Assembly (NCBI GenBank): GCA_031362845.1
Contig: JANLTI010000202.1
Coordinates: 11,420-75,419, forward strand
Direction of reading: 5' to 3'
From: Gemmatimonadaceae bacterium
Lineage (GTDB): Bacteria; Gemmatimonadota; Gemmatimonadetes; Gemmatimonadales; Gemmatimonadaceae
Length of the DNA stretch: 64,000 nucleotides
The notes under the pieces were generated by a model. The model did no database searches and had not been told where the DNA came from. It saw only the letters and a program-made list of their open reading frames with translations. Positions within the stretch are counted from its first letter, which is position 1. Each line of letters begins with the position of its first letter. Shown one piece after another: positions 1 to 64,000 of the stretch. The position numbers were made by a program, and so were the translations under genes.

Positions 1-1156
1 CGATTCGGTACGTGTCTTCGCCACCGCGATTCCCGTGGCGCTGATCATCGGACCGTCGGTGGAGAACAAGGCCCTCGTGATGCCGTTCGCGGTGCTCATC
101 CTCGGCTTCCTGACCGTGCTGTACACGTACAAGGGCGGCATGAAGGCGGTGGTCTGGACCGAATTGCTCCAGGCGTCGATCTACATCAGCGGTGGGCTCG
201 CGGCGGTGTTCATTCTCGGCCGGCTCGTGCCGGGCGGCTGGTCGACGATCTGGGACACCGCGTCCGCGGCGGGAAAGACGAAGGTGATCGATACCTACGT
301 GGGGCTCGACCGTCCGCACACGATCTGGGCGGGACTGATCGGCGGAGCGTTCCTGGCGATGGCCTCTCACGGTACCGATCAGCTGATCGTGCAGCGGCTC
401 ATGACATCGCGGTCGCTCAAGCATGCGCAGCGTGCCATCATCGGCTCGGGCTTCGTCGTCTTTTGCCAGTTCTTCCTCTTCCTGTCCATCGGGCTCGGGC
501 TGTGGGTGTTCTATCGCGGTCGGTCCTTCACGCCGACAGACACCATCTTTCCGACCTTCATCCTTGAGCAGATGCCGGCCGGGCTCGTGGGACTGATCGT
601 CGCCGCGATCGTCGCTGCGACGATGAGTACGCACTCCGGCGCGATCAACTCGCTCGCTGCGGCCACGACGCACGACATCTATCTGCCGCTCAGCAAGCGG
701 TCGGCGGATGATCCGGAGACGCTCAAGATGGGTCGCCGATTCGCGCTCGTCTGGGGCGTCGTGCTCACCCTTGGCGCGCTGCTCTTTCCGCAGGACACCA
801 AGACGCCCGTGGTCGTGGTCGCGCTGGGGATCGCGTCGTTCACGTACGGTGGCCTGCTCGGCGGCTTCGCGCTCGGCATCTTCTGGCGGCGAGCGATCCA
901 GCGTGACGCCATCCTCGGCATGTGCGTCGCCATCTCGACGATGGCTTTCATCGTATTCGCGAAGCCGATCTCTGCTGCCGTTCCCTCGCTCACCGAGACG
1001 CTCGCGCCGTTCGGCCGGATCGCGTGGCCCTGGTACGTGCTGATCGGCACGTCGATCACCCTGCTGGTCGGCATGCTCTCCAGCTTGACCCATCCGATGC
1101 CGCCGCATGATCCGCTCACGTCGTTGGCGAAGGTCGCTCCGGCACGCGCCGCATGA
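1..1156 (+). CDS. sodium:solute symporter (SSS) family transporter, 5'-partial (runs off the window start)
   Basis: ORF 35..1156 stays open in frame back to base 2. Multi-TM protein with SSS-like segments (YTYKGGMKAVVWTELLQ, GTDQLIVQRLM). Its stop overlaps the next start in ATGA at 1153-1156. Confidence 0.82.
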   Translation, partial: DSVRVFATAIPVALIIGPSVENKALVMPFAVLILGFLTVLYTYKGGMKAVVWTELLQASIYISGGLAAVFILGRLVPGGWSTIWDTASAAGKTKVIDTYVGLDRPHTIWAGLIGGAFLAMASHGTDQLIVQRLMTSRSLKHAQRAIIGSGFVVFCQFFLFLSIGLGLWVFYRGRSFTPTDTIFPTFILEQMPAGLVGLIVAAIVAATMSTHSGAINSLAAATTHDIYLPLSKRSADDPETLKMGRRFALVWGVVLTLGALLFPQDTKTPVVVVALGIASFTYGGLLGGFALGIFWRRAIQRDAILGMCVAISTMAFIVFAKPISAAVPSLTETLAPFGRIAWPWYVLIGTSITLLVGMLSSLTHPMPPHDPLTSLAKVAPARAA

Positions 1157-2085
1157 CGTTCATCGTGGTCGGCGTCGATGGCGGTGGATCCAAGACCCGC
1201 GCCGTCGTCGCCGACGATCATGGAACGCTGTTGGCCGATGTCGTCGGACCAGCAAGCAGTGTCAAGCCGGGACACGCCGACGAATCAGCGCAGGTGATAG
1301 CGGATACGGTGCGCCATGCGCTCGCCTCGTGCGCGATGACGCACGTACTCCCCAAGGCGGTGTGCATCGGTGTCGCGGGCGTGGCGCGCGAGCAGGAACG
1401 GCAGGAGCTCTGGCACGCGCTCGTCGGCCACGAGATCGCCGAGGAGATCGTCGTGCACCCCGACTTCGCGATCGCGCTCGATGATGCATTCGGGGACGGG
1501 CCCGGCATTCTGCTCATCAGCGGCACCGGGTCCGTGGCATTCGGTCGGGGGCCGTCCGGGAGCATTGCGCGATGCGGCGGGTGGGGGCCGATGTGCGGCG
1601 ACGAGGGGAGCGGCGCCTGGATGGGTCGTCGTGCGTTGAGCGTCGTGACGGCCTCCGTCGACGGTCGCGAGCCGGAGAGCCTGCTCGTGGGCGCGGTCCT
1701 CACCGCCGCGCAGGTGAACGAGCCGCGCGAACTGGTCGCCTGGGCTGCACAGGCCACGGCAGCACAGCTCGCGACGCTCGCGCCGGTGGTGAGCAGCGTC
1801 GCCGACGCAGGGGACCTGCGCGCCAACGCGTTGATCAGCCTCGCGGTGGAGGAGCTGGTGCTTCACGTACGCGCGCTCGCGCGACAGCTGTTCGGGGACG
1901 AACGCGCGGCATCGCCCGTCGCGTTCAGCGGCGGCATGCTTACGCGAGGTACGACGCTGCGGAAGCGTCTCGAACATCGTCTCAAGAGTGCCGTACCGGG
2001 CGCACAGCTGCATGCCGCGGACATCGACGCCGCGCGCGGCGCCGTGCGAGGCGCGCTGCGCCATGTCGGCGAGTCGAGCAGATGA
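1153..2085 (+). CDS. BadF/BadG/BcrA/BcrD-type ATPase, N-acetylglucosamine-kinase-like sugar kinase
   Basis: N-terminal phosphate-1 motif VGVDGGGSKTRAVVAD, later ISGTGSVAFG and GWGPMCGDEGSGAWMG, typical of this ASKHA sugar-kinase family. ATGA coupling to the upstream transporter. Confidence 0.8.
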   Translation: MTFIVVGVDGGGSKTRAVVADDHGTLLADVVGPASSVKPGHADESAQVIADTVRHALASCAMTHVLPKAVCIGVAGVAREQERQELWHALVGHEIAEEIVVHPDFAIALDDAFGDGPGILLISGTGSVAFGRGPSGSIARCGGWGPMCGDEGSGAWMGRRALSVVTASVDGREPESLLVGAVLTAAQVNEPRELVAWAAQATAAQLATLAPVVSSVADAGDLRANALISLAVEELVLHVRALARQLFGDERAASPVAFSGGMLTRGTTLRKRLEHRLKSAVPGAQLHAADIDAARGAVRGALRHVGESSR

Positions 2086-2116
2086 CGGTCGCAGCATTCG
2101 CCATTCGACCGACTGA

Positions 2117-4567
2117 GTGATTTGGTACCCCGTGCCTGACTCCATGCCTGTCACGCCCGAGTTGCGATCGGGAGGCGAGGACGTCCTCGTCGCCCCGAGC
2201 GTGCCGATCGACCTGACGAACTGCGACCGGGAGCCGATTCATATCCCTGGCGCCGTTCAGCCCTACGGAGTGCTCCTGTCGTTCGCCGCGCCCGCGCTCA
2301 GAGTCCTCCAGGCCAGCGCGTCGGCGCACGCGCTGCTCGGACGCAAGCCAGCGGAGATGCTGGGACGGACACTGCGGGATGTCCTCGGCGAATCAGTGGA
2401 GACCGACGTCCGGCAGATGTTGCTCTCGCCGTCGGGCCGAAGCGACTGCCGCGTCGAGGTGGTCGTCAACGACACACCGTGCCAGTTCGACGCGATCGTG
2501 TACCAGAGCGAAGGCGTCGTGATTCTCGAGCTCGAGCCAGCGATCGCCGCCGAGCACCTCACCGTCGATCGCATGAGCGCGGTGATGCGCGCGACGGTGC
2601 AGAAGCTCGAGCGGGCCGAATCGTTGAGCGAGCTGGCGCAAGGCGTCGCGTCCGAGCTGCGCGACCTCACCGGATTCGATCGGGTGTGGGTCTATCGATT
2701 CCATCCGGACTGGCACGGTGAGATCATCGGCGAGTCGAAGCGAGCCGACGTCGAAACCTGGATGGGGATGCACTATCCCGCGTCCGACATTCCCGCGCAG
2801 GCGCGCGCGCTCTTCCTGCGCAATTGGCTGCGGGTCATCCCCGATGTGGAGTTCGTCGCCTCGTCGCTCGTGCCGGTGGACAACCCCCTTACCGGAGCGC
2901 CGCTCGATCTCGGCGGTTCGTTGTTGCGGAGCGTTTCGCCGATCCACGTGCAGTATCTGCGAAACATGGGAGTGAAGGCGAGCCTCGTCATCTCGCTGAT
3001 TCATCGCGGCAAGTTGTGGGGCTTGATCTCCGGGCACCACTATGCGGGTCCGAAGCGCATCTCATCCGCCGAGCGATCGCTGTGCGAGTTCCTGGCTCAG
3101 GCGCTGTCGTTGCAGATCGGAGTGACCGACCGGCTCGACGAGCGTGCCTACGCGCTCGAGATTCGAACGCAGCAGAGCAGACTCGTCGCACAGCTTGGCG
3201 CGAATGACGGCATTCGTGCGGCGCTGACGGGCGGTGCCGTGACGATGCTCGATCTGGTGACAGCGGATGGCGGGGTCTATGTCCATGACGGCGACATCGC
3301 TCGCATCGGAGCGACACCGGACGAGGCCGAGCTCGCCCGTCTCGTCGAGTGGCTACGAGCACGAACCGATGACTTCTACGAAACGGTGTCGCTGGCTGCG
3401 GACTTCCCACCGGCGGCCAGCTACGTCTCGACCGCGAGCGGAGTGCTGTCCATCCCGCTGACGCGCGATCATCGCGATCTGCTCGTGTGGTTCCGCGGCG
3501 AGATGCGACAGACCGTGCGGTGGGCTGGCGATCCCCGGAAGCCGGTCACGCTGGCAGCCGACGGTTCAGCGCGCCTCCATCCTCGCGGCAGCTTCGAGCT
3601 CTGGGAGGAATTGTCGCGCGGCACCAGCCAGCCCTGGCGGACGATCGAACGTGACGCGGCGCTCGATCTGCGACGGTCCCTGCTCGACCGCCAGATTCGC
3701 CACGCCGAGGACACGGCGACGCTCAATGAGGAGCTGCTGGCCACCAACGCGCAGCTCGCGGAGAACGCGGCCGAACTTCACGTACAAGCGACGGAGCTGG
3801 AGCGGCAACGTGAGGATCGTGAGATTCTCCACGCCCGTGAGCGTGCGGCACGCACCGAGGCCGAAGGCGCCAATCGGGCGAAGGCCGACTTCCTGACGAT
3901 CATGTCGCATGAGCTGCGAACACCGCTCAACGCAATCGGCGGCTACGCACAGCTCATCTCACTCGGCGTCCGTGGCGCGGTCACGGCGGATCAGCATGCG
4001 GATCTCGAGCGGATTCAGGTTAACCAGCGGCATCTGCTCGGCCTGATCAACAGCATTCTCAACTTCACGAAGCTCGAGGCGGGTCAGATCGTCATCACGC
4101 CCACCGTCGTTCGCGTGGCCGACCTACTCGCGGGTGTCGATGCCCTCGTCGGTCCGCAGATGCGTGCGAAGCAGCTGATCCTCACGGTCCGGGAGTGCGC
4201 ACCGAGCATCGTGGTCCACGCCGACGAGGAAAAGCTGCGCCAGATTCTCATCAACCTGCTCACCAATGCGCTGAAGTTCACGCCGGCCGGCGAGGTGATC
4301 GTCTGGTGCGATGCGCACGAGACGACGGTGGCGATCTCGGTGTCCGATACCGGCCGCGGCATCGCCGCTCCGCAACTGTCGTCGGTATTCGAGCCGTTCG
4401 TGCAGATCGACCGCCACGTCACGCTAGAGGCCGAGCAGGGCGTCGGCCTCGGTCTGGCAATCAGCCGCGAGCTCGCGCGCGCCATGCGTGGGGACCTGAG
4501 CGTCGAGAGCATCGTGGGCGAAGGCTCCACCTTCACACTCACGCTCCCGCGGATCGCGTCAGCCTGA
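2117..4567 (+). CDS. bphP: bacteriophytochrome sensor histidine kinase (PAS-GAF-PHY-HisKA-HATPase)
   Basis: Biliverdin-Cys context DLTNCDREPIHIPGAVQPYGVLL. GAF motifs YPASDIPAQAR and WGLISGHH. PHY tongue PRGSF. H-box SHELRTPLNAI. HATPase boxes NALKFT, DTGRGI, GVGLGLAISR. GTG 2117 is the longest start; ATG 2144 (MPVTPEL) is a plausible alternative. Confidence 0.93.
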   Translation: MIWYPVPDSMPVTPELRSGGEDVLVAPSVPIDLTNCDREPIHIPGAVQPYGVLLSFAAPALRVLQASASAHALLGRKPAEMLGRTLRDVLGESVETDVRQMLLSPSGRSDCRVEVVVNDTPCQFDAIVYQSEGVVILELEPAIAAEHLTVDRMSAVMRATVQKLERAESLSELAQGVASELRDLTGFDRVWVYRFHPDWHGEIIGESKRADVETWMGMHYPASDIPAQARALFLRNWLRVIPDVEFVASSLVPVDNPLTGAPLDLGGSLLRSVSPIHVQYLRNMGVKASLVISLIHRGKLWGLISGHHYAGPKRISSAERSLCEFLAQALSLQIGVTDRLDERAYALEIRTQQSRLVAQLGANDGIRAALTGGAVTMLDLVTADGGVYVHDGDIARIGATPDEAELARLVEWLRARTDDFYETVSLAADFPPAASYVSTASGVLSIPLTRDHRDLLVWFRGEMRQTVRWAGDPRKPVTLAADGSARLHPRGSFELWEELSRGTSQPWRTIERDAALDLRRSLLDRQIRHAEDTATLNEELLATNAQLAENAAELHVQATELERQREDREILHARERAARTEAEGANRAKADFLTIMSHELRTPLNAIGGYAQLISLGVRGAVTADQHADLERIQVNQRHLLGLINSILNFTKLEAGQIVITPTVVRVADLLAGVDALVGPQMRAKQLILTVRECAPSIVVHADEEKLRQILINLLTNALKFTPAGEVIVWCDAHETTVAISVSDTGRGIAAPQLSSVFEPFVQIDRHVTLEAEQGVGLGLAISRELARAMRGDLSVESIVGEGSTFTLTLPRIASA

Positions 4568-4617
4568 CCCAGGTGAGTGGAGCGCTCGAGCGCCGACTGG
4601 AGCAGGCTCGCCGTCGA

Positions 4618-5991
4618 TCAGGCGCTGAACGGACGATCTCCCCCCTCACGAACGACCGGCATGCTCAGGGGCGCACCCGCGAGCGAATCGGTGACCGGCA
4701 TGTCCGACCCGGGCGTGTCGAACGTGCCTTCCCAGCGCGCCATCACCACGGTCGCAAGGCAGTTACCGACCAGATTGATGGAGGTGCGCGCCATGTCCAT
4801 CAAGGCGTCCACTCCGAGAATGACAGCGACGCCCTCGAGCGGGAGGCCGAACTGCGCGAGCGCACCCGAGAGGATCACGAGCGACGCACGCGGCACCGCC
4901 GCCACCCCTTTGCTCGTGAGCATCAGCGTGAGCATCATCAGGATCTGTGTCGAGATCGGCATGTCGATGCCCGCCGCCTGCGCGACGAAGACGGACGCCA
5001 GGGCGAGATACAGCGTGCTCCCGTCGAGATTGAACGAATAGCCGGTGGGAAGCACGAACGAGACGATGCGGCGGGGTACTCCGAGCTTCTCCATGTTCTG
5101 GAGCGCAAGTGGCAACGCCGCCTCCGACGACGCGGTGGTGAAGGCGATGAGCCACGGCTCCTTCGTCTTTTCCCAGAAGCGGCGCAGCGGCACCTTGAAC
5201 AGCAGCGCGATCGGCAGCAGCACGAACACCACGAAGAAGATGAGCGCGCCATAGAGCGTGAGTACGAGCACGCCGAGATTCTGGAGCACGCCGAGTCCGC
5301 TCTTGCCGACCGTTACCGCGATGGCGGCCCCGATTCCGAAGGGCGCGAACTTCATCACGATGCCGACGAACTTGAACATCACCTCGCTCAGGCTCTCACA
5401 GAACGAGAGCATGAATGCCTTCGCGGGTCCCTGCACCTGGGAAAGCGCGACGGCGAAGATGATGGCGAAGAAGACGATCTGGAGCACCTCGTTCTTCGCC
5501 GCGGCCTCGAAGAAGCTCTGTGGCACCGTGTGTTCGATCACGCCCGCGAAGGTGGTTTTCGTCTTCGCGAACTCGGATCCCGCGGCCGACGTCGCGGCGG
5601 TGAGATTCACGCCGCGCCCAGGCTTCACCAGGTTGACCGCCACGAGGCCGACGACGAGCGCCAGCGTCGTCACGACCTCGAAGTAGACAATCGACCGGAA
5701 CGCGAGCTTGCCCACGCGCTTCATGTCGTCGCCATGGCCGGCGATACCGACCACCAGCGTGGCGAACAGGAGCGGCACGATCAACGACTTGATCATGCGC
5801 AGGAAGACGGTGGACAGCACCTGGAGGTCCGAGGCCTGGAATCCGCCCGCGCCCTCGGGGCGGTCGGGAAACAGATATCCGATCAGGATCCCAAGCACCA
5901 TCGAGATGACGATCCACTGCGTCTGCGAAATACGACCCAGCCCCGCGCGTGGTGCGGACGGCGCGGGCGTTCCAGCTGCCACTCCAGTCAT
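4618..5991 (-). CDS. dicarboxylate/amino acid:cation symporter (DAACS, GltP/DctA-like)
   Basis: Multi-TM protein with DAACS-like segments (GTTVGIINAF-type helices, SSEAALP, NLDGSTLY, MDMARTSINLVGN). Start moved to ATG 5991, which forms an ATGA overlap with the upstream stop (tcat at 5988-5991). The 61 extra ORF codons are Arg-rich and overlap the upstream gene. Confidence 0.86.
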   Translation of the reverse strand: MTGVAAGTPAPSAPRAGLGRISQTQWIVISMVLGILIGYLFPDRPEGAGGFQASDLQVLSTVFLRMIKSLIVPLLFATLVVGIAGHGDDMKRVGKLAFRSIVYFEVVTTLALVVGLVAVNLVKPGRGVNLTAATSAAGSEFAKTKTTFAGVIEHTVPQSFFEAAAKNEVLQIVFFAIIFAVALSQVQGPAKAFMLSFCESLSEVMFKFVGIVMKFAPFGIGAAIAVTVGKSGLGVLQNLGVLVLTLYGALIFFVVFVLLPIALLFKVPLRRFWEKTKEPWLIAFTTASSEAALPLALQNMEKLGVPRRIVSFVLPTGYSFNLDGSTLYLALASVFVAQAAGIDMPISTQILMMLTLMLTSKGVAAVPRASLVILSGALAQFGLPLEGVAVILGVDALMDMARTSINLVGNCLATVVMARWEGTFDTPGSDMPVTDSLAGAPLSMPVVREGGDRPFSA

Positions 5992-7502
5992 CGAGTCAGC
6001 GATTCGGGGGAGGACGCGGCTGCGCTCCGGCGCAGCACGGAGTTGCGGAAGCCGTACGCGAAATACAGCGCGATACCGATCGCGAGCCACCAGCCGAAAC
6101 GCACCCAGGCTTGTGGTGGCAGTCCCTTCATCACGAACAGGCATGCCGCTGCGCCGCCGAGGCACACCGGCCACACGAAGGGCACGCGGAAGGGACGCGG
6201 ACGATCGGGGTCGGTGTGCCGCAGCACGAGGACACCCACGCAGACGAGCGCGAAGGCGAACAGCGTCCCGATGTTCGTGAGGTCGTAAGTCTCACCAGCG
6301 TCGCCGATGAGCGACCAGCCGGCCACGACCAGGCCGGTGATGATCGTCGTCACGTACGGAACGCGAGTACGTGCGTGCACGCGTCCGGCGAATTTCGGCA
6401 GGAGTCCGTCCCGGGCCATCGCGTAGAAGATGCGAGGCTGGCCGTACTGAAAGACGAGGAGCACCGCCGTCATCGAGAACACCGCGCCGAGGGCGACGAG
6501 CCACGCCGCACCCTGCATGCCCGTGCTCTGGAGCGCATAGGCGAGCGGATCGGCGTGGACGCTCGGGTCCAGCTCCTTGTAGCTCACCATGCCCGTCAGG
6601 ACGAACCCGACCACGACGTAGATGATCGTGCAGATCGCCAGTCCACCAAGGATGCCGATCGGCAGGTTGCGCTGCGGATTCTTCGTCTCCTCGGCCGCCG
6701 TCGAGATGGCGTCGAATCCGATGTACGCGAAGAAGACGATCGCCGCGCCATTGTGGATGCCGGTGAAGCCACCCGGGGCGAACGGTGTGTAGTTGGCCGG
6801 GTTGATCTTCGTGAGGCCGGCAGCGATGAACAGGCCGAGCGCGAGCAGCTTCACGGCGACCATGACATTGTTGGCGCGCGAGCTTTCCTTCGCGCCGCGC
6901 AACAGGACGAGCGTCACCAGCAGGACGATCGCCGCCGCGGGAACGTTGACGAGAATCGGAATGCCGGCGACTCTCGGGGCCGAGGCGAGCAGACCGTGCA
7001 CGCCGGGGTCGGAGCTGAGGAGTGCCGTTCGATATCCGGTCGTGAGCCAGACGGGCAAGTGGAGGAATCCGCCCGTCAACGTCTTGAAGTAGTCGCCCCA
7101 GGAGATCGCCACCGCCACGTTGCCGACGGCGTACTCGAGAATGAGGTCCCAGCCGATGATCCAGGCCACCAACTCGCCGAGCGTCGCGTAGCAGTACGCA
7201 TAGGCACTCCCCGCCTGCGGAATCATCGACGCGAGTTCGGCGTAGCAGAGCGCCGCGAGCGCGCACACGCCGCCGAGGAGCAGGAACGAGAACACCAGCG
7301 CAGGTCCCGCCGGCTGTCGGATCACCGTTCCCGCTGCATCGATCTGTCCGGCCGCGGCGGTCCCGATTGCGCCGAAGATGCCGGCGCCGATCACGGCGCC
7401 GATCGCGAGCATCACCAGATCGCCCGCTCCGAGGACTCGCTTGAGTCCATTGGGGTCATCGTGGAGGACCGCGATCGGCTTGCGAGCGAAGAGCGAATTC
7501 AT
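5988..7502 (-). CDS. amino acid permease, APC superfamily
   Basis: 504 aa, about 12 TM. N-terminal signature GAGDLVMLAIGAVIGAGIFGAIG, typical of APC/cationic amino acid transporters. Confidence 0.87.
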   Translation of the reverse strand: MNSLFARKPIAVLHDDPNGLKRVLGAGDLVMLAIGAVIGAGIFGAIGTAAAGQIDAAGTVIRQPAGPALVFSFLLLGGVCALAALCYAELASMIPQAGSAYAYCYATLGELVAWIIGWDLILEYAVGNVAVAISWGDYFKTLTGGFLHLPVWLTTGYRTALLSSDPGVHGLLASAPRVAGIPILVNVPAAAIVLLVTLVLLRGAKESSRANNVMVAVKLLALGLFIAAGLTKINPANYTPFAPGGFTGIHNGAAIVFFAYIGFDAISTAAEETKNPQRNLPIGILGGLAICTIIYVVVGFVLTGMVSYKELDPSVHADPLAYALQSTGMQGAAWLVALGAVFSMTAVLLVFQYGQPRIFYAMARDGLLPKFAGRVHARTRVPYVTTIITGLVVAGWSLIGDAGETYDLTNIGTLFAFALVCVGVLVLRHTDPDRPRPFRVPFVWPVCLGGAAACLFVMKGLPPQAWVRFGWWLAIGIALYFAYGFRNSVLRRSAAASSPESLTR

Positions 7503-7522
7503 GCGCGGAAGGGCTGGTCGCG

Positions 7523-9709
<2,187 letters not shown>

Positions 9710-9748
9710 GATGCGTTGAATGGGGGAATGCGGAAAACCGCCGGCAGG

Positions 9749-11281
9749 TCAGGCCTGGGCGGTGGCGGGGCGCTCTGCGCGGCGCCAGAGGTAGAACACG
9801 GGAATGCCGATGAGCACCAGCACGAGGCCGGACACCGCTTCGGTGCGCGTCGTGGGGGACAGGAGGAGCAACACCATGACGCCGCAGCACAACACGATAT
9901 AAAGCAACGGCAGCAGCGGATACCCGAATGCCCGGTACGGACGGACGATGTCCGGCCGCTTCGCCCGCAGGATGAAGAGGCCCGCTGTGGTGAAGACGTA
10001 GAACAGCAGGGCCGCGAAGATGACGTAGTTGAGCAGCTGATTGTACGTGCCGGACAGGCAGAGAAACGCCGTCCAGATCGATTGCACGACCAGCGCGAAG
10101 GCGGGAACGCGATTGGCGTTCAGCGTTCCGGCGCGCTTGAAGAACAGGCCGTCGCGGGACATGGCATAGAGCACGCGCGAACCCGAGAGGATGAGTCCGT
10201 TGTTGCAGCCGAACGTGGAGATGAGAATGGCGACGGCCATGATCGCGGCCGCGCTCACGCCGAAGATCGTCTCGGCAACGGCCGTCGCGACACGGTCCTG
10301 CGTGGCGTGACGGATGCCGCGTTCGAGGACCGACGCGCCGCCGGCAACGCCATCGAACGGCAGGACACTCAGATAGGCGAAGTTGGCGGCGATGTAGAGG
10401 ATGCACACCAGACCCGTGCCCATCAGCAGCGCGAGCGGGAGGTTGCGCGACGGGTTCTTCACCTCGGCCGCCGCGAAGGTCACGCCGTTCCACGCATCGC
10501 TGGAGAAGAGCGAACCGACCATAGCGGCGCCGAAGGCGACGACGAGCGTGTAGGTCAGGGTCCACTCGCCGCTAAAATTACCCGCGCTGAAATTGGCGGC
10601 GATGGCGTCGGCGTTCCGGCCCAGCGTCAATCCGAGCAGGATCAGCAGGGCGAGCGCGCCGGTCTTCACGACGGTCAGCGTCGTCTGGACCATCTTGCCC
10701 TCGCGCACGCCGCGCAGGTTGATCCACGTGAGCACGGCAATGCTCAGCAGCCCCACCAGTCGCTGCGGGTTGAGTCCAAGGGTGATCGCGTTGGCGGCAT
10801 CGGTACAGCCGAGCACCGCAATGCACACGTCGCCGCGCGGGAACCAGGTGAAGAAGTCGGGGCTGATGCCCGGTACCAGCACGCCGAAAAATCGGCCGAA
10901 TGCCACGGCGACCGCGGCAATGGTTCCGGTCTGGATGACCGCGAAGAACGTCCACCCGTAGAGGAAGCCCATGAGCGGACCCATGGATTCCCGCAGGAAC
11001 ACGTATTGCCCGCCCGCCTTCGGATACATCGCCGCAAGCTCTCCGTACGCGAGCGCCCCGAGCACGGTCATCACACTCGAGAGCACCCAGGCGAGCACGA
11101 GCCACATCGGCGAGGGGACGCCGCGGGCGATGCTGGCCGACGTGATGAAGATGCCGGACCCGATCATCGAACCGGCGACGAGCATCGTCGCATCGGTCAG
11201 GGACATCGCTTTCACGAAGCCCGACGTCGACTCGGCGTCGGACAGCGGCGTGGCGTCGGTCGGACGGGCCGAGCTGCTCAT
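9749..11281 (-). CDS. amino acid permease, APC superfamily (LAT/SteT-like)
   Basis: 510 aa, 12 TM. N-terminal LTDATMLVAGSMIGSGIFITSA and YGELAAMYPKAGGQYVFL, typical of APC/L-type transporters. Confidence 0.87.
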   Translation of the reverse strand: MSSSARPTDATPLSDAESTSGFVKAMSLTDATMLVAGSMIGSGIFITSASIARGVPSPMWLVLAWVLSSVMTVLGALAYGELAAMYPKAGGQYVFLRESMGPLMGFLYGWTFFAVIQTGTIAAVAVAFGRFFGVLVPGISPDFFTWFPRGDVCIAVLGCTDAANAITLGLNPQRLVGLLSIAVLTWINLRGVREGKMVQTTLTVVKTGALALLILLGLTLGRNADAIAANFSAGNFSGEWTLTYTLVVAFGAAMVGSLFSSDAWNGVTFAAAEVKNPSRNLPLALLMGTGLVCILYIAANFAYLSVLPFDGVAGGASVLERGIRHATQDRVATAVAETIFGVSAAAIMAVAILISTFGCNNGLILSGSRVLYAMSRDGLFFKRAGTLNANRVPAFALVVQSIWTAFLCLSGTYNQLLNYVIFAALLFYVFTTAGLFILRAKRPDIVRPYRAFGYPLLPLLYIVLCCGVMVLLLLSPTTRTEAVSGLVLVLIGIPVFYLWRRAERPATAQA

Positions 11282-11431
11282 TCAGAACGCGGAAAAAGCG
11301 GGAAGGACGTCGAAGGCGAAGGCCGCCGGCGTTTTTTCGTGGCAATCTGGCAGAATGTAGAGATGCGCAGGGGGGATCGCTAGACCGCGGTCGGTGAAAT
11401 CACGACGGGTGGATCCCTGAGGTACGACCCG

Positions 11432-12286
11432 CTAGAAGTCGTATCCGATCTGCATCTTCATGCGCAGCGGCGTTCCGTCGGGACGCGTGCCGGGACGGAA
11501 GCGCATCGAGCGCAGGACGCTCGCGATGCGCCGGTTGTACCCACCGTCGCGCGTCTCCGTGAACTTGACGTCGAGCACGCGGCCGGTTGAATCCACATCG
11601 AACTCGGCGATGAATCGAAATCCGCGCACACCCGATGGCGCCGGCAGCGGTGGGAGAAAAAACTCGATGGGCTGCGGCGGGAAGTTGGCTTGATTTCCGC
11701 CGCCGGTACCGGGGCCGACCGCACTGCCGCGCCCAGTGCCCGTGCCAGCACCCGTGCCGCCACCACTGCCGGGACCGGCACCCGCAGTCGCGTCGCTGCC
11801 ACTGCCGCCACCGGCGCCCGGTGCGACGGCGACCTGTGACGGCGGAGTGGGCGCGACGCTCTGCTGCTCCTGTGATTTCGCTGGCGGTGGGGGCTCCACC
11901 GCCTTGGGCGCAACCGGCTCGACCTTGGGAGTCGGCAGCGGCGGCGGGACGGCGGGCAGCGACGTCGGCGTCGGCACCGGATCGGGCGCCAGCCGCACAT
12001 AGCGCAGCGTCTCCACCGTACCGCCTCCCGTGCCGCGACGTCCTCCTCCACCGCCGCCTGCCGGGCCCGCGCCCCCCGCACCCTGCTCGATGCGCGCGAT
12101 CACGGTATCGGTGAACACGAGCGGCACCACGATCAATCCGATGATCAGCAGGTGGAGTGCGATGGAAATGATCATGCTCGCGCGTCGTCCGTCGTCGCGA
12201 CGCGGCAGGCCGAGTGGAACGCGGTACCGCGGTCGAGTCTCCGGGTCCGGTGGATCGTGGGTGGTGCGGTTTTCGTGCGCGCTCAT
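11432..12286 (-). CDS. tonB: TonB family energy transducer (paralog 1)
   Basis: N-terminal TM (MIISIALHLLIIGLIVVPLV). Pro-rich spacer (PVPTPTSLPAVPPPLPTPKVEPVAPKAVEPPPP) flanked by Gly-rich tracts. C-terminal TonB_C-like domain. Last gene of the ExbBD cluster. Confidence 0.78.
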   Translation of the reverse strand: MSAHENRTTHDPPDPETRPRYRVPLGLPRRDDGRRASMIISIALHLLIIGLIVVPLVFTDTVIARIEQGAGGAGPAGGGGGGRRGTGGGTVETLRYVRLAPDPVPTPTSLPAVPPPLPTPKVEPVAPKAVEPPPPAKSQEQQSVAPTPPSQVAVAPGAGGGSGSDATAGAGPGSGGGTGAGTGTGRGSAVGPGTGGGNQANFPPQPIEFFLPPLPAPSGVRGFRFIAEFDVDSTGRVLDVKFTETRDGGYNRRIASVLRSMRFRPGTRPDGTPLRMKMQIGYDF

Positions 12287-12411
12287 GGGCTCCCGATTGG
12301 ACGTTGACGCATCCGCGACCGGACAGGCCGCAACGTTATACGGCGGACGACCCTGGAAAGGTTCGTCCGCCGTATGAACTCCGCGTGCCGGATGAACTGC
12401 CGGCGCCTACG

Positions 12412-12834
12412 CTACTTCCCTGCGCCGGGCGTGTCCTTGGGCGGAACTCCGATGACCTTCACCCCGGACCCGCGCGATACATCCATGGCATGGACCACCT
12501 TTTCGTACTTCACCTTGGGATCACCCTTCACGAAGATGATCTTCTCGGGCCGAGGCTCGTAAATCTCCTTCAGCCGACGGCCGAGGTTCGCTTCGTCCAC
12601 CTTTTCCGAGTTGATCGAGTATCCGTCGGGACTGACTTCGAGCACGATCTGATTCGACTGCGCATTCGCGGGCGCGATGGACGGGGTGGGATCGGGCAGC
12701 TGCACGTCCACCGACTTCCGCATGCTCGGGATCGCGGCCATGAAGATGATGAGAAGCACCAGCAGCACGTCTATCATGGGCGTGACGTTGATCTCGTTCG
12801 TCAGGCCGCCGCTGCCACCAGACGAGAACGCCAT
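12412..12834 (-). CDS. exbD: ExbD/TolR biopolymer transport protein
   Basis: 140 aa with a single N-terminal TM and the NVTPMIDVLLVLLIIFM motif. Confidence 0.9.
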   Translation of the reverse strand: MAFSSGGSGGLTNEINVTPMIDVLLVLLIIFMAAIPSMRKSVDVQLPDPTPSIAPANAQSNQIVLEVSPDGYSINSEKVDEANLGRRLKEIYEPRPEKIIFVKGDPKVKYEKVVHAMDVSRGSGVKVIGVPPKDTPGAGK

Positions 12835-13313
12835 TATGGTGGCCCTCCAGTTGCGGAGCCAGGTGCCTTCGAGTCACCAACCACGGTGCTCGTCGTGCCC
12901 GGCTTCTGGTCGCTGATGAGCCCCACGACGCGCACGCCGTTCTTGCTCGCCATGTCCGTGGCGTCCACGACCTTGGAATACTCGATGTCCTTGTCGGCCT
13001 TCAGGTACATCACCTTGTCCGTGGTACGCACGTCGTAGATGCGCTTGATCTCGCCTTCGATCGCATCCTTCGAGATGGGCTTCTTGTTGAGGTAGTAGTT
13101 GCCATCGCGATCGATCCCGAGCACCTGATCGTTCTCCTCGTCCTCGGGATGGTCCTTGAGATTCTGCCCCTGCGGCGGAACCGCGTTGAACCCGGCGAGG
13201 AGGGCCGGCGTGACCACCATGAAAATGATGAGCAGCACGAGCATGACGTCGATCATGGGCGTCACGTTCGGCTCCGCCTTTACCCCGCCCCCACTGCTTG
13301 CAGACATTGCCAT
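12834..13313 (-). CDS. exbD: ExbD/TolR biopolymer transport protein (second copy)
   Basis: 159 aa with NVTPMIDVMLVLLIIFMV. 1-nt overlap with the downstream exbD. Confidence 0.9.
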   Translation of the reverse strand: MAMSASSGGGVKAEPNVTPMIDVMLVLLIIFMVVTPALLAGFNAVPPQGQNLKDHPEDEENDQVLGIDRDGNYYLNKKPISKDAIEGEIKRIYDVRTTDKVMYLKADKDIEYSKVVDATDMASKNGVRVVGLISDQKPGTTSTVVGDSKAPGSATGGPP

Positions 13314-13342
13314 CGAACGACCTCCTCAGGGAAGACGGACGG

Positions 13343-14080
13343 TCAGTTGGCGATCGGCGAGTTGCTGCCCGACGACGCGTTGAACTCGCGGGTGAAGCGC
13401 GACCGGCCGAACTCGCCCGACACACCCTTGATGAGGTAGTCGATCATCTCCTTGGAGACGTACGTCATCTCGGCGGTGAGGTTGTCGATCTTCGTCTGGA
13501 AGTAGTTGTAGCCCCACACCGCGGGGATCGCGACGAGCAGTCCGAACGCCGTGGTGCCGAGCGCCTCGGCGATGCCGGCGCCGATGGAGGCGAGACCGCC
13601 GGAACCGGAGGCGGCCATGCCCGTGAAGGCGTTGATGATGCCGACCGTAGTGCCGAGCAACCCGACGAAGGGCGCCGTGGCGCCGACCGTCGCCAGCACG
13701 GCGAGGCCGCGCTTCAGGTTCGTGATCTCGAGCAGCATGTTGCGCTCGACCGCGCGCTCCGCCGAGTTGATGTCGGACACGGTCACGGACCCGTCCTGGA
13801 TGAGCGGCTTCACTTCACCGAGAGCACCACCGAGCACGAGGGCGACGTGCGACTTCTTGTAGCTCTCTGCCAGCTTGATCGCCTCGGTGAGGTTGTCCTC
13901 CTCGAGAAACTGCGAGAACTCGGGCGCGAACTTGCGCGTCTCCTTCTGCGCGATGCGGAGGCTCCACCACTTCTGCACCATGACGGTGAGGGAGTAGATG
14001 GACATGATCGCCATCGTGACGACGACACCCTTGGCGAACATTCCCATCTGGTTCCAGAGGCCCATCAGTGACATATCCAT
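13343..14080 (-). CDS. exbB: MotA/TolQ/ExbB proton channel protein
   Basis: 245 aa, 3 TM. C-terminal signature APFVGLLGTTVGIINAF...IAEALGTTAFGLLVAIP. Confidence 0.92.
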   Translation of the reverse strand: MDMSLMGLWNQMGMFAKGVVVTMAIMSIYSLTVMVQKWWSLRIAQKETRKFAPEFSQFLEEDNLTEAIKLAESYKKSHVALVLGGALGEVKPLIQDGSVTVSDINSAERAVERNMLLEITNLKRGLAVLATVGATAPFVGLLGTTVGIINAFTGMAASGSGGLASIGAGIAEALGTTAFGLLVAIPAVWGYNYFQTKIDNLTAEMTYVSKEMIDYLIKGVSGEFGRSRFTREFNASSGSNSPIAN

Positions 14081-14113
14081 GAGGCATTCTCCCGAGGTAG
14101 GTCGCTTCTGTTG

Positions 14114-14830
14114 CTACTTGGTGAGCGCGAACGTGAAGGGCTGCTGGACCATCTGCTTGACCTTGCGACCGCCGATCTCGGCGGCGTAGAACCGCATGTT
14201 GGGCAGCACGTTCCGGACGGCCTGGGTGAAGCCGTCGTGGCTGGACTTCAGCACCTTGAACGTGCCCATCTCGGCCCGGCCCGTGGTGTCGACCACGAAC
14301 TGCGCCAGCACTTCGCCCTCGATGTTCGCCGACTTGAGCATGTCCGGATAGCGCGGCTGCGGCGAGCCCGACGCGGTCTGGACCTGCTTCTCGACCTGGA
14401 ACTCGAAGTACGGCTGATCGGTGTTGACCGGGGCCGTTCCGCCGACGACGCCTTTCGAGATGCCACCCGCGACGCCCTTGCCCGAGAAGTCCGCTTCATC
14501 GGTGACCTTCTTGGACAGGTCGATGTCGGGCAGCACGTCCGGCACCTTGATGGGCGCGGTGAGGACCTGGAAGCCCTTGGGCGGCGGCGGTGCGGCCACC
14601 ACGTCCTTGGGAATCGGCTTCGGCTCTTCCTTCGGCGGAGGCGGCTCGTCCTTCTTCTTCATCTCGACGAACTCCACCTTCTCCTGCTTCGGCTTCTCCA
14701 GCCCTTCCTTCGCCTGGAGCGTGCCGTACACGGCGCCGGTGATCAGAATGGCGTGTACGATGCCACTGAAGATCAGGCCACCCGTGGTCTTCTGCTTCGT
14801 CGGCTTGGACTCGATGAGATTATTGAACAT
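14114..14830 (-). CDS. tonB: TonB family energy transducer (paralog 2)
   Basis: N-terminal TM (GGLIFSGIVHAILITGAVYG). Lys/Glu/Pro spacer (KKKDEPPPPKEEPKPIPK). C-terminal TonB_C-like segment (YPDMLKSANIEGEVLAQFVVDTTGR). First gene of the cluster. Confidence 0.78.
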   Translation of the reverse strand: MFNNLIESKPTKQKTTGGLIFSGIVHAILITGAVYGTLQAKEGLEKPKQEKVEFVEMKKKDEPPPPKEEPKPIPKDVVAAPPPPKGFQVLTAPIKVPDVLPDIDLSKKVTDEADFSGKGVAGGISKGVVGGTAPVNTDQPYFEFQVEKQVQTASGSPQPRYPDMLKSANIEGEVLAQFVVDTTGRAEMGTFKVLKSSHDGFTQAVRNVLPNMRFYAAEIGGRKVKQMVQQPFTFALTK

Positions 14831-14945
14831 GTCCGCGTAATCCTTCCGTTGGCTGGGGGACGGGACACACCGCTGACGACAAGGAAAGTATCCTGCGTCA
14901 CACTATGTGCTACCCTCGGCGCATTAAGATTTCGTGAAGGGCGAG

Positions 14946-16571
14946 TTATTCTCCGATGTCGCGACCGACGTCCCTCGACCGTACCGCGACGGTCGTCGTG
15001 GCGGGCTCGTCGCCCGGTTCCCGCATCGCTCGCTCGGCCCGCGCATCCCGCAACTCCCGCTGCTCGGCGCTGAGCTGATCCGCCGCGGCCACGTCGGCGT
15101 CGGACTGCAGCGGCAGGGTGACGCTGAACACGGAACCACGCCCGAGCCTCGACTGGACCGTGATCCGTCCGCCGTGCGCCTGGGCGATCCACTGCGAGAT
15201 CGCCAGCCCGAGCCCGAAACCACCGCGCTCGCTCGCGCGTGAGCGAGCGCGGTCTGCGCGCCAGAAGCGATCGAAGACATGGCCGAGATCGGCCGCCGAA
15301 ATGCCGATGCCGGAATCGCGAACGGTGAATGCAATCTCTCCGCCCACGCGCTGGCTGAGGGAGAACTCGACCTTGCCCCCCCGCGCCGTGTACTTGATCG
15401 CGTTGGTGATGATGTTGAGGAACAGCTGCCGCAGCCGGCGGGCGTCGCCGTCCACCCATCCTTCCTCGAGAACGGACATCGACACGTCGAGACCGGCGTG
15501 CTCGCCGAGAATCACCGCGGTCTCATAGACGTCGCGGACGAGCGGCCCGAGCGCGATGGGTTCACGGTGGATGTCGAAGCGGCCCTCGTCGGCGCGGGCC
15601 AGGGTGAGCAGGCTGTCGACGAGATCCGCCATCCGGGTCGTCTCCTGGAGCGCTTCCTCGAGCGCCTGCATGGCCTCGCTGCCCGCCGCGTTGGGATGCA
15701 TGGCGCGCTCGACGTCGGCGCGGAGCACGGTCAGCGGCGTCTTGAGCTCGTGACTGGCATCGGCGGTGAACCGACGGAGCGCGCCGAACGACGACTCCAG
15801 TCGCCCGATCATCGCGTTCAGTGTCGTGCCCAGACGCGAGAGCTCCTCGTTGCCCAGGTCGGACGGCAGGCGCCTGTGCAGCGATCGACCGTCGGTGATC
15901 GCCTCGACTTCGTTGATGAGGCGTTCCACCGGCTCCATCGCCCGGCCCGCGATGACATACGAGGCCGCGACGGAGACGAGCACGATCACCGGCAGGACGA
16001 TGAGCATCGTGCCGACGAGCAACGGAGGTCCCAGCTCGGCGATCGACGTCGGGACGCCGGCGACGACACGCGTGATGTTCGGCAGCAGCGTGGGATCGCG
16101 GCGCGCGGCGAGCAGCAGGCGACCGCCGAAAAGCGAGTCCGACACTTCCACGCTGATGCCCTGGCCGCCCGGCACGAGGCCGACCGCGGCTTCATCGATG
16201 GCCGACCGGTCCTCGTCCGGTAGCTGGCGGATACCGATCGAGCTGTAGATCTGGCGGTCGTCGCGGTCGTACACGATGAAGTAGCCCGGCACGCGCTCGA
16301 GCAGCGAGCGCAGGTCCTCCGTGGCGTACACTCGCGTTCCATGGCGCCCGGATCCCTCGCCCGCCGCGCGCTCGACCGTGAGCGTGGTGCCCTCGCGCGA
16401 CGCGGCGCGCAGGAATGCGAGGGCGCGGTCGCCCTGCCCCAGCGCGGCGGTGCCGAGTTCCTGCTGCCGGCGGGCATTGCGCGCGAAGTGCAGTGCGCCG
16501 GCAAAGATGATGAGATTGCCGACGAGTGCGAACGCATAGGCGACCGTCAGGCGCGCGCGCAGGGATGTCAT
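14946..16571 (-). CDS. sensor histidine kinase (periplasmic loop, HAMP, HisKA, HATPase)
   Basis: H-box ADASHELKTPLTVL. N box NAIKYT, G boxes DSGIGI and GFGLGLAISQ. About 60 aa charged C-terminal tail. Confidence 0.88.
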   Translation of the reverse strand: MTSLRARLTVAYAFALVGNLIIFAGALHFARNARRQQELGTAALGQGDRALAFLRAASREGTTLTVERAAGEGSGRHGTRVYATEDLRSLLERVPGYFIVYDRDDRQIYSSIGIRQLPDEDRSAIDEAAVGLVPGGQGISVEVSDSLFGGRLLLAARRDPTLLPNITRVVAGVPTSIAELGPPLLVGTMLIVLPVIVLVSVAASYVIAGRAMEPVERLINEVEAITDGRSLHRRLPSDLGNEELSRLGTTLNAMIGRLESSFGALRRFTADASHELKTPLTVLRADVERAMHPNAAGSEAMQALEEALQETTRMADLVDSLLTLARADEGRFDIHREPIALGPLVRDVYETAVILGEHAGLDVSMSVLEEGWVDGDARRLRQLFLNIITNAIKYTARGGKVEFSLSQRVGGEIAFTVRDSGIGISAADLGHVFDRFWRADRARSRASERGGFGLGLAISQWIAQAHGGRITVQSRLGRGSVFSVTLPLQSDADVAAADQLSAEQRELRDARAERAMREPGDEPATTTVAVRSRDVGRDIGE

Positions 16572-16572
16572 C

Positions 16573-17241
16573 CTACTCCTTGAGCACGTAGCCGACGCCG
16601 CGCACAGTGGTGATGAGCTTCCGTGCGTGCCGGGCGTCCACCTTCTTGCGGAGGTGGTTGATCACGACGTCCACGATGTTCGTGCCCGGGTCGAAGTGAT
16701 ATCCCCAGGCGTATTCCGTGATGAGGGTTCGGCTCATGACGCGGCCCGCGTGTCGGGCGAGATACTCCAGCACCGTGTACTCCTTCGCCGTGAGCTCGAT
16801 CAAGTCCCCGCCGCGCCTCACTTCGCGCGTCGCCTGATCGATCGCCAGATCCCCCACCTGCAGTATCGGCGAGGCGAGCGCACGCGGCCTCCGGGCGAGT
16901 GCCTCCACGCGGGCGAGCAGTTCCTCGAAGGCGAAGGGCTTCGTGACATAATCGTCAGCGCCGGCGCGGAGTGTGGCGACCTTCGCGTCCACCGCGTCCT
17001 GCGCGGTAAGCACCAGCACCGGGCGTTCGAACCCCCTCGCGCGCAGCGACCGCAGCACCTCGATGCCGCTCTTGCCCGGCAGCCGCATGTCGAGGACGAT
17101 GAGGTCGTACGCCTCCGAGCTCGCCCGCCGCTCACCTTCCTCGCCGTCCGTGGTGAGGTCCACCGCGCACCGGTGCTCCTCCAGTCCGCGTTTCACGTAC
17201 TGCCCCACGGTGGGATCGTCCTCGATCACGAGGATGCGCAT
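16573..17241 (-). CDS. OmpR-family response regulator (REC + winged helix)
   Basis: MRILVIEDD...DLIVLDMRLPG receiver, KPF motif, C-terminal trans_reg_C (LTAKEYTVLEYL...VRGVGYVL). Confidence 0.93.
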   Translation of the reverse strand: MRILVIEDDPTVGQYVKRGLEEHRCAVDLTTDGEEGERRASSEAYDLIVLDMRLPGKSGIEVLRSLRARGFERPVLVLTAQDAVDAKVATLRAGADDYVTKPFAFEELLARVEALARRPRALASPILQVGDLAIDQATREVRRGGDLIELTAKEYTVLEYLARHAGRVMSRTLITEYAWGYHFDPGTNIVDVVINHLRKKVDARHARKLITTVRGVGYVLKE

Positions 17242-17247
17242 GGCGCG

Positions 17248-18603
17248 CTACTCCTCGCCGCCGGGACGCCGAAAGTTGTACTCCCGGATCTTCCTGTACA
17301 GTGTCTTGGAGCTGATGCCGAGCGTCGAGGCGGCCTTGCCCTGATGCCAGTTGGTGTTGTGCAGCACGGTCTCGATGTGTCGTCGCTCGAGTTCGGCCAG
17401 CGAGATCGCGGGCGACGAGACCGGCGTCGGCTCGTGGCCGGGCAGCTGAAGCGGCAGGTCTGCGGCGCGAATCTGCGGGCCCTGCGCCAGCAGCACTGCC
17501 CGCTCCATGACGTTCTTCAGTTCCCGCACGTTGCCGGGCCATTGGTACCGTACGAGCAGCTCGAGCGCATCGGGGGCGAGCGTGGGTGGTGTCGCCTTGC
17601 CGTATTGCTTGAGGAACTGCCGTGCGATGAGCGGAATGTCCACGGCGCGGTCGCGCAACGGCGGCAGTTCAATCGCGATGGTGTTGATGCGATAGAAGAG
17701 ATCGTCGCGAAACAGGCCGTCGCTCACCCGGTCGGCGAGGTCACGGTTCGTGGCGGCGAGCACACGCACGTCCACCTCGACCTTCTGGGTACCGCCAACG
17801 CGATAGAAGCTGCGCTGGTCGAGCGCCCGCAACAGCTTGCCCTGCAGCTTGGAAGACAGCTCGCTGATCTCGTCGAGGAACAGCGTGCCGCCCGCGGCGA
17901 GCTCCATGAGCCCGAGCTTGCGCTCGTCCGCGCCGGGAAAGGCATTCCGCTCGTGGCCAAACAGCTCGCTCTCCAGGAGTCCCTCCGTGAGCGCGGCGCA
18001 GCCGACGTCCACGAACGGTCCGCTGCGCGCCGACAGCCGGTGCAGCATGTGCGCGACGAGCTCCTTTCCCGTGCCCGACTCGCCACTGATGAGCACCGGC
18101 GAGTCACTCGGCGCCACGCGAGCGATGGCATCGAGCACGGCGAGCAGCGGGGCGTACTGCGTCGTGATCTCCAGCGCGCCACCGGCGCGGTCGAGCTGCG
18201 ACTGGAAGAGCACGTTCTCTCGCGCGAGCCGGCGCTTTTCCCATGCGCGCCGGACGAGCACGTCGATCTCGGCCATGCGATACGGCTTCGCCATGTAGTC
18301 GTAGGCGCCCAGCTTCATCGCGCTGATGGCGGTCTCGATCGTCCCGTTGCCGGTGATGATGATGACCTCCGGCGGATCGGCGTCGGCACGCACCTGCTTC
18401 AACACCTCGAGCCCGTCGAGCTCGGGCATGACGATGTCGAGCAACGCGACATCGTACGCCTCCGCCCGGAGCGACTCGAGCGCCGCGCGGCCGTCGGTCA
18501 CCGTGTGCACGGCGTAGCCGCGCCCACCGAGAAAGTTGGAGAGGATCTGTCCCAGGTGCACCTCGTCTTCGGCGACGAGCACCTTGATCTTCGAATCACT
18601 CAT
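17248..18603 (-). CDS. NtrC-family (sigma-54-type) response regulator: REC, AAA+, Fis-type HTH
   Basis: Walker A GESGTGKE, GGTLFLDEI, R-finger region, C-terminal HTH GKAASTLGISSKTLYRKI. The GAFTGA loop reads NAFPGA (see findings). ATGA overlap with the upstream kinase (tcat 18600-18603). Confidence 0.9.
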   Translation of the reverse strand: MSDSKIKVLVAEDEVHLGQILSNFLGGRGYAVHTVTDGRAALESLRAEAYDVALLDIVMPELDGLEVLKQVRADADPPEVIIITGNGTIETAISAMKLGAYDYMAKPYRMAEIDVLVRRAWEKRRLARENVLFQSQLDRAGGALEITTQYAPLLAVLDAIARVAPSDSPVLISGESGTGKELVAHMLHRLSARSGPFVDVGCAALTEGLLESELFGHERNAFPGADERKLGLMELAAGGTLFLDEISELSSKLQGKLLRALDQRSFYRVGGTQKVEVDVRVLAATNRDLADRVSDGLFRDDLFYRINTIAIELPPLRDRAVDIPLIARQFLKQYGKATPPTLAPDALELLVRYQWPGNVRELKNVMERAVLLAQGPQIRAADLPLQLPGHEPTPVSSPAISLAELERRHIETVLHNTNWHQGKAASTLGISSKTLYRKIREYNFRRPGGEE

Positions 18604-20042
18604 GTCGCGTCTCCCGTTTCGTCTGCGCGAGGCAGGAGGATGCGAAAGACGCTTCCCTCCCCTGGCGTGCTCTCGACCTCGATGCGCCCGCCGTGCTCGG
18701 CGATGATCGCATAGCAGATCGACAGTCCCAGGCCAGTGCCCCGACCCGGCGCCTTGGTCGTGAAGAACGGCTCGAAGATCTTCGTCAGCTCGGCCCGCCG
18801 GATCCCTTCCCCCTGGTCGACGATCTCGGCGACGACCGACCGAGCGTCGTCACCCCACTTGGTACGGAGCGCGACGGTGCCACGCTCCTGCATGGCGTCC
18901 ATCGCGTTCAGGAGGAGCGCCATGAAGACCTGCACGAGCTGCTCCTCGTTCGCGCGCACGACCTGGCCGAGCGAACGATCCAGATCGAGTTTCACCTGCA
19001 GCTTCTTGAAGCGCGTGTGATGTTTCAGCACGAACAGCGTCCGCTCGATCGCGGCGTTGACGTCGAGCATGGTCTTGTCGGCCGACTTCGGGCGGCTGAA
19101 GTCGAGCAGCGAATCGACGATGCCCTTGCAGCGGAGCACCTCGCTCTGGATCAGCCGGAAGCCATCGGCGACGTCGGGCGGGGCGGACTCGTACGTGAGC
19201 TCCATGCTCTCCGCGCACGCGGCGATCGTGGCGAGCGGATTGTTGATCTCGTGCATCACGCCCGCGGCAAGCGTGCCGATGGCCGCGAGTTTTTCCGCTT
19301 GCGAGAAGCGATCCTGTGCCTGACGCCATTCCGTGACGTCCTCGCCGACGGTGATGACGTGCGTCACCGGGCCATTGTCGAGCCGCATCGGAATCTTCGA
19401 CAGGCGATACGTGCGCAACTCGCCCGTGGCCGTGGACTCCATCTGGAAGATCTGCAGCCGGCCGGTGGCGAAGACCTCGTCGAACTCGCGACGGAGTACG
19501 GTGGCGGGCTGCCGATGAAGGATTTCGAAGATCGTTCGCCCGATGGCTTCTTCGCGGGAGACGCCCTGCATGCCCGTCTCGCGCTTGCGATTCCAGACCG
19601 AGATCCGGTACTCCCGGTCGATCACGTACAGGCCGACGGGGAGTGAGTCGATGATCCGTTCGGTGACGCGCCGCTCACGATCGATCTGTCGCGTGCGTTC
19701 GATGACCTCGCTTTCCAGCCGATGCGCGTACGCCGCCTGTCGTAGCACAGGGGCGAGGATATCGGCCACCGTGGCGAGGAAGGTTCGCTCGGCCGGTGAG
19801 AGCGTGGTCGTGGGCGTGAGGACCAGCGCGCCCAGGGGATGGTGCGCCGCGTCGAGCCGCACGACGATGATGTCACCGGCATCGCGAGAGCGCTGGGCCA
19901 CGCGCGCGCGCACGACAGAGGCCGTCGGCGGCGGCGCGCCGACGCGCGACTTGCACCGCAACTCCATCTCGTCCATCAGCCAGAGGGAGACGCTCGACGC
20001 CGACACCGTGTCGGCGACGCGAGCGAGCACGCCGCCCAGCAC
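18600..20042 (-). CDS. sensor histidine kinase (GAF-like, PAS, HisKA, HATPase); start uncertain
   Basis: H-box [14 protein letters not shown] box [10 protein letters not shown] boxes DQGEGI and [13 protein letters not shown] 20042 is the first canonical start, but domain-like sequence continues upstream (see findings). Confidence 0.85.
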
Positions 20043-20260
20043 CTCGGTTGGCGCGTCGCCCGTGGCGAGCGCGGCCGCGATCTGCGCGAGGGCCGAGAGG
20101 AGCGGAGGATCTTCGCGAGGGCTCGTCGGGTTGCGAGCGAGTTCGATCTCCTCGCCCGTCAGCGTACCGGACGCACCGTGCGGCGACGAGGAAGCGGTCA
20201 GAGTTTAGCTCGATGTGAGAGACGAGCCAGTATAGGACGAAATGTCCGAGCGGACAAGAT

Positions 20261-20282
20261 GACCGAGCGAAATACTTCGGTC
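20261..20282 (-). terminator. possible hairpin terminator after the peroxiredoxin gene
   Basis: GACCGA (20261-20266) pairs with TCGGTC (20277-20282) around a 10-nt loop, 12 nt downstream of the stop at 20294. There is no clean U-tract. Confidence 0.35.
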
Positions 20283-20293
20283 AGCTCTGCGGG

Positions 20294-20758
20294 TCAGGCG
20301 AGCGCGCGCACCTGCTCGAGCAGCTCGGCGTTCGTGCGCTTCTGCGACGGATTGGCCTCGACGTGCTCCCATCGAATGATGCCGTTGCGGTCGAGGAGGA
20401 AATACGCGCGCGTGGAGAAGAACCGGTCTTCGATCAGCACGCCGTACCGCCGCGAGATGTCCCGCTTGAAATCGCTGAGGAGGTCGGCAGTCATGGCGAA
20501 CTTGCTCTTGAACTCACCGAGCGTGGGCGTGGAGTCCACGCTGATGGGCAACACGACGGTATCGGCGCTGGCGAACTCGCTCCAGTCATCCCGCATGTCG
20601 CAGAGCTCCTCGGTACAGGTGCTGGTGAACGCCAGCGGAAAGAAGGCGAGCAGGACGTTCCGTCCGCGAAGACCGGAGAGCGTGACGGCCTGTCCGGACG
20701 TGGACGGAAGGGTGAAGTCGGGCGCGAGCGTTCCGACCGCGGGGACGGCTGTGGTCAT
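20294..20758 (-). CDS. peroxiredoxin, AhpE-like (AhpC/TSA family)
   Basis: 154 aa. [11 protein letters not shown]...[20 protein letters not shown], with the peroxidatic Cys in the classic PxxxT/SxxC context. Confidence 0.9.
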
Positions 20759-21112
20759 CGTGCAGAAACCGAGGAGTGGGGAAACAGTGGAACGTCAACC
20801 ATAACGGAATGCTTCGGCGGTGGAACCGGTTCGCGCAGCGAGCGCGAGCGATTGCGGTTGACGGCTTGCTTGCATGACCGAGACGTTACGCGAATGTTGC
20901 ACGTCGAGCACAAAGTACCTGCGATCCGCATCACTTCCGTGGCCGAAGTGCGCGGACTGTACTTCGTTTCGTGCATGAATGACACGAATGCGTTGACCAG
21001 GCATGCACTTACGGAGTAGCTTGAGGGAGCGCGACTCACGCGACGCGGGTGCGGCGTGGAGGGTGGGGCCGGATGAGCCGGCCGCCGCGCACTTCAGGAA
21101 AGGAGTACTCGC

Positions 21113-21925
21113 ATGACACGCAAGCATTTTCTGCTCGTGAGCGACTTCGACCAGACGCTCAGCTTCAACGATTCCGGCCATGTGTTGAGCGAGATGCTGG
21201 GCATCACCACGTTCGCCGAAAAGGTGGCGGGTCTGTCGCACCAGAACCTCGTGCAATCGGGGGCTGAACTCTCGTACCTGTTGCTGCACGATCCGGAGTT
21301 CCGTCGCGTGCGCCAGGCGGATCTGATCGCGGTGGGCAAGCGGATCCGGCTCAAGCGGAACATCGCGCTGCTCACCGCGTGCCTGGACCGGGGCATCGAG
21401 GGACATCGGTTCGAGTTCTACGTGGTGTCGGCGGCGCCGGAGGATGTCGTGCACTCCGCGCTCGAGGGCATCGTGCCGCGCGAGCGGATCATCGGCACGC
21501 GATTCGTCTATGACGAAATGACGGGCGAGATCGCATCCATTCTTCGCGTGCCGGCCGGCTATGGAAAGGTCGCAGCGGTGAACCAGTTGCGCGAATCGCT
21601 GGGTATGCCGGGCGAGCGCGTCGTGTATGTGGGAGACGGGAGTTCCGACATTCACGTCATGCTGCACGTGAACCGGTGCGACGGCCTCACCATCGCGGCA
21701 TCCGAAGCACGGCACATCGCGAGCATCGCGCGACGCACGGTGATGAGCGACGACGCCCTGAGCGTCCTGATTCCCGTGCTGGAGGACATTCTCGGCTACG
21801 ATCGACCGAAGGTTCGGGCGCTGTTCGAACACCACGGCGTGCTGATCCAGGAGTGGGACCGCGTGCGCACGGACTGGCTCACGATCCGCGATGGCCGGCG
21901 TCAGGTGGCGGGAGCACGCGCGTGA
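21113..21925 (+). CDS. HAD-superfamily hydrolase (subfamily IB, phosphoserine-phosphatase-like)
   Basis: Motif [10 protein letters not shown] (DxDxT). Motif [21 protein letters not shown] precedes the ATG. Confidence 0.8.
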
Positions 21926-22170
21926 TCGGGACGCTCGGCTTCGTGGCGGGCATCATCACCGTCGTGGCGTTCCTGCCCCAGGTCGTGCGCGCGTGGCGTA
22001 CGCGACAGACGCGCGACCTGTCACTCACGGGCATCGCGCTGCTCGTGACGGCCGGCGCTCTCTGGATTCTCTACGGCGCGATGATCGGCGACTGGCCCAT
22101 CGTCGCGACGAACAGCGGCATGGTGGTGCTGAACGTGGCGCTCGGCGTCGCCAAGGTGCGCTACTCCTGA
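21922..22170 (+). CDS. SemiSWEET / PQ-loop small sugar transporter (3 TM)
   Basis: 82 aa starting at GTG 21922 (GTGA overlap with the HAD stop): [34 protein letters not shown]..., containing the PQ motif and three hydrophobic helices. The longer track ORF 21676..22170 is the same frame over-extended through the HAD gene. Confidence 0.72.
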
Positions 22171-22194
22171 CGACGACCGCGGAGGGATGACCGA

Positions 22195-23484
22195 GTGGGG
22201 GATTCGACGATCGTCGCCGCGGACACGGCGTGGATGCTCGTGTGCACGGCGCTGGTGCTGATCATGGTGCCGGCCGCAGCGTTCTTCTACGGCGGACTGG
22301 TGCGATCGAAGAACGCGCTGAACACGATGATGATGTGCGTCGGCGCGATCGGCGTCGTCGGCGTCCTGTGGGCGCTCGCGGGCTACTCGCTCGCGTTCGG
22401 CGGCACGGCGCGGTGGATCGGCGGGCTCCAGCACATCGCCCTGCGGAATGTCGGGCTCGAGGCGCGCGGCACCATTCCGCACCTGCTGTTCATGGCCTAC
22501 CAGGGGACGTTCGCGCTCGTGACGGCCGTGCTCATTGCGGGCGCGGTCGTGGAGCGCATGCGATTCGGCGCGTACCTCACCTTCATCGCCGTGTGGTCGC
22601 TCGCCGTGTACGCGCCGGTGGCGCATTGGGTCTGGGGCGGCGGGTGGCTGAGCCAGCTCGGCGTGCTCGATTTCGCCGGCGGGACGGTGGTCCATATCAA
22701 TGCCGGCATCGCGGCGCCCATCGCGGCGATGCTCGTGGGCGGACGGAAAGACTACGCTCGACAGGCGATGCTTCCCCACAACGTGCCATTCGTCCTCCTC
22801 GGTACGAGCCTGTTGTATTTCGGCTGGTTCGGCTTCAACGCCGGCAGCGCACTCGCGGCGAATGGCGCCGCGGTGCTCGCGTTCACGAATACGCTGCTCG
22901 CGCCGATGTCCGCCCTGGTCGTGTGGATGGCGCTCGACGCAGCGCGCACCGGCCGAGCGACGGCCGTGGGTGCGGCGACCGCCGTCGTGATCGGGCTGGT
23001 CGTGATCACGCCGGCGGCGGGATTCGTGTCGCCTCGGTCTGCGCTGGCGATGGGAGCGATCGGAGCGGTCCCCAGCTATTTCGCCATCGTCTGGCGCGCC
23101 CGCACGCGGCTGGACGATTCACTCGACGTGCTCGCCGGACACGGCGTGGGCGGCATCACGGGCGCACTGCTGACCGGCGTATTCGCCAGCGCGCAGTGGG
23201 GCGGCACGAATGGTCTGCTGCAGGGACGGCCCGCGCAGATCGGGCTGCAGGCGATCGGTGTGTTGGCGACGATTGCCTACTGCGCTCCCGTGACGTACGT
23301 GATCCTCAGGGTCACCGCGCTGCTCGTTCCGCTGCGTGCATCGACTCGCGCCGAGGGACTGGGGATGGACATCACGCAGCATGGCGAAGAAGCGTACTTC
23401 GACGGCGAGGGCGCCGTCCTGGTGTTCCGCGACGGCGAGACGCCTCCGTCGTCGGCGTCGCTCGACGCACAGGGCGCCGCATGA
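22195..23484 (+). CDS. amtB: ammonium transporter (Amt family)
   Basis: 429 aa, 11 TM. Motifs FFYGGLVRSKN, DFAGGTVVHINAG, GVGGITGALLTGVFA. Confidence 0.93.
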   Translation: MGDSTIVAADTAWMLVCTALVLIMVPAAAFFYGGLVRSKNALNTMMMCVGAIGVVGVLWALAGYSLAFGGTARWIGGLQHIALRNVGLEARGTIPHLLFMAYQGTFALVTAVLIAGAVVERMRFGAYLTFIAVWSLAVYAPVAHWVWGGGWLSQLGVLDFAGGTVVHINAGIAAPIAAMLVGGRKDYARQAMLPHNVPFVLLGTSLLYFGWFGFNAGSALAANGAAVLAFTNTLLAPMSALVVWMALDAARTGRATAVGAATAVVIGLVVITPAAGFVSPRSALAMGAIGAVPSYFAIVWRARTRLDDSLDVLAGHGVGGITGALLTGVFASAQWGGTNGLLQGRPAQIGLQAIGVLATIAYCAPVTYVILRVTALLVPLRASTRAEGLGMDITQHGEEAYFDGEGAVLVFRDGETPPSSASLDAQGAA

Positions 23485-23882
23485 AGCTCATCGTCGCGAT
23501 CATTCGACCCGACAAGCTCAACGACGTGCTCGAGCGACTCTACCGCGTGGAGGTGCGTGGCCTGACCGTGAGTCGGGTCATGGGACACGGCGGGGAGACG
23601 GAGCAGGTCGAGACCTATCGCGGGATGACCGTGAAGGTCGAGCTCCATGAGAAAGTGCGACTGGAGATCGCCGTGTCGGAACCGTTCGTCGACGTCACGG
23701 TGGCGGCGATTCTCGCCAGTGCGCACACGGGCGAGGTGGGCGACGGGAAGGTGTTCGTGCTGCCGGTGGAGCACGTGTATCGCATCCGGACGGGCGAGCA
23801 CGATCAGTCTGCCGTCACGCCGGCACCGGGGACGCCGAGCGATCGTCGGGGACGACGCGCGGATGACGACAGCGCATCGTAG
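23481..23882 (+). CDS. glnK: P-II nitrogen regulatory protein with about 20 aa C-terminal extension
   Basis: MKLIVAIIRPDKLNDV...T-loop GHGGETEQVETYRGMTV...GDGKVFVLPVEHVYRIRTGE. ATGA overlap with the amtB stop (23481-23484). It lies in the tail of the spurious 550-aa track ORF 22230..23882. Confidence 0.93.
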   Translation: MKLIVAIIRPDKLNDVLERLYRVEVRGLTVSRVMGHGGETEQVETYRGMTVKVELHEKVRLEIAVSEPFVDVTVAAILASAHTGEVGDGKVFVLPVEHVYRIRTGEHDQSAVTPAPGTPSDRRGRRADDDSAS

Positions 23883-23907
23883 CGCGCACACCTACGGCGG
23901 GTCCGAG

Positions 23908-23980
23908 TGGAGCGTATCGGGATCGAACCGATGACCTCCTGCTTGCAAAGCAGGCGCTCTCCCAACTGAGCTAACGCCCC
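23908..23980 (-). tRNA. tRNA-Ala (anticodon TGC)
   Basis: The reverse complement folds as a cloverleaf: acceptor GGGGCGT/ACGCTCC with the G3:U70 Ala identity pair, D arm GCTC/GAGC, anticodon stem CCTGC/GCAGG with loop TTTGCAA, T arm ATCGG-TTCGATC-CCGAT, discriminator A. CCA is not encoded. Confidence 0.95.
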
Positions 23981-24021
23981 GGAATGCGAAAGCTAACGGG
24001 AACACGGAATGGCGAGAAGCC

Positions 24022-24070
24022 GGTGAACCGTGAACCGTGAACCGTGAACCGTGAACCGTGAACCGTGAAC
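24022..24070. repeat. perfect heptanucleotide tandem array, GGTGAAC followed by (CGTGAAC)x6
   Basis: Read directly: ggtgaac cgtgaac x6. It lies between tRNA-Ala and the 3' end of actF. Confidence 0.95.
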
Positions 24071-24074
24071 GGCA

Positions 24075-24104
24075 AAGGCACCCCGAGTCATCCCGGGATG
24101 CCTT
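24075..24104 (-). terminator. possible hairpin terminator after actF
   Basis: AAGGCA (24075-24080) pairs with TGCCTT (24099-24104), and the inner part contains the palindrome TCCCGGGA. It sits 27 nt beyond the actF stop. No U-tract. Confidence 0.4.
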
Positions 24105-24130
24105 CGATGCGGCCGCGACCGTACCTCGCC

Positions 24131-25456
24131 CTACTCGTGCGCGGGGAGCGGTTCCATCGTGTCGGGATTGACCGGCACCTGGACTTCATCGCGGAATGCG
24201 GAGGTCATCAAGGTCACCCGCATGCGAGGAAACGCGTTCATGAACGCGATGTAGCACAGTCCCCAGGCGCCGACATAGCCGAGGGCGATGGCAATCTCCC
24301 ACAGCCCGAACGGCGTGTGCGCCGCCTCGCCGTAGAGGGACGGATACACCTCGAGATACCGCACGAGCCACATGCCCACGAGGCTGATGGTCGTGAACAA
24401 CGCGAGCGTCGGGTGAAAGACCTTTGCCGCGCGCGACAGCAACCCGAAGAACGGCGCGAAGAACACCAGGATCACGGCGGACACCGTGAGATGCACCCAC
24501 GGTGAAATGAGGCGAATGCGCGCCCAGTGTGTCTCCTCGCCCAGATTGCCGTACCAGATCACCAGATACTGCGAGAAGGTGAGATATCCCCAGAACGCCG
24601 TGAAGGCGAAGCACAGCTTGCCGAGATCGTGGAAGTGGTTCTCACGGATGATCGCATCGGCGTGGAGAAACCGTCGCCACGCCATGACGAGCAGCGTGAA
24701 GAGAGTGAGCGAGCAGAGCCACCCTCCCATGAAGAACCACCATCCATACAGCGTGCTCTGGAAATGCAGCGACAGCCCCATCGAGAGGTCGAGGGCGAGC
24801 AGCGACCACCCGTACCCGAACGCCAGCGCGAGGAAGACGGCGAGCTTGCCCTGCAGGGAGTGTGTGCTGTGCAGTTCGCGCCGCTCCTCCCCGAACCCGG
24901 CGCGCATGCGAGCGCGCAGTCCCCTGGCCCACGCCGCGCCCGCCTCGGGCAGCAGGCCCACGTCCAGCCGCACCGACGTGTAGATGTACCAGAGCGACAG
25001 CGCGGTGATGACGACGAACGACCCCAGCACGCGGGCGGTGAGGAAGCCGGGGCTGAACCAGGCCACCTTCTCGGGCACGGGCGGCACCTCGTGCGTCCAC
25101 GGAAAGATGTGGCCCTTGCCGAGCAGCACGCTGAGGACGAGGAGCAGCAGGGCCAGCGGCAGAAAGGCGACGTACCCTTCCATGAACCGGATGATCGGAC
25201 GCGACCATCTCGCCGTGGTGATGCGCTGCACGGCAACGAACATCACGCCGGCCGACGAGAGCGCGGTGAAGTAGAGCCAATTGAAATGGTACGCGCGCCA
25301 CGCGCGATCGGGTGCGAGGAACAGGCCCACGACGAACGCCAGCGCCCCGACGACGGCGAGGAGGAGACAGGCGGTGGAGATCGCCTTCGGCAGCGGCTTG
25401 GAGTACGCGGCCACCAGCTCGGCGCGTGTGGGGACTGGTGCGGCATGCAGGCTCAT
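24131..25456 (-). CDS. actF: alternative complex III subunit ActF (NrfD/PsrC-like membrane subunit)
   Basis: 441 aa polytopic protein, paralogous in character to ActC. Last gene of the act cluster. ATGA-type 4-nt overlap with actE. Confidence 0.82.
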   Translation of the reverse strand: MSLHAAPVPTRAELVAAYSKPLPKAISTACLLLAVVGALAFVVGLFLAPDRAWRAYHFNWLYFTALSSAGVMFVAVQRITTARWSRPIIRFMEGYVAFLPLALLLLVLSVLLGKGHIFPWTHEVPPVPEKVAWFSPGFLTARVLGSFVVITALSLWYIYTSVRLDVGLLPEAGAAWARGLRARMRAGFGEERRELHSTHSLQGKLAVFLALAFGYGWSLLALDLSMGLSLHFQSTLYGWWFFMGGWLCSLTLFTLLVMAWRRFLHADAIIRENHFHDLGKLCFAFTAFWGYLTFSQYLVIWYGNLGEETHWARIRLISPWVHLTVSAVILVFFAPFFGLLSRAAKVFHPTLALFTTISLVGMWLVRYLEVYPSLYGEAAHTPFGLWEIAIALGYVGAWGLCYIAFMNAFPRMRVTLMTSAFRDEVQVPVNPDTMEPLPAHE

Positions 25457-26256
25457 CGCGCACCTCCTGCTTTCGGCGTCGGGGAGAGTGGCACGGGGGC
25501 GGAGGAGCTGTCCTTCACGCCGGCGCGAACACTGTCCGGCGGTGTGACGGCGGACGGCGGCACGGGAGTACCGGGCATGGTGACGCCACCGCGGGACGGG
25601 CCAGCCTGCGCGCCCGCGTGCAGCCAGTACGGCGAGGGACGCGTCGGTCCCATCTGCGAGTAGCCGGGAACCTTGTCGCCGGTCTCACCGGGCATCCCCA
25701 CGGGCCCGGTCACGACCTGATGGCGTCCCTGCAGCCCTCGCACGTAGTTGACCACGTCCCACCGATCGAGCTCCTCGATGCGGTTGTACGCCGGCATGGC
25801 ACCACGGCCGTTCCGCATGATCGCCCAGAGGTACCCGTCGCTCCGCGACTCGGCGGACACGCCGACGAGCGGCGGTGGATAAATCGCCTTCGTGGCCATG
25901 ATCGGACCATCTCCCTTCCCTGCTTCGCCATGACAGACGGCACAGTTGATCTGATAGTACATCCGCCCATTGTGCAGCGAACGCGCATCCGCCGGCACCG
26001 GATTCACGAGTGCGGACATGGAATCGAGGACACCGGGCAGGGCGATGCGAGACACCGCGTACCCCGGAGCGGCACTGCCGTACACCGAGACGGAGTTCTG
26101 CGGGTTGCCGCGCATCGGGATCGTGTCGTTCGTCGATTCCCACGGGTCCATCTTGGGCTGCTGCTTGAAATCGGTGAACCACGAGCAGGCGCCGAGCACG
26201 AAGACGACCGACAGCAGCAGGCCGCGTTGCGCGGCGCGAGCGACCTTAGCGTTCAT
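25453..26256 (-). CDS. actE: alternative complex III subunit ActE (monoheme cytochrome c lipoprotein)
   Basis: Start chosen at MNAKVARAAQRGLLLSVVFVLGAC (lipobox). Single CAVCH heme motif with downstream Met (RGAMPAY). Pro-rich C-terminal tail. Confidence 0.8.
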   Translation of the reverse strand: MNAKVARAAQRGLLLSVVFVLGACSWFTDFKQQPKMDPWESTNDTIPMRGNPQNSVSVYGSAAPGYAVSRIALPGVLDSMSALVNPVPADARSLHNGRMYYQINCAVCHGEAGKGDGPIMATKAIYPPPLVGVSAESRSDGYLWAIMRNGRGAMPAYNRIEELDRWDVVNYVRGLQGRHQVVTGPVGMPGETGDKVPGYSQMGPTRPSPYWLHAGAQAGPSRGGVTMPGTPVPPSAVTPPDSVRAGVKDSSSAPVPLSPTPKAGGAR

Positions 26257-26746
26257 TTCGCACCTCGAGCGCTCCGTGCCGGCGGAGCACGTCCGTCGCC
26301 TCGACGACGCGGTCCGGGCCCGCGACCACCCAGATCCCGTAGTCGCCATGACTGAACCGCGGGTCGTAGCCGACGGTCATCGTGAGCCGGGGAATGCGTG
26401 ACAGCGCGAACATGCCGAACACCGTCGACAGCGAACCGAAGAGCACCATCAGCTCGAAGCCGATGATCGTGTAGGGAATCCAGCTCGCGACCGGCTTGCC
26501 GCCGACGACGAGCGGCCAGTAGTCGGAGATCCAGATCGCCACCCAGTAGCCGAAGGTGACGCCGAGCAATCCACCGATGAGCGTGAACCGGCGCACGCCG
26601 CTCTTGGGCGCGTCGAGTGCATCCTCGAGCTCATGACGCGGCGTTGGCGTGTACACCGTGATGTCACGGAAATTCTTCTTGCGAAGGTCCTGGATCGCCT
26701 CGACGGTGGCGTCGATCTCGGCGAATGCCCCGAGCACGCCCTGCAT
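26246..26746 (-). CDS. actD: alternative complex III subunit ActD (DUF3341-like, 2 TM)
   Basis: Start at MQGVLGAFAEIDATVEAIQDLRKKNF, with a TGATG 1-nt overlap with the actC stop (catca 26744-26748). The upstream 100 ORF codons are shadow sequence inside actC. Confidence 0.8.
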   Translation of the reverse strand: MQGVLGAFAEIDATVEAIQDLRKKNFRDITVYTPTPRHELEDALDAPKSGVRRFTLIGGLLGVTFGYWVAIWISDYWPLVVGGKPVASWIPYTIIGFELMVLFGSLSTVFGMFALSRIPRLTMTVGYDPRFSHGDYGIWVVAGPDRVVEATDVLRRHGALEVRNER

Positions 26747-28221
26747 CAGTGCGTTCCTCCAGCGGGCCGTATCGTACCCGTCACCCGCGGCTCCGCGACA
26801 TCTCCGTGGGTGAGGTGATGATGGCCAACCGCGGCGTGGCGCATCTTGGGCGCGATGATCTCCTTCACTTCGGAGATGGCCATCACCGGCAGCTGCCGGA
26901 TGAAGAGCAGGAACCACATGAAGAACCAGCCGAAGGAGCCGAGGAGGATGGCGTAGTCGACCCAGGTGGGCGCATAGCTGCCCCACTGCCACGGCTCGAA
27001 CTCGTGCGAGAGCGACGGAATGACGATGACGAATCGCTCGAACCACATCCCGATGTTGATGAAGATGGACAGGATGAAGAGCCAGGACGTGTTACGTCGC
27101 AGCTTCTGCGAGAAGAGCGAAAGCGGCAGCACCATGTTGCAGATCAGCATGATCCACGCGGCCCACCACCACTGGCCGAAGACGCGGTTCCAGAAGTACT
27201 CCTGCTCCACGGCGTTGCCCGACAGCCACGCGACCTGGAACTCCGTGATGTAGGCCAGTCCCACGACCATCGACGTGAACAGGCAGAGCTTCGCCGCGGC
27301 GTCCAGATCGTTGATCGTCACCATGTGCTCCAGCTTGAAGAACTTGCGGAGCGGGATGATGATGGTGAAGACCATGCCGATGCCCGAGAAGATCGCGCCA
27401 GCGACGAAGTACGGCGGGAAGATCGTGGCGTGCCAGCCGGGCGTGAGCGCCATGGCGAAGTCGAACGACACGACGGAGTGCACGGACAGCACGAGCGGCG
27501 TCGCGAAGGCGGCGAGGAAGAGGTACGCGCGGGTGAAGTGCCGCCACTCACGGTCCGAGTTCCGCCATCCCAGCGCCAGCACGGCAAAGATCCGCTTGCG
27601 GATCGGGTTTCGCTCCTGATCGCGCAGGACCGCGATGTCCGGAATGAGTCCGACGTAGAAGAAGGTGGCGGAGACGGTGAGGTAGGTGAGAATCGCGAAG
27701 ACGTCCCACACGAGTGGGCTCTTCGGATTCGGCCAGATCAGCCGCCAGTTCGGGTACGGAATCAGCCAGAAGAACTTCCAGGGACGCCCGAGGTGCAGAA
27801 TGGGGAAGAGTCCTGCCGTCATGACGGCGAACACCGTCATCGCTTCCGCGGCGCGATAGATCGTCGTGCGGAATCCGGCGCGGAAGAGATAGAGAATGGC
27901 GGAAATCAGGGTGCCGGCGTGCCCGATGCCGACCCAGAACACGAACGTGACGATGTAGACGCCCCACATCACGGGCGGGTGATAGCCCGCGGCGCCGAGT
28001 CCTTCGTGAATCTGGTACGTCCAGGCCGACGCGCCGATCAACAGGCAGAAGATGGCGACGGCGAGAGCCGCGAACCATCCGAGCGTCGGCGACAGCGTGG
28101 CGATGACGTCGCGATCCACCTGTTCGTAATCGCGCACGCCGGGCAGACGATTGTCCGCCGTCGGAATGTTCGGATACCGCTCCCGCTCGTCGTTGCGGCG
28201 TGGGGGTGCCATGGTCGCCAT
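26746..28221 (-). CDS. actC: alternative complex III subunit ActC (NrfD/PsrC-like quinol-interacting membrane subunit)
   Basis: 491 aa, about 10 TM, NrfD-like. Position is immediately after actB. Confidence 0.87.
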   Translation of the reverse strand: MATMAPPRRNDERERYPNIPTADNRLPGVRDYEQVDRDVIATLSPTLGWFAALAVAIFCLLIGASAWTYQIHEGLGAAGYHPPVMWGVYIVTFVFWVGIGHAGTLISAILYLFRAGFRTTIYRAAEAMTVFAVMTAGLFPILHLGRPWKFFWLIPYPNWRLIWPNPKSPLVWDVFAILTYLTVSATFFYVGLIPDIAVLRDQERNPIRKRIFAVLALGWRNSDREWRHFTRAYLFLAAFATPLVLSVHSVVSFDFAMALTPGWHATIFPPYFVAGAIFSGIGMVFTIIIPLRKFFKLEHMVTINDLDAAAKLCLFTSMVVGLAYITEFQVAWLSGNAVEQEYFWNRVFGQWWWAAWIMLICNMVLPLSLFSQKLRRNTSWLFILSIFINIGMWFERFVIVIPSLSHEFEPWQWGSYAPTWVDYAILLGSFGWFFMWFLLFIRQLPVMAISEVKEIIAPKMRHAAVGHHHLTHGDVAEPRVTGTIRPAGGTH

Positions 28222-28232
28222 GGTCGCGCTCC

Positions 28233-31200
28233 TTACGCCCCGGCCGGCGATGCCGGCCCCGGATGGTTGACCTTCTTCAAGTAGACCACCGCGGTGTAGG
28301 TGTTGAGCTCCTCGAACACGTGGTATGCGCGCCGATCCTCCACGAGTTTCGAGACGGACCAGGTCGGGTCGGCAGCGTCACCGAACATGATGGCGCGCGA
28401 TGGACACGCCTGCGCGCACGCGACGGTGAATTCGTCGGCGACGAGCTCGCGTCCCTCACTCTTCGCGCGCGTCTCCGCCTCGCGAATCCGCTGCACGCAG
28501 AAGGTGCACTTCTCCATCACGCCCTTGGAGCGGACGGTGACGTCGGGATTCAACTGCCAATTCAGCGGCTCGGGGAACGCGTACTGCTTGCGATCTTCCT
28601 CGCCATACCCGAACCAGTTGAAGTACCGCACCTTGTAGGGGCAGTTGTTGCTGCAATACCGCGTTCCCACGCAGCGATTGTAGACCTGGACGTTGAGCCC
28701 ATCCGGTGCGTGATACGTGGCGTACACGGGACAGACCGGCTCGCACGGCGCGTTACCGCAGTGCTGGCACAGCATCGGCACGAACCGCGACTCGAAGTCC
28801 TCGGTGAAGCGGCCGTCTTCGGCACCCTCGAAGTAGCGCTCGAGACGGATCCAGTTCATCTCGCGCCCGCGCGTGATGTTGAATCCCGGCTTCGAGACCG
28901 CATACACCGACGCGTTCTGCCAGGGTGCGCCCACCGTGGGAATGTTGTTCTCGGCGTAGCACGCGGTGACGCAGGCGGAGCAGCCGGTGCACCGGGCGAG
29001 GTCGACCGTCATTGCCCATCGGCGGTTCGCCATCCCCGACCAGTGGGTGGTGGCGTACATGCCCTTGTCCTTCCCGTTGTCCTTCGCCGTCGGCGCGCCG
29101 AGCTCGCCCTGCGCGTCGGCCGCGACGGGTGAGCGCAGGCCGGGCAGGAACTCGAGACTCGGCTCGCCGGCGATGTTGTGTCCGCCCTCGGCCTGCTCGT
29201 GCCCCTCGGCCTTTCCTTCCGCCTTCACCTCGGCACCGCTCGTGGCGCCATGCGCCGCGGCGCCCTCGGTGGCCGGCCGGTCGCCCGTGCCGCCAGCCAG
29301 CAGCGTGGTGATCGGCACGGCCTGCGCAATGCCACGTCCGTGCTGGCGCGCCGATCCCTCCGTCGACACCAGCGTCTCGTGATCTCCGGTCTTCGTCAGC
29401 GTCGCCTTCGTGCTGACGAGCGCAAATCCTCCGGCATTGTCGGTGGTGGCGCCGAGGAGGTCATGCGCGCGCACGCCGATGTTGCGCGCATAGCGGCCGT
29501 AGCCCCACTGCGTGACGACACGATCGTTGTGCTTGCCGTCGTATTCGTCGAGCTTCGCGACGGCGCCGTGGCCCTGGCCGAGCGCGAGTCCGAGCGTGTC
29601 GGTGCGAATGCCGAGGTAGAGGTAGGCCGGCGCGCGCACCTTGCCGCTGGCGGTGCTCACCTCGACGATGTCACCTCGTTCGATGCCGAGCCGATTAGCC
29701 GTTTCCGGATGGATCTCCACCCACGAGCTCCACAGCACCTTCGTCACCGGGTCGGGCAGTTCCTGGAGCCAGGGCTTGTTCGCACCTCGTCCGTCACCGA
29801 GCACGGGCGAGGGATACGTCACGAGGTAGAAATCGCCCGACGTGCGCTCGAGCGTGATCGCAGCTGGCGCCGGCGACACTGCCGCCGCGGACGGCGCGCG
29901 CGCGACCAGGGCGCCGGTGCCCATGCCTTTCTGCAGCGATGTGGTGAAGACGGTCATTCCACCGGGGAACCGGCCAATCAGCCAGGATCGGTAGTCGCGC
30001 GTGGCGTAGCGTGCGGCGTTGGCCGGGTCCTTTTGCCCGAGTTCGATGAGCACGTCCGCAGTCGCCCGAGCGCCGGCGTAAACGGGATCCATGGCGGGCT
30101 GCTGCAGTCCGATCGCGCCGCGACCGGCGTCGGCGTCGCCCCACGACTCGAGCGAGTGCAGGTCGGGAAGGACCAGGTCGCACAGCTCTGTGGTCTCGTC
30201 CGGGTAGAGCGAGAAGCTCACCTTGAACGGCACCTTGGCGAACGCGTCGGCGAAGTTCGTGGCGGCAGGGAGTGCGTACGCCGGATTGGCGCCGCGCACG
30301 AAGACGACGGGCACGCGGCCCGCGCGCATCTTCTCGACCGCGCTCGCGATGTCACTGAATCGCGCCACGCCGTCGAACGCGCCGGTACTTTCCGCGGGCC
30401 GAATGGTGGTGCCGACCGCGCCGTTCGCCTGATTCAGCGTCGCGACGGCGAGTGCAAGCTCCAGCGCATCTGCGCCGCGCGCGCCCGACAGCACGAGCGC
30501 CGGTCGCGTCGACGCCATCTCCTGCTGCAACCGCGCCAGCACGGATTCCTTCACACCGCTGGCTGTCGCGGCATCCGCGAGCGACCCACTGCCGGCCAGC
30601 GCGCGGGCAATGGCCAGTTCGGTGCCGGGTTTGCAGGCGATCCACTGGTCGGCGTTCAGGCCCGTGAGGGATCGACGCGGTCCGATGTAGACGAAGCGTG
30701 GCGCACCCTGGATTTTCGCGCGAGCGTCGGCGAAGTCGAGCTGCTGGGGCACCGACATGCCCCACGTCTCGAGGAAGTCGGCGCCGAACGACACGATGAG
30801 CTTCGCGTCCGCGAACGACAGCCTGGGCCAGGCGACGCCGTAACTGCGCCGGTTCGCCTCGAGCACCGCGTGGTCCGCCTCGAAATCAACGCTGAGATGC
30901 GGCGACATGCCGAACCCGGCGAGCCATGCGTCGAGGAAGCCGGGAAAGCTGCCGGTCTCGTGCTGATTGATGAACAGTCCCCCGGCGGCCGTGCCCCGGC
31001 TGCGCACCTCGCCGAGCTTCTGGCTCACCAGCGTGAGCGCAGCGCTCCACTCGATCGGCTTCCAGGCGCCGTTCTCCTTCACCATCGGCGAGCGCAGGCG
31101 ATCGGGATTGTAGAGCCCCTGCAGCGCCGACTGGCCGCGGGCGCACAGCGCTCCGCGATTGAGCGGATGATCGGGATTTCCCTCGAGCTTCGTGGTGCGT

Positions 31201-31430
31201 CCGTCGCGCGTCTCGGCGATGATGCCGCAACTCGCCGCGCATTCACGGCAGGTGGTGGCGTAGTAGGTGGAGACGCCGGACACCGTCTCGTCCGGATGGA
31301 CGAGATAGGGGATCAGCTTACCGACCTTCTCGGACGTGCAGCCCACCGTTCCCACGGTGGCACCGGCGGCGCCGAGCACCTTGAGGAAGTCGCGGCGCTT
31401 GACGCCCGTCGACCCCGTGTCGTTGCTCAT
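28233..31430 (-). CDS. actB: alternative complex III subunit ActB (fused molybdopterin-oxidoreductase-like and 4Fe-4S ferredoxin domains)
   Basis: Tat motif at MSNDTGSTGVKRRDFLKVLGAAGA (start moved to ATG 31430). N-terminal Cys cluster CRECAASC. C-terminal ferredoxin clusters CTGCSACVTACYAENN, CQHCGNAPCEPVCP, CVGTRYCSNNCPYKV, CTFC. Confidence 0.9.
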   Translation of the reverse strand: MSNDTGSTGVKRRDFLKVLGAAGATVGTVGCTSEKVGKLIPYLVHPDETVSGVSTYYATTCRECAASCGIIAETRDGRTTKLEGNPDHPLNRGALCARGQSALQGLYNPDRLRSPMVKENGAWKPIEWSAALTLVSQKLGEVRSRGTAAGGLFINQHETGSFPGFLDAWLAGFGMSPHLSVDFEADHAVLEANRRSYGVAWPRLSFADAKLIVSFGADFLETWGMSVPQQLDFADARAKIQGAPRFVYIGPRRSLTGLNADQWIACKPGTELAIARALAGSGSLADAATASGVKESVLARLQQEMASTRPALVLSGARGADALELALAVATLNQANGAVGTTIRPAESTGAFDGVARFSDIASAVEKMRAGRVPVVFVRGANPAYALPAATNFADAFAKVPFKVSFSLYPDETTELCDLVLPDLHSLESWGDADAGRGAIGLQQPAMDPVYAGARATADVLIELGQKDPANAARYATRDYRSWLIGRFPGGMTVFTTSLQKGMGTGALVARAPSAAAVSPAPAAITLERTSGDFYLVTYPSPVLGDGRGANKPWLQELPDPVTKVLWSSWVEIHPETANRLGIERGDIVEVSTASGKVRAPAYLYLGIRTDTLGLALGQGHGAVAKLDEYDGKHNDRVVTQWGYGRYARNIGVRAHDLLGATTDNAGGFALVSTKATLTKTGDHETLVSTEGSARQHGRGIAQAVPITTLLAGGTGDRPATEGAAAHGATSGAEVKAEGKAEGHEQAEGGHNIAGEPSLEFLPGLRSPVAADAQGELGAPTAKDNGKDKGMYATTHWSGMANRRWAMTVDLARCTGCSACVTACYAENNIPTVGAPWQNASVYAVSKPGFNITRGREMNWIRLERYFEGAEDGRFTEDFESRFVPMLCQHCGNAPCEPVCPVYATYHAPDGLNVQVYNRCVGTRYCSNNCPYKVRYFNWFGYGEEDRKQYAFPEPLNWQLNPDVTVRSKGVMEKCTFCVQRIREAETRAKSEGRELVADEFTVACAQACPSRAIMFGDAADPTWSVSKLVEDRRAYHVFEELNTYTAVVYLKKVNHPGPASPAGA

Positions 31431-31452
31431 GTGCAGAGGCTCCTCGGTCGGG

Positions 31453-32205
31453 CTAGTAATGGCAGGAGGCGCAATCGTAGCGCGCGCGTCGGCGCTCCGA
31501 GGACGGAGTGGCAATTGCGACGGTCGCCGCGCTGCTGTCGCCGAGTCGTGTCATGGCGACCGGGATCATGCCGGCGCTGGTCGTGTCGATACCGGCGCGG
31601 GTGCCCGGCGTGCCGTACGGCGCGCCGCCCGCGTAGTTCGCCGGGGGCACGGCGTCGAGACCAGCCGCTTTCTGCCCTTCCTTCGGGTCGTAGCCGTTGA
31701 CGTGGCAGTTGATGCACCAGCCCATGTTCAGCGATGCGTACTGGTACACGCGATCCATTTTTTGCACTTCGCCATGGCAGGTCTGACAGGTCACGCCCGC
31801 GTTCACATGCCGCACGTGCGGGAAGTGGACGTAATCCGGCACCTTGTGGATGCGCTCCCACGGCACCGGCTTCTTTTCATTGTAGTACTTGGTCAGCTTC
31901 GCGATCTGCGCCTTGGATGCGGGCGTCGCGCCGAGAACGGCAGTGTGACACCCCATGCAGGTGTTCACCGCGGGCATGCCGACGTCGGATGACTTCGCGG
32001 CGGTGTTGTGACAGTAGAGGCAGTTCATTCCAAGACCGCCGTCCTTCACTGCGCCGGCGTGCTTTGGATGCGGGAAGGCCACCGGCTGGGCGGGGCCACG
32101 GCCCTGCGACGAGGATGCACCACTGTAGGCAGACAGCATGACCGCGCCGACGCCCAGGGCGAGGAGCCCGGGGATCGCGGTCCACTTCCTACGCTTCGTC
32201 ATCAC
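31453..32205 (-). CDS. actA: alternative complex III subunit ActA (pentaheme cytochrome c)
   Basis: Five CXXCH motifs (CLYCH, CMGCH, CQTCH, CINCH, CASCH) and an N-terminal membrane anchor or signal. GTG-ATG start at 32205/32202. Confidence 0.88.
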   Translation of the reverse strand: MMTKRRKWTAIPGLLALGVGAVMLSAYSGASSSQGRGPAQPVAFPHPKHAGAVKDGGLGMNCLYCHNTAAKSSDVGMPAVNTCMGCHTAVLGATPASKAQIAKLTKYYNEKKPVPWERIHKVPDYVHFPHVRHVNAGVTCQTCHGEVQKMDRVYQYASLNMGWCINCHVNGYDPKEGQKAAGLDAVPPANYAGGAPYGTPGTRAGIDTTSAGMIPVAMTRLGDSSAATVAIATPSSERRRARYDCASCHY

Positions 32206-32239
32206 GGTGGGGTGGAGGAAGTACGTGGCGTGAGGTCAC

Positions 32240-32255
32240 GGTGAATGCATTCACC
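32240..32255. promoter_or_regulatory. perfect 16-bp palindrome GGTGAATGCATTCACC upstream of actA (candidate operator)
   Basis: Read directly and self-complementary. It lies 35-50 nt upstream of the actA start codon, in the 182-bp intergenic region. Confidence 0.4.
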
Positions 32256-32387
32256 GATGCGCCGCCGACGAGCAAGTTTGTGCGCACGACGTGCCTGCCG
32301 CAAGGCAACGCGTGCACAATCGCGCACTCGTCACGTCGTCGTGCTGTCATGCGCCGCGCGCAAGCTCTCAAGATGAGGGTATGGCGG

Positions 32388-33164
32388 TCAAGTCGGCGTT
32401 TTCCTGATGGGCGCAAGCGAGCCGGCGTCCGTGATGCGCGCCTCGCGCAGGTCGTCGGGAAGGAGATCGAGGTTGGCGCGCGGATTCTGCGTCAAGCGCA
32501 GGGGCCAATGGGTGCCGTAGACGAATCGGTTCGGCCCCATGGTCCGGAAGAGGTGCGCCAGATGTTCCTCCGGCGGACCCCAGACCCACGCGAAATCCCA
32601 GTGCACGCGCCGCTGCTCGTCGGGCGTGAGTCCCCAGTGCGTCTCCTCGATCAACTCGCGACCGGCACCGATCACGACGAGTTGCCCGTCACTCGCGCGC
32701 GCCAGCGTACGCACGTGGGCGGCGGTGAGGTCCGGGGCGACATCGAGTGCATGGCGTTGTCGAAGATCCTCGAAGCGCACGGTCAGCAGCAGGGGTGCCC
32801 CGACTTCGCCGCATGCGCGCGCGAGCGCGGTCAGTCTCGCGTCATGCGACGCCATCCCCCAGTGCATTGGATACGCTCGGATGCACGCGGCGCCCTGCTC
32901 CACGAGATCGCGGAGCGCGCGCTCCCAACCGGGCCAATCGGGACGGACGACCGGTGCTGGCGCGAGAAGCGCCCGGTGCGGCTCGAGGGCGTCGAGGAGT
33001 GCGGCATTGCCGGGAGCGGGATCCCGATGCCACGCCGACGGGAGGTGGCCCACCCACGCACCCGCGAGACCCTCACGTGCGAGCACGCGCACGAGCACCT
33101 CGGGATCGGGGTGCGGGAGGTGGCGATACGGATAGGGCCCGATATACGCGGCGCAGTCGATCAT
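32388..33164 (-). CDS. amidohydrolase-fold (TIM-barrel) protein lacking the N-terminal HxH motif
   Basis: 258 aa. The overall pattern resembles amidohydrolase_2-type proteins (…HWG…, …GTHWPL…). The N-terminus reads MIDCAAYIG where HxH would be expected. ATGA overlap with the upstream gene. Confidence 0.6.
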   Translation of the reverse strand: MIDCAAYIGPYPYRHLPHPDPEVLVRVLAREGLAGAWVGHLPSAWHRDPAPGNAALLDALEPHRALLAPAPVVRPDWPGWERALRDLVEQGAACIRAYPMHWGMASHDARLTALARACGEVGAPLLLTVRFEDLRQRHALDVAPDLTAAHVRTLARASDGQLVVIGAGRELIEETHWGLTPDEQRRVHWDFAWVWGPPEEHLAHLFRTMGPNRFVYGTHWPLRLTQNPRANLDLLPDDLREARITDAGSLAPIRKTPT

Positions 33165-34021
33165 GCCGCGCTCACCGAGTCATCAGGTGCACAGCGCGGA
33201 AAGGCGGCGGCACCGAACAGCCGCGCGGCGTTGCGCCACGTGATGTCGGCGACGTCGTCAGCGGGAAGACCCAGCACATCGAGGGCTCGCAGCTTCGCGA
33301 GTCCCGTCTCCATCGTCAGGTCGCACGCCCAGAGCAGCCGTCGTGCGCCGAGGCACTCCAGCGCGGCGTCGAGCATGCCGCGATCCACGCCGCTGCCCGA
33401 CAGATCGGGATGGAGGTTCGGGACATCGCGCACCGCCGGGAGCGTGTGGGCCCAGTCACCCCCGCCACCCAGGTGGGCCAGAATGAAAGAGACGCGCGGG
33501 TGACGATTCGCGAGCCGTGCGAGGTCGAGCCCGTCGGAGATCTCCTGATTCGGCCACTCGCGCGTCCGATGCTGCCAGACGTGATGCAGCACGGGCAACT
33601 TCCTCGCGGCCGCTAGCTCGCAGATCGGATCGAGCAGGGGATCATCGGCGCGACGGCTGGCCAGCAGCTTGATGCCGATGGCCCCGAGCGATGCAGCGCG
33701 CTCGATCTCGCTCACGGCGTGCGTCGTGTGATTGGGATTCACGGTGACGTACCACCGCAGGCGAGTGGGGTCGCCCGCGGCGAGCGTCGCCATGGCGTCG
33801 TTGCCCCGCGTCGCGTCGGCAGGCGAGGGAAAGTAGGTCGGCGACGTGTGGCCGTAGCTGCCGAGGATGCTCGCGACGTGATACGTGATGCCGATGCGAT
33901 CGCCGGCGCGCAGGCGAGCCGCATTGATTCGCTCCCAGTCGGTGCGTCCCGCCGCCGCATGATAGAAGTGCGCGTGGACGTCGACGAGCGGACCGCGGCC
34001 GGCCAGGGGGGCGTCCGGCAT
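33161..34021 (-). CDS. amidohydrolase family 2 (ACMSD-like metal-dependent hydrolase)
   Basis: LVDVHAHFYH (HxH), LPVLHHVW, ILAHLGGGG, LLWACDL (Asp), in the order expected for PF04909-type enzymes. Confidence 0.8.
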   Translation of the reverse strand: MPDAPLAGRGPLVDVHAHFYHAAAGRTDWERINAARLRAGDRIGITYHVASILGSYGHTSPTYFPSPADATRGNDAMATLAAGDPTRLRWYVTVNPNHTTHAVSEIERAASLGAIGIKLLASRRADDPLLDPICELAAARKLPVLHHVWQHRTREWPNQEISDGLDLARLANRHPRVSFILAHLGGGGDWAHTLPAVRDVPNLHPDLSGSGVDRGMLDAALECLGARRLLWACDLTMETGLAKLRALDVLGLPADDVADITWRNAARLFGAAAFPRCAPDDSVSAA

Positions 34022-35343
34022 CAGGCCTCGTCTTCCAGCAGCGACACGAGCGCGGCACTCGCCGCCGCCTCGATGACGCGCAGCGCCTCATCGTCGTGTG
34101 CGACGGCAGCAAAGTTGTACGCGCCGCGCTTGAACAGGACGCCCGCGTGCATGGCATGCATGAGGAATCTCGATTCGCGCGCGGGGTCGTCCCATCGCAT
34201 CAGCCACATCGGATCGACGCCGAGTGTGTGCACACCCTGGACACCACTGGCCTCGATCGCGCGGTCGACGGCGGCTCGCATTTCACGGCCGGTCTCGGCG
34301 AGCGTCGCGGCGATGTCGGCTTCGTCGTGCCAGTCGAGCACGGCGAGCGAGGCGGCGAGGGCGACCGATTCGCTGGCGAGCGTGGACGAGATCCATGTCA
34401 CGCGGGCGGCATCCATCAGGGCTTGCCGCCCCACCACGGCGGCGAGGGGATAGCCGTTCGCCATCGCCTTGCCGAAGGACGCGAGGTCAGGGGTGATGCC
34501 ACACACCTCCTGATACCCGCCGGGGGCGACGCGAAAGCCGGTCTTCACCTCGTCGAACACGAGCGCGGCGCCAGTGGCGTCGCACAGGGCGCGTGCGCGC
34601 GCCAGCCACGCGACGGAGGGAGTGCGCTCGACGATCGGCTCGATCACGATCGCCGCGAGCGCATTTCCGGCGGCGCTGACCGCCTGCTCCAGCGCATCGA
34701 CGTCATCGAACGGGACGCGCGTCGTGTCCCGCCGAGTCGCCGCCGGTACACCCGCCGCGTCGTTGCTCCAGTCGTGCCACCCGAAGTACCCCGACGCCAC
34801 AACGTGCTCCCGCCCGGTGTACGTACGCGCGAGGCGTATTGCCGCCGACGTTGCTTCTGCGCCGGTCTTGAGTAGTTGCGCACGTTCGGCGCACGGAATC
34901 AGCGCGCAGAGCCGCTCGGCCAGTTCGACCTCGCGCCAACTCGACAATGCCGAGACGCTGCCCTGGGATGCGGCGTCGATGACGGCACGAGTTACCCTGG
35001 GTTCAGTGTATCCGAGCGCAACGGCACCGAGCGCCATGGTGCAGTCGAGGTAACGCTCGCCGGTGACGGAAGTGAGATGGCAGCCCCGCGCGTCCACGAA
35101 GTGGGTCGGTCCGTCCGCGTCGAGTGACCCGTACAACGCTTCGGCGCGCTTGCTCCCCGTGGACGCTCCCGTGGGCAGCACCGCCTCCGCACGCTCGCGC
35201 CAGGTTCGTGCGGGTGCTGCCTCCGGCGCGTCGTCAGTGTCTTCGTCCGCCGTGGTCTCCGACGAAGTGCCCGTCCCGGGTTCGTCGACGGCCGGCGCCG
35301 ATGCGACGTCTCGACCGCGGCCGAAAAATCCCTTGAATGCCAT
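34021..35343 (-). CDS. class III (GSA-aminomutase-like) PLP-dependent aminotransferase
   Basis: 440 aa. LVFDEVKTGFR, then the PLP-Lys context ASFGKAMANGYPLAAV. The N-terminal about 45 aa are acidic and low-complexity. Confidence 0.87.
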   Translation of the reverse strand: MAFKGFFGRGRDVASAPAVDEPGTGTSSETTADEDTDDAPEAAPARTWRERAEAVLPTGASTGSKRAEALYGSLDADGPTHFVDARGCHLTSVTGERYLDCTMALGAVALGYTEPRVTRAVIDAASQGSVSALSSWREVELAERLCALIPCAERAQLLKTGAEATSAAIRLARTYTGREHVVASGYFGWHDWSNDAAGVPAATRRDTTRVPFDDVDALEQAVSAAGNALAAIVIEPIVERTPSVAWLARARALCDATGAALVFDEVKTGFRVAPGGYQEVCGITPDLASFGKAMANGYPLAAVVGRQALMDAARVTWISSTLASESVALAASLAVLDWHDEADIAATLAETGREMRAAVDRAIEASGVQGVHTLGVDPMWLMRWDDPARESRFLMHAMHAGVLFKRGAYNFAAVAHDDEALRVIEAAASAALVSLLEDEA

Positions 35344-35374
35344 GCAACAAAGAGCGCCCGCGCGAGGCGGCGCG

Positions 35375-36202
35375 TCAATCCTCCGTGCGGCCGCTCGTGT
35401 CCCGGCCCGTCACGTGACGAGGCGGGCGCGGCGACACGTCATCGGGCAGCGTGCGCTCGATGCGCCCGGTCCGCTCGAGGAAGCGCACGACCTCGAGTGC
35501 CATCGCGCGCAGAAGCGACAGCTCCCGATCGTCCGGTGCCGCCCGGAAGGTGATGGCCCGGAGCGAGCGCATGATGTGCTCCGGAAAGCGAGTCTTGAAG
35601 AACTGGATCGCATCGAGCGCGTGATGCAGCTCGGTGAAGTATCGCTCGTACAGATCCGTCGTCGGCGGCGGCGCTTCCTTGCGAGGTCCGCGCAGCGTGC
35701 GCGTCGCGTCTCCCGCGGCCAGGTGCAGCTCGTACAGCGCAATGAGCACGGCCTGCGCGAGGTTCAGGGATGCGTGCGTCGTGGTGGGGATGTTGACCGC
35801 CGCGTGCACACGATCGAGAATCTCGTTCGGCAGGCCGCTGTCCTCGCGACCGAAGACGAGTCCCACCCGCCCGTGCGGGGCATGCCCGAGCGCGTCCTCC
35901 GCCGCCGACCTGGGATCGAGAATCTGCCACTTCGCCTTGCGGCGGCGCGCCGTGAATCCGATGAGGCGCACGCAGTCCGCGACCGCGTCGTCGAACTCGC
36001 CGAACGTCTCGATCGAGTTGATGATCTCCCACGTGTCGTGGGCGATGCCCTCCAGTCGCACCGGGTCGTACCGCACCGGCCGAACGAGGCGGAGGGTGGA
36101 CACGCCCATGTTCTTCATGGCGCGGACGGTGCCGGCGATATTCACCGGATCCTGCGGCTCGTAAAGCACGACCGCGATCCGGGCAAGACTGGAATCAGAC
36201 AT
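35375..36202 (-). CDS. SpoU/TrmH-family RNA 2'-O-methyltransferase (TrmJ-like)
   Basis: Start at MSDSSLARIAVVLYEPQDPVNIAGTVRAMKNMG. SPOUT knot motifs LVFGREDSGLP and NIPTTTHASLNLAQAV. Confidence 0.84.
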   Translation of the reverse strand: MSDSSLARIAVVLYEPQDPVNIAGTVRAMKNMGVSTLRLVRPVRYDPVRLEGIAHDTWEIINSIETFGEFDDAVADCVRLIGFTARRRKAKWQILDPRSAAEDALGHAPHGRVGLVFGREDSGLPNEILDRVHAAVNIPTTTHASLNLAQAVLIALYELHLAAGDATRTLRGPRKEAPPPTTDLYERYFTELHHALDAIQFFKTRFPEHIMRSLRAITFRAAPDDRELSLLRAMALEVVRFLERTGRIERTLPDDVSPRPPRHVTGRDTSGRTED

Positions 36203-38927
36203 CGGGCACGAGGAATCGGACGAGGCGCTGCGGATCGTGGCGGTCTCCACGAAGATAGACGAATTCTCCGTCGGCGCCGGAGAGCACGAGCTGGCCACGC
36301 CGCCGGCGGCGTCCGGGCGCGATCTCGTTGACGATGACGTCGAGCGACATCACGCCACCGACCGCGGGCAGGTCGATGCGCGCATCGAGTGCATAGCCGG
36401 TCGGTGTTGCGCGCCACGTCGCGTCGACCGCGAGCCCCGACCAGCCAGCGATGGGCAGTGCCGTGACGCCACCGTCGTCACGGGGCACGAGAATCCATGC
36501 CCCCGCCGAACCGCCACACGCCAGATATAGTTGCACGCCGTCGCCGTTGATCGCGGCGGGCTCGTTGTCCAGCGCGTTCACGTCGTCCGGCGGCACGAAC
36601 AGGCGGTGCGATGGTTCGACGAGCACGGCAATCGACACGGTTCGTCCCTCGCTCACCGAGATGGCCACCTCGGCGAGCGGTTCACCGGCAGCGTGCCAGC
36701 TGTCTTCCGACCGCCGATAGTGGCGTTCGCCGAGACGAAATGTCGCGGGGAGCACGGCAGGCGCGAGCGCCGGCTGCTTCGCTGCCGGTCCCGTTCCGAC
36801 GGCACCATGCGTACGCGGATTCGTCGCAAAGCCCGACAATAGTTCGGTCGTTCGCACATCGGCGCGCTGACAATCGATGCGCCAGCCGCCCGTCACGACG
36901 ACATGCGTGTCGCGACCGCCATCCTGACGATGCACGACGAGCTCCTCACCCTTCATCTCCACGTCGGACACCGCATCGCGCCAGGTCCACACCGACAGCA
37001 CGCCTCCGCGCATGCCCCGATGCCGTGCGAGGAGCATGGGCACGCTCCCCTGCCGACCGGGCGCATCGGGCGCGTCGGCGCTCCACCAGCTGGCGCCCGC
37101 CTCACAGCGGATCCATCCGCGCAGCTGCGCCGTCCCCGAGGTCGTGCGTCGAGATCCGAGCGCGCGCGCGAAGGGCGTCGCCACAGACTCGAGACGTGCG
37201 CCGTTCGTGAGAAAAAAGAACCCATCCTCCACGTCATCGCCGCCGAGGAGGGGTGCCGCGGTCCGCATGAGCGGATGGTCGCTCGCATCCACGAGGTCCA
37301 CCCCATGCAGCGGCAACGCAACGTCGTGCTCGTGCGCGCCATCCCACTGCAGCAGGTCTACGAGATAGTCGTCCAGCACCACCAGCGAGCGGCGCAGTTG
37401 TAGGGCGGGTGCGAGCTCGACGTCGGCGCAGACCCAGCTCGCCCGAGACCGATGGTCGAACGCGACGAGCGAGCCATGCGTGCGCGGCTGCGAGCGGCCA
37501 TCCACGAGGGGTGCCGTGTGCGCCAGGGTGCTTCGATACCAATGGAGCGATCGATCGACGTACGACCCCGTGCCGGGATCGTCGAACCAGCGCGTGTCAC
37601 CGTCCATCAGCAGCACGTTGAGCCGATCGGGGTGTCCATGACCGCCGCCCGAATGCCCGTAGTCGAGTGCCGCGTACACCGTTCCGCGTTCGCGCCGCAG
37701 CACGGCGAACCCCTGCGAGGGCAGGAGTTCCGAGCCGAGCGCCTGTGCGACGAGCGGAGGCAGCGTCTCGCGGCCGAGGAGCAGCGTGCGCCACGACAGA
37801 TCGGCGCGTGTCAGCCCGGTGGCCGGCAGGTTGCGCTCGACGTCGGCCGTTGAGCTCGCGCGGCCGGTATCACCACGCGGCACGAGTGGATCGTACAAGC
37901 GCCCGAGCCAACCGGTGAGGCGCGCATCGTTGCCAGCGACAAGTCCGAGCTCGCACGATTCGGCGAAGCGTGGCTGACGAATGCTGACCGCGTACTGTGA
38001 GTCCCGTCGTGATGGGTAGGTGAGATCGGGGAGCACGGTGCGAAACGGCGCCGCAAATCCCTCGTCGAATCGCGCGCGAAGCAGCGGCGGGACGGGGTAC
38101 CCGGCCCGCTCGGAAAGCTGTACGCCGTACCAGAGTCCGCGGTGCGCGAAGAGGTGGTAGTTCTCGCCCTCGTACCAGCTTCCATCCGCCAGCAGTGCGT
38201 CGCTCAGGTGCGCGTGCAGGCCGCCCGGCCCGGACACCGCTCGCTCCGCCATGCCGGGCTCACCGAGCATCCGGCTCGCCGCGATCATTGCCGCGTTGTT
38301 CCAAACCTGTCGGTTGGACGATCCCTCGTCGAACGACGCGATCAATGCGGCGCTCGGCACGATGAGTCGATCCCGTACGCGACCGCCGAGGGCTCGTGTG
38401 CTACCCGCGGGCGCGGCTTGCTCGAGCAGATCGAGGGCGATGATGAGCTGGAGCAGCCAGATCGATTCGAGATACGTGCTGAAGAAGGGACGCGATGGTC
38501 CGAGCACGTTGTCCTGATTGGGATAGGCGAGATAGCGCTCAGTGTAGGCATCGAGCAGATCACTCGCGAGCGCGATGCAGGCCGCGTCATCCAGCAGCGT
38601 TCCCAGAAGCGCGGCATGGATGGCACGTTCCGCGAGCCAGAGGTGATGCCAGTACAGGCGAAAGCGATCGTGCTCGATGCCGACTTCTTCGCGTCCGCAC
38701 CGCGCGCAGCGGTGTCGTGCGTCGAATGGATCGTAGGCAAGCAGCGTCCCGTCGCGCGCGCAGCGTCCACCGGCGCGGGACAGGAGTGCCGATTCCGCGG
38801 GCACGGCGTGACTGCCGTCGATGAGCGGCTGCAGCTCGCGTCGCAATCCCTGCGCGAGTGGCGAGAGCGCACCCAGCGCGATGCGACGCCGCTCGCCGAG
38901 CTCGGAGGCGGGAATGAGCAGGGTCAC
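36195..38927 (-). CDS. heparinase II/III-like (polysaccharide-lyase-fold) protein, no signal peptide
   Basis: Start at GTG 38927 (GTGA overlap with the SBP stop, tcac 38924-38927). Motifs SNRQVWNNAA, WYEGENYHLF, GHSGGGHGHPDRLN, WYRSTLAHTAPLVDG. Cys4-like segment CARDG...HRCARCG near the N-terminus. Confidence 0.78.
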   Translation of the reverse strand: MTLLIPASELGERRRIALGALSPLAQGLRRELQPLIDGSHAVPAESALLSRAGGRCARDGTLLAYDPFDARHRCARCGREEVGIEHDRFRLYWHHLWLAERAIHAALLGTLLDDAACIALASDLLDAYTERYLAYPNQDNVLGPSRPFFSTYLESIWLLQLIIALDLLEQAAPAGSTRALGGRVRDRLIVPSAALIASFDEGSSNRQVWNNAAMIAASRMLGEPGMAERAVSGPGGLHAHLSDALLADGSWYEGENYHLFAHRGLWYGVQLSERAGYPVPPLLRARFDEGFAAPFRTVLPDLTYPSRRDSQYAVSIRQPRFAESCELGLVAGNDARLTGWLGRLYDPLVPRGDTGRASSTADVERNLPATGLTRADLSWRTLLLGRETLPPLVAQALGSELLPSQGFAVLRRERGTVYAALDYGHSGGGHGHPDRLNVLLMDGDTRWFDDPGTGSYVDRSLHWYRSTLAHTAPLVDGRSQPRTHGSLVAFDHRSRASWVCADVELAPALQLRRSLVVLDDYLVDLLQWDGAHEHDVALPLHGVDLVDASDHPLMRTAAPLLGGDDVEDGFFFLTNGARLESVATPFARALGSRRTTSGTAQLRGWIRCEAGASWWSADAPDAPGRQGSVPMLLARHRGMRGGVLSVWTWRDAVSDVEMKGEELVVHRQDGGRDTHVVVTGGWRIDCQRADVRTTELLSGFATNPRTHGAVGTGPAAKQPALAPAVLPATFRLGERHYRRSEDSWHAAGEPLAEVAISVSEGRTVSIAVLVEPSHRLFVPPDDVNALDNEPAAINGDGVQLYLACGGSAGAWILVPRDDGGVTALPIAGWSGLAVDATWRATPTGYALDARIDLPAVGGVMSLDVIVNEIAPGRRRRRGQLVLSGADGEFVYLRGDRHDPQRLVRFLVPDV

Positions 38928-40516
38928 GGTGAAGCCGCAACGCGCGGCGCGATCGACCAGCCGTGCACGCCCGCGAGCTCGCCTCGCAGGTCCATCGTCA
39001 CGCCATCGACACGGCGTGAGACGCCCTGCACGCCACGCGAGTGATAGAGCCACGTGGCGGGCGCCAGCGAGTCGAGGCGCTCCTGCACCCGCGTCCACGC
39101 CACGCGGGAAGGCGCTCCCATCGCCGCGTCATTGGCCTGGGCGAGTAACGTATCGAGCGCGGGGTCGTGGAAGCCCGTGTAGTCGAGCATCCCCCCACGC
39201 TGCGCCGACGCGAACAGCGCACTCACGTACGAGAGCGCGAGATCGCCCGGCACGCCGGCAAGCAGGAGATCGAATCGCTTCTCGGCGGCACGGGCGGTGG
39301 TGAGGAAGCTGCCCATCTCGGTCTGACGCACCCGGAGCGCGAAGCCGCGCGCCGCGAGATCAGCCTGCACGAGCTGCTCGGCAACGTTATCGCCGCTTCC
39401 CACGGACAACAACTCGACCTCCAACCGGCGGCCGCGTCGGATGCGCACACCGTCTGAGCCACGCCGCCATCCCGCGTCGTCCAGCAGGCGGTCCGCCGCG
39501 ATGGAATCCTTCCCTGCTCCGCCGCGCCATGCCAAGGGACTGTCGGGTGGCACCGCGCTCGTGGATGCTCGCCCAAAACCCGCGAGCGCGATCTGCACGA
39601 TGCGGGTGCGATCGAGAGAGCGAGCGACGGCGCGGCGCACACGCGCGTCGTCGAACGGCGGTCTCGTCGTGTTGAAGAACAGCGCCGTGCCGAAGAGCAC
39701 CGGATAGTCGATGACACGCAGCGTGCCGTCTCGTTCGGCGAGCGCGGCCATGCCAGGTGCGATGCCCGCCATGTCGAGCTCCCCGCTCGCGAGCCCAGCG
39801 AACTTGGTGGTCGCCTCGTCCACCACCGCGATGACGAGGCCGCGCAGATGCGGCGGCCCACCGAGCGAGCGCGGAAAGAAGTCGTTGCGGGCGAAAGTCC
39901 ATCGCGCGCCACGCTGTCGGCCGACGAATCGGAATGGCCCGTTGCCGACCGGCGCATCGTTGAACGCGGCGCGGCGCATACGCGAGCGCGGGACCGAGGC
40001 GAGCAGGTGTCGCGGAACGAGCGGCAGCTCCGCGAGCAGCGCCGGCAGTTGCACCAACGCGCGCCGATAGCGCAGCACCAGCGTGGAATCGTCGAGGGCG
40101 ACGGCGGTGTCGAGCGCGGCCAGCTCAGCGGCGCGTGCGAACCCCGTGGCCGGATCCTTCGCCGCGAGCAGGGTGAAGGCGGCGTCGCGCGCGGTCGTCG
40201 GTGCGCCATCGTGCCATCGCAGGTCGGCGGCGAGCGACAGCGTGAGGGTGCGTCGATCGGGGGACCACACCCAGCGACGCGCGAGGTACGGCTGCGGCAC
40301 GAGCGCCGAGTCATATCGCACCAGCGTGACGAGCAGCGCGTAGCGCTGCACCTGCTTCGATAGCGGATGCGTGGTGACCAACGGGTTCGCCGACTCGAGA
40401 TCGGCGCCGGACGCGAGCACGACGAGGTCCTCGGGTCGCTGCGGCGCGATGCAGCCGGCGGCGCACGCCAGTGCGACGCACGCCGTTGACGTGATCCGCC
40501 GCCGATGCGATATCAC
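38924..40516 (-). CDS. ABC transporter substrate-binding protein, family 5 (peptide/oligosaccharide/nickel type), lipoprotein
   Basis: Start at GVISHRRRITSTACVALACAAGC (GTG 40516, lipobox). Length and pattern match OppA/DppA-like SBPs. The upstream 78 ORF codons overlap the divergent permease gene. Confidence 0.84.
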   Translation of the reverse strand: MISHRRRITSTACVALACAAGCIAPQRPEDLVVLASGADLESANPLVTTHPLSKQVQRYALLVTLVRYDSALVPQPYLARRWVWSPDRRTLTLSLAADLRWHDGAPTTARDAAFTLLAAKDPATGFARAAELAALDTAVALDDSTLVLRYRRALVQLPALLAELPLVPRHLLASVPRSRMRRAAFNDAPVGNGPFRFVGRQRGARWTFARNDFFPRSLGGPPHLRGLVIAVVDEATTKFAGLASGELDMAGIAPGMAALAERDGTLRVIDYPVLFGTALFFNTTRPPFDDARVRRAVARSLDRTRIVQIALAGFGRASTSAVPPDSPLAWRGGAGKDSIAADRLLDDAGWRRGSDGVRIRRGRRLEVELLSVGSGDNVAEQLVQADLAARGFALRVRQTEMGSFLTTARAAEKRFDLLLAGVPGDLALSYVSALFASAQRGGMLDYTGFHDPALDTLLAQANDAAMGAPSRVAWTRVQERLDSLAPATWLYHSRGVQGVSRRVDGVTMDLRGELAGVHGWSIAPRVAASP

Positions 40517-40570
40517 GCCGTGCTCTCTCCACGCGCTCGATCCCTCGGCGTCCACGGCTGGACACGGGTC

Positions 40571-41542
40571 ATGCTGCGCATCGTCGCGCGAGCGGCGGTG
40601 CTGTACGTCTGCGTGCTGTCGCTCACGTTCGCGCTCCTGCGTCTTGCTCCGGGCGATCCCTCGACCTTCCTGCTTCCGCCGGGCGCGTCGGCGGCCGACG
40701 CCGTGCGGATGCGCGCCGAGCTCCGGCTCGACCGCCCCGTCGCGGTGCAATATGCATGGTGGCTACGCGGGATGCTGCACGCAGACCTCGGCACGAGCTT
40801 CGCCGACGCCCGTCCGGTGTCCCGAGTCATTGGTGATGCGCTGCCGGTCTCGCTCGCGCTCGGACTCGCATCGCTCCTCCTGTCCTTTCTGGTCGGGACC
40901 ATCGTGGGTCTCGTGCAAGCGGCTCGGCGCGGATCACTGACCGATCTCTCGCTCACCGTGATCACGGTGGTGCTGGCCGCCGCGCCGGCGTACTGGCTCG
41001 GACTCGGGGCGATCGCCACGTTCACGTACCTCGCCTCGACGCTCAACATGCCGATGTGGATGCGCTTGCCGGCCGTGGGCATGACGACACCCGGCGTGGA
41101 GCTGGAGGGCATGTCCCAGCTGGCCGATCTCGCGCGCCACTCCATCCTGCCGGTCGGCCTGCTGGCGGCGATCGGGGCGGCCGGCGTGGCGCGATACGTC
41201 AGAACCAGCGCGCTCGACGTCCTGGCGGCGGACTGGGTGCGCACCGCGCGCGCGAAGGGTCTCGACGAGCGCCACGTCCTCGGCCGACATGTCGTCGCCA
41301 ATCTGCGCGCGCCGTTGATCACGCTGTTCGCACTCGCGCTGCCTGGCACCGTGGCCGGTTCCGTGTTCGTGGAGACCATCTTCGGCTGGCCGGGCATGGG
41401 TCGCGTGATGGTCACGGCGATTGTCGCACGGGACTATCCGGTGGTGCTGGGGTGCGCCGCAGCGTACGCCGCGCTGGTTATCGTCGCCAATCTCGCCGCG
41501 GAGTCGATGCTGCGCTGGGCAGACCCGCGTGTCGGTACATGA
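40571..41542 (+). CDS. ABC transporter permease (DppB/OppB-like)
   Basis: Start at MLRIVARAAVLYVCVLSLTFALLRLAPGDP (classic OppB N-terminus). EAA-loop region ARAKGLDERHVLGRHVVANL. Confidence 0.9.
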   Translation: MLRIVARAAVLYVCVLSLTFALLRLAPGDPSTFLLPPGASAADAVRMRAELRLDRPVAVQYAWWLRGMLHADLGTSFADARPVSRVIGDALPVSLALGLASLLLSFLVGTIVGLVQAARRGSLTDLSLTVITVVLAAAPAYWLGLGAIATFTYLASTLNMPMWMRLPAVGMTTPGVELEGMSQLADLARHSILPVGLLAAIGAAGVARYVRTSALDVLAADWVRTARAKGLDERHVLGRHVVANLRAPLITLFALALPGTVAGSVFVETIFGWPGMGRVMVTAIVARDYPVVLGCAAAYAALVIVANLAAESMLRWADPRVGT

Positions 41543-42417
41543 TCGCGCGCGGGAGGATCCGGTGGCCGATGTCCGAGGGCGCGGTTGCCCTCGCCGTGCT
41601 GATTGCGCTTGCGGTCGCGGTCGTGCTGGTGCCCGCGCTGGCCGACCGCGATCCAATGCGGATCGACGACGTGCTCGCGCGACGACTCGTCGCACCGTTC
41701 GGGCGGGATGCGGGCGGCGCACTGCACGTGCTGGGAACCGACCGGTTCGGACGCGACCTGTTCGTGCGCATGATGCTCGCCGGCCGCTTGTCGCTGCTGG
41801 TGGGCATCGCCGGCGCGGGAATGGCGGGTCTCGGAGGTACGATCATCGGAGCGGTAGCGGGATGGGTAGGCGGCGCCGCCGACCGCGCGCTGATGGGGCT
41901 CGCCGATATCCTGCTCGCCCTTCCGCGCCTGGTGCTGCTGCTTGTCGGCGTGGCGCTGTGGCAGCCCGGCATCGGCACGATTCTCACGGTGCTTGCCGTC
42001 ACTGGCTGGATGGGGATCGCGAGACTCGTGCGGGCCGAGGTCATCGCCGTGCGCGCGCGCCCGTATGTGCCCGCCGCCGAAGCGCTGGGTGCGCGACCGA
42101 TACGCGTGCTCGCACGACATGTCCTTCCCAACGCCATCGGGCCGGCCCTGGTGGCGACGACGCTCGGCGTGGGGAATGCAATCCTGCTGGAAAGCGGGCT
42201 GTCGTTTCTCGGTCTCGGAATTCAGCCGCCCGCTCCGAGCTGGGGCAACATGATTGCCGGCGGGCGCGACCTGCTGGTGGTGGCACCCTGGGTGGCGCTG
42301 GCGCCTGGCATCGCGCTCGTGCTGACGGTACTCGCCGTGAGCGTCCTCGGCGATGCGTGGCGGGATCGCCTGGCCGGTGAGCGCGTCGCGAGGCCAGCGT
42401 CGCTCCTGCGCTTCTAG
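41539..42417 (+). CDS. ABC transporter permease (DppC/OppC-like)
   Basis: ATGA overlap with the previous gene (41539-41542). HVLGTDRFGRDLF and AAEALGARPIRVLARHVLPNA motifs. Confidence 0.9.
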   Translation: MIARGRIRWPMSEGAVALAVLIALAVAVVLVPALADRDPMRIDDVLARRLVAPFGRDAGGALHVLGTDRFGRDLFVRMMLAGRLSLLVGIAGAGMAGLGGTIIGAVAGWVGGAADRALMGLADILLALPRLVLLLVGVALWQPGIGTILTVLAVTGWMGIARLVRAEVIAVRARPYVPAAEALGARPIRVLARHVLPNAIGPALVATTLGVGNAILLESGLSFLGLGIQPPAPSWGNMIAGGRDLLVVAPWVALAPGIALVLTVLAVSVLGDAWRDRLAGERVARPASLLRF

Positions 42418-45056
42418 CGCAGCAGGATGGTGACGATCTCGTACGGCGCCGCCTCGAACGACACCGAGTGTTCGTGCACGTCCAGCGAGTCGAGGGGTGT
42501 TTCGTCGAGTCGCGATCGTACCGCGTCCTGCACCGCACGGCGCAGCGTCCAGCGACCGCGGACGCGCGCATCGCGCTGGTTGACGCAGCGCAGGACGATC
42601 CACCCCTCGCGTTGGGCCGGTGCGGCGGCGCTGAAGGTCAGGCCGTCGCCATGTAGCTCGAGTCCTCCGCATTCGACGTCCTCCAGCAGATTCGAGCGGA
42701 GGGTCTCGCCGACGATGGGATTCAGGACGTCGTCCGCGAGCGCCTGAATCGCTTCGCGCTGCGCCGGCGAGTCGGGGCCGTGCATGGCAAGTGCAAGCCT
42801 CGCCGTGAACGGACCGAGCGATTGCGCTGCCGCCGTATCCGCAGGCCATCCCGCGTGACCCGGCCGCTCTCGCAGATCGGCGCGCGAGAGTATGCCGACG
42901 GTGCGCAGCAGCGTGACGGCGACGGCACCATCGACGAGACTTTCGTACTCGGCGAGGCCGTCGGAGATGACCGTCACGCCGGCGGCGGGAGTGAACCGCG
43001 TGACCCAGCGATGCAACGGCGCCGTGGGAACGAGATGCTCGATGCGTTCTTCCGCTTCGCCAATTTCGAGCGCCTCCCGCGACACGGGGTGAAATGCCGC
43101 GTCCGCGAGGGTCGTCGCGCTCTCGAGCGCCGAGGCCAGTAAAAGCCGCAGCCGATGATCGCCCGAGCGGTTGTTGCCGTCGATCGCGATCCGCACCACG
43201 GGCAGATCCGCGTCGAGCTGGAGGGCAATGCGACACCGACCTCGTCGTCCCGCGGTCGTCGCCGAGAGGTCGAAGTCGATGGCAAGCTCGCCACGCAACG
43301 GACCGCGATGCACGAGGCGCACGCGTCGCACAGTAGGATCGGGCAATGGTTCACGCGGTCCCGGCGTGTACAGGTCGCCGCCTTCCACGGTCTGCTCGAG
43401 CGTCACGAGTCCGTCGATCGCGCGGCCCGTGAGGAGATCGAGCAGGTGAACGGTTCCGTGGTCGTCGACCGATACGCGGAGCAGTCCATTGTCGAGCATG
43501 AGTCCGTCGGCACGCACGGCGTTGCGTACTCCGCCGGGTGAGGAACGGAGCGTCTCACCCGGGCCACCGCGCTGTGCGCGGCTGGCGATGCCGTAGCCCG
43601 CGATGTGGTCGACCCATCCAAGCGCCGTCACGCGAACGACTCGATCGGCGTCGGGATACGCGCGAGGCGATTCGGTGAGCTCGATCTCCTCCACCCGCTC
43701 CACGATCTGCAGGGGGATGCCGTTCACGCGCCATGGCGGAGCGCGGCGAACCGCCGACTGGCGCGCCGCCGAGCCCGGTCCAACGGCAACGTCGGCGAGC
43801 ATCGCGGTCAGCGTGAGATGCGCGACGCCACCGCGCGCGCGCGGCGACGGATTTCGGACGAGCACGACGGGACGCCACGATGAATTGCCGATCGTGCGCG
43901 CCCGTTCGCGATCGTGACCGAGGTGCGCGAGCAACGCATCGTCCCGCAATCCTCTGCCCTGCACGGCCGCCGATCGCATCCGTTCGTCCATCGCGTGCGC
44001 CACCTCGTCGATCGAGGTGCCGCAGAGCGTATCGTGCGGATGCGCGAGCAGCAGCGTACGCCAGGCGGTGCGCAACAGCGCGCGCTGGCCGCCGTTCGCG
44101 TGACTGGGCAGCAGGGCCAACCAGGGTTCGACGTCGCGCACGAGCAGCCGTTCCACGAGCGCATTCCGCCGCTTCTGCGCGGCGCGGCTGGCGAGCGTTC
44201 CCTGGAGTGACCAGCAGTAGCCGTAGGAGTCGCGCAGCTCACCGCGGACGACGGGGACGTCGAGCCCCTGAGCCGAGGTCGCGAGCGCCGACATGGCATC
44301 GCCGAGGCTCGACGACCGAATGCGGATGGGTGCGGCGGCCGCGGCGAGCGCCGCGAGCGCATCGCGCTGATCATGCTGCCGCGCGTGATGATCGGCGCCG
44401 TTGAGGAGAAGGGCGACTCCGGTGACGGCACGCGGTCCGAGGACCGAGACGATCTGCGCCCACCGCGCCGTCGCGTCGTCGGGCGCGGTCGGCAGGGTAC
44501 CGCCGAACTCATACCCGTCCGGTGGGAGGTGATGGAGCAGCACCTCGTGCCCCGACGGCGATCGCCAGCGCACCGTATCGCCCGCGGGCCAGCGCGCGCC
44601 GCCGTATCCGCGCCAGAGCACCACCGTGTCGCACCCGAACTCGCGAGCGAGCGCGGGGAGTGCGGACGGATGACCGAAGGAGTCGGGGCAATAGAGTACG
44701 TCCGGCGGCGACGCGCGCAGTCGTCGCAGTGTCGCGTGGCCGGCGAGCAGATTCCGGACGAGCGCTTCGCCGCTCGGAATGAGCTCATCGGCGAGGACAT
44801 ACCAGGGCCCGGCTTCGAGTCGGCCGTCGCGCAACAGCGCGGAGAGTTCGGCGGCACGTTCGGGACGCACGTCGAGATAGTCGTCGAGCAGGACGGCCTG
44901 GCCATCGAGGAGGAAGCTCTCGCCCGGGCCGGGCGGCTCATCCAGCAGGTCGTCGATCAGCGCGACGAGGCGCTGCCGGAACCGTTCGGCGGGGAGATAC
45001 CACTCTCGATCCCAATGCGTGTGGGCGACGACGTGGACGTCATGTAGGGCGGGCAT
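42414..45056 (-). CDS. glycoside hydrolase family 38 (alpha-mannosidase / mannosylglycerate-hydrolase-like), cytoplasmic
   Basis: N-terminal VHVVAHTHWDREWYL signature. 880 aa, no signal peptide. Confidence 0.88.
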   Translation of the reverse strand: MPALHDVHVVAHTHWDREWYLPAERFRQRLVALIDDLLDEPPGPGESFLLDGQAVLLDDYLDVRPERAAELSALLRDGRLEAGPWYVLADELIPSGEALVRNLLAGHATLRRLRASPPDVLYCPDSFGHPSALPALAREFGCDTVVLWRGYGGARWPAGDTVRWRSPSGHEVLLHHLPPDGYEFGGTLPTAPDDATARWAQIVSVLGPRAVTGVALLLNGADHHARQHDQRDALAALAAAAAPIRIRSSSLGDAMSALATSAQGLDVPVVRGELRDSYGYCWSLQGTLASRAAQKRRNALVERLLVRDVEPWLALLPSHANGGQRALLRTAWRTLLLAHPHDTLCGTSIDEVAHAMDERMRSAAVQGRGLRDDALLAHLGHDRERARTIGNSSWRPVVLVRNPSPRARGGVAHLTLTAMLADVAVGPGSAARQSAVRRAPPWRVNGIPLQIVERVEEIELTESPRAYPDADRVVRVTALGWVDHIAGYGIASRAQRGGPGETLRSSPGGVRNAVRADGLMLDNGLLRVSVDDHGTVHLLDLLTGRAIDGLVTLEQTVEGGDLYTPGPREPLPDPTVRRVRLVHRGPLRGELAIDFDLSATTAGRRGRCRIALQLDADLPVVRIAIDGNNRSGDHRLRLLLASALESATTLADAAFHPVSREALEIGEAEERIEHLVPTAPLHRWVTRFTPAAGVTVISDGLAEYESLVDGAVAVTLLRTVGILSRADLRERPGHAGWPADTAAAQSLGPFTARLALAMHGPDSPAQREAIQALADDVLNPIVGETLRSNLLEDVECGGLELHGDGLTFSAAAPAQREGWIVLRCVNQRDARVRGRWTLRRAVQDAVRSRLDETPLDSLDVHEHSVSFEAAPYEIVTILLR

Positions 45057-45113
45057 GTGCGCTCAACCAACGACGGAATATCGGCCCCGTCAACGTCACG
45101 CCTGAAACGACGA

Positions 45114-45140
45114 AGGGCGGCCCGCAATGCGAGCCGCCCT
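45114..45140 (-). terminator. possible hairpin terminator after the small membrane protein gene
   Basis: AGGGCGGC (45114-45121) pairs with GCCGCCCT (45133-45140). On the minus strand it is followed by TCGTCGTTTCAGG. Confidence 0.4.
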
Positions 45141-45161
45141 CCGAGCACGACGCGCAAGGCG

Positions 45162-45311
45162 TCAGACCACTTTCCGCCCGGTGAGCAGGCGATAGACGAC
45201 GACGATGAGCGCGATGACGAGCAGGACGTGAATGATTCCGCCGCCGACCGGAAACACGAACGCGCCGAGCAACCACAGCACCAGCAGGATTACCGCGATG
45301 GTCCAAAGCAT
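45162..45311 (-). CDS. lmo0937-family small membrane protein
   Basis: Start at MLWTIAVILLVLWLLGAFVFPVGGGIIHVLLVIALIVVVYRLLTGRKVV (49 aa, 2 TM), matching the pattern I recall for this family. Confidence 0.68.
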   Translation of the reverse strand: MLWTIAVILLVLWLLGAFVFPVGGGIIHVLLVIALIVVVYRLLTGRKVV

Positions 45312-45368
45312 CAGGTCAACCTCGAGTAGAGTGTGGTACCGCGGAAGCGAACCCACCCATGGCAACGA

Positions 45369-45842
45369 TCATACCGGACCGGACGATGGAGGGGGCGATG
45401 CAGGCGACGCGGACCCGTTGGCCGGCTCGGCACGGCGCGCCGGACCGGCGACGGCGTGCGTCTGCCGGGCGAGCAGGATGCGGGCGGCGCGCACATCGTG
45501 TCCCACGTCGATGAGCAGGATGGCGAGGTCACCCACCCCCCACAGCAGACCCGCGAGCACGATGAGACGACTCGCTTCGCCGAGGAGCGTCGGGATTGCC
45601 GCCGAGCCTTGCGCGAGTACGCCGGTGACCACTTCCGCCACGAGGAGCAGGCCGAGAATGACTCCCATGAGCTTGAACAGCTTGGAGAGGTAGCGCAGCC
45701 CGACGTACGGCTCGAGGTCGCTCTGACGGATGTCGGGAATCTCGATCGGCTCGCCGTCGGGCTTCAGCGCGTCGCCGAGTCGCTCGATGGGGCTCTTCAC
45801 GGGTGCCACGGCCTTGTCTCTGTCCCGCCGATGTTCGCTCAT
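45369..45842 (-). CDS. hypothetical membrane protein (2-3 TM)
   Basis: 157 aa ORF with hydrophobic helices (LMGVILGLLLVAEVVTGVL, LIVLAGLLWGVGDLAILLI). 1-nt overlap with the upstream M15A gene. No family recognised. Confidence 0.5.
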   Translation of the reverse strand: MSEHRRDRDKAVAPVKSPIERLGDALKPDGEPIEIPDIRQSDLEPYVGLRYLSKLFKLMGVILGLLLVAEVVTGVLAQGSAAIPTLLGEASRLIVLAGLLWGVGDLAILLIDVGHDVRAARILLARQTHAVAGPARRAEPANGSASPASPPPSSGPV

Positions 45843-47095
45843 TATCCTCCTCCTGGTCCACCGACCCAGCGGGCGCGATAGCCTCGCGTGTCGATGTGTA
45901 TGAAAGGACCGTGCCCAGCCGCGGCAGGATAGATGCCGGCGCCCCCGACGAGCTCGGGATTCGACGCCTCGACCCTGTCCACCGCCTGTTGCACGACCCG
46001 GCTGTCCGCGATCGTGATTCTGCCGTCGCGATTGAGATCGTCCATCACGCCGTCCTTGTTGCTATCGATGAATATGTCCGCTGCATCGCCGTACATGTGC
46101 CGGCTCAGTCCGGCGCGCCCGCCGGTGTTGCCCCCTCCCCTGTTGTACTGCGGCGTTCGAAAGCCGCTCATGACCTTCACGCCCGAGACGTCGATGCCCT
46201 GACGCGCCAGCTCGGACAGCACCAACTCGAGCTTGTCGACGTTCCGGAGCTCGAGCACGAGATATTTGGGCCACACGTTCGCCTGATCGTGCGTGAGAAA
46301 ATCGCGCAGCGCGAAGTGATCGGAGACCTTCGTGTCGGCGTTCTCCCTGGTGACTTCGATGAAGCCGGAGGGTGGCAGATAGCGATCGGCCGGTGCCGCA
46401 CGCGGGGCGGACACGCGCCCGCCCGATTCGCCGGGCCAGCTTCCGATGTAGTAGAGTCCCACCTTGCCATCGCGCTTGTCGGTTCGAGGCCGAACGCTGA
46501 TCAGGTTGAAGTCCGTGACCGGCTTGATGGCGTTGCCGATCGCGACCGCGAGCTTCCAGATGCCGGCGCGAGGCGGCGCGGTGGGGGCGCCGACGCCGGG
46601 CCCCTCGAGCTGGAGGTGCGCTCCCTCCGGCAGTGAATCGACATCGAGCGGCGTACCCACCGGACTCATCTTCGCGCGCAACTTTCCGCTGGCTCCACGC
46701 AGCTCCCCCGACAGCGCGAGGAGCGTGGCCTCCGTGAGATAGGCCGCTTTCGATCCGCCCGAGACCGAGAGCGCGCCGGCGACCGACGCGTCCGTCGTCG
46801 ACCCGTCGTCGAGGCGACCGGTGCCGGCCATGACGAAGGTCCACGTCCAGCCAAGGGCGAGCAGCGCGAGCAGGGCGTATCCGCCGAGCTCGAGCAGGCG
46901 CTCGGTGCGCGGCGTGACACCAGCGCGATGCCACCGACTGCGCGGCGGCTCCGGCAGATGCAGTGCGCGATCGGCGGCGTGACGCCATTCGTCGAGGAGG
47001 CCAGTTGACCCGTGATGAGCGGCAGTCGAACTTCCCTCGCTCGTCTCGCCACGCACCCGACGCTCCGCATGCAGACTCTCGTCGATCTCTTTCAT
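45842..47095 (-). CDS. peptidase M15A-like (YcbK/DUF882-type zinc cell-wall peptidase) with N-terminal TM; start uncertain
   Basis: Zn ligand pattern SRHMYGDAAD ... FIHIDTRG. TM LLELGGYALLALLALGWTW. ATG 47095 overlaps the divergent dedA; GTG 47056 is an alternative start. Confidence 0.68.
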   Translation of the reverse strand: MKEIDESLHAERRVRGETSEGSSTAAHHGSTGLLDEWRHAADRALHLPEPPRSRWHRAGVTPRTERLLELGGYALLALLALGWTWTFVMAGTGRLDDGSTTDASVAGALSVSGGSKAAYLTEATLLALSGELRGASGKLRAKMSPVGTPLDVDSLPEGAHLQLEGPGVGAPTAPPRAGIWKLAVAIGNAIKPVTDFNLISVRPRTDKRDGKVGLYYIGSWPGESGGRVSAPRAAPADRYLPPSGFIEVTRENADTKVSDHFALRDFLTHDQANVWPKYLVLELRNVDKLELVLSELARQGIDVSGVKVMSGFRTPQYNRGGGNTGGRAGLSRHMYGDAADIFIDSNKDGVMDDLNRDGRITIADSRVVQQAVDRVEASNPELVGGAGIYPAAAGHGPFIHIDTRGYRARWVGGPGGG

Positions 47096-47731
47096 CAGCT
47101 CACGGACGTCCAGTATCTCGTCCAGGTGGGCGGATATGTCGGGCTCACCGCGATCATCTTCGCCGAAACAGGACTCCTGATCGGATTCTTCCTGCCAGGC
47201 GACTCCCTGCTCGTCACCGCGGGACTCCTCTCGACACAGCCACAGTTCGGACTCAACCTCTGGTTGCTCGGACTGCTGCTGACGGTAGCGGCCATCGTTG
47301 GCAATTCTCTCGGGTACGCGATTGGCCGATTCAGCGGCCCGCGGCTGTTCAGACGCGACGATTCACTGCTGTTCAAGAAAAAACACCTGTTCCGTGCACA
47401 GGCATTCTATCAAAAGCACGGCGGCAAGACGCTCGTCATTGCGCGTTTCATGCCGATCGTGCGCACGTTCGTGCCCGTCGTGGCGGGTATGGCGCAGATG
47501 AATCTGCGCGCCTATACGGCCTACAACGTGCTGGGGGCGGTACTCTGGATCTGGTCGATGCTCTTCGTCGGCTACTTCCTCGGCCGATTCATTCCCGGCG
47601 TCGATCAGCACATCGAGAAGGTGATTCTCGTCGTGATCTTCGTGTCGCTCCTTCCGGGAATCATCTCATGGTGGCGAGAGCGCAATCGGCCCGCCGTCGA
47701 TTCCCCGGTGCGACCCACGACTGACGCCTGA
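47069..47731 (+). CDS. DedA/SNARE-associated family membrane protein
   Basis: Start at [13 protein letters not shown]. Motifs [20 protein letters not shown] and [15 protein letters not shown]. Confidence 0.85.
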
Positions 47732-47751
47732 CCCAGAACGGAGACCACAGG

Positions 47752-48354
47752 ATGCCGCACACGCTGCCCGCACTGCCCTACGCCACGAATGCCCTCGAGC
47801 CGCACATCGACGCGCAGACGATGGAAATCCATCATGGCAAGCATCACAATGCGTACGTCACCAACCTGAACGCGGCACTCGAGAAGGCGCCCGAGCTCGC
47901 GGACAAGCCGCTCGAGGAGCTCCTCAAGAATCTGAGCGGCGTGCCGGAGGCGATCCGCTCGGCCGTCCGCAACAACGGCGGCGGACATTGGAACCATTCG
48001 CAATTCTGGAAGACGATGGGCCCGGGTGGCGGCGGCGCACCGACGGGGAAGCTGGCGGACGCGATCACCGCGGCGTTTGGTGATTTCGAGAAGTTCAAGG
48101 AGCAGTTCAGCGCCGCCGGTGTCGGGCGGTTCGGATCGGGCTGGGTCTGGCTGGTGAAGGAGGGGGGCAAGCTGGCGATCACGAGCTCACCGAACCAGGA
48201 CAATCCGCTCATGGACGGAAAGGCCGCGCCCATTCTCGGCAACGATGTCTGGGAGCATGCCTACTACCTGAAGTACCAGAACCGCCGGCCGGACTACCTG
48301 AAGGCGTGGTGGAACACGGTGAACTGGGCCGAGGTGGCGAAGCGATTCGGGTGA
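47752..48354 (+). CDS. sodA: Fe/Mn superoxide dismutase (Mn-type features)
   Basis: [49 protein letters not shown]. Confidence 0.95.
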
Positions 48355-48426
48355 ACGGGAAATCGTGAATCGTGAATCGTGAATCGTGAACGGTGAGTCG
48401 TGAATCGTGAACGGTGAATCGTGAAC
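48350..48426. repeat. heptad array (11 units of the CGTGAAT / CGTGAAC / GGTGAAT type)
   Basis: Read directly: ggtgaac gggaaat cgtgaat x3 cgtgaac ggtgagt cgtgaat cgtgaac ggtgaat cgtgaac. It starts inside the sodA stop codon. Confidence 0.9.
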
Positions 48427-48427
48427 G

Positions 48428-48465
48428 GCGAGGGGCACACCAGACCTGGTCCGGTGTGCCCTCGC
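48428..48465. terminator. GC-rich hairpin between convergent sodA and the LVIVD gene (candidate bidirectional terminator)
   Basis: GCGAGGGGCACACC ... GGTGTGCCCTCGC: a 13-14 bp stem with one bulged G and an 11-nt loop. Confidence 0.6.
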
Positions 48466-48470
48466 TCATA

Positions 48471-48505
48471 CGGTTCACGTCTCACGGTTCACGGTTCGCA
48501 GTTCG
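48471..48505. repeat. inverted-orientation heptad array (CGGTTCA-type, 5 units)
   Basis: cggttca cgtctca cggttca cggttcg cagttcg. This is the reverse complement of the GTGAACC-type units on the other side of the hairpin. Confidence 0.85.
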
Positions 48506-48511
48506 CAGTAG

Positions 48512-50527
48512 TCAGGGTACCGGTTTCGGCTTCGGCTCGATCCGCAGCACCCACAGTCCGCTGTTGAAGTCGTTCACGTACGCGAGGCCGTCCTTCGGGT
48601 TCACGACGACGCCCCAGGTCATGGCCGCATTGGGGATTTTTCCCTTTGCGTCCGACGGCATGAACTCGCCGATTTCGCGACCCTGCGCGCGCAGGTCCCC
48701 GCGAAGCTCACCGCTCATGTCGAACGCCCGGAAGCCCGCGTTGTACGCGCCCATGTAGAGCGTGTCGCCGAGCATCCAGACGTTGTGGACGCCGCCGTAC
48801 TCCGGCTCGTACCACGCCACGGGCTTCGGATGCTCGATGTCCTTGACGTCCAGCACCTGCAACCGTCCGTGCGCTCGTGACAGGCCGCCGGAGAACAGCG
48901 TCTGCGCGGCGTCGTTGCCGAACACCTCGTCGGCGATGACGAGGTAGTCCCGATACCGCCACGCGGTATGCGTGCCGCGGATGAAACCCTTGCCTCCTTC
49001 CTTCTCGACGTCACGGTACAGCTGATCGAGGTCGTACTTGTATTGCGACACGATCTTCGGATTGGACGGCGAGCCCCCCTTGATGCCGTTGCCGACGTCA
49101 AGAATGACGATGCCATCGTTCCACCAGGAGCCGTAGAGGAGTCCGTCCTGCACGTCGATGTCGTGCAGCATGCGGCCCGCATCGGCTCGTGGCGTCTTCC
49201 ACGTGGAGACCTGCTTCGGATGGGCCGGATCGTTGATGTCGATGACGTGGACCGCCCCGGTCCCGTCGTTCGTGAGGTAGATGTGCGTGCCGTGCTTCGG
49301 CTGAGTGTGGATGAACGCGGAGTGTACGCCGGAGGTGACGCCGTCCGTGAACTCGCTCAGCGCTTTCGGATGCAATGGGTCGCGCGTATCCGCGATGACG
49401 ATGCCGTTCTTCCGGTCGGCCGCACCCTCGCGGGTGATCACCATGTAGTTGCCGTCGGGCGTCGTCATGATGTCGTTGATGGATCGCGCATTCACGACGA
49501 TCGAGTCCACGACGACCGGGCTGTTCGGGTTGGAAATGTCGATGGCGTAGACACGATCACCACCCATGATCGTGCCCAGGTACGCGACCTTCCCGTTGGG
49601 ATGCAGCCAGACTTCCGACGTGGCGAAGGTGTTGCGGAGCACCTTGCTCACGACCGTGACCGGCCGTCGCACGTCGCGATCTACTGCCGTGACGGTCGCG
49701 TCGGCGGCGTGTCGCCCCACGGACGCGGAGACCTGGTAGACACCCGGCTCGTACGCGACGAAGCTGCCATCGGCATCGAGCAGGCCCTTGCCGGGAGTGA
49801 ACGACCAGCTCGGCGTGATACCCGCGATCTCACGTCCCGCGGCATCGCGCACGACGGCTCGGAAGCGCACGACGTCGCCGGTGCGCACCGACGCCGTCGC
49901 CGGCATCACCTGCACGCTCGCGACGGTCGCCGACAGCACCTCCACGGGAACGCGCGTCGAGACGCCGCCCACCGATGCGCTCACGACAGCGCGTCCGGGG
50001 GCGATCGCCTCGAGACCGCCATCCGCCGCGACGCGCACGACGGAGGGCGCAGAGCTGGCCCACTGCACACGATCCGCACGTCGATCACCGACGTGGGAAA
50101 AGACGGTCGCTCCAAGGCGCATCCGCTGACCGGGCAACATCCGCGCGGGCTGCGGCGCGATGTCGATGCGCGACGCCGGCGCGGGCACCATCGCGACCTC
50201 GAAGCGTTCGATGACCGGCTTGGCGCCGCTTACGAGCGCCACCGCCGTCACGGGTATGGTGCCGATGGCGCCCGAGCGTACGAGACCGGTGGAATCCACG
50301 CTGCCCTCGAAATGGCCCCCCGCACTGACGAACATGATCCGCGCATTGGTGACCGGCGCGCCGGACGCATCGAGCAGTTGCGCGCGCAGGCGCAGCGAAT
50401 CGCCAGCGACGACCGTGCGGATGGCGGGCGTGATGACGAGTCGGCCGGCGGGTTGCGGCAGTTGCGCGCGCGCGAGGGAGAAGGCGCTGAGAAGCGGAAG
50501 GCAGGCGACGTAACGGGAAATGCGCAC
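48512..50527 (-). CDS. exported Big_2 (Ig-like) x about 4 plus LVIVD-repeat beta-propeller protein
   Basis: Start proposed at GTG 50527 (VRISRYVACLPLLSAFSLARAQ signal). Repeated ITP...V...G.S..L.A modules. C-terminal LVIVD-like blades (VYAIDISNPNSP, GIVIADTRDPLHP, AVHVIDINDPAHP, LQVLDVKDIEHP). Confidence 0.74.
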   Translation of the reverse strand: MRISRYVACLPLLSAFSLARAQLPQPAGRLVITPAIRTVVAGDSLRLRAQLLDASGAPVTNARIMFVSAGGHFEGSVDSTGLVRSGAIGTIPVTAVALVSGAKPVIERFEVAMVPAPASRIDIAPQPARMLPGQRMRLGATVFSHVGDRRADRVQWASSAPSVVRVAADGGLEAIAPGRAVVSASVGGVSTRVPVEVLSATVASVQVMPATASVRTGDVVRFRAVVRDAAGREIAGITPSWSFTPGKGLLDADGSFVAYEPGVYQVSASVGRHAADATVTAVDRDVRRPVTVVSKVLRNTFATSEVWLHPNGKVAYLGTIMGGDRVYAIDISNPNSPVVVDSIVVNARSINDIMTTPDGNYMVITREGAADRKNGIVIADTRDPLHPKALSEFTDGVTSGVHSAFIHTQPKHGTHIYLTNDGTGAVHVIDINDPAHPKQVSTWKTPRADAGRMLHDIDVQDGLLYGSWWNDGIVILDVGNGIKGGSPSNPKIVSQYKYDLDQLYRDVEKEGGKGFIRGTHTAWRYRDYLVIADEVFGNDAAQTLFSGGLSRAHGRLQVLDVKDIEHPKPVAWYEPEYGGVHNVWMLGDTLYMGAYNAGFRAFDMSGELRGDLRAQGREIGEFMPSDAKGKIPNAAMTWGVVVNPKDGLAYVNDFNSGLWVLRIEPKPKPVP

Positions 50528-50730
50528 GGGACAGGCTCCTGGAAGTTGGACGGCCGCCGGAAGCTCCGGCGAAGCGCGAGCGCTGTCAACGGCGTGCGCC
50601 GGTGTCGCTCGGGGAGGCGGCACGGCGCGGAGCACGGGTACATTCCAGAAGCGGCGAACGAACGCCACGCCCAGGGATCGCGACGCGGCAACCAGTCCGC
50701 CCGGACGATGAATCGACCCGTCACCCATAC

Positions 50731-51786
50731 ATGAACATGCCAACTCGCTCGTGGACCGGACGCTCGTACGGAACGGCGCTCACCATGCTGCTCCTCGCGA
50801 CGGCGTGTCGGACCGCGTCCCCCACGCCATCGTCGGTCGCCACTGCTCGCGCCGACACCGCGCCCTCTCCTCCGCCGGCGCGGTGGCTCACCATCATCGG
50901 CGAGTACGGACTGGACTCAGCGGACGTCATCGTACTCGAGCGCGGCGGACGGCTCTGGATGCGCACCGCCTCCATCGACACGCCAATCGTGGAACAGTCC
51001 GACGGCGGGTTCGTCACCGCCGATGCGCAGCAGCGCCGTATCACGTTCCGGCGTGGACCCACCGGGCGCATCGTGCAGCTCGAAGTCGACGGCGCCTCGC
51101 TCGCGCGCCGGCAGGTGGGACCCGAGTCGGGCAACCAACTCGTCATCACCCCGGTGCGCCCCCTCGACGAGCTGCGCCGCGAGGCGCTCGCCGCTCGGCC
51201 ACCGACGGAGCGCGGGTCGTTCCTGCCGATGGACCTGGTAGAGCTCACGACGCTCGATCCCACGATCAAGCTCGAGATCCGGTACGCCACGAGCAACAAC
51301 CTGTTCGGCGCGCCATTCTATTCGCAGGCGCGCGCGTTCCTGCAGCGGCCGGCGGCCGAAGCGCTGGTGCGTGTGAGCGCGGCGCTGCGGCCGCGCGGTT
51401 ACGGACTGCTCGTGCACGACGGCTACCGTCCGTGGTCAGTGACGAAGATGTTCTGGGATGCGTCGCCGGAGGAGAAGCACATCTTCGTCGCCAATCCTGC
51501 GCAGGGTTCGAAGCACAACCGCGGCGCGGCGGTGGACCTCACGCTGTACGAACTCGCGACCGGCGCGCCGGTGGAAATGGTGAGCACCTACGACGAGACG
51601 TCGTCGCGCGCGTACCCGGACTATCCGGGCGGAACGTCTCGGCAGCGCTGGCACCGCGCCCTCCTGCGCAGCGCGATGGAGGCGGAGCGATTCGCGGTGT
51701 ACGAGACGGAGTGGTGGCACTTCGACTTCGCCGAGTGGCGGCGGTATCCCATCGGAAATCTGGCGTTCGAGGAGCTGATGAAGTAA
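50731..51786 (+). CDS. D-alanyl-D-alanine dipeptidase (VanX/DdpX, peptidase M15D) lipoprotein with about 150 aa N-terminal extra domain
   Basis: Start at MNMPTRSWTGRSYGTALTMLLLATAC (lipobox). Catalytic-domain motifs RYATSNNLFG, LLVHDGYRPWSV, SKHNRGAAVDLTL, EWWHFDF. Confidence 0.87.
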   Translation: MNMPTRSWTGRSYGTALTMLLLATACRTASPTPSSVATARADTAPSPPPARWLTIIGEYGLDSADVIVLERGGRLWMRTASIDTPIVEQSDGGFVTADAQQRRITFRRGPTGRIVQLEVDGASLARRQVGPESGNQLVITPVRPLDELRREALAARPPTERGSFLPMDLVELTTLDPTIKLEIRYATSNNLFGAPFYSQARAFLQRPAAEALVRVSAALRPRGYGLLVHDGYRPWSVTKMFWDASPEEKHIFVANPAQGSKHNRGAAVDLTLYELATGAPVEMVSTYDETSSRAYPDYPGGTSRQRWHRALLRSAMEAERFAVYETEWWHFDFAEWRRYPIGNLAFEELMK

Positions 51787-51815
51787 TCGCGCTCGGCATC
51801 GTTCCATGGCAGGGC

Positions 51816-51939
51816 GGAGGGAATCCACGTTCAGCGTTTGCCGTTGGGCGTTCACCGATTGGCGTTGTAGGGCGGAGACGCATTGAAACCCGGAACGGTC
51901 CACGCCGAACGGGTAACGCGTCACGTGGATTCCCTCTCC
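51816..51939. repeat. palindromic intergenic element (copy C) with GGAGGGAATCCACGT terminal inverted repeats and CGTT-phased heptad arms
   Basis: Left end ggagggaatccacgt (51816-51830). Right end acgtggattccctctcc (51923-51939). Arms read CGTTTGC CGTTGGG CGTTCAC CGATTGG CGTTGTA, and on the other strand CGTTACC CGTTCGG CGTGGAC CGTTCCG. Confidence 0.85.
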
Positions 51940-51966
51940 CAGCGCTTGACGTTCGCCCACCCGGCC

Positions 51967-53487
51967 TCATCGCCGCGCGCGTACGAACGTGGTGCCGTAG
52001 GCGCGTACCCCGCTGACCGCCCCGGTGCCCGTGGGCACGAAGGTCAAGGTCGTCGGGTCGTCGTTCGGCGTCGGTCGGCTGCGGAACACGTCGTGCTCCC
52101 AGTGATCGAGCATACCGAGATCAGCCTTCTCGAACCGGGCCCGCAGCGTGCCATCCACGAGCGTGATCGCGATGCTCCCATATGCCGAGTCGGTGTATGT
52201 GCCGACGTAGCGGTCGATGGGTAGTGACGCGCGGGTGCCGATGGAGCGGGCGGGCGGAGCTGCCGATGCGCGCCGCGCCGACAGCAGCGTGCGCAGATCG
52301 GTGCTCCAGTCACGCGACGGACCCGCGCCATACAAGTCGAACACCTGATACATGAGCGCGTGCCGGAGCTCGGCATGATCGAGGTTGGCGAGCACGAACA
52401 CCCCGACGCGCTGCTCGGGCAGCAGCCCGATGATCGCGCTCATGCCGTCGATGCTGCCGGTATGCATCCACACCGTCTGCCCGTGATAATCCTGGACGAA
52501 CCAGCCGAGCGCGTAGCTGAAGAAGTGTGGCTGCGCGAGTTCGAGCGCCGGGTACTGGCTGGACGGCACGCGAATCTGCGGCGCGACCAGTTCCGCGAAC
52601 GTGGCCGGCGTGATGAGTCGACTGGTTCCGACACGACCGCTATCGAGCATGAGCCGCATCCACCTGGACATGTCGGACACGCTCGACCACACCGATCCGG
52701 CGGCTGCCACGGCATCCGTGCTGCGAATGGGCACGACACGCACCGTGTCGTGGACCAGGTCGTGTGGACTCGCGACGTCGCTCTTGCCGATGATACCCGC
52801 CACGAGCGGCTCCGTCTCCCGCATGTTGAGCGGGGCGAGCAGTCGCGCGCGGAGAAAGGTCTCCCATGGCATGCCCGAGAGTCGCTCCACCAGCACCCCG
52901 CCGATGGCGTACACGACGTTCTGGTAGTTCCAGGTGGAGCGGAACGAGCTGGTCGGCCGCACGTAGCGCAGTTGCCGCATCATCTGCGCGATGGTGTACT
53001 GATTCTCCCGCACCGTCCAGAACAGGTCAGTGCCCGGCAGCCCCGTGCGATGCGTGAGCAGGTCGCGCACGGTGAGCTCTCGCGTCGCGTAGGGATCGTA
53101 GAGCCGGAACTCCGGCAGGTGATCGATCACCTTGTCGTCCCAGCGCAGCTTGCCCTCGTCCACCAGCATCGCGAGCGCCGCGGCGGTCATCGCCTTGGTC
53201 GTGGAGCCAACGGCGAAGCGCGTGTGCTCGGTGGCGCGCGCCGGCTTGCCGACTTCCGCGACGCCGTAGCCCGTCGCGAACACGAGCGAGTCGCCGCTGA
53301 CGACGGCGATAGCGAGACCCGGCACGCGCCAGTCGCGCGCCGCGCGCTCCACGTAGCGGTCGAAAGCTGGCCAGTCGGGCGCGCGACGTTGTGCCTGTTG
53401 CGCGTTGAGCGAGGAGGCAAGCAGCAGGGCGGCGAGCGCGGTGCGCCTCAGCCTGGAGGGGTTCGCAATGAGTCGTGACGGGTTCAT
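51967..53487 (-). CDS. S12-family serine hydrolase (beta-lactamase fold; D-aminopeptidase/DD-peptidase-like) with C-terminal DUF3471-like domain
   Basis: Start at MNPSRLIANPSRLRRTALAALLLASSLNAQQ (signal). SxxK = FAVGSTTKAMTAAA. YxN-type NYQNVVY. Confidence 0.84.
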   Translation of the reverse strand: MNPSRLIANPSRLRRTALAALLLASSLNAQQAQRRAPDWPAFDRYVERAARDWRVPGLAIAVVSGDSLVFATGYGVAEVGKPARATEHTRFAVGSTTKAMTAAALAMLVDEGKLRWDDKVIDHLPEFRLYDPYATRELTVRDLLTHRTGLPGTDLFWTVRENQYTIAQMMRQLRYVRPTSSFRSTWNYQNVVYAIGGVLVERLSGMPWETFLRARLLAPLNMRETEPLVAGIIGKSDVASPHDLVHDTVRVVPIRSTDAVAAAGSVWSSVSDMSRWMRLMLDSGRVGTSRLITPATFAELVAPQIRVPSSQYPALELAQPHFFSYALGWFVQDYHGQTVWMHTGSIDGMSAIIGLLPEQRVGVFVLANLDHAELRHALMYQVFDLYGAGPSRDWSTDLRTLLSARRASAAPPARSIGTRASLPIDRYVGTYTDSAYGSIAITLVDGTLRARFEKADLGMLDHWEHDVFRSRPTPNDDPTTLTFVPTGTGAVSGVRAYGTTFVRARR

Positions 53488-53534
53488 CCATCCCCGATGG
53501 AAAGTACGACACCGGCAAGTGGACCGCTCCCGCA

Positions 53535-54716
53535 TCACGCCGTCTTCCAGATTGCGGTCAATACCCGCTGAAAATTGCCGCCGAGAATTCCTTCGATCTG
53601 CGCGTCCGTGTATTTCCGACGGATGAGGCCCTCCGTGAGATCGAACATGCGCTTCGGGTGGTCGAGTCCCTCGATGTCGATCTTCTCACGGAAGCCGTAG
53701 CTCCCCTTGTAGCCAGCGCGGAGCTGCTTGTTCGCCTCCGGGGGCATGTCGTCGTAGCCATCGAGGTCGATGTCGCTGCCCACGCCGAGAAACTCGGGGC
53801 CCACCAGCCTGGTCACGTGGTCGAAGTGGTCGAGCGCGTGTTCGATGGTGGTCGGCTCGTGATCACGCACGAACATTCGCACGCCAGTGATTCCCATCAC
53901 GCCGCCCGACTTCGCCATCGCGCGAATGGCTTCATCGGTCTTGACGCGCGGGTGACCCGGTACGAGCGCCCGGCAATTGGAGTGCGTGATGAGCACGGGT
54001 CGCTTCGAGGCTTCGAACGCGTCGAGCGTGGTGCGATCGCCGCAGTGAGACACGTCCACGGCCATCCCCACCGTGTTCATGCGGTCAACGATCGCCAGCC
54101 CGAAGTCGCTCAGTCCCTCGTCGCGACGCTCGGTGGCGCCATTGCCGATCAGGTTCCGCCCGTTGTAGGTCAGTTGTGACACCCGCTGCCCCTGACCGTA
54201 GAAGAAGTCCACGTCCTCCGGGCGACGGAAGTGACCGGAATTCTGAAGGCCGAGCAGCACACCTACCTTCCGCGACCGCTTGGCGCGCGCGAAATCTGCC
54301 GCGCTGTCCACGCGCATGAGCCGCTCGTCGTTGCCGGCAATGAATCCGTTCCAGCCGGCGAACCACACGAGCGCCGTCTGATACGGGTCGAGCCCGCCGA
54401 GTCCAATGGCGGGATGAAAGACGGAGATCCCCGAGTCCACGAACTTCTGGAAGTGGGCGTCGGTGAAGCTCTCCGCGTTCACCGTCCACTTCGCCTGCAA
54501 CGGAAAGTCGAGCGTGAAGGGCGCGAGCATGTCCACCACCGTCGCGCGTTGCATCAGCGCGATGGTGCGGGCCGAGTACTCCGCTCCGCGGAACAGTGTG
54601 TGGCGGCCGAGGTTGATCATCGCGGCAGCAACCGTCGGAGCGGCAACGAGAGCGGCACAGGCCGCAGCAGCAGTTTTCAGCAATGAGCGGCGGGAGACGT
54701 CAGTCGGCAAGGACAT
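53535..54716 (-). CDS. membrane (renal-type) dipeptidase, peptidase M19, Tat-exported
   Basis: Tat motif SRRSLLKTAAAACAALVAAP. Motifs DVSHCGD, LITHSNCRAL, HPRVKTDEAI, GVGSDIDLDG. Confidence 0.9.
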   Translation of the reverse strand: MSLPTDVSRRSLLKTAAAACAALVAAPTVAAAMINLGRHTLFRGAEYSARTIALMQRATVVDMLAPFTLDFPLQAKWTVNAESFTDAHFQKFVDSGISVFHPAIGLGGLDPYQTALVWFAGWNGFIAGNDERLMRVDSAADFARAKRSRKVGVLLGLQNSGHFRRPEDVDFFYGQGQRVSQLTYNGRNLIGNGATERRDEGLSDFGLAIVDRMNTVGMAVDVSHCGDRTTLDAFEASKRPVLITHSNCRALVPGHPRVKTDEAIRAMAKSGGVMGITGVRMFVRDHEPTTIEHALDHFDHVTRLVGPEFLGVGSDIDLDGYDDMPPEANKQLRAGYKGSYGFREKIDIEGLDHPKRMFDLTEGLIRRKYTDAQIEGILGGNFQRVLTAIWKTA

Positions 54717-54767
54717 TTGAGGGCTCAGAGAGTTGAGTGAGGGTGCAACCTCCGACTACGGGCTGCC

Positions 54768-54883
54768 GGGATCCACGTGACGTGTTTCCCGTTTAGCGTC
54801 CAACGTTCACCGTTCCACTGCATTCGCCGCCGTGACACGCACCACGGGCAGCGCCGAACGGGAAACGCGTTACCTGGATTTCC
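54768..54883. repeat. palindromic intergenic element (copy D) with GGGATCCACGTGACG / CGTTACCTGGATTTCC ends
   Basis: Left gggatccacgtgacgtgtttcccgtttagcg. Right, reverse-complemented, ggaaatccaggtaacgcgtttcccgttcggcg. The interior is phased every 7 nt by CGT (cgtttag cgtccaa cgttcac cgttcca). Confidence 0.85.
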
Positions 54884-54923
54884 GTTATCTCGCAACTGAG
54901 CAATGAAGTCCCTCGCGACTGTG

Positions 54924-56537
54924 CTACGGCGTTCGGCTTGCGCTCGCCATCGGCGGCCGCCGACGGAACGTGGCTGGCCCGGCCAGATCGATCTGCACTT
55001 CGTCCACCGTGGCGTTGGCGCTGAGCCGGAACTGGACGGGAATGGGGCCGAGCACCGGCGTGCCGAAACGCGTACGAAATGTGTCGAAGTGCCAGTGCTC
55101 GAGCGCGCCGTTCCAGTTGGGTCCGAACGACAGCAGCAGCTTGCCTGCCGAGTCGCGCACGGTGACGTCGCCGAGCAGGCTGTCGCTGTAGACACCGGCG
55201 TACTTGTCCAGCGGGAGTGATGGCTTCGTGTTCGGCACGCGAGACGCCTCCATCTTCTTCAGCGCTTCGCGGCCCCTCGCCCGTGCCGCCTCGCTGCGCG
55301 CGAATGCCTTGGCACTCCAGTCCTCCGGCGTCACGCCAAGGTGCAGATCGAATGCGCGGTTCATCAGCGTCGTCGGCATTCCGGAGCCGTTCATGTTGGA
55401 CAGGATCACGATCCCCATCCGTTCCTCGGGGATCATGCCGACCAGCGCCGTCATGCCGTCCACGTTGCCGCCGTGCTGCACCACGAGCTTTCCGCGGTAG
55501 TCCTGGAGGAACCAGCCCAGCCCATAGGCCTGGAGATGCGTGTACGGATTGCTCCTGCGCGCACCCGTATCGATCGGGATGACGATGTGCGGCGTCTGCA
55601 TCTCGTCGATCATGCGCTCGCTGATGAGCCGCTTGCCGCCGATCGAACCGCGCGCGAGCTGTAGCCGCACCCATTGCGCCATGTCGAGCGCAGTCGAGTT
55701 GATGGAGCCGGCCGGGCCCGCGTTGTCGATATTCCGCCAGTCCACGGCGCGTACCACCCCATCCACTTCGGCATGCGGCGTGGCGAGGTTCGGTCCGCCG
55801 GCGATCTGGCGAATGGACGTCGTGCTCGACGTCATGCCGAGTGGCACGAGCAGGCGATCGCGCACGAAGTCGTCCCATGTCGTATTCGCCATGTGGGCGA
55901 CGATCTGGCCCGCCGTGATGTACATGATGTTCTGATAGCCGAACTGCGAGCGGAAGCTCCACGTCGGCTGGAGGTAGCGCACGCGGCGCACGATCTCGTC
56001 GCGGTCATAGCCGGAGCCGTACCAGACCATCTCCCCGCGCGCGAGTCCGCTGCGGTGGCTGAGGAGATCGCGCACCGTCAGCTCGCGCGACGCATACGGA
56101 TCGGCGAGCTGGAAGCCGGGGAAGTAGAGCGAGGCGCGCCCGTCCAGCGACAGCTTCTTCTCGTCGGCGAGCATCGCGACCGCCGCCGCGGTGAACGCCT
56201 TGGATGACGAGCCGATGGCGAACACCGTGCGCTCATCGACCGCCTGGGTAGTGCCCATATGCCGGACGCCATAGCCCTTGGCGAAAATCACCGAGTCGTT
56301 GCGCACGATGGCGATGGCAGCGCCCGGTACCTTCCACGTCGCGAGCGCCTGATTGACGTACGCGTCCCACCCGGGATACGGCTCCCGTGACAACGACTGC
56401 TGCGCCGGCATCCGTGGCGCGGCGCCGGCGAGCGCGACGCCTGAGGCGCAGGCGATAATGGTGGCGCCGCGGCGCCAGGAGCGTGCAGTGCCATGCGACG
56501 AGCGCATCGAGCGCGGGCGATGCATCATTGGAGACAT
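54924..56537 (-). CDS. S12-family serine hydrolase (beta-lactamase fold), paralog of 51967..53487
   Basis: Signal-like N-terminus. SxxK = FAIGSSSKAFTAAA. GYQNIMY. Same C-terminal domain architecture as the paralog. Confidence 0.84.
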   Translation of the reverse strand: MSPMMHRPRSMRSSHGTARSWRRGATIIACASGVALAGAAPRMPAQQSLSREPYPGWDAYVNQALATWKVPGAAIAIVRNDSVIFAKGYGVRHMGTTQAVDERTVFAIGSSSKAFTAAAVAMLADEKKLSLDGRASLYFPGFQLADPYASRELTVRDLLSHRSGLARGEMVWYGSGYDRDEIVRRVRYLQPTWSFRSQFGYQNIMYITAGQIVAHMANTTWDDFVRDRLLVPLGMTSSTTSIRQIAGGPNLATPHAEVDGVVRAVDWRNIDNAGPAGSINSTALDMAQWVRLQLARGSIGGKRLISERMIDEMQTPHIVIPIDTGARRSNPYTHLQAYGLGWFLQDYRGKLVVQHGGNVDGMTALVGMIPEERMGIVILSNMNGSGMPTTLMNRAFDLHLGVTPEDWSAKAFARSEAARARGREALKKMEASRVPNTKPSLPLDKYAGVYSDSLLGDVTVRDSAGKLLLSFGPNWNGALEHWHFDTFRTRFGTPVLGPIPVQFRLSANATVDEVQIDLAGPATFRRRPPMASASRTP

Positions 56538-56637
56538 CCGGGGGAAAGGAGTCGAGGATCAAGCGGTGAACGCGGTGCAGCCTCGCAGCGCGCGAATCGG
56601 ACGATGGCGTTCGCCAGGGGAGTCTCGTCGTGCTGTG

Positions 56638-57972
56638 TCAACTTCCGCCGGCGATGGTCGGATTGTTGATGCGTTCGACGTCCGGCAACGGGAAGCAGGT
56701 CTGCGTTCCGTAGACCCCTCCGTACTGGTAGGCCGCGCCCGCGGCCGGCGTGAACGCGATGCCGTAGCGCCGCATGTCGCCGAGCCGGTGCCCTTCCATG
56801 AACAGTTCGCGACGGCGCTCTTCGATGATCTGCGCGATGAGGTCGGCCGCGGTGGCTCCCACCGGACGAGCGTAGGACGGCACGCCGGCCGTGCGCGCAC
56901 GCGCCCGGTTGATTGCGGCCTCCGCCTCCGCGAGGTTGCCGGTGAGGGCGGCATTCTCGGCGATGATGAGCTGGGCTTCCGCGTAGCTCGCAATTCGGAT
57001 CGGCGAGGTAACGGTGGCGTGCTTGGCCGGGATGAACAGCCGCGAGCCGGTGGCGGTGCCGTTGCGATTTAGGTCCGTCACGATGACGCGCGGGTCCTGC
57101 GTGGTACCACCGGGCGCGAGCACATTGCGGAACGATGGATCGACCGTGCTGAACGAACTCTGCGAGATCGTGATGAACACGGTGTTCTGGCGTCGCGAGT
57201 TGACGGCGTCGGGTGAATTGTTGAGGACGAAGGTCGCCGGGATCAGCGCCGCGTCGGCCGCCGCGGCCGCCAAGTTCGACCCGCCGCCAAGGTCGAGCAG
57301 CACGCGCGCGCGACCGAGTCGCGCCAGATTGAGCGTGGTGACGTCGTTCGCCGTCGTCGCCGCGGCGATGGCCTTTGTGAACCGGGTCACGGCCTCGGCG
57401 AACAGCGCGGGTGAATTCATCTCGGGCCCGAGGTTGATCGCGGCGCTGCACATGCCCTCGCCGAGCAGTGTCAGGCTGTAGCCGGCGTACGCGTACGACT
57501 GCCCAATCAGCTTCGAGCGGTTCGGCACCTCGGCGTCGGTCCACCCCTCGAGCTTGGCCGCCGCAGTGTCAGCCGTCGCGCGCGCCACGGAGAGCGGAGT
57601 GTAGATGCCGGGTTGCTGGCTCGAGCTCGGTGTGGGCGACGCGCAAGTGTTGGTGCCGTAAGTGGCGTTGGTGTTCACGCGGCGCGCGTCGTAATCGAAG
57701 TTCGCCAGCGCCGAGATGCCGACGGTTACCTCATCGGCGAACAGACCGCTACCGACCACGTACCGGCTGAAGGCGCACTCGAAGTCACCGATCGCGCCGT
57801 TCACGAGCAGTGGCGCGTTCGTCGGCACGTAAAGGGTCTCGACAGAGAGCGTTCCGGGATTCTCCTGCTTGAGACTCGTGATTTCGCTGCATGCCGTTGC
57901 CATCATTGCGAGCATACTCGCGGCGAGCGCCATGCGCCGGCCGGAGACCGATTCATTCAGTTGGTTTCGCAT
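56638..57972 (-). CDS. susD: RagB/SusD-family outer-membrane nutrient-binding lipoprotein
   Basis: Lipobox LAMMATAC. C-terminal signature IIEERRRELFMEGHRLGDMRRYG. It lies 3 nt downstream of a SusC-type gene. Confidence 0.87.
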   Translation of the reverse strand: MRNQLNESVSGRRMALAASMLAMMATACSEITSLKQENPGTLSVETLYVPTNAPLLVNGAIGDFECAFSRYVVGSGLFADEVTVGISALANFDYDARRVNTNATYGTNTCASPTPSSSQQPGIYTPLSVARATADTAAAKLEGWTDAEVPNRSKLIGQSYAYAGYSLTLLGEGMCSAAINLGPEMNSPALFAEAVTRFTKAIAAATTANDVTTLNLARLGRARVLLDLGGGSNLAAAAADAALIPATFVLNNSPDAVNSRRQNTVFITISQSSFSTVDPSFRNVLAPGGTTQDPRVIVTDLNRNGTATGSRLFIPAKHATVTSPIRIASYAEAQLIIAENAALTGNLAEAEAAINRARARTAGVPSYARPVGATAADLIAQIIEERRRELFMEGHRLGDMRRYGIAFTPAAGAAYQYGGVYGTQTCFPLPDVERINNPTIAGGS

Positions 57973-57975
57973 GGC

Positions 57976-60900
57976 TCAGAAGCTCAGGTTGACGGTCGCC
58001 AGCAGGCGGGTGAGCGGAGGCACGAGCCCCTGATTGCCGATGGCGGATGAGGTCGCGACGTTGTTGGTGTTGCCCTCGGGATCGAGGCCCGTGAAGTTCG
58101 TCCACGTGTGCAGCTCGCGGCCCGCGATCGTGACGGACGCCGCCGAGAATCCGCGGATGTACCGCGTCGGCACCGTGACCGTGGCCGACAGCTCGCGCAG
58201 CTTGGCGAACGAGCCGTCTTCGTAGTACTGGTCGGTGATGCCCAGCCCCGCGGCGCTGCCGACATGCTCGGCCAGGTACGTGGGGTCGTACTCGAGCGGG
58301 TAGTAATTGGAGCGGCACAGGTTGGCGCCCGCGGCACCCTGACAGCGAATGGCGTCGTTCGTGTTGTACGCCCGGTGGCCGCGCTTGAAGTCCACCAGTC
58401 CGTACAGCCGCAGGTTCTTGCCGATATAAAAGGTGTTGCCCAACGACCCGGTGGTGCGCGGTGTCGGCGTGCCGATGAACTGGAACGGTGCCGTGGCGCA
58501 GGCCACCGGCGCGGCGCCAGCGGCGCCCTCGCACAGCACGTTGATAGCGAGGTTCGTCACCGGATCACGATCCGCCGACACCACGCGCCGCGTGTAGATG
58601 CCGCCGATCGGACGACCGACGATGTTGCTCTGACCGGCGCTCAGCACCACGCCGCCGATGCCGCCGAGATCCTTGATCTCATCGCGGTTGGTGGCAAGGT
58701 TGCCGACGATCTCCCACGAGAACCCCTGGCGTGTGATCGCCTGGAGCGTGGCCAGCAGCTCGACGCCGGAATTGTCGACGCGGCCGAGGTTGGCGAACTG
58801 GCTGCCGGCGAAGCCGCTGGAGGGTGCGATGGGCTGACTGATGATGACGTCCTGCGTTCGCTTGCTGAACCAGGTGAAGTCCAGCCCGAGGCGCCCGAAC
58901 AGCTGGCCGTCGAAGCCCAGCTCCGTCTCCTTTCCGCGTTCCGGCTTGAGGTCGGGATTGCCGATGGTGTTCGGGGTGACGGCGCTCGTACCGCCCGGAC
59001 CCTGCGCGGGAGAGTACGTGCGCAGCGCGCTGAACGTCGCGGGCTGCCGCCCGGACTCACCGTACGCGGCGCGGAGCTTGAGACTGTTCACGTAGGCGTT
59101 CGCCGGCCAGAACGACTCCTCGTTCACCACCCACGCCGCGCTGACTTTCGGGTAGGTGATCCACTTGAAGTCCTCGCCGAAGGCGCTGTTGTTGTCCACT
59201 CGCAACGCGGCGGTGAGGAAGAGCCGATCGCCCCAGCCGAACTGCTGCTGTCCATACGCGCCGATGGTGGTGTTGATGGTCTGCGTCTGCGTCGCGGTCG
59301 AGGGGTTCGAGACGGCACTCACCGTCTCCACACCGAGGCCAGGGAACCCGGTGCCGCCGAGGAAGCTGGAGTTGAGCTCCGTGCGGAAGAACTGTCCACC
59401 GAGCGAGGTGGTGGAGCGCAGCGAACGGCTGATGTCGAACTTCAATGAACCCGCATAGTCCGCCGAGGCGATGGTGTTGCGGCGCAGCGTCTGGCCGATG
59501 CTGCCGGCGCCGGCGACGGGGCCGATGAACGCGACGAGATCCGGCGTCGCGAATCGCTCGATGGCCCGGCTGTCGTCAGCGGTGAGGTCGATGCCGGCGA
59601 CGAGCCGCTGGCTGAACCAGGCGGTGGGACGATGGTTGAGGGTGGTACTGCCCGTGAAGCGGTGTACGCCCTGCGCATTGTCGTACAGGGTCTGCGGCAC
59701 TTCGGGCGGAAAGTTCGGATAGTGCCCGCGCGCAGCGGCAAACAGGAGCGAGTGACCGGCCACGGCGCCGAGCAATGCTGACGCGCCCACATCCGCCCCG
59801 AGGTGGCCGGAAAGGTTGACGTAGTTGAGGCTCGTGCCGAAGTCCACGGTCTCGCTCGGCGCCACGCCGAGATTCGCGTGAAAGGTGAACTGGCGGAGTG
59901 AGTTGTTCGGCTCGACGCCGAGGTCGTTCTGGTAGGACCCGGACGCGTAGTAGCGCACCACGTCGCGCCCGCCAGACAGCGAGCCGCTGTATTGGCGCGT
60001 CTGTCCCCGCCGGAACAGCGGCGTCCCGCGCGCCTCCTCGACCTCCACCCCATTCCACGTCACGATCTCGCCCGTGGTGGCGTTGCGCGCATAATTCGTG
60101 GGCACGCGGCCGGCCGCATCGCGGAACCAGATCAGTCCGTCCTGCACCTGCAGCTTCACCGCGGGCTTGCCCGTGATGGCGCCCTTCTTCGTGATGATCT
60201 GGATCACGCCGTTCGCCGCCTCCGTACCGTAGATGGTGGCGGCGGCGGGGCCCTTGATGATCTCGATGCTCTCGATGTCTTCCGGGTTGATGTCGTTCAG
60301 TCGCCCTGACACGTTCGACGCCTGACCACCCAGACGGCCGGGAGGGGCGACCGGCCCGGCCGTCGTCGCATTGTTGACGCGCACCCCGTCCACGTAGAGC
60401 AGCGGCGAGTTGTCCAACCCGATGCTGCTGCGGCCACGGATCTGGATGCTTGGCCCTGCCCCGAGCCGACCGGTGCCGGGTGCGATGATGACACCCGGCG
60501 CGCGAGCGCCGATGAGACTACTCAGGCTCTGCGACGCGGACTTCTGCGTGGCTTCGACGGCATTGATCGTCGTCACCGCATTGCCGATCGAGCGGCGCAC
60601 TTCGCCGCCCGCCGTTCCCGTCACTACCACTTCATCGAGCGAAGTGGCAGACGCAGTCAGTTCGATCGTTGCGTTCGTAGTGCCGGCGCTCGCCACGACG
60701 ATGGATTGGCGGACGGACGCGAAGCCGAGACGCCGCACGCTCAACACATGAGTTCCACTCGGCACACCGAGGATGCGGAAGCGTCCATCATCGGCGGACA
60801 CCGCGCCGAGGCGCGTACCGTCCACCTGAATGGTGGCGCCGGCGAGTGGCCGGTTGCTGCGCGCCTCGGTCACCTGCCCCGTCACCGTCGCGACCGCCTG

Positions 60901-61011
60901 TTGGGCGACTACGGGTTGCGCGGAGATGAGCAGCCAGAGGAGTGCGGCTACTGCTCCCGCCACGATCCGGCACGACGGCGTCGCAGCCCGACATGGATCT
61001 GTTCGCATCAT
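57976..61011 (-). CDS. susC: SusC/RagA-family TonB-dependent outer-membrane transporter
   Basis: 1011 aa. CarboxypepD_reg domain (VTGQVTEARSNRPLAGATIQVDG...). Plug (IESIEIIKGPAAATIYGTEAANGVIQIITKKG). C-terminal beta-barrel ending LATVNLSF. Confidence 0.92.
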   Translation of the reverse strand: MMRTDPCRAATPSCRIVAGAVAALLWLLISAQPVVAQQAVATVTGQVTEARSNRPLAGATIQVDGTRLGAVSADDGRFRILGVPSGTHVLSVRRLGFASVRQSIVVASAGTTNATIELTASATSLDEVVVTGTAGGEVRRSIGNAVTTINAVEATQKSASQSLSSLIGARAPGVIIAPGTGRLGAGPSIQIRGRSSIGLDNSPLLYVDGVRVNNATTAGPVAPPGRLGGQASNVSGRLNDINPEDIESIEIIKGPAAATIYGTEAANGVIQIITKKGAITGKPAVKLQVQDGLIWFRDAAGRVPTNYARNATTGEIVTWNGVEVEEARGTPLFRRGQTRQYSGSLSGGRDVVRYYASGSYQNDLGVEPNNSLRQFTFHANLGVAPSETVDFGTSLNYVNLSGHLGADVGASALLGAVAGHSLLFAAARGHYPNFPPEVPQTLYDNAQGVHRFTGSTTLNHRPTAWFSQRLVAGIDLTADDSRAIERFATPDLVAFIGPVAGAGSIGQTLRRNTIASADYAGSLKFDISRSLRSTTSLGGQFFRTELNSSFLGGTGFPGLGVETVSAVSNPSTATQTQTINTTIGAYGQQQFGWGDRLFLTAALRVDNNSAFGEDFKWITYPKVSAAWVVNEESFWPANAYVNSLKLRAAYGESGRQPATFSALRTYSPAQGPGGTSAVTPNTIGNPDLKPERGKETELGFDGQLFGRLGLDFTWFSKRTQDVIISQPIAPSSGFAGSQFANLGRVDNSGVELLATLQAITRQGFSWEIVGNLATNRDEIKDLGGIGGVVLSAGQSNIVGRPIGGIYTRRVVSADRDPVTNLAINVLCEGAAGAAPVACATAPFQFIGTPTPRTTGSLGNTFYIGKNLRLYGLVDFKRGHRAYNTNDAIRCQGAAGANLCRSNYYPLEYDPTYLAEHVGSAAGLGITDQYYEDGSFAKLRELSATVTVPTRYIRGFSAASVTIAGRELHTWTNFTGLDPEGNTNNVATSSAIGNQGLVPPLTRLLATVNLSF

Positions 61012-61094
61012 GAGCTCCTGGAGTAGACCACGTTTAGGTCACCTTCGATCATGTCTGGGGCAGGTCGCGTTGGACGGTCCGATGCGAAGCAGGC

Positions 61095-61336
61095 GGAATC
61101 CACGTGACGCGTTTCCCGTTTGGCGTTTCCCGTTTGGCGTTTTTGCGATTGGCGTTTCCCAATCGGCGTTTCCCGTTTGGCGCTTCCCGTTTGGCGTTTC
61201 CCGTTTGGCGTTTCCCGTTTGGCGTTTCCCGTTTGGCGTTTCCCGTTTGGCGTTTCCCGTTTGGCGTTCTCACCGCGGTCACGCCCTGAAACGCGAAACG
61301 GAGCACGGGCAACGGGTCACTCGTCACGTGGATTCC
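61095..61336. repeat. palindromic intergenic element (copy E) with GGAATCCACGTGACG terminal inverted repeats and an expanded internal tandem array
   Basis: Left ggaatccacgtgacg (61095-61109). Right cgtcacgtggattcc (61322-61336). The right arm, reverse-complemented, reads AGTGACC CGTTGCC CGTGCTC CGTTTCG. Confidence 0.9.
61110..61264. repeat. 14-bp tandem repeat (CGTTTCCCGTTTGG) x about 11, made of two alternating heptads
   Basis: Counted directly: 8 perfect units, one 1-mismatch unit (cgcttcccgtttgg) and two degenerate units (cgtttttgcgattgg, cgtttcccaatcgg). Confidence 0.95.
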
Positions 61337-63101
61337 GGTTGCCCGCGATCGAACCTTGTCGTTCCTGCCACCCATGTCCGCGCACGATCCGCCCTGGCTT
61401 CGCGCCCGTGTGCTTGCCGTCGCGAACCACGTCGATGCCATTCACGAAGACGTCGCGGACGCCGGTCGACAGCTGGTGCGGCCGCTCGTAGGTGCTGTGC
61501 TCCTGGATCGTGGCCGGATCGAACACCACGACGTCGGCGTACAGGCCGGGACGCAGCAGCCCGCGGTCGCCGATGAGCAGCCGCTCGGCGACAGCGCCGG
61601 TCATCTTCCGCACGGCATCCTCGAGCGGGATGATGCGCTCGTCGCGCACGTACTTGCCGAGGATCCGCGTGTAGGTGCCGTACGCGCGGGGATGGGTCAT
61701 CCCGCGTGCGCTGTCGGGGTCCTGGCCGCTCGCATCGGTGCCGATCTTCATCCACGGCTGCTTGAGTGCCAGCCGCACGTTGTCCTCGTTCATGAGGAAG
61801 AAGATCGTGCCGATGCCGCCCGGCTCGGTGAGCACGAGATCCATCAGCGTCTCGAGCCAGTCCTTGCCGGTGCCGGCCGCCACCTCCGACAGCCGCTTTC
61901 CGGACCAGCGCTGGTTCTGCGGCGCTCGGAGCGTGGTGAGTAGCACGCCCTGCGGCGTCCCCTGCTCGCAGAGGCTTTCCCAGTAGCTCGTCGGGCGCGC
62001 GAACTCTTCCCGGATCTGCGCGCGAATCGCCGGGTCCGCGAGACGCTGCTTGAGTTGGCCGTCCGCGTCGAAGCGCGGCGGAAAGCAGGCGGCGAGCCCG
62101 GTGCCGCCCGCGGTGTACGGATAGATGTTTGCCTGCACGTCCAGTCCGGCCGCGCGCGCGGAGTCGATCTTGGCAATCATCGCCGGCATCTTCGGCCAGT
62201 TGGCCGTGCCCGCTGCCTTCAGATGATAGATCTCCACCGGCACACCGCCCTCACGACCGATGCGGAGCGCCTCGTCCATCCCCTCGAGGACCTTGTCCGC
62301 CTCCGAACGCATGTGCGTGATGTACAGCCCACCGTACGGCGCCATCGCCTTCACGATCTCGATCAATTCTTCGGTGCTTGCGTAGTTTCCGGGCGGATAG
62401 ATGAGGGCGGTGCCGAGTCCGAATGCGCCGTCTTCCATGGCGCGGCGCAGCGCGCCACGCATCGAGTCGAGCGCGGCAGCATTCGCCGCGCCCATCTTCA
62501 GCCCCATGCCGTACTCGCGCAGTGTGCTGGCACCGACGAACGATCCGACGTTCGGCGACGTGCCGTTCGCCTGCATCGCACGCAGCCATGTGTCGAAACC
62601 TCGCGGGCCCATGAAGCGACGCGCCGCCGCGTTCTCGGGCCGGTCGCCCGCGCGACCACCGATCGTGAGCTCGCTGATGGGCGCGGCGGTGTACGCCTCG
62701 CCCAGGATTTCGGTGGTGACGCCCTGGGTCAGCTTGCTCACGCTACGACCGTCACCATTCAGGAATCCACCGCCGCCACTCTGGATGTCGATGAAGCCGG
62801 GCGCGACGACCATTCCCGTCGCGTCGATGCGCCGTCGCGTCGGCCGGCCAGCCAGTGAACCACGGCGACCCACCGCGGCAATGCGGTCGCCTCGAATCGC
62901 GACGTCGCCGTAGAACCAGGGGTTTCCGGTTCCGTCGACGATGCGCCCGTTCGTGATGACGACGTCGTAGCTGTCTGACGCCGCGGGAAGGCGCACATCC
63001 GGACCGGCCGGCCGCGCGAGCGATCCGGTGCAGGCGCTTCCGACCAACGCGCTGATGGCGCTGAGGAGCGCTCTCATTCGTCGTGACGTGAGGGCGCTCA
63101 T
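61317..63101 (-). CDS. N-acyl-D-amino-acid deacylase (D-aminoacylase)-like amidohydrolase, lipoprotein
   Basis: Lipobox SALVGSAC. D-aminoacylase-like N-terminal beta domain (VVITNGRIVDGTGNPWFYGDVAIRGDRIAAVG). Motifs ITHMRSE, VEIYHLKAAG, KIGTDASG. The last 6 codons and the stop lie inside repeat copy E. Confidence 0.78.
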   Translation of the reverse strand: MSALTSRRMRALLSAISALVGSACTGSLARPAGPDVRLPAASDSYDVVITNGRIVDGTGNPWFYGDVAIRGDRIAAVGRRGSLAGRPTRRRIDATGMVVAPGFIDIQSGGGGFLNGDGRSVSKLTQGVTTEILGEAYTAAPISELTIGGRAGDRPENAAARRFMGPRGFDTWLRAMQANGTSPNVGSFVGASTLREYGMGLKMGAANAAALDSMRGALRRAMEDGAFGLGTALIYPPGNYASTEELIEIVKAMAPYGGLYITHMRSEADKVLEGMDEALRIGREGGVPVEIYHLKAAGTANWPKMPAMIAKIDSARAAGLDVQANIYPYTAGGTGLAACFPPRFDADGQLKQRLADPAIRAQIREEFARPTSYWESLCEQGTPQGVLLTTLRAPQNQRWSGKRLSEVAAGTGKDWLETLMDLVLTEPGGIGTIFFLMNEDNVRLALKQPWMKIGTDASGQDPDSARGMTHPRAYGTYTRILGKYVRDERIIPLEDAVRKMTGAVAERLLIGDRGLLRPGLYADVVVFDPATIQEHSTYERPHQLSTGVRDVFVNGIDVVRDGKHTGAKPGRIVRGHGWQERQGSIAGNRNPRDE

Positions 63102-64000
63102 GTGGCCGCCACCACGGTGCGCTGCGTCGAGACGTCCTCTGTGCGCACGGTGATCGAGTCCAGGAAGTCGCGGTCCACCATCACGCCGAGTCCAGGCCGG
63201 TCGATCGGCACGCGCACCATTCCTTCATCGTCCATTGTCCACTCCGGAGTAATGACGTCGCGGTGCCAGTATCGTGCGCTCGGGCTCAGGTCACCCGGCA
63301 AGGAGAAGTTCGGGAGCGACGCGAGCGCCACGTTGTACGCCCGGCCGATGCCGCTCTCGAGCATGCCGCCGCACCAGACGGGGATCTGCGCGCTGGCACA
63401 GACGTCGTGGATGGCCTTCGACGCACTGAATCCGCCAACGCGGCCCGGCTTGATGTTCACGATCCGTCCGCTCCCGAGCGCGATCATGTCTTCCGCGCGG
63501 TCCACGCTCGTGATGGATTCGTCGAGACAGATCGGTGTCTTCAGGCGGCGCTGGAGGGCAGCGTGCCGCACGAGGTCATCGTCGCCGAGCGGTTGCTCCA
63601 GCATGATCAGCCCGAATTCGTCGAGTCGCCCGAGCTGATCGCTGTCGCGGAGCGTGTACGCCGAGTTCGCGTCCGCCATCAGTCCCATGTCTGCGCCGAG
63701 CGCGTCCCGCACCGCGCGCACGTACTCGACATCCTGCCCGGGACGGATCTTCAGCTTGATCTTGCGGTAGCCAGCGGCGACCGCGGCCTGTGCGCGCGCG
63801 ACGAGGGCGGCGGGCTCGCTCTGCAGGCCGAGCGAGATGCCGGTGGGCACGCGGTCGCGAGTGCCGCCAAGGAGCGATGACAGCGACACGCCGGCCGATT
63901 CGGCGGCGAGGCCCCAACAGCCCATCTCGAGCGCGGCCTTCGCCATGTTGTGGCCGCGGATGTGTTCGTCCAGGAGCGGATGCACCTCCGCCGGACCCGC
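63098..64000 (-). CDS. enolase-superfamily racemase/epimerase (N-succinylamino-acid racemase / o-succinylbenzoate synthase-like), N-terminus beyond the window
   Basis: KIKLKI (KxK), DANSAY, MLEQPL, CLDESI, NIKPGRVGG, in the order typical of the MLE/OSBS-NSAR subgroup. The frame is open to base 64000. ATGA-type 4-nt overlap with the D-aminoacylase start. Confidence 0.8.
   Translation of the reverse strand, partial: AGPAEVHPLLDEHIRGHNMAKAALEMGCWGLAAESAGVSLSSLLGGTRDRVPTGISLGLQSEPAALVARAQAAVAAGYRKIKLKIRPGQDVEYVRAVRDALGADMGLMADANSAYTLRDSDQLGRLDEFGLIMLEQPLGDDDLVRHAALQRRLKTPICLDESITSVDRAEDMIALGSGRIVNIKPGRVGGFSASKAIHDVCASAQIPVWCGGMLESGIGRAYNVALASLPNFSLPGDLSPSARYWHRDVITPEWTMDDEGMVRVPIDRPGLGVMVDRDFLDSITVRTEDVSTQRTVVAAT

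What the first reader, a model, noticed from the sequence alone, without database searches (positions are those of the whole stretch)
24022..61336. Family-level observation: a CGT-phased, 7-bp-periodic intergenic repeat family with REPIN-like inverted architecture
Five clear loci (24.0, 48.4, 51.8, 54.8 and 61.1 kb) and two weak ones (11.4 and 56.6 kb) share units of the form CGT[G/T]NNN repeated every 7 nt. Three share GGAATCCACGTGACG-type terminal inverted repeats and near-identical sub-terminal sequence (AACGGG[A/T]AACGCG). Arms occur in inverted orientation, as in REP doublets (REPINs/BIMEs). Unlike classical REPs, the arms are internally periodic and can balloon into perfect 7- or 14-bp tandem arrays. 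All copies are strictly intergenic, at gene ends. Three interrupt the SusCD locus. One supplies the stop codon of a gene. No transposase or RAYT-like gene is present in the window. I do not recognise this element type.
Basis: partly seen in the sequence, partly recalled or inferred. Interest (0 to 1): 0.7.

Follow-up and report, generated by a model that had tools for sequence, protein, structure and literature searches.

The report
Heptad-built palindromic repeat family, Gemmatimonadaceae
A soil-bacterium genome (family Gemmatimonadaceae) carries a previously undescribed family of about 100-240 bp palindromic repeats lodged between genes, whose two arms are each a row of 7-base units with a strongly conserved 5-base core; it is a new variation on the small mobile repeats already known from other bacteria.

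Summary
Regions with at least 4 of 6 in-phase CGT or ACG at period 7 number 9 in the window, against 0.5 in shuffles, and all lie in the five named loci. The two weak loci fail the test.

Three loci (E3 51820-51933, E4 54768-54882, E5 61095-61336) belong to one sequence family. I found about 15 more copies on other Gemmatimonadaceae contigs. Each arm reads GGAATCC, ACGTnnn, then five units of S-CGTT-nn. One side often carries an outer tail, GCCCG-N3-TCGAA.

Copies are gained, lost, truncated and resized between close relatives. E5 replaced the last codons of a gene and supplies its stop codon.

The arms of one element are no more complementary than arms of different elements. At orthologous sites the core changes 15% and the two free positions 42%. 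So each arm is constrained by itself, which points to reiterated protein contacts rather than a selected hairpin.

Single arms do not fold, there is no GTAG tag and no RAYT gene, so this is not a classical REP/REPIN.

Loci 1 and 2 are heptanucleotide microsatellite arrays beside terminator-like hairpins. They are related to the family at most loosely.

Best reading: a MITE/ERIC-like non-autonomous element with heptad-phased arms. The mobilising enzyme is unknown.

The parts
51820..51933 (.). Element E3 (114 bp), TIR to TIR. It lies between the convergent M15 dipeptidase gene (ends 51786, +) and a beta-lactamase-fold gene (ends 51967, -).
   Evidence: I2: 50-nt arms, 76% complementary; family HMM E = 2e-32; RNA fold -61 kcal/mol, z -5.1
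54768..54882 (.). Element E4 (115 bp) between a beta-lactamase-fold gene (ends 54924, -) and the M19 dipeptidase start (54716, -). One TIR is degenerate (GAAATCCAGGT).
   Evidence: I5; E = 2e-32. Positional orthologs are in L013, L012 and L038.
54752..54767 (-). Outer 'tail' of E4. On the - strand it reads GGCAGCCCGTAGTCGG (consensus SS-CAGCCCG-N3-TCGAA).
   Evidence: Flank alignment of 13 elements
61095..61336 (.). Element E5 (242 bp) between the SusC-like gene start (61011, -) and the end of the amidohydrolase gene.
   Evidence: (I1). The site is empty in orthologous loci L007, L011 and L008.
61109..61268 (+). Expanded left arm of E5: (GCGTTTCCCGTTTG) x 11.4, an amplified pair of heptads.
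   Evidence: (period 14, 90% matches, score 262)
61317..61336 (-). Last 6 codons plus the TGA stop (61317-61319) of amidohydrolase 61317-63101(-), supplied by the E5 terminus.
   Evidence: Homology to orthologs ends at ..GRIVRGHGWQ; the window then reads ERQGSIAGNRNPRDE*.
61337..61355 (+). Outer tail of E5 (GGTTGCCCGCGATCGAACC). It lies inside the amidohydrolase coding end.
48361..48425 (+). Locus 2, left array (AATCGTG) x 9.3. It starts 6 nt after the sodA stop codon.
48428..48469 (.). Locus 2, central G+C-rich hairpin (GGCGAGGGGCACACCAGACC..GGTGTGCCCTCGCTC), conserved in L038/L039. Probably a bidirectional terminator.
   Evidence: (whole spacer -80.5 kcal/mol, z -7.7)
48470..48509 (+). Locus 2, right array (ACGGTTC) x 4 plus (GCAGTTC) x 2, inverted relative to the left array. 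It ends 3 nt from the stop codon of the Big_2 gene (48512, -).
24023..24073 (+). Locus 1: a perfect (GTGAACC) x 7 array, one arm only. It lies between a terminator-like hairpin (about 24076-24105) downstream of gene 24131-25456(-) and tRNA-Ala(UGC) 23907-23980(-).
   Evidence: Orthologs.
53490..53534 (-). Possible footprint of a lost element in the M19/beta-lactamase spacer. It keeps the tail-like TCGTACTTTCC that follows a full element in L012, L013 and L038.
   Evidence: inference from alignment; weak
11372..11417 (.). Weak locus: GGGGATC...ACGGGTGGATCCC tips with no heptad arms. At most a deleted remnant.
   Evidence: Not detected.

Best explanation
E3, E4 and E5 are copies of a Gemmatimonadaceae-specific family of small, non-autonomous, palindromic repeat elements of the MITE/ERIC kind.

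Each end is a 49-nt arm: a terminal heptad GGAATCC, then ACGTnnn, then five heptads S-C-G-T-T-n-n. The master consensus is close to (GCGTTTC CCGTTCG)n. The arm is often preceded by an outer tail, TTCGA-N3-CGGGCTG-SS.

Shown:
- Copies are inserted, lost, truncated to solo arms and resized by heptad slippage between close relatives.
- They sit in transcribed spacers or on gene 3' ends.
- The pentamer core is conserved in each arm on its own, not through pairing with the other arm.

Inferred:
- The six in-phase cores per arm are reiterated contacts for an oligomerising sequence-specific protein. That protein is the unknown mobilising enzyme or an accessory or host factor, acting in trans.
- Once transcribed, the cores of the two arms pair as 5-bp helices separated by 2-nt internal loops. 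The resulting hairpins of -50 to -72 kcal/mol would act as transcript-end or processing barriers inside operons, as REP, ERIC and Correia elements do.

The perfect CGTGAAY arrays (loci 1 and 2) are heptanucleotide microsatellites that lengthen terminator stems. They are probably single heptads of the same repertoire amplified by slippage.
For: Family and spread:
- The TIR pattern finds a copy in a Gemmatimonadaceae MAG and three in soil metagenome contigs.
- Loci fetched through proteins, without reference to the repeat sequence, hold more copies: L011 x2, L012/13 x2, L014 x3, L038/39 x3. HMM E-values run from 1e-19 to 1e-36.

Anatomy:
- All 26 arms parse in one heptad register.
- Information content by heptad position is 1.15, 1.17, 1.44, 2.14, 1.29, 0.37 and 0.30 bits.

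Gain and loss:
- The amidohydrolase/SusC spacer is 20 bp in L007 and L011 and 305 bp with E5 in the window.
- The M19 and beta-lactamase genes overlap in outgroups L011 and L015. They are separated by a full element in L012/13 and L038 and by a solo arm in L014. The window has no element there.

Resizing: the E5 array of 14 nt x 11.4, and a 15-nt indel between the orthologs L001 and L004.

Homogenisation within a genome: all four arms of the two complete L014 elements share GGGATCC ACGTTKG GWGT.

Core constraint:
- At positionally orthologous arms the core differs at 35 of 240 sites (15%) and the free positions at 40 of 96 (42%), Fisher p = 2e-7.
- Third codon positions of flanking genes differ 26-35%.

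No pairing constraint:
- Identity at variable positions is 0.43 between arms of one element and 0.43 between arms of different elements.
- 75.7% of cells are paired against 75.0% in shuffles; 147 of 500 shuffles are at least as high.

Folding: whole-element RNA folds have z -3.1 to -9.7.

Context: 9 independent sites, 7 between co-directional genes (including hslV/hslU), 2 between convergent genes, 0 between divergent genes.
Against: - No target-site duplication is shared among copies.
- No transposase was found in the window or in any fetched locus.
- No two copies in one genome are near-identical, so recent transposition is not shown. Some presence/absence differences could be losses only.
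- Four of the 13 aligned elements were found with a pattern that demanded perfect termini. This inflates the apparent conservation of the termini.
- The protein-binding inference rests only on the conservation pattern.
- The arm comparison assumes no indels within arms, and orthology of E3 with its L038 counterpart holds only in flipped orientation.
Confidence: 0.5

Rival explanations
1. REPIN/BIME-type element: the arms are REP sequences mobilised as a doublet by a RAYT (IS200/IS605-like Y1 transposase) encoded elsewhere in the genome.
For: - Two inverted arms, a total size of about 100-120 nt and a strong whole-element hairpin.
- Location at gene ends.
- No target-site duplication, as expected for single-strand transposition.
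- An asymmetric outer tail, reminiscent of offset cleavage sites in IS200/IS605 ends (established knowledge).
Against: - Single arms have no hairpin of their own (z +0.4 to +1.5), whereas a REP is itself a short palindrome.
- There is no unpaired GTAG or CGTC tag at a short stem of 5-13 bp as defined in PMC3733652.
- No RAYT gene in the window or in any fetched locus.
- No arm-to-arm covariation.
Confidence: 0.12
2. Host-owned protein-binding arrays that are not mobile. Each arm is a contiguous row of 7-bp operator sub-sites for a small DNA-binding protein, for example a ribbon-helix-helix dimer wrapping the DNA as the omega/ParB protein of pSM19035 does on its heptads. The arrays would serve nucleoid organisation or operon control.
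For: - Five of the 7 positions are conserved in each arm independently of the partner arm.
- Solo arms keep intact cores: L014 1434-1482, and the TIR-less arm in L050.
- There is a documented precedent for contiguous 7-bp repeats in direct and inverted orientation, bound cooperatively, with at least 4 units needed (PMC9499535).
Against: - The elements lie at 3' ends and between cistrons, not in promoter regions.
- Sites are gained and lost between close relatives, and one insertion damaged a coding end.
- Conserved termini and a tail point to a transposed unit.
- No candidate binding protein has been identified.
Confidence: 0.15
3. RNA-level cis-regulator. The transcribed element is either a long hairpin or, when an oligomeric RNA-binding protein reads six CGU triplets spaced by 4 nt (as HutP reads UAG-N4 repeats and TRAP reads GAG repeats; established knowledge), an open form. 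This would tune read-through between cistrons.
For: - Seven of 9 sites lie between co-directional genes, including inside the hslVU operon.
- There are six in-phase CGT per arm.
- Predicted RNA hairpins are strong.
- No canonical terminators are seen in the region, so other 3'-end signals are plausible.
Against: - Both orientations relative to transcription occur (tail downstream at 4 sites, upstream at 3). An RNA reader of CGU would then see ACG in half the cases, though the palindrome offers both.
- There are no compensatory changes.
- There is no expression data.
Confidence: 0.1
4. The loci arose independently in place. Ordinary heptanucleotide microsatellites and terminator stems arose separately at each locus, with no common descent or mobility.
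For: - Heptamer arrays are common. Exact x3 arrays of arbitrary heptamers occur in 0-25 viral contigs each.
- Unit number and even unit length (7 or 8 nt) vary between strains at the sodA spacer.
Against: - The TIR elements share position-specific features that slippage cannot create independently: the GGAATCC ACGT termini, G at the start of heptad 3 in 26 of 26 arms, C at the start of heptad 4 in 22 of 26, and the outer tail.
- HMM E-values reach 1e-36 across unrelated genomic sites.
Confidence: 0.05

Closest known systems
ERIC/IRU and other bacterial MITE-like palindromic repeats (Correia/NEMIS, RUP, BOX); review PMC3184786
   Same: - Imperfect palindromes of 100-170 bp with conserved termini, no coding capacity and many copies.
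- Located in transcribed intergenic regions.
- Presence/absence polymorphism between relatives.
- Internal modules can vary in number, like boxB in BOX elements.
- Expected effects on mRNA through hairpins.
   Different: - The arms here are strictly heptad-phased, with a conserved pentamer core and two free positions per unit.
- There is no arm-to-arm covariation.
- No TA or other target duplication is seen.
- The phylum is different and there is no sequence similarity.
REP / REPIN / BIME with RAYT transposases (PMC3733652)
   Same: - Inverted doublet architecture, extragenic location at gene ends and genome-specific consensus variants.
- The transposase is absent from most loci.
   Different: - A REP unit is itself a short hairpin with a GTAG or CGTC tag. 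These arms have no self-structure and no such tag.
- The arm is 49 nt and built of 7 units.
- No RAYT gene was seen.
Heptanucleotide tandem repeats of bacteria: cyanobacterial STRR (own knowledge), GGGAATC of Xanthomonas and GGGGAYT of Nostoc (PMC4692102), TAACTGA of Beggiatoaceae (PMC4679880)
   Same: - 7-nt units in intergenic regions close to gene ends, with variable copy number and unknown function.
- This matches loci 1 and 2 and the E5 array.
   Different: - Those are simple direct arrays of one unit. The G-rich ones form G-quadruplexes.
- Here the units are degenerate at 2 of 7 positions, arranged as two inverted arms, and capped by conserved termini.
Heptad operator/centromere arrays bound by the ribbon-helix-helix protein omega (ParB) of plasmid pSM19035 (PMC9499535)
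   Same: Contiguous 7-bp sub-sites without gaps, in direct and inverted orientation, 6-10 units per array. This is a mechanistic precedent for a protein reading DNA every 7 bp.
   Different: - The unit sequence is different (WATCACW; own knowledge).
- Those arrays lie in plasmid promoter regions and there are three per plasmid.
- No cognate protein is known here, and the location is at 3' ends.
IS1380-family ends, e.g. ISEcp1 IRL CCTAGATTCTACGT (PMC6061673) and IRR ACGTGGAATTTAGG
   Same: The tips resemble each other: GAATCCACGT against GATTCTACGT or AATTCCACGT (8 of 10). Several copies have CC just outside GGAATCC.
   Different: - The similarity is short and was not tested statistically.
- ISEcp1 makes 5-bp duplications, and none are seen here.
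- No IS1380 transposase gene was found. This is a lead only.
Sub-terminal AAACGG repeats bound by the maize Ac transposase (own knowledge)
   Same: TIR plus many reiterated short sub-terminal motifs. By coincidence the complement of the heptad core is AACGG or AACGC.
   Different: That is a eukaryotic hAT element. Its motifs are irregularly spaced over about 200 bp, not contiguous heptads.

Membership tests
REP/REPIN (RAYT-associated) | Each unit is a short (20-40 nt) self-complementary hairpin | tested here: not met
   Four single arms folded as DNA give z +0.4 to +1.5 against shuffles.
REP/REPIN (RAYT-associated) | An unpaired GTAG (or CGTC) tag at one end of the stem | tested here: not met
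   The termini are GGAATCC ACGT. There is no GTAG. CGTC occurs only inside some arms (ACGTGAC), not as an end tag.
REP/REPIN (RAYT-associated) | A RAYT gene flanked by the repeats in the same genome | not testable with these tools
   None in the window or in fetched loci. No whole genome was available.
REP/REPIN (RAYT-associated) | Two units in inverted orientation forming one larger hairpin | tested here: met
MITE (IS-derived non-autonomous element) | Conserved terminal inverted repeats | tested here: met
   GGAATCCACGT at both ends in 12 of 13 aligned elements. This includes loci found through proteins rather than through the repeat.
MITE (IS-derived non-autonomous element) | Target-site duplication of fixed length | tested here: not met
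   No shared direct repeat at any boundary definition. A single AGGT/AGGT case at E5 may be chance.
MITE (IS-derived non-autonomous element) | Insertion polymorphism between related genomes | tested here: met
   The E5 site and the M19/beta-lactamase site, compared with outgroups.
MITE (IS-derived non-autonomous element) | A full-length IS with the same ends encoding the transposase | not testable with these tools
There was no hit in plasmids or viral contigs.
Heptanucleotide microsatellite (STRR-like) | Head-to-tail copies of one 7-nt unit, with copy number variable between strains | tested here: met
   - Loci 1 and 2 and the E5 array.
- A 2-unit difference among samples of one population.
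- A contig break inside the array in a 99%-identical strain.
- Not met for the degenerate arms of E3 and E4.
RHH-type heptad operator arrays (omega/ParB pSM19035) | At least 4 contiguous 7-bp sub-sites without gaps, in direct and/or inverted orientation | tested here: met
   6 in-phase cores per arm, with the arms inverted.
RHH-type heptad operator arrays (omega/ParB pSM19035) | A cognate RHH protein, and location in a promoter or centromere | tested here: not met
   No RHH gene nearby. All sites are at 3' ends or between cistrons, and no sigma-70-like promoter was found. Binding itself is not testable.
Any Rfam RNA family | Score at or above the gathering threshold | tested here: not met
   Only the tRNA reaches it. 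Nothing relevant at E <= 1 over 47.5-62 kb.

The most novel reading that the evidence does not exclude
The heptad cores are the genome-wide landing lattice of one oligomerising protein, either a DNA filament former of the ribbon-helix-helix kind or a ring-shaped RNA binder reading six CGU triplets. The palindromic elements would then be a mobile, self-spreading set of operon-internal regulatory sites. That would be a cis-regulatory network distributed by a transposable repeat, in a phylum where no such system is known. It would also give a mechanistic reason why 7-nt repeats are so common in bacterial intergenic DNA.
Probability: 0.15. Interest if true: 0.75.

Novelty: new variant of a known kind. 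Interest (0 to 1): 0.45.

Why it matters
- Small palindromic repeats (REP, ERIC, Correia) shape transcript stability, termination and genome plasticity in model bacteria. Nothing comparable has been described for Gemmatimonadota, a major soil phylum.
- This family adds an unusual design. The arms are made of phased 7-nt units whose 5-nt core is kept by selection in each arm on its own. This gives a clean, testable prediction of a protein that reads DNA or RNA every 7 nt.
- It also offers a link between TIR-bounded mobile repeats and the long-noticed but unexplained excess of heptanucleotide tandem repeats in bacterial intergenic regions.
- In practice the elements break short-read assemblies and alter gene ends (E5). 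They therefore matter for annotating MAGs of this group.

Tried and rejected
- REPIN membership: rejected, because single arms do not fold and there is no tag.
- Selected hairpin: rejected as the main constraint, because there is no covariation.
- Integron attC: considered because elements follow successive co-directional genes. Rejected because the genes are syntenic without elements in relatives and the termini lack GTTRRRY.
- Target-site duplication: searched at three boundary definitions. None is consistent.
- The (CGTGAAC)n arrays in 22 viral contigs first looked like a specific cross-phylum signal. Controls with other heptamers gave 25, 8, 10, 3, 0 and 0 contigs, so no specific link can be claimed.
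- L002 and L005 from the metagenome scan share only the 11-nt tips and belong to an unrelated organism with AT-rich spacers.
- Exact-protein look-ups of the window's M19 and sodA genes found nothing. The source genome is not in the collections.
- blastn of E3 against plasmids: no hit. TIR-pair scan of viral contigs: 0.
- Weak loci at 11.4 and 56.6 kb: not supported.
- IS1380-like ends: kept only as a lead.

Full report
**Setting.** The window has 66.8% G+C. It encodes ordinary chromosomal genes: transporters, two-component systems, a molybdopterin oxidoreductase complex, sodA, and a SusC/SusD locus with peptidases and beta-lactamase-fold proteins. The closest homologs of three window proteins all come from Gemmatimonadaceae MAGs or soil metagenomes, at 94-99% identity. 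The exact source genome is not in the collections.

- Tandem Repeats Finder reports (GTGAACC) x 6.9 at 24023-24070, (AATCGTG) x 9.3 at 48361-48425 with an inverted (ACGGTTC) x 4 at 48470-48497, and a 14-nt array x 11.4 at 61109-61268.
- The 15-mer GGAATCCACGTGACG, allowing up to 3 mismatches, occurs only at the six ends of three elements. The raw count of 6 is within the chance range. What is not chance is that four hits have at most 1 mismatch and that all hits form inverted pairs 100-240 bp apart.
- The sub-terminal motif has 18 matches against 2.7 expected.
- My phasing test counts regions where at least 4 of 6 positions spaced 7 nt apart carry CGT or ACG. It finds 9 regions, all in the five loci. 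The mean is 0.54 (maximum 2) in 50 Markov shuffles, and periods 5, 6, 8 and 9 give 0, 0, 2 and 1. CGT is always on the left arm and ACG on the right.
- The weak loci at 11.4 and 56.6 kb fail this test and the family HMM.

**Anatomy of the TIR elements.**
- I collected 13 complete elements from the window and from other contigs. Read from either end, every arm parses in one register: GGAATCC, ACGTnnn, then five heptads S-C-G-T-T-n-n.
- Information content per heptad position is 1.15, 1.17, 1.44, 2.14, 1.29, 0.37 and 0.30 bits. Five positions are therefore constrained and two are free.
- The first base alternates G/C in a position-specific way. Heptad 3 starts with G in 26 of 26 arms and heptad 4 with C in 22 of 26. 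This gives the 14-nt super-period that E5 amplified.
- Outside one terminus, and in degenerate form sometimes outside both, lies a tail: SS-CAGCCCG-N3-TCGAA. The tail came in with the element. It is absent from empty orthologous sites, and at E5 it now encodes part of a protein tail.
- Caveat: four of the 13 elements were retrieved with patterns that demanded perfect termini. Elements found through neighbouring proteins show the same termini.

**A family beyond the window.**
- The metagenome scan found three more, including the hslV/hslU ortholog and one between the convergent tag and ftsK genes.
- Loci fetched through M19-dipeptidase and sodA homologs hold ten more copies. HMM E-values are 1e-19 to 1e-36.
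- The window has only the three copies.
- There is no match in Rfam, plasmids, viral contigs, or in papers searched by sequence string or topic.

**Dynamics.**
- The amidohydrolase/SusC spacer is 20 bp in L007 and L011, and 124 bp without an element in L008. It is 305 bp with E5 in the window. There, homology of the protein ends at ...GHGWQ, and the last residues and the stop codon come from the tail and the terminus.
- The M19 and beta-lactamase genes overlap in outgroups L011 and L015. A full element separates them in L012/L013 and L038/L039, and a solo arm in L014. The window has a spacer of about 50 nt that still carries a tail-like TCGTACTTTCC.
- The two complete L014 elements share a genome-specific end variant on all four arms, GGGATCC ACGTTKG GWGT. 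This indicates proliferation or conversion within that genome.
- Arms change length by slippage: the E5 array, and a 15-nt indel between the L001 and L004 orthologs.

**What is under constraint?**
- The arms of one element are no more alike at variable positions (0.43) than arms of different elements (0.43). Pairing per column equals the expectation from column composition.
- The formal count gives 75.7% paired cells against 75.0% in shuffles, with 147 of 500 shuffles at least as high. The inverted repeat is therefore a by-product of each arm fitting one consensus.
- At positionally orthologous arms, core positions differ at 15% and free positions at 42% (p = 2e-7). Third codon positions of the flanking genes differ 26-35%. 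The core is thus held in place, or homogenised, while the free positions drift at or above the neutral rate.
- A solo arm (L014) and a TIR-less arm (L050) keep intact cores.
- Whole elements still fold strongly as single strands: RNA -51 to -72 kcal/mol, z -3.1 to -9.7, as 5-bp helices with 2-3-nt internal loops. Single arms do not fold.

**Interpretation.**
- The conserved termini, the tail, the shared position-specific pattern and the insertion polymorphism make this a family of non-autonomous elements of the MITE/ERIC kind.
- The phased pentamer core, conserved per arm, is best explained by reiterated contacts for an oligomerising protein. Contiguous 7-bp sub-sites read by ribbon-helix-helix dimers on pSM19035 are a documented precedent. 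RNA readers of triplets spaced by 4 nt, such as HutP, are another (established knowledge).
- Which protein does this, and whether it is the mobilising enzyme, is not known.
- The tips resemble IS1380-family ends such as those of ISEcp1. That is a lead only, and no target duplication supports it.
- Seven of the nine independent sites lie between co-directional genes, and canonical terminators are lacking. The likely phenotypic effect is therefore on transcript ends or processing. This step is inferred.

**Loci 1 and 2.** These are perfect or near-perfect CGTGAAY arrays flanking terminator-like hairpins.
- They do not match the element HMM.
- The sodA spacer keeps the hairpin but has diverged heptads in L038. 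In a sister population it uses 8-nt units, with a two-unit difference among samples.
- A 99%-identical strain's contig breaks inside the locus 1 array. In a 93% relative the same position holds a TIR-less arm that matches the arm HMM at E = 8e-7.
- The unit GGTTCAC is one substitution from CGTTCAC, and CGGTTCA occurs inside a TIR-element arm.
- My conclusion: these are heptanucleotide microsatellites, possibly amplified single heptads of the same repertoire. They are not family members by sequence.
- Heptamer arrays in general are common. The viral-contig controls gave 0-25 contigs per heptamer.

**Verdict.** The finding is real. It is a new, phylum-specific variant of a known kind of element, with an unusual heptad-phased design.

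Noticed in passing
L002 3155-3259; L005 1092-1196, 1718-1822 and partial copies at 1-160 and 4451-4890: Metagenome contigs MDSW01... have G+C-rich genes and AT-rich spacers. They carry several palindromic elements of about 95-105 bp with the same 11-nt tips GGAATCCACGT but an unrelated interior (..TTATCTGGTTAnATTTTGTAGGTCTCTTTTGCAA..). Each is nested in a GGCCAAGnATC/GATnnTTGGCC inverted repeat. This is a different organism and a different family. The shared tips may point to a related transposase type.
   Followed up: partly
L016-L037, L053-L098 (IMG/VR viral contigs): Exact three-unit heptamer arrays are common in viral contigs, at 0-25 contigs per heptamer tested. They often come in runs of different heptamers, for example L017 (CCGTGAA)4-(GTTCGGG)4-(GATCCCC)3 and L032 (GAGCCTC)8-(CCGTGAA)7. 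They are often near contig ends. L034 (33% G+C) has inverted (GGTTCAC)3...(CCGTGAA)4.
   Followed up: partly
L040-L049, sodA/Big_2 spacer (e.g. L040 10604-10672, L041 10604-10688): In ten samples of one Gemmatimonadaceae population, the convergent sodA/Big_2 spacer consists only of inverted 8-nt arrays, (ACGGTGAG)4 / (AGTTCACC)n. Four samples carry two extra units (16 bp). This is strain-level microsatellite polymorphism in a terminator-like stem.
   Followed up: yes
L001 7907-7942: A perfect 12-nt tandem repeat (CCCGTGAGTGCT) x 3 lies directly beside the hslV/hslU element. The L004 ortholog has a shorter, diverged version.
   Followed up: no
L014 40-75: The centre of element L014a holds a 10-nt repeat (GGCGTTTCAC) x 3. 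Slippage in these elements is therefore not restricted to 7 or 14 nt.
   Followed up: no
window 51967-53538 (-) start region, about 53470-53538: The longest ORF of the beta-lactamase-fold gene overlaps M19 by 4 nt. Comparison with L038 and L012 suggests that the true start is the ATG of MNPSRLIA... about 60 nt downstream. That would leave a real spacer of about 50 nt.
   Followed up: partly
window 47500-62000: No sigma-70-like promoter and only one terminator-like site (shuffle expectation 7.1) were found in 14.5 kb. Canonical intrinsic terminators with T-runs seem rare here, which fits a role for hairpin-only 3' structures.
   Followed up: no
L007 9896-10000; L008 9853-10000: Relatives that lack the E4-site element keep GAAA(G)ATCCAGCGG.. 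in the same spacer. This resembles the degenerate E4 terminus GAAATCCAGGT and may be a remnant of an old copy. It is not significant by HMM.
   Followed up: partly

Follow-up and report, generated by a model that had tools for sequence, protein, structure and literature searches.

The window analysed here, a stretch of 64,000 nucleotides from a soil-type Gemmatimonadaceae bacterium, closes with a block of genes led by a SusC/SusD pair, and the question is which substrate this importer serves. Judged from its gene content, the block is probably a locus for the utilisation of peptides or amino-acid derivatives. Whether it is specific for D-residues is an evenly balanced matter, and a main role for peptidoglycan peptides as substrate is doubtful.

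The importer and its conserved partners

All nine genes described in the initial annotation are present at their claimed positions and strands, the family assignments are upheld at the family level by profile and PDB matches, and each of the named motifs (SSSK, STTK, DANSAY, EQP, DES and NIKPGRVGG) was found. The SusC/RagA-type TonB-dependent transporter (57976..61011, minus strand) scores 438 bits with TIGR04056 (cutoff 368) and comprises CarboxypepD_reg, Plug and barrel domains, without an STN signalling domain. It is separated by only 3 nt from the gene of the SusD/RagB-family lipoprotein lid (56638..57972, minus strand; 444 aa; PF07980, 52 bits), whose lipobox residue Cys28 is invariant in 26 homologues. 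SusD relatives with an identity of 71% or higher fall into more than 120 clusters, and the named ones belong nearly all to the Gemmatimonadaceae or Gemmatimonadota. The top 35 Foldseek matches of the SusD model, which is of low confidence, are all SusD-like; RagB ranks near the top of the structural matches for this poor model (E = 1.6e-5), and glycan-binding SusD proteins match it equally well.

At the other end of the block, an exported protein with a Big_2 domain and a choice-of-anchor-B/LVIVD beta-propeller is encoded (48512..50527, minus strand; PF02368, E = 1.4e-10; TIGR04312, 54 bits, below the cutoff). Its gene most likely starts with GTG at 50527, not at 50743, and is restricted to the closest relatives (L006 and L042); it is uncertain whether the protein belongs to the system. 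A gene for a MepK-like M15 protein lies nearby, with SodA and DedA standing between it and the block.

For a synteny comparison, 28 non-redundant loci with a SusD at least 50% identical to that of the window were set against 26 unrelated Bacteroidota SusD loci as controls. The SusCD-led block proved to be conserved, with clustering far above background. S12 hydrolases occur in 21 of the 28 related loci but in none of the 26 controls (p = 2e-9). Equally absent from the controls are GNAT-like proteins (18/28), D-aminoacylase-like Amidohydro_3 proteins and GntR regulators (16/28 each), NSAR (15/28), M23-like proteins (13/28), S15 and S9 peptidases (9/28 each), M19 (7/28) and M20 (6/28), while the permease is found in 16 related loci and one control. 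Across the gene families, Fisher tests give p values between 2e-9 and 1.5e-2. The gene order is reshuffled between lineages and the content is kept; in the type-B relatives, 12 genes form a run on one strand with overlaps or tiny gaps, headed by a trio of GNAT, NSAR and M20 genes. No glycoside hydrolase was detected in the window locus, nor in the 10 largest neighbouring ORFs without a label in the relatives. A SusCD locus without CAZymes, with exported peptide or amide hydrolases and a cytoplasmic racemase as cargo, had been described from the window, and this composition is conserved in the relatives. The importer is not obligatory, since one locus (L127) possesses the set of GNAT, NSAR, M20, permease and peptidase genes without SusCD within 10 kb.

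The uptake of peptides by SusCD-type transporters is already known from RagAB (10.1101/755678), which imports ordinary oligopeptides. The locus might thus be a general one for oligopeptides or protein necromass, RagAB-like and equipped with periplasmic peptidases, where L-peptides are the main substrate and the D-amino-acid genes handle a minor fraction. We consider this explanation rather unlikely, but it is the foremost of the alternatives. The sister loci hold S9, CocE/NonD and Tricorn-like proteases, i.e. ordinary L-peptide enzymes, and two metallohydrolases of supposed D-specificity are too divergent to call (see below). However, the steadiest partners of the importer are not general peptidases but the S12/DUF3471 (21/28), GNAT-like (18/28) and NSAR (15/28) proteins, and a dedicated D-to-L module, DadA-like genes and VanX, including an S12::VanX fusion, would be hard to understand if the diet were L-peptides alone.

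A putative D-to-L module at the edge of the window

The window holds the C-terminal 300 residues of an NSAR/OSBS-subfamily racemase of the enolase superfamily (63098..64000, minus strand), whose stop codon overlaps the ATG of the adjoining amidohydrolase gene (ATGA). The fragment scores 262.8 bits with TIGR01928 (cutoff 200.65) and a full-length orthologue 309 bits; the nearest structure is the NAAAR entry 1r0m (E = 4e-85), followed by 1sja (E = 1e-82). The motifs KxK, DANSAY, EQP, DES and NIKPGR, the last with the equivalents of K263 and R266, are present. NSAR/OSBS enzymes can be bifunctional, and this homologue may have a MenC role. The racemase had been said to lack an export signal. Its N-terminus lies beyond the window end, where this is invisible, but the orthologues (L042) bear the statement out. 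Every hydrolase of the locus carries an export signal (Sec, Tat or lipoprotein), whereas GNAT, NSAR and M20 carry none.

Just past the position of the window end, the relatives encode an acyltransferase of the GNAT fold, an APC-family amino-acid permease and, divergently, a GntR/FCD regulator. The divergent GntR/FCD gene is found beyond the NSAR and GNAT-like genes in every relative with enough upstream sequence, so that the apparent lack of a regulator was an artefact of the window edge. The GNAT-like protein matched no Pfam or NCBIfam model and is extended at its C-terminus by a further domain of about 100 aa; the AF2 model of the protein from this genome (P0131; pLDDT 86) matches amino-acid N-acetyltransferases (PA4866, YncA and phosphinothricin acetyltransferases; E about 7e-9, probability 1.0). 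An M20 deacylase gene is part of the operon in some sister lineages and is absent from the locus of the window lineage, and four sister loci include a gene for a D-amino-acid dehydrogenase that resembles DadA (NF001933, 231 bits). The combination of GNAT, NSAR and M20 is a pathway for the conversion of D- to L-amino acids according to Sakai et al. 2006, as cited in PMC12006748, and by their homology the three proteins of the relatives appear to reproduce it. Together with the permease, DadA-like and M23-like genes of the relatives, they reinforce the D-amino-acid theme noticed in the window.

Exported hydrolases and candidate substrates

Two exported hydrolases with the beta-lactamase fold of family S12 and a C-terminal DUF3471 domain are encoded on the minus strand. 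S12a (54924..56537; PF00144, 222 bits; PF11954, 55 bits) possesses the motifs SSSK110, YQN201 and HGG355 and no KTG, and its nearest solved structure is Pab87 (2qmi, E = 8.6e-31). S12b (51967..53538; PF00144, 225 bits; PF11954, 54 bits) is 39% identical to S12a, possesses STTK112, YQN205 and HTG359, and belongs to the S12 clade that most often adjoins SusD in the relatives. The identity with D-specific S12 members is only about 25-30%, and the family also takes in esterases and L-acting enzymes.

The names beta-lactamase-fold, renal-dipeptidase-like and VanX could suggest an island for resistance to or detoxification of beta-lactams, carbapenems or glycopeptides, and weak matches to class C beta-lactamases do exist. 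With 86-89 bits these are, however, far under the cutoff of 415, the third S12 motif is H-G/T-G and not KTG, vanHA genes are missing, and racemisation genes and a permease for amino acids are conserved together with the block. TonB-dependent import of an antibiotic would moreover be the opposite of resistance, and we regard this interpretation as highly improbable.

Convergent to the S12b gene lies that of a lipoprotein VanX/DdpX-type D-Ala-D-Ala dipeptidase (50734..51786, plus strand; PF01427, 117 bits, E = 8.6e-34) with the motifs DGYRPW, SKHNRGAAVD and EWWH and an extra N-terminal domain of about 165 aa. Its best NCBIfam match is DdpX (NF007557), with 139 bits below the cutoff of 176. VanX occurs in 3 of the 28 related loci, and one further locus (L128) encodes an S12::VanX fusion (Pfam; 55% identity to the VanX-like protein of the window over residues 46-348). 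The fusion supports a link between the two families; apart from it, the gene is confined to the closest relatives.

The specificities formerly ascribed to the other two enzymes did not survive closer inspection. The exported amidohydrolase (61317..63101, minus strand; Amidohydro_3; lipoprotein-type signal LVGSAC) has D-aminoacylase 1m7j as nearest solved structure (E = 3.7e-85), but three of the six metal ligands are absent: Gln stands in place of H67, Gly in place of H69 and Ala in place of C96, and the residue just before the C96 position is an invariant Glu. H220, H250 and D366 are retained. The altered pattern recurs in all 16 SusCD-linked homologues with readable columns. The Tat-exported M19-family protein (53535..54716, minus strand; PF01244, 245 bits) belongs to a divergent subfamily with the uncharacterised entry 2i5g as closest PDB match; this protein and six orthologues have Gln in place of the bridging Glu and lack the N-terminal HxD. 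Both proteins lack key metal ligands found in characterised members, so that neither activity on N-acyl-D-amino acids nor cleavage of L-Xaa-D-Xaa dipeptides can be transferred to them.

Instead of cell-wall peptides, the targets could be non-ribosomal peptides or lipopeptides (antibiotics, surfactants or peptide siderophores), cut by D-stereospecific S12 peptidases and stripped of N-acyl groups by the amidohydrolases. NSAR, D-aminoacylase-like and M20 enzymes all act on N-acyl amino acids, and hydrolysis of gramicidin by D-stereospecific S12-family peptidases is reported (PMC9541196); papers on tridecaptin reportedly mention BogQ. Nevertheless, this is improbable: the VanX-type and M23-like peptidases suggest cell-wall chemistry, the connection to a permease and catabolic modules resembles that of a nutrient locus, and the block contains no efflux or immunity gene. 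Housekeeping, in which the cell would recycle or remodel its own wall instead of foraging, is very unlikely as well. The S12 (AmpH-like in weak NCBIfam matches), VanX-type and M23-like families and the nearby MepK-like M15 are indeed involved in wall maintenance, but internal recycling needs neither a TonB-dependent outer-membrane importer nor a GntR-type catabolic regulator, canonical recycling genes are absent (none of the MpaA, LdcA, AmpD or NagZ type was seen), and SodA and DedA intervene between the M15 gene and the block. Nothing speaks for use of the sugar portion of the suggested muropeptides: no amidase, NagZ or lysozyme was found.

The best overall explanation, to which we give about an even chance, is a nutrient-utilisation locus for peptides, most likely D-amino-acid-containing ones. 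For such a locus, peptidoglycan stem peptides from dead bacteria are the most probable natural substrates, and other D-residue peptides, for instance non-ribosomal peptides and lipopeptides, are possible. A route can be proposed from homology, predicted compartment and synteny at each step. Oligopeptides would pass the outer membrane through the SusC barrel with its SusD lid, powered by TonB, and would be cut in the periplasm by the two S12/DUF3471, the VanX-type, the divergent M19-like and the divergent D-aminoacylase-like enzymes, in sister lineages also by M23-like, CocE/NonD (S15), S9 and Tricorn-like peptidases. The APC-family permease, in the window lineage presumably encoded just past the window end, would carry the freed amino acids over the inner membrane. 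In the cytoplasm, the GNAT-fold enzyme would N-acylate D-amino acids, NSAR would racemise the products, and an M20 N-acyl-L-amino-acid hydrolase, encoded in the operon of sister lineages and not in that of the window lineage, would free the L-amino acid, all under the putative control of the divergent GntR/FCD regulator. Of the scheme proposed initially (outer-membrane import, periplasmic dismantling of D-peptides and cytoplasmic racemisation), the conserved importer and its cargo of exported hydrolases and a racemase are supported, two metalloenzyme specificities had to be given up and the tie to peptidoglycan is weak.

Relation to known systems

The initial annotation had been aware of no characterised SusCD-based system of this type, but import of peptides by RagAB is known and scavenging of D-peptides has been proposed for Pab87. 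RagAB from Porphyromonas gingivalis (10.1101/755678) likewise serves peptides with a TonB-dependent barrel of the SusC kind and a lipoprotein lid of the SusD kind, in a locus without CAZymes. It stems from another phylum, its sequence kinship is no closer than family level, S12, VanX and NSAR genes do not accompany it, and it handles L-peptides made by gingipains.

Pab87, a CubicO-type S12 enzyme from Pyrococcus abyssi, acts D-stereospecifically and trims the C-terminal D-Ala from the pentapeptides of peptidoglycan; its gene adjoins those of a D-aminoacylase and a peptide transporter, and scavenging of D-peptides from bacterial debris was proposed by the authors (PMC2651629). It resembles S12a in layout: behind the S12 domain, at the C-terminus, it carries a beta-domain (lipocalin) where S12a has DUF3471. 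In contrast to the window proteins, it is archaeal, cytoplasmic and a self-compartmentalising octamer, and its neighbourhood contains an ABC transporter instead of SusCD and no NSAR/GNAT module.

In the ddp operon of E. coli, a VanX-type dipeptidase is likewise coupled to an importer, with D-Ala-D-Ala from the cell wall as nutrient. Lessard and Walsh are said to have described this operon in 1999, with the D-Ala-D-Ala dipeptidase DdpX and a dipeptide ABC importer. DdpX is cytoplasmic and the ABC importer resides in the inner membrane, whereas the window protein is exported as a lipoprotein, carries an additional N-terminal domain and scores below the DdpX cutoff.

As in the window locus, exported hydrolases follow a tandem SusC-SusD core in the polysaccharide utilisation loci of Bacteroidota, under one local regulator. 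The window locus differs by the lack of glycoside hydrolases or lyases, of an HTCS and of an ECF/anti-sigma pair, by a SusC without STN, by its GntR/FCD regulator and by its peptide/amide cargo.

The operon of Geobacillus kaustophilus, as described by Sakai et al. 2006 (cited in PMC12006748), encodes a GNAT N-acyltransferase, NSAR and an M20 N-acyl-L-amino-acid hydrolase, the same trio that heads the type-B operons. Here, by comparison, the trio is joined to exported hydrolases, a permease and an importer of the outer membrane, the GNAT-like protein is longer by its C-terminal domain of about 100 aa, and M20 is missing from the locus of the window lineage.

Composition, surroundings and conservation of the block

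The nine genes at 48512-64000, eight of which were placed on the minus strand by ORF calling and translation, probably constitute a locus for the utilization of peptides or amino acid derivatives, as far as this can be read from their sequences. Whether the locus is aimed at peptides with D-residues is evenly balanced. The functions of all its genes were assigned by homology, compartment prediction and synteny. The family names of the initial annotation were each confirmed by profile and structure-sequence searches, and every motif quoted there is present in the translated genes.

The gene of the N-acylamino acid racemase-like enzyme (NSAR; 63098-64000, minus strand) is truncated by the end of the window, and its stop codon overlaps the start of the Amidohydro_3 gene (61317-63101, minus strand) as ATGA. 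The start of susD lies 3 nt past the stop of susC. The last of the nine genes encodes a Big_2/choice-of-anchor-B protein, a family assignment made by profile search. Scans for promoter and terminator consensus sequences and Rfam gave nothing usable in 45000-64000. Between the amidohydrolase gene and susC, a 14-nt tandem repeat at 61109-61268 fills the spacer (61012-61316), with the unit AACGCCAAACGGGA on the minus strand (11.4 copies, 90% match). On either side of this array stand the arms of a perfect 15-nt inverted repeat (GGAATCCACGTGACG / CGTCACGTGGATTCC), of which the first falls within the amidohydrolase ORF, at its 3' end. There is no other occurrence of the repeat unit within the window, and the closest relatives have the same flanks without the tandem array, with spacers of 20-61 bp.

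Elsewhere, the window (G+C content approximately 66%) carries unrelated housekeeping genes, including those for an H+-pyrophosphatase, an ammonium transporter, SodA and DedA. Also unrelated to the locus are a bacteriophytochrome histidine kinase with the domains PAS_2-GAF-PHY-HisKA-HATPase (2117-4567, plus strand) and an alternative-complex-III-like pair of a molybdopterin/4Fe-4S fusion protein and an NrfD protein (26746-31514, minus strand). The protein of 417 amino acids encoded at 45842-47095 (minus strand) had been taken for an M15A peptidase. Its matches are weak (Peptidase_M15_2/DUF882 and MepK-like, 30.6 and 25 bits). Its gene lies beyond those for SodA and DedA, and since this adjacency is kept in a related locus (L042), it is probably a housekeeping gene rather than a member of the locus.

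Scanning metagenomes with a SusD alignment provided 80 further loci, and a tblastn panel covered all non-redundant loci that span 8 kb or more and have a SusD at least 50% identical to that of the window (n = 28). S12 genes occur in 21 of these 28 loci and genes for a GNAT-like protein in 18, followed by Amidohydro_3, a GntR regulator and a permease (16 each), NSAR (15), an M23-like protein (13), S15 and S9 (nine each), M19 (seven), M20 (six), a Tricorn-like protease (five), VanX (three) and Big_2 (two). The background control came from a single-SusD contig scan, which recovered four true orthologous loci and, via the conserved C-terminal motif, 32 unrelated Bacteroidota SusD genes. With the same panel and thresholds, no panel family except one permease was detected in 26 such unrelated loci. 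Fisher p-values for relatives versus control range from 2e-9 (S12) to 1.5e-2 (M20), the sensitivity of the control being somewhat reduced by the cross-phylum divergence. The initial annotation had left the conservation of the block to a synteny search, which bears it out; S12, GNAT-like and NSAR genes are each found in 0 of 26 control loci. The association with SusD weakens below approximately 50% SusD identity. More than 120 clusters of SusD homologs exist at 71% identity or above, and the named ones belong nearly all to Gemmatimonadaceae or to metagenome-assembled genomes of Gemmatimonadota.

In one architecture (type B; L002, L005, L007 and L050), the genes form a single same-strand run with tiny gaps or overlaps, in the order GntR (divergent), GNAT-like, NSAR, M20, permease, Amidohydro_3, SusC and SusD. 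After SusD, the run continues with hydrolases, namely an M23-like protein and a second Amidohydro_3 protein (both optional), S12, CocE/NonD (S15) and, in part, further S12 and S9 genes. A Pfam search of the ten largest unlabelled neighbouring ORFs of the relatives identified Tricorn-like S41 proteases, a DadA-like dehydrogenase, an acyl-CoA dehydrogenase, AtuA, a MacB/FtsX-type permease, a TPR-repeat protein, a putative esterase and a glutamine synthetase. The DadA-like FAD-dependent D-amino acid dehydrogenase is encoded at 12520-13767 of L085 and also occurs in L009, L086 and L088; in L085, L009 and L086 its gene lies between those for the M23-like and the second Amidohydro_3 proteins. Its score with NF001933 (231 bits) is below the cutoff of 383, yet this is its best match by far.

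Two more loci were found starting from the GNAT-like protein and not from SusD. The first (L127) has the order GntR, GNAT, NSAR, M20, permease and S15. Three genes of the S12/DUF3471 type and one for a Tricorn-like protease accompany them, and no SusCD was found within 10 kb. The second (L128) has the order GntR, GNAT, permease, Amidohydro_3, SusC and SusD. At 1642-3296 (plus strand) of L128, approximately 6 kb from the GntR gene, there is a gamma-glutamyltranspeptidase split in two ORFs, which was observed in this one locus only and could be active on gamma-D-glutamyl bonds. At 18920-20879 (plus strand), a product of approximately 1510 amino acids that runs off the locus combines Tricorn-like S41 and beta-lactamase-fold domains, according to precomputed Pfam matches only.

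Regulator, permease and GNAT-like protein predicted beyond the window end

The flank past base 64000 was deduced from relatives with 80-88% SusD identity (L042, L006, L044, L045 and L008), whose block matches that of the window gene for gene. Upstream of NSAR, these close relatives carry a gene of approximately 285-303 codons without family match, a divergent GntR/FCD regulator and an APC-family amino acid permease. The lack of a regulator stated in the initial annotation is therefore an artefact of the window edge.

The copy of the gene without family match from the window genome (P0131) lies together with the exact SusD of the window (P0001) on one contig of 80,697 bp. The AlphaFold model of P0131 (pLDDT 86) matches GNAT amino acid N-acetyltransferases (PA4866, YncA, phosphinothricin acetyltransferases and RimI; E approximately 7e-9) and has an additional C-terminal domain of approximately 100 residues. 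Sequence searches against Pfam, NCBIfam and the PDB gave only sub-threshold matches centred on RNLGVGR, in which R, G and G are invariant, so that the fold search with the predicted structure alone settles the GNAT assignment. No Pfam or NCBIfam model matches this family (P0121-P0240, approximately 270-300 amino acids). At JGI, its members go by one of two names, "predicted GNAT superfamily acetyltransferase" and "chorismate synthase", and because of the modelled GNAT fold the latter name looks like a mis-annotation.

Transporter and enzymes of the locus

SusC belongs to the SusC/RagA family, as indicated by TIGR04056 (438.3 bits, cutoff 368.25) and by the presence of CarboxypepD_reg, plug and barrel domains; the short signature model TIGR04057 stays slightly under its cutoff (44.7 versus 46.2). 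A domain search found no STN domain in SusC, which fits with one-component regulation. SusD, with 52 bits for PF07980 (cutoff 23.1) and an invariant lipobox Cys28, is a member of the SusD/RagB family. Its AF2 model is poor (pLDDT 60.5), although the 35 best Foldseek matches in the PDB are all SusD-like. An assignment of the SusD ligand from structure was rejected, because the model is poor and RagB and glycan-binding SusD proteins match equally well.

The presence of SusCD could also be explained by a polysaccharide utilization locus, which combines SusCD with CAZymes. We rejected this explanation since Pfam detects no glycoside hydrolase or polysaccharide lyase domain in 48512-64000, just as the initial annotation had claimed. 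No glycoside hydrolase was detected by Pfam among the ten largest unlabelled neighbouring ORFs of the relatives either, and nothing we found supports a role for the locus in using the sugar moiety of muropeptides. A GH38-type alpha-mannosidase-like protein without signal peptide is encoded 3.5 kb from the locus (42414-45056, minus strand) and a heparinase II/III-like protein approximately 10 kb from it (36195-39098, minus strand), in both cases with housekeeping genes in between.

The NSAR protein is a member of the NSAR/OSBS family. With TIGR01928, the partial protein reaches 262.8 bits and a full orthologue 309 bits (cutoff 200.65), NAAAR structures match with E = 4e-85, and the motifs KIKLK, DANSAY, EQP, DES and NIKPGR are present, including the equivalents of K263 and R266. 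The genome context favours NSAR over OSBS activity. A dipeptide (L-Ala-D/L-Glu) epimerase was considered for this enolase gene and rejected, since the NSAR models score far above the AEE models.

The nearest solved relatives of the Amidohydro_3 lipoprotein are D-aminoacylases (1m7j, E = 3.7e-85), a strong fold homology. The metal ligands of the DA1-type D-aminoacylase of A. faecalis, which we take to be Cys96, His220 and His250 (beta site) and His67, His69 and Asp366 (alpha site), are only in part present: His220, His250 and Asp366 are kept, and Gln, Gly and Ala stand in place of His67, His69 and Cys96, respectively, with an invariant Glu at position 95. This pattern is found in both SusCD-linked clades (16 of the 16 homologs with readable columns). 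Thus, the D-aminoacylase specificity put forward in the initial annotation did not hold at the level of the DA1-type subfamily.

The Tat-exported M19-like protein (53535-54716, minus strand) departs from its reference enzymes as well. The binuclear zinc site of DPEP1 and Sco3058 presumably consists of an HxD pair, a bridging Glu, two His and a catalytic Asp. Compared to PDB 3id7 and 9h0b, Gln occupies the position of the bridging Glu (GLQNSGH), whereas both His and the Asp are kept. The HxD pair appears to be absent (VVDMLAP) from the window protein and six orthologues, as judged by alignment with human DPEP1. With both changes, the placement among the L-Xaa-D-Xaa dipeptidases of M19 had to be given up. 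The six orthologues have the Gln as well, and the nearest PDB entry, the uncharacterized 2i5g, shares the Gln and likewise has no HxD. The two proteins are probably still metallohydrolases, the substrates of which are not readable from the A. faecalis enzyme or Sco3058.

There is a parallel in these changes, which is conserved across orthologues (L002-L108). Both amidohydrolase-superfamily enzymes are without the ligands of the alpha metal site (HxD or HxH), and both are also altered at the bridging or anchoring residue (Glu to Gln in M19, Cys to Ala with an adjacent Glu in Amidohydro_3).

The two S12 hydrolases S12a (54924-56537, minus strand) and S12b (51967-53538, minus strand) are paralogs with 39% identity, and both carry DUF3471 at the C-terminus. 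They score 222-225 bits with PF00144 and possess the S12 motifs (SSSK110, YQN201 and HGG355 in S12a; STTK112, YQN205 and HTG359 in S12b). Their best solved relative is the S12 peptidase Pab87 from Pyrococcus abyssi (E = 8.6e-31), followed by Flp, ClbP, alkaline D-peptidase and D-amino acid amidase, and also by esterases. D-stereospecific hydrolysis by S12a and S12b is suggested only by these nearest neighbours among the PDB matches, which also include esterases. A class C beta-lactamase was rejected, because the third motif is H-G/T-G and not KTG and the model scores are far under the cutoff. A DUF3471 profile built from 25 domains had as its sole PDB match an unannotated fragment of 102 residues (4whi) and gave no link to the lipocalin domain of Pab87. 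In an alignment of the C-terminal 130 amino acids of 25 S12/DUF3471 proteins (A5), the last approximately 30 positions weakly match structures of the TonB C-terminal domain (E = 0.02-0.04), which is probably noise, since the targets are one family and so not independent.

The VanX-like lipoprotein (50734-51786, plus strand) scores 117.5 bits with PF01427 (cutoff 27) and belongs to the VanX/DdpX group of M15D, with the Arg, His/Asp/His and Glu motifs present in DGYRPW, SKHNRGAAVD and EWWH. It is under the equivalog cutoffs of DdpX (138.8 versus 176) and VanX (88 versus 320). Apart from a fusion in L128, VanX is confined to the closest relatives. This fusion protein of 804 amino acids (4509-6923, minus strand) consists, by Pfam, of an S12 domain (48-371) and a VanX-type domain (617-794). 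According to BLASTP, its C-terminal 310 residues match the VanX-like protein of the window over its entire mature length, N-terminal extra domain included, with 55% identity, and the fusion functionally ties VanX to the S12 hydrolases.

Putative route and comparison with known systems

All hydrolases carry Sec, Tat or lipoprotein signals, GNAT, NSAR and M20 carry none, and the permease lies between both groups in operon order. In the reading with the best support, oligopeptides would be imported by TonB/SusCD and broken down in the periplasm by hydrolases with a tolerance or preference for D-residues. The released amino acids would be taken up by the permease and would then undergo N-acylation, racemization and L-specific deacylation in the cytoplasm, or in some lineages DadA-type oxidation instead, with the whole route under GntR/FCD control. 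The GNAT-NSAR-M20 trio is co-operonic in the lineages of L002, L005, L007 and L127; the locus of the window lineage has only GNAT and NSAR.

Peptidoglycan stem peptides are somewhat less likely than not to be the substrates; they come into consideration because of VanX, its fusion to S12, the M23-like proteins (13 of 28 loci) and the precedent of Pab87. We tentatively propose, with considerable doubt, a first dedicated D-peptide utilization locus in Gemmatimonadota: a complete route from the outer membrane to the cytoplasm for D-peptides from bacterial necromass, with two undescribed amidohydrolase-superfamily subfamilies of new stereo- or bond specificities. As part of the same proposal, these would be the Amidohydro_3 clade with Glu for the Cys ligand and no HxH, and the M19 clade without alpha-site ligands.

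A sizeable, slowly cycling share of the organic nitrogen in soils and the sea consists of D-amino acids and remnants of peptidoglycan, and to our knowledge the organisms and genes that reclaim them are poorly known. Gemmatimonadota are a major and abundant soil phylum with a largely unexplained ecology. The locus offers a concrete, testable gene set, conserved and equipped with a regulator, in which a TonB-dependent importer would be joined to D-residue-tolerant hydrolases and an irreversible D-to-L conversion module. This would extend SusCD biology past glycans and past Bacteroidota, and it flags targets for enzymology, namely both divergent subfamilies of metallohydrolases and a family of GNAT proteins without database model.

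The GNAT-NSAR-M20 pathway for the conversion of D- to L-amino acids is already known. In the literature searched, we found no description of physical coupling between a SusCD transporter and these modules, no characterized SusCD system of Gemmatimonadota, nothing linking Gemmatimonas with SusC or SusD, and no description of the two subfamilies with altered metal sites or of DUF3471. Import of peptides by a SusCD-type system is established for RagAB of Porphyromonas gingivalis (10.1101/755678). Pab87 is D-stereospecific and cleaves the terminal D-Ala off peptidoglycan pentapeptides; its gene adjoins those for a D-aminoacylase and a peptide ABC transporter, and according to the proposal of that study, D-peptides are scavenged from the debris of bacteria (PMC2651629). 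Compared to these systems, the locus is a new combination of known modules and not categorically new.

Follow-up and report, generated by a model that had tools for sequence, protein, structure and literature searches.

A heptamer-armed hairpin insert at an aminoacylase-susC junction of a Gemmatimonadaceae bacterium and its likeness to PF05635 cassettes

A 64,000-nt stretch of DNA from a Gemmatimonadaceae bacterium (hereafter the window) carries, between an aminoacylase gene and a susC gene, a repeat copy named element E, one arm of which has been expanded into a 14-nt tandem array. Our analysis suggests that E is probably an ORF-less, non-autonomous hairpin insert that resembles the intervening sequences (IVSs) of 23S rRNA and belongs to a Gemmatimonadaceae family, with an array generated by slippage and a stem that could be cut by RNase III. 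The longer members of this family contain a gene for a four-helix-bundle (4HB) protein of PF05635, and arrays of 7-nt units were also found around genes of the same protein family in other phyla.

Anatomy of element E and its 14-nt array

Element E is delimited by perfect 15-nt inverted repeats, GGAATCCACGTGACG at 61095-61109 and its exact reverse complement at 61322-61336. The original prediction of a repeat copy bounded by perfect 15-bp terminal inverted repeats (TIRs) is therefore confirmed, and two sister copies, C and D, are present in the same window. When the exact 15-mer was searched without mismatches over the whole window, it was found at the two ends of E and at the right end of copy C (51919-51933) and nowhere else. 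Each TIR consists of the first 8 nt (GGAATCCA) followed by heptamer 1. The inverted repeat continues imperfectly for about 19 nt past both 15-mers (61076-61142 versus 61289-61355, 73% complementary). The parts of E and the two neighboring genes, in the order of the gene cluster (right to left), are as follows.

61317..63101, minus strand: Amidohydro_3 gene (N-acyl-D-amino-acid deacylase family; aminoacylase)
61337..61362, minus strand: extra sequence of about 25 nt outside the TIR, which came with the insertion (alignment, blastn of the flank, protein tails)
61322..61336, minus strand: TIR, 5' end in transcript sense, translated within the insert-derived C-terminal tail of the amidohydrolase
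61288..61321, minus strand: unexpanded arm, the 5' arm in transcript sense (heptamer parsing; inverted-repeat pairs I2-I7 with the array)
61265..61287, minus strand: central non-repetitive hairpin turn (sequence; apical stem-loop in the MFE and centroid folds)
61110..61264, minus strand: array of 11 units of CGTTTCCCGTTTGG, RNA sense CCAAACGGGAAACG, in which heptamers 2 (CGTTTCC) and 3 (CGTTTGG) are re-iterated
61095..61109, minus strand: TIR, 3' end in operon-transcript sense, with the GGAATCCA terminus and heptamer 1 (CGTGACG)
61012..61094, minus strand: element-to-susC spacer of 83 nt, the first ~19 nt of which (61076-61094) prolong the imperfect inverted repeat
57976..61011, minus strand: gene for a SusC-like TonB-dependent receptor, with the SusD gene next to it

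Starting from the terminus, the unexpanded arm reads AGTGACC, CGTTGCC, CGTGCTC, CGTTTCG and CGTTTCA. Depending on the parsing, it contains 5-6 diverged heptamers rather than the four degenerate heptads that had been proposed to remain in the right arm. The spacer on the susC side holds a conserved ribosome-binding site (AGGAG at 61015-61019), and a blastn search for the source of its 83 nt gave no match elsewhere.

The array was detected by Tandem Repeats Finder at 61109-61268 (period 14, 11.4 copies, 90% matches, score 262) and is by far the strongest in the 64-kb window. Exact CGTTTCCCGTTTGG units start at 61110, 61124, 61167, 61195, 61209, 61223, 61237 and 61251, and units 3, 4 and 6 are degenerate. 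These data agree with the predicted expansion of one arm into about 11 tandem 14-bp units, eight of them perfect. Alignment of the register with other copies of the family identifies the amplified pair as family heptamers 2 and 3, which are conserved better than any other subterminal heptamer; at the sequence level, the array is thus a tandem re-iteration of these two heptamers in one arm. The identity of eight units suggests a recent origin, and we infer replication slippage as the cause; in its effect, the expansion is probably neutral or close to neutral.

The window DNA occurs in six freshwater-sediment metagenomes, and a search for RNA runs that contain it gave none. For three of these metagenomes, independent of one another, the depth of the perfect-repeat 31-mer unitig relative to that of the flank was 4.3x, 4.7x and 3.6x, where the window sequence predicts 4.2x; these ratios come from assembled unitigs and resolve about one unit either way. 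Because they fit the prediction, it is improbable that assembly has distorted the length of the array.

Several other identities were considered for E. A known RNA family was ruled out, as Rfam returned no family at the gathering score in the whole window and none at E<=1 over 60900-61500; no rRNA was detected anywhere in the window either. The anatomy of E excludes a CRISPR array, and also an integron attC site, which sits on one side of a cassette only. REP/BIME sequences are GC-rich palindromes of 20-40 bp with a conserved GTAG or CGTC head and are linked to a RAYT transposase gene; the anatomy of E, with a size of 114-242 bp and a heptamer build, is unlike that of REPs, and this assignment was rejected. 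A coding repeat was ruled out by the 14-nt unit, which is not divisible by three, and a G-quadruplex by GGG tracts that lie 11 nt apart.

Insertion at the aminoacylase-susC junction

As predicted, E is located between a D-aminoacylase-like gene and susC. Both neighbors are encoded on the minus strand, the gene order runs from right to left, and the junction is presumably co-transcribed. The earlier proposal that co-transcription would place (CCAAACGGGAAACG)n in the RNA is consistent with this orientation. Translation of the gene end revealed that the amidohydrolase stop codon (61317-61319) lies within the unexpanded arm of E. No identical record was retrieved in an exact look-up of the window aminoacylase sequence, and its close homologues (85-92% identity) are on Gemmatimonadaceae metagenome contigs.

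Five orthologous loci were compared at the deacylase-susC junction: E is full in the window, partial in L006 and absent from the alignments of L007, L008 and L012. In L007 and L012, the stop codon of a 585-aa deacylase is separated from the susC start by 20 nt, and susC has a ribosome-binding site of its own (CACCAGGAGnnnnTGATGCGAACA). L008 likewise lacks E, with a called stop-to-start gap of 119 nt. The deacylase of the window has 594 aa versus 585 aa, and its tail (...QERQGSIAGNRNPRDE*) is read from the insert, that is, from the TIR, the end of the unexpanded arm and 61337..61362. L006 also encodes a 594-aa deacylase with an identical variant tail, which was found only in these two among the homologues inspected. 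In the L006 junction, the 25-nt flank is followed by the TIR, five heptamers, the beginning of the loop and, directly after it, the susC ribosome-binding site; this corresponds to half an element (the upstream arm), although L006 is a short-read assembly and the truncated copy could be a collapse artefact.

Relative to the empty sites, additional sequence borders the element in the filled site, about 25 nt at one end and about 45-70 nt at the opposite end; it has no match elsewhere. The 25-nt part (61337..61362) is common to L006, its only blastn match, is missing at the empty sites and is partly complementary to 61076-61094 (inverted repeat I1). Neither a direct repeat recognisable as a target-site duplication nor a clean boundary between filled and empty sequence was found in the filled/empty-site alignment, where non-homologous extra sequence flanks both sides. 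Since the L007, L008 and L012 junctions lack the element, this comparison identifies E as a lineage-specific insertion into a tight aminoacylase-susC junction, and the shared alleles date it to an ancestor common to L006 and the window genome. By the same alignments, the insertion replaced the last aminoacylase codons together with their stop, and E now supplies the stop codon.

The empty junctions also bear on the proposal that the array sets the spacing of a susC promoter. With 20 nt between the aminoacylase stop and the susC start in L007 and L012, the ancestral junction had no room for a promoter, and neither a sigma-70-like promoter nor an intrinsic terminator was predicted in 60500-62000. 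The comparison of the same spacer in related genomes, which had been suggested as a check, yielded three junctions without the element and thus speaks strongly against a promoter-spacing role, as does a sequencing depth that fits the reference within about one unit. An extended form of this idea, in which the array is a contingency (phase-variation) tract whose slippage shifts the promoter or leader spacing and switches susC expression, would be in keeping with the position of the long run of perfect tandem units, upstream of a gene for an outer-membrane receptor, and with unit numbers that vary among orthologous family copies across lineages. However, besides the empty promoter prediction and an ancestral 20-nt junction inside an operon, the array is at least 99 nt from the susC start codon and outside any coding frame, its 14-nt unit is not a multiple of three, and the depth ratios in three samples match the reference unit number. 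We therefore regard phase variation as highly improbable.

The hairpin family and its 4HB-bearing long forms

From either end, the arms of the family follow one order: GGAATCCA / CGTGACG / CGTTTCC / CGTTYGG / CGTTGnC / CGTTnnG / CGTTTCA, and then a short turn. The GGAATCCA terminus and this heptamer order are common to copies C, D and E of the window and to copies from L001-L008 and L013. A profile of the copies found three in the window (C, D and E); they are confined to a single 10-kb gene cluster, and the remaining 50 kb gave no match. At least nine further copies were found in related contigs, every one of which contains some. The two sister copies in the window are short forms.

51820..51933, no strand assigned: copy C, 114 bp (nhmmer E 1e-29; fold -71.3 kcal/mol, z -7.5)
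54768..54882, no strand assigned: copy D, 115 bp (nhmmer E 2e-28; fold -58.4 kcal/mol, z -5.4)

Copy C is located between convergent genes, namely a VanX-like peptidase M15 gene and 51967..53538 (minus strand), and copy D is flanked, in the same locus, by two minus-strand genes that point the same way. Conservation within the family does not extend to the CACGTG core, which reads CACGTT in the long forms. The family context, the long forms with a 4HB gene, the evidence of insertion and the variability of this core were all missing from the original prediction.

The exact terminus appears to be rare in public data, because scans with the TIR pattern returned only one match in a genome collection (a Gemmatimonadaceae MAG) and four loci in metagenomes; a blastn search of a short copy against plasmids and phages gave no match. 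In the source metagenomes, the terminal words occur at 4-7x the window-genome depth and are flanked by at least eight distinct sequences. Orthologous short copies have kept their termini in three genomes in which the neighboring genes are only ~81-88% identical at the DNA level.

The number of heptamers is variable. The orthologue of copy D in L006 is 244 bp long, versus 115 bp in the window; it contains an 85-bp tandem duplication (one arm plus flank), and its other arm has 12 heptamers versus 5. The arms of the long form, at one genomic site, range from about 7 heptamers (L004 and L007) to about 20 per arm (L006). These alignments establish that changes in heptamer number recur in the family, and the one-sided expansion of E adds another case to them.

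Long forms bounded by the family ends were identified in L004 (8773-9483), L006 (1576-2488), L007 (113-739) and L008 (175 onward). That of L004 is a 711-bp unit with the same terminus and heptamers on both sides. Its ORF matches PF05635 ("23S rRNA-intervening sequence protein", 1.2e-27) and TIGR02436 ("four helix bundle protein", 3.6e-26), as well as PDB entry 2gsc, the pentameric Xanthomonas protein XCC0516 (5e-10). The PF05635 ORF is the sole long-form ORF with a family match. In all four loci the cassette occupies one site, with genes for a peptidase M20 and an amino-acid permease on either side, about 5 kb upstream of the deacylase gene; by this distance and synteny, the site should lie just past the right edge of the window in the window genome. 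Between orthologues, dN/dS of the 4HB ORF is 0.15-0.35, with dS up to 1.4, which indicates that this ORF is under purifying selection at a fixed site. No 4HB gene was detected in the window by tblastn, and E itself has no such ORF. In the metagenomes that contain the window, contigs at the depth of the window genome cover a permease gene and a 4HB ORF that are 80-89% identical to their L004 counterparts, which suggests that the gene is present in the window genome too. No transposase was seen in the loci examined for it (L006, L007 and L008), and the surroundings of the cassettes examined contained neither a reverse transcriptase nor a template or variable repeat. Comparison of the termini reveals that the ends of E are akin to those of the 4HB-bearing cassettes.

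Folded as single strands, the short copies are far more stable than shuffled sequences (z -5 to -11), and the MFE of E is -113.1 kcal/mol (z -4.6). Pairing relies on the conserved CGTT/AACG cores, and the variable triplets mostly form small internal loops. RNAalifold gave no covariation bonus for the family (term +0.73), with double changes at only 5 of 30 pairs. Moreover, arm complementarity is 0.675 within elements versus 0.673 between elements (permutation p 0.44). A claim that covariation proves a conserved RNA structure was dropped on the basis of these values. Since both results are negative, selection for pairing and selection for the heptamer sequences are indistinguishable within the family, and conservation could act on the heptamers as protein-binding sites rather than on pairing. 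In E, the expansion has left one arm far longer than the other, and this strong asymmetry of the hairpin may impair any function of the stem.

The reading that we prefer, an IVS-like hairpin insert, would link these observations in the following way. E would derive from a 4HB cassette via loss of the loop and the ORF, and would be transcribed within the operon mRNA. In the RNA, the perfect 15-bp helix of the TIRs would close a long, imperfect stem that is extended by the heptamer cores. A stem of more than 20 bp within an mRNA is unlikely to escape RNase III, and by analogy with rRNA IVSs we infer that the operon transcript contains E and that this enzyme could cut its stem. Such cleavage would allow the insert to be tolerated in a transcribed junction, and would at most uncouple the stability of the upstream and downstream cistrons.

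Given its very stable structure in transcript sense (-113 kcal/mol), the hairpin could instead act as a transcription attenuator or terminator that lowers susC and susD relative to the upstream genes. However, no U-run follows the stem in transcript sense, the terminator scan was empty, and susC and susD would then lack any promoter; attenuation is thus very unlikely. A rather less unlikely alternative, although still one that we do not favor, is that E is a dead relic of an old insertion, neither processed nor bound by any factor, where a microsatellite chanced to expand, and that it affects susC and susD only through a longer spacer. The relic explanation would account for an expansion that spoils the symmetry of the hairpin, for the loss of half of the element at the same site in L006 with the operon retained, and for the lack of length heterogeneity detectable by unitig depth in three samples (at a resolution of about one unit). 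Heptamers are also the commonest long simple-sequence repeats across bacteria (PMC4692102; PMC4679880). On the other hand, the 15-bp ends of E are still perfect and its first heptamers fit the consensus, the orthologous short copies retain their termini despite the divergence of the neighboring genes, and RNase III would be unlikely to overlook an mRNA stem of such length.

Heptamer arms around PF05635 genes in other phyla

ORF-bearing 23S rRNA IVSs are known in Leptospira, Coxiella, Xanthomonas and Brucella, where they are inserted in helices 9, 25 or 45 and contain the S23p/PF05635 ORF. Heptamer tandem repeats in cyanobacteria have been known since the first reports of STRRs. To our knowledge, bacterial heptamer repeats, the ORF in 23S rRNA IVSs and the scattered genes annotated as "four helix bundle protein" have all gone unexplained for decades.

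We sampled PF05635 genes from the Gemmatimonadaceae long forms, from cyanobacterial plasmids (12 genes), from one Azospirillum replicon and from two Xanthomonadales loci reached via the 2gsc sequence. The flanks of 20 of the 21 sampled 4HB genes contain 7-nt repeats, mostly as inverted heptamer arrays, in Gemmatimonadaceae, Cyanobacteria, Azospirillum and Xanthomonadales alike. Among periods 3-12, period 7 was the best in at least one 220-nt flank for 18 of 19 genes scored, versus ~1% of background tiles taken outside known elements. In most cassettes the two arrays, upstream and downstream, are reverse complements of each other, and the heptamer itself changes between cassettes (arm pairs GTAGGGA / TCCCTAC, GGGAACA / TGTTCCC, GGGTGTG / CACACCC, AAGGGAA / TTTTCCC and GGTGACA / CTGTCAC). 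This survey of flanks demonstrates a wide association of heptamer arrays with 4HB genes.

The insertion sites are diverse. The Azospirillum 4HB gene, with the same type of heptamer arms, lies inside an LSU rRNA gene (Rfam, 694 bits) and is therefore a genuine 23S rRNA IVS. In Xanthomonas campestris and Rhodanobacter, the gene is located between accB and accC with GGGAATC-type heptamers on both sides. Other junctions with a 4HB insertion are cas6-cas4 (twice), cas10-cmr3 and that between two ribonucleotide reductase subunit genes.

Parts of this pattern have been described previously. RNase III excises the Coxiella IVS from helix 45 of the 23S rRNA, and the S23p (PF05635) ORF of this IVS is preceded by two or three tandem GACAGAT heptamers, depending on the strain (PMC4990558). 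In Xanthomonas, GGGAATC heptamers were reported by Rehm et al. (2015) to be enriched, often as convergent pairs, and were left unexplained (PMC4692102). Beyond the Coxiella remark, we found nothing in the literature that ties heptamer arrays to the PF05635 family.

E shares features with each of several known systems. Like 23S rRNA IVSs, the family has a long inverted-repeat stem, a loop that is empty or holds a PF05635 ORF, and an insertion site within a unit that is transcribed, or in the case of E presumably so; the arm heptamers vary in number in both (Coxiella GACAGAT, PMC4990558), and the Azospirillum example has the same layout. Unlike them, E lies between protein-coding genes and has no ORF, and its CGTTnnn heptamers and GGAATCCA terminus are family-specific. 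The heptamer tandem repeats of bacteria (cyanobacterial STRRs; Xanthomonas GGGAATC, single or in convergent pairs; Nostoc GGGGA(T/C)T; Rehm et al. 2015, PMC4692102) formed a second comparison set. They resemble E in being intergenic, with a 7-nt period, often in inverted pairs and often in operons, and in having lengths that differ between related genomes. The GGGAATC heptamers of Xanthomonas bracket the accB-accC 4HB gene, and the Gemmatimonadaceae terminus GGGAATCC holds one such unit. In contrast to these repeats, the heptamers of E are position-specific and diverged (save for the amplified heptamers 2 and 3), are not prone to form G-quadruplexes and are accompanied by a defined terminal motif.

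MITEs are likewise small, ORF-less, multicopy and intergenic, with inverted-repeat ends, a presence that differs between orthologous sites and a longer relative that shares the ends. However, no target-site duplication was recognisable for E, its longer relative carries a 4HB gene and not a transposase, and its ends are followed by subterminal heptamers. E appears to behave like an ORF-less IVS in mRNA and resembles a MITE, yet it departs from each in a defining feature: from IVSs because it is outside rRNA and has no ORF, and from MITEs because its long relative has no transposase and no recognisable target duplication accompanies it. Avd proteins bind nucleic acid. The long-form protein belongs to the same PF05635-like superfamily as Avd of diversity-generating retroelements (PMC10053308), although the cassettes examined differ from Avd systems in having no adjacent reverse transcriptase, template repeat or variable repeat.

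These comparisons bear on a further alternative, in which a protein (the pentameric 4HB protein of the long forms, or some recombinase) binds to each of the repeated heptamers, pairing of the arms is secondary, and E titrates or recruits this factor on DNA or on the operon RNA. This comes close to the earlier proposal that the repeated motif could sponge or recruit an RNA- or DNA-binding factor. The heptamers are conserved by position and sequence in both arms, with no element-specific compensatory change; the amplified units are the most conserved ones, so that a candidate factor would meet 11 extra pairs of sites in E; the 4HB ORF is maintained by selection at its fixed site; and heptamer arrays accompany 4HB genes across phyla, though the heptamer differs by cassette. 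A binding role would also agree with the accessory function that Avd, which is related to PF05635, has in diversity-generating retroelements (PMC10053308). However, the co-variation of the two arms between cassettes (GTAGGGA/TCCCTAC versus GGGAACA/TGTTCCC) fits selection for pairing and co-evolution of protein sites alike. In addition, a general preference of polymerase slippage for 7-nt units, a proposal for bacteria that is cited in PMC4679880, would explain the period without any protein. For E itself, we consider binding sites of this kind an unlikely primary explanation, and the IVS-like hairpin insert is still preferred.

At the level of the protein family, we tentatively propose a broader interpretation, which is possible but more doubtful than the reading of E itself: inverted heptamer arrays would be the cis partner of PF05635 genes, the two together forming phylum-spanning, self-insulating cassettes in transcribed junctions. 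Such cassettes would shed ORF-less hairpins, among them E, the GGGAATC pairs of Xanthomonas and part of the cyanobacterial STRRs, and the 7-nt period would reflect how the protein or the copying machinery reads nucleic acid, and not mere slippage. The junctions occupied would then include 23S rRNA helices, accB-accC, cas6-cas4, cas10-cmr3, ribonucleotide reductase subunit genes and peptide-utilisation operons.

For the organism, the consequence of E is modest: an operon for the utilisation of D-amino acids and peptides has three such inserts, one of which (E) has rewritten the C-terminus of the aminoacylase and parts this gene from susC and susD. E as a single copy is of moderate interest, and heptamer arrays as a cis partner of PF05635 are the more interesting lead. 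The locus joins three puzzles, namely the heptamer repeats, the IVS ORF and the scattered 4HB genes, in that a hairpin without a gene has the exact ends of a 4HB cassette. If this link is true, the apparent associations of PF05635 with CRISPR adaptation modules may merely reflect insertion at operon junctions, and binding of the protein to the heptamers, combined with insulation by RNase III of a cassette carried along in host transcripts, would become a testable hypothesis for the family.

Gene cluster and other heptamer repeats in the window

Copies C, D and E of the hairpin family, in which a defined terminus is combined with position-specific heptamers mirrored on two arms, were all found within a single gene cluster (50602-63985), and no family copies were detected in the remaining 50 kb of the window:

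51820-51933: copy C, short form
54768-54882: copy D, short form
61095-61336: copy E, a gene-less insert with one expanded arm, between an Amidohydro_3 (aminoacylase/deacylase) gene and susC

Besides SusC and SusD, the cluster encodes a VanX-like peptidase M15, an N-acyl-D-amino-acid deacylase, an M19 dipeptidase, a beta-lactamase-family protein and a member of the enolase superfamily (MR_MLE); in relatives, genes for an amino-acid permease, a peptidase M20 and a GntR regulator are located further upstream. The cluster resembles a locus that serves to utilise D-amino-acid peptides or those of peptidoglycan.

Two other heptamer repeats were observed in the window, namely a second kind of hairpin that lacks the family terminus GGAATCCA and a perfect one-armed array:

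23907-23980, minus strand: tRNA-Ala(TGC)
24023-24070: array, (GTGAACC) x 6.9, 43 nt away from this tRNA gene, on its 5' side
47752..48354, plus strand: superoxide-dismutase-like gene, whose stop adjoins the hairpin
48355-48510: hairpin, (GTGAATC/GTGAACG) x ~11, then a central GC-rich hairpin, then (ACGGTTC/AGTTCGC) x ~6
48512..50743, minus strand: convergent gene

The 48355-48510 hairpin folds at -89.5 kcal/mol (z -8.4) and has asymmetric arms in common with E, and an obvious array complementary to 24023-24070 was not seen.

Rearrangements and repeats at family copies in relatives

In the related contigs L004 and L013, a family copy (L004 3418-3531; L013 4853-4966) is placed exactly at the junction of a ~9-kb missing segment, which extends from ~75 nt inside susC to the gene adjoining peptidase M15; this loss may be an element-associated deletion. 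In L006, the orthologue of copy D (14952-15195) carries an 85-bp tandem duplication comprising 20 nt of flank, the terminal inverted repeat (TIR) and the left arm, and its right arm contains 12 heptamers, including a run of (GGTGAAC) x 3. In L001 (7899-7935) and L003 (2287-2330), a family copy downstream of an hslV-like gene is followed immediately by a distinct tandem repeat with a 12-nt unit, CCGTGAGTGCTC x ~3.

Heptamer arms of PF05635 genes and their insertion into operons

Other four-helix-bundle genes of Gemmatimonadaceae are flanked by different inverted arms, and therefore several arm subfamilies coexist in this lineage:

L010, 9830-9880 / 10400-10445: GGTTnnn heptamers, inverted, around the gene
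L009, 9860-9900 / 10400-10415: 12-nt GCGCGGTTTCCG stem plus CCGTTnn heptamers

The family terminus with its G-rich lead-in, GGGAATCC (window 51817-51827; L004 8770-8780), includes the heptamer unit GGGAATC / GAATCCC, which flanks the four-helix-bundle gene on both sides in two Xanthomonadales loci (L027 and L029). The match may be due to chance or to common ancestry.

Heptamer-armed PF05635 genes were also located within otherwise tight operons in six loci from other lineages (L016, L017, L020, L026, L027 and L029):

cas6-cas4: Anabaena; Pseudanabaena
cas10-cmr3: Picosynechococcus
between two ribonucleotide reductase subunit genes: Nostoc
accB-accC: Xanthomonas; Rhodanobacter

An 'association' of the PF05635 domain with CRISPR adaptation modules has been reported (PMC10910872), and it may be a by-product of this habit of insertion into operons.
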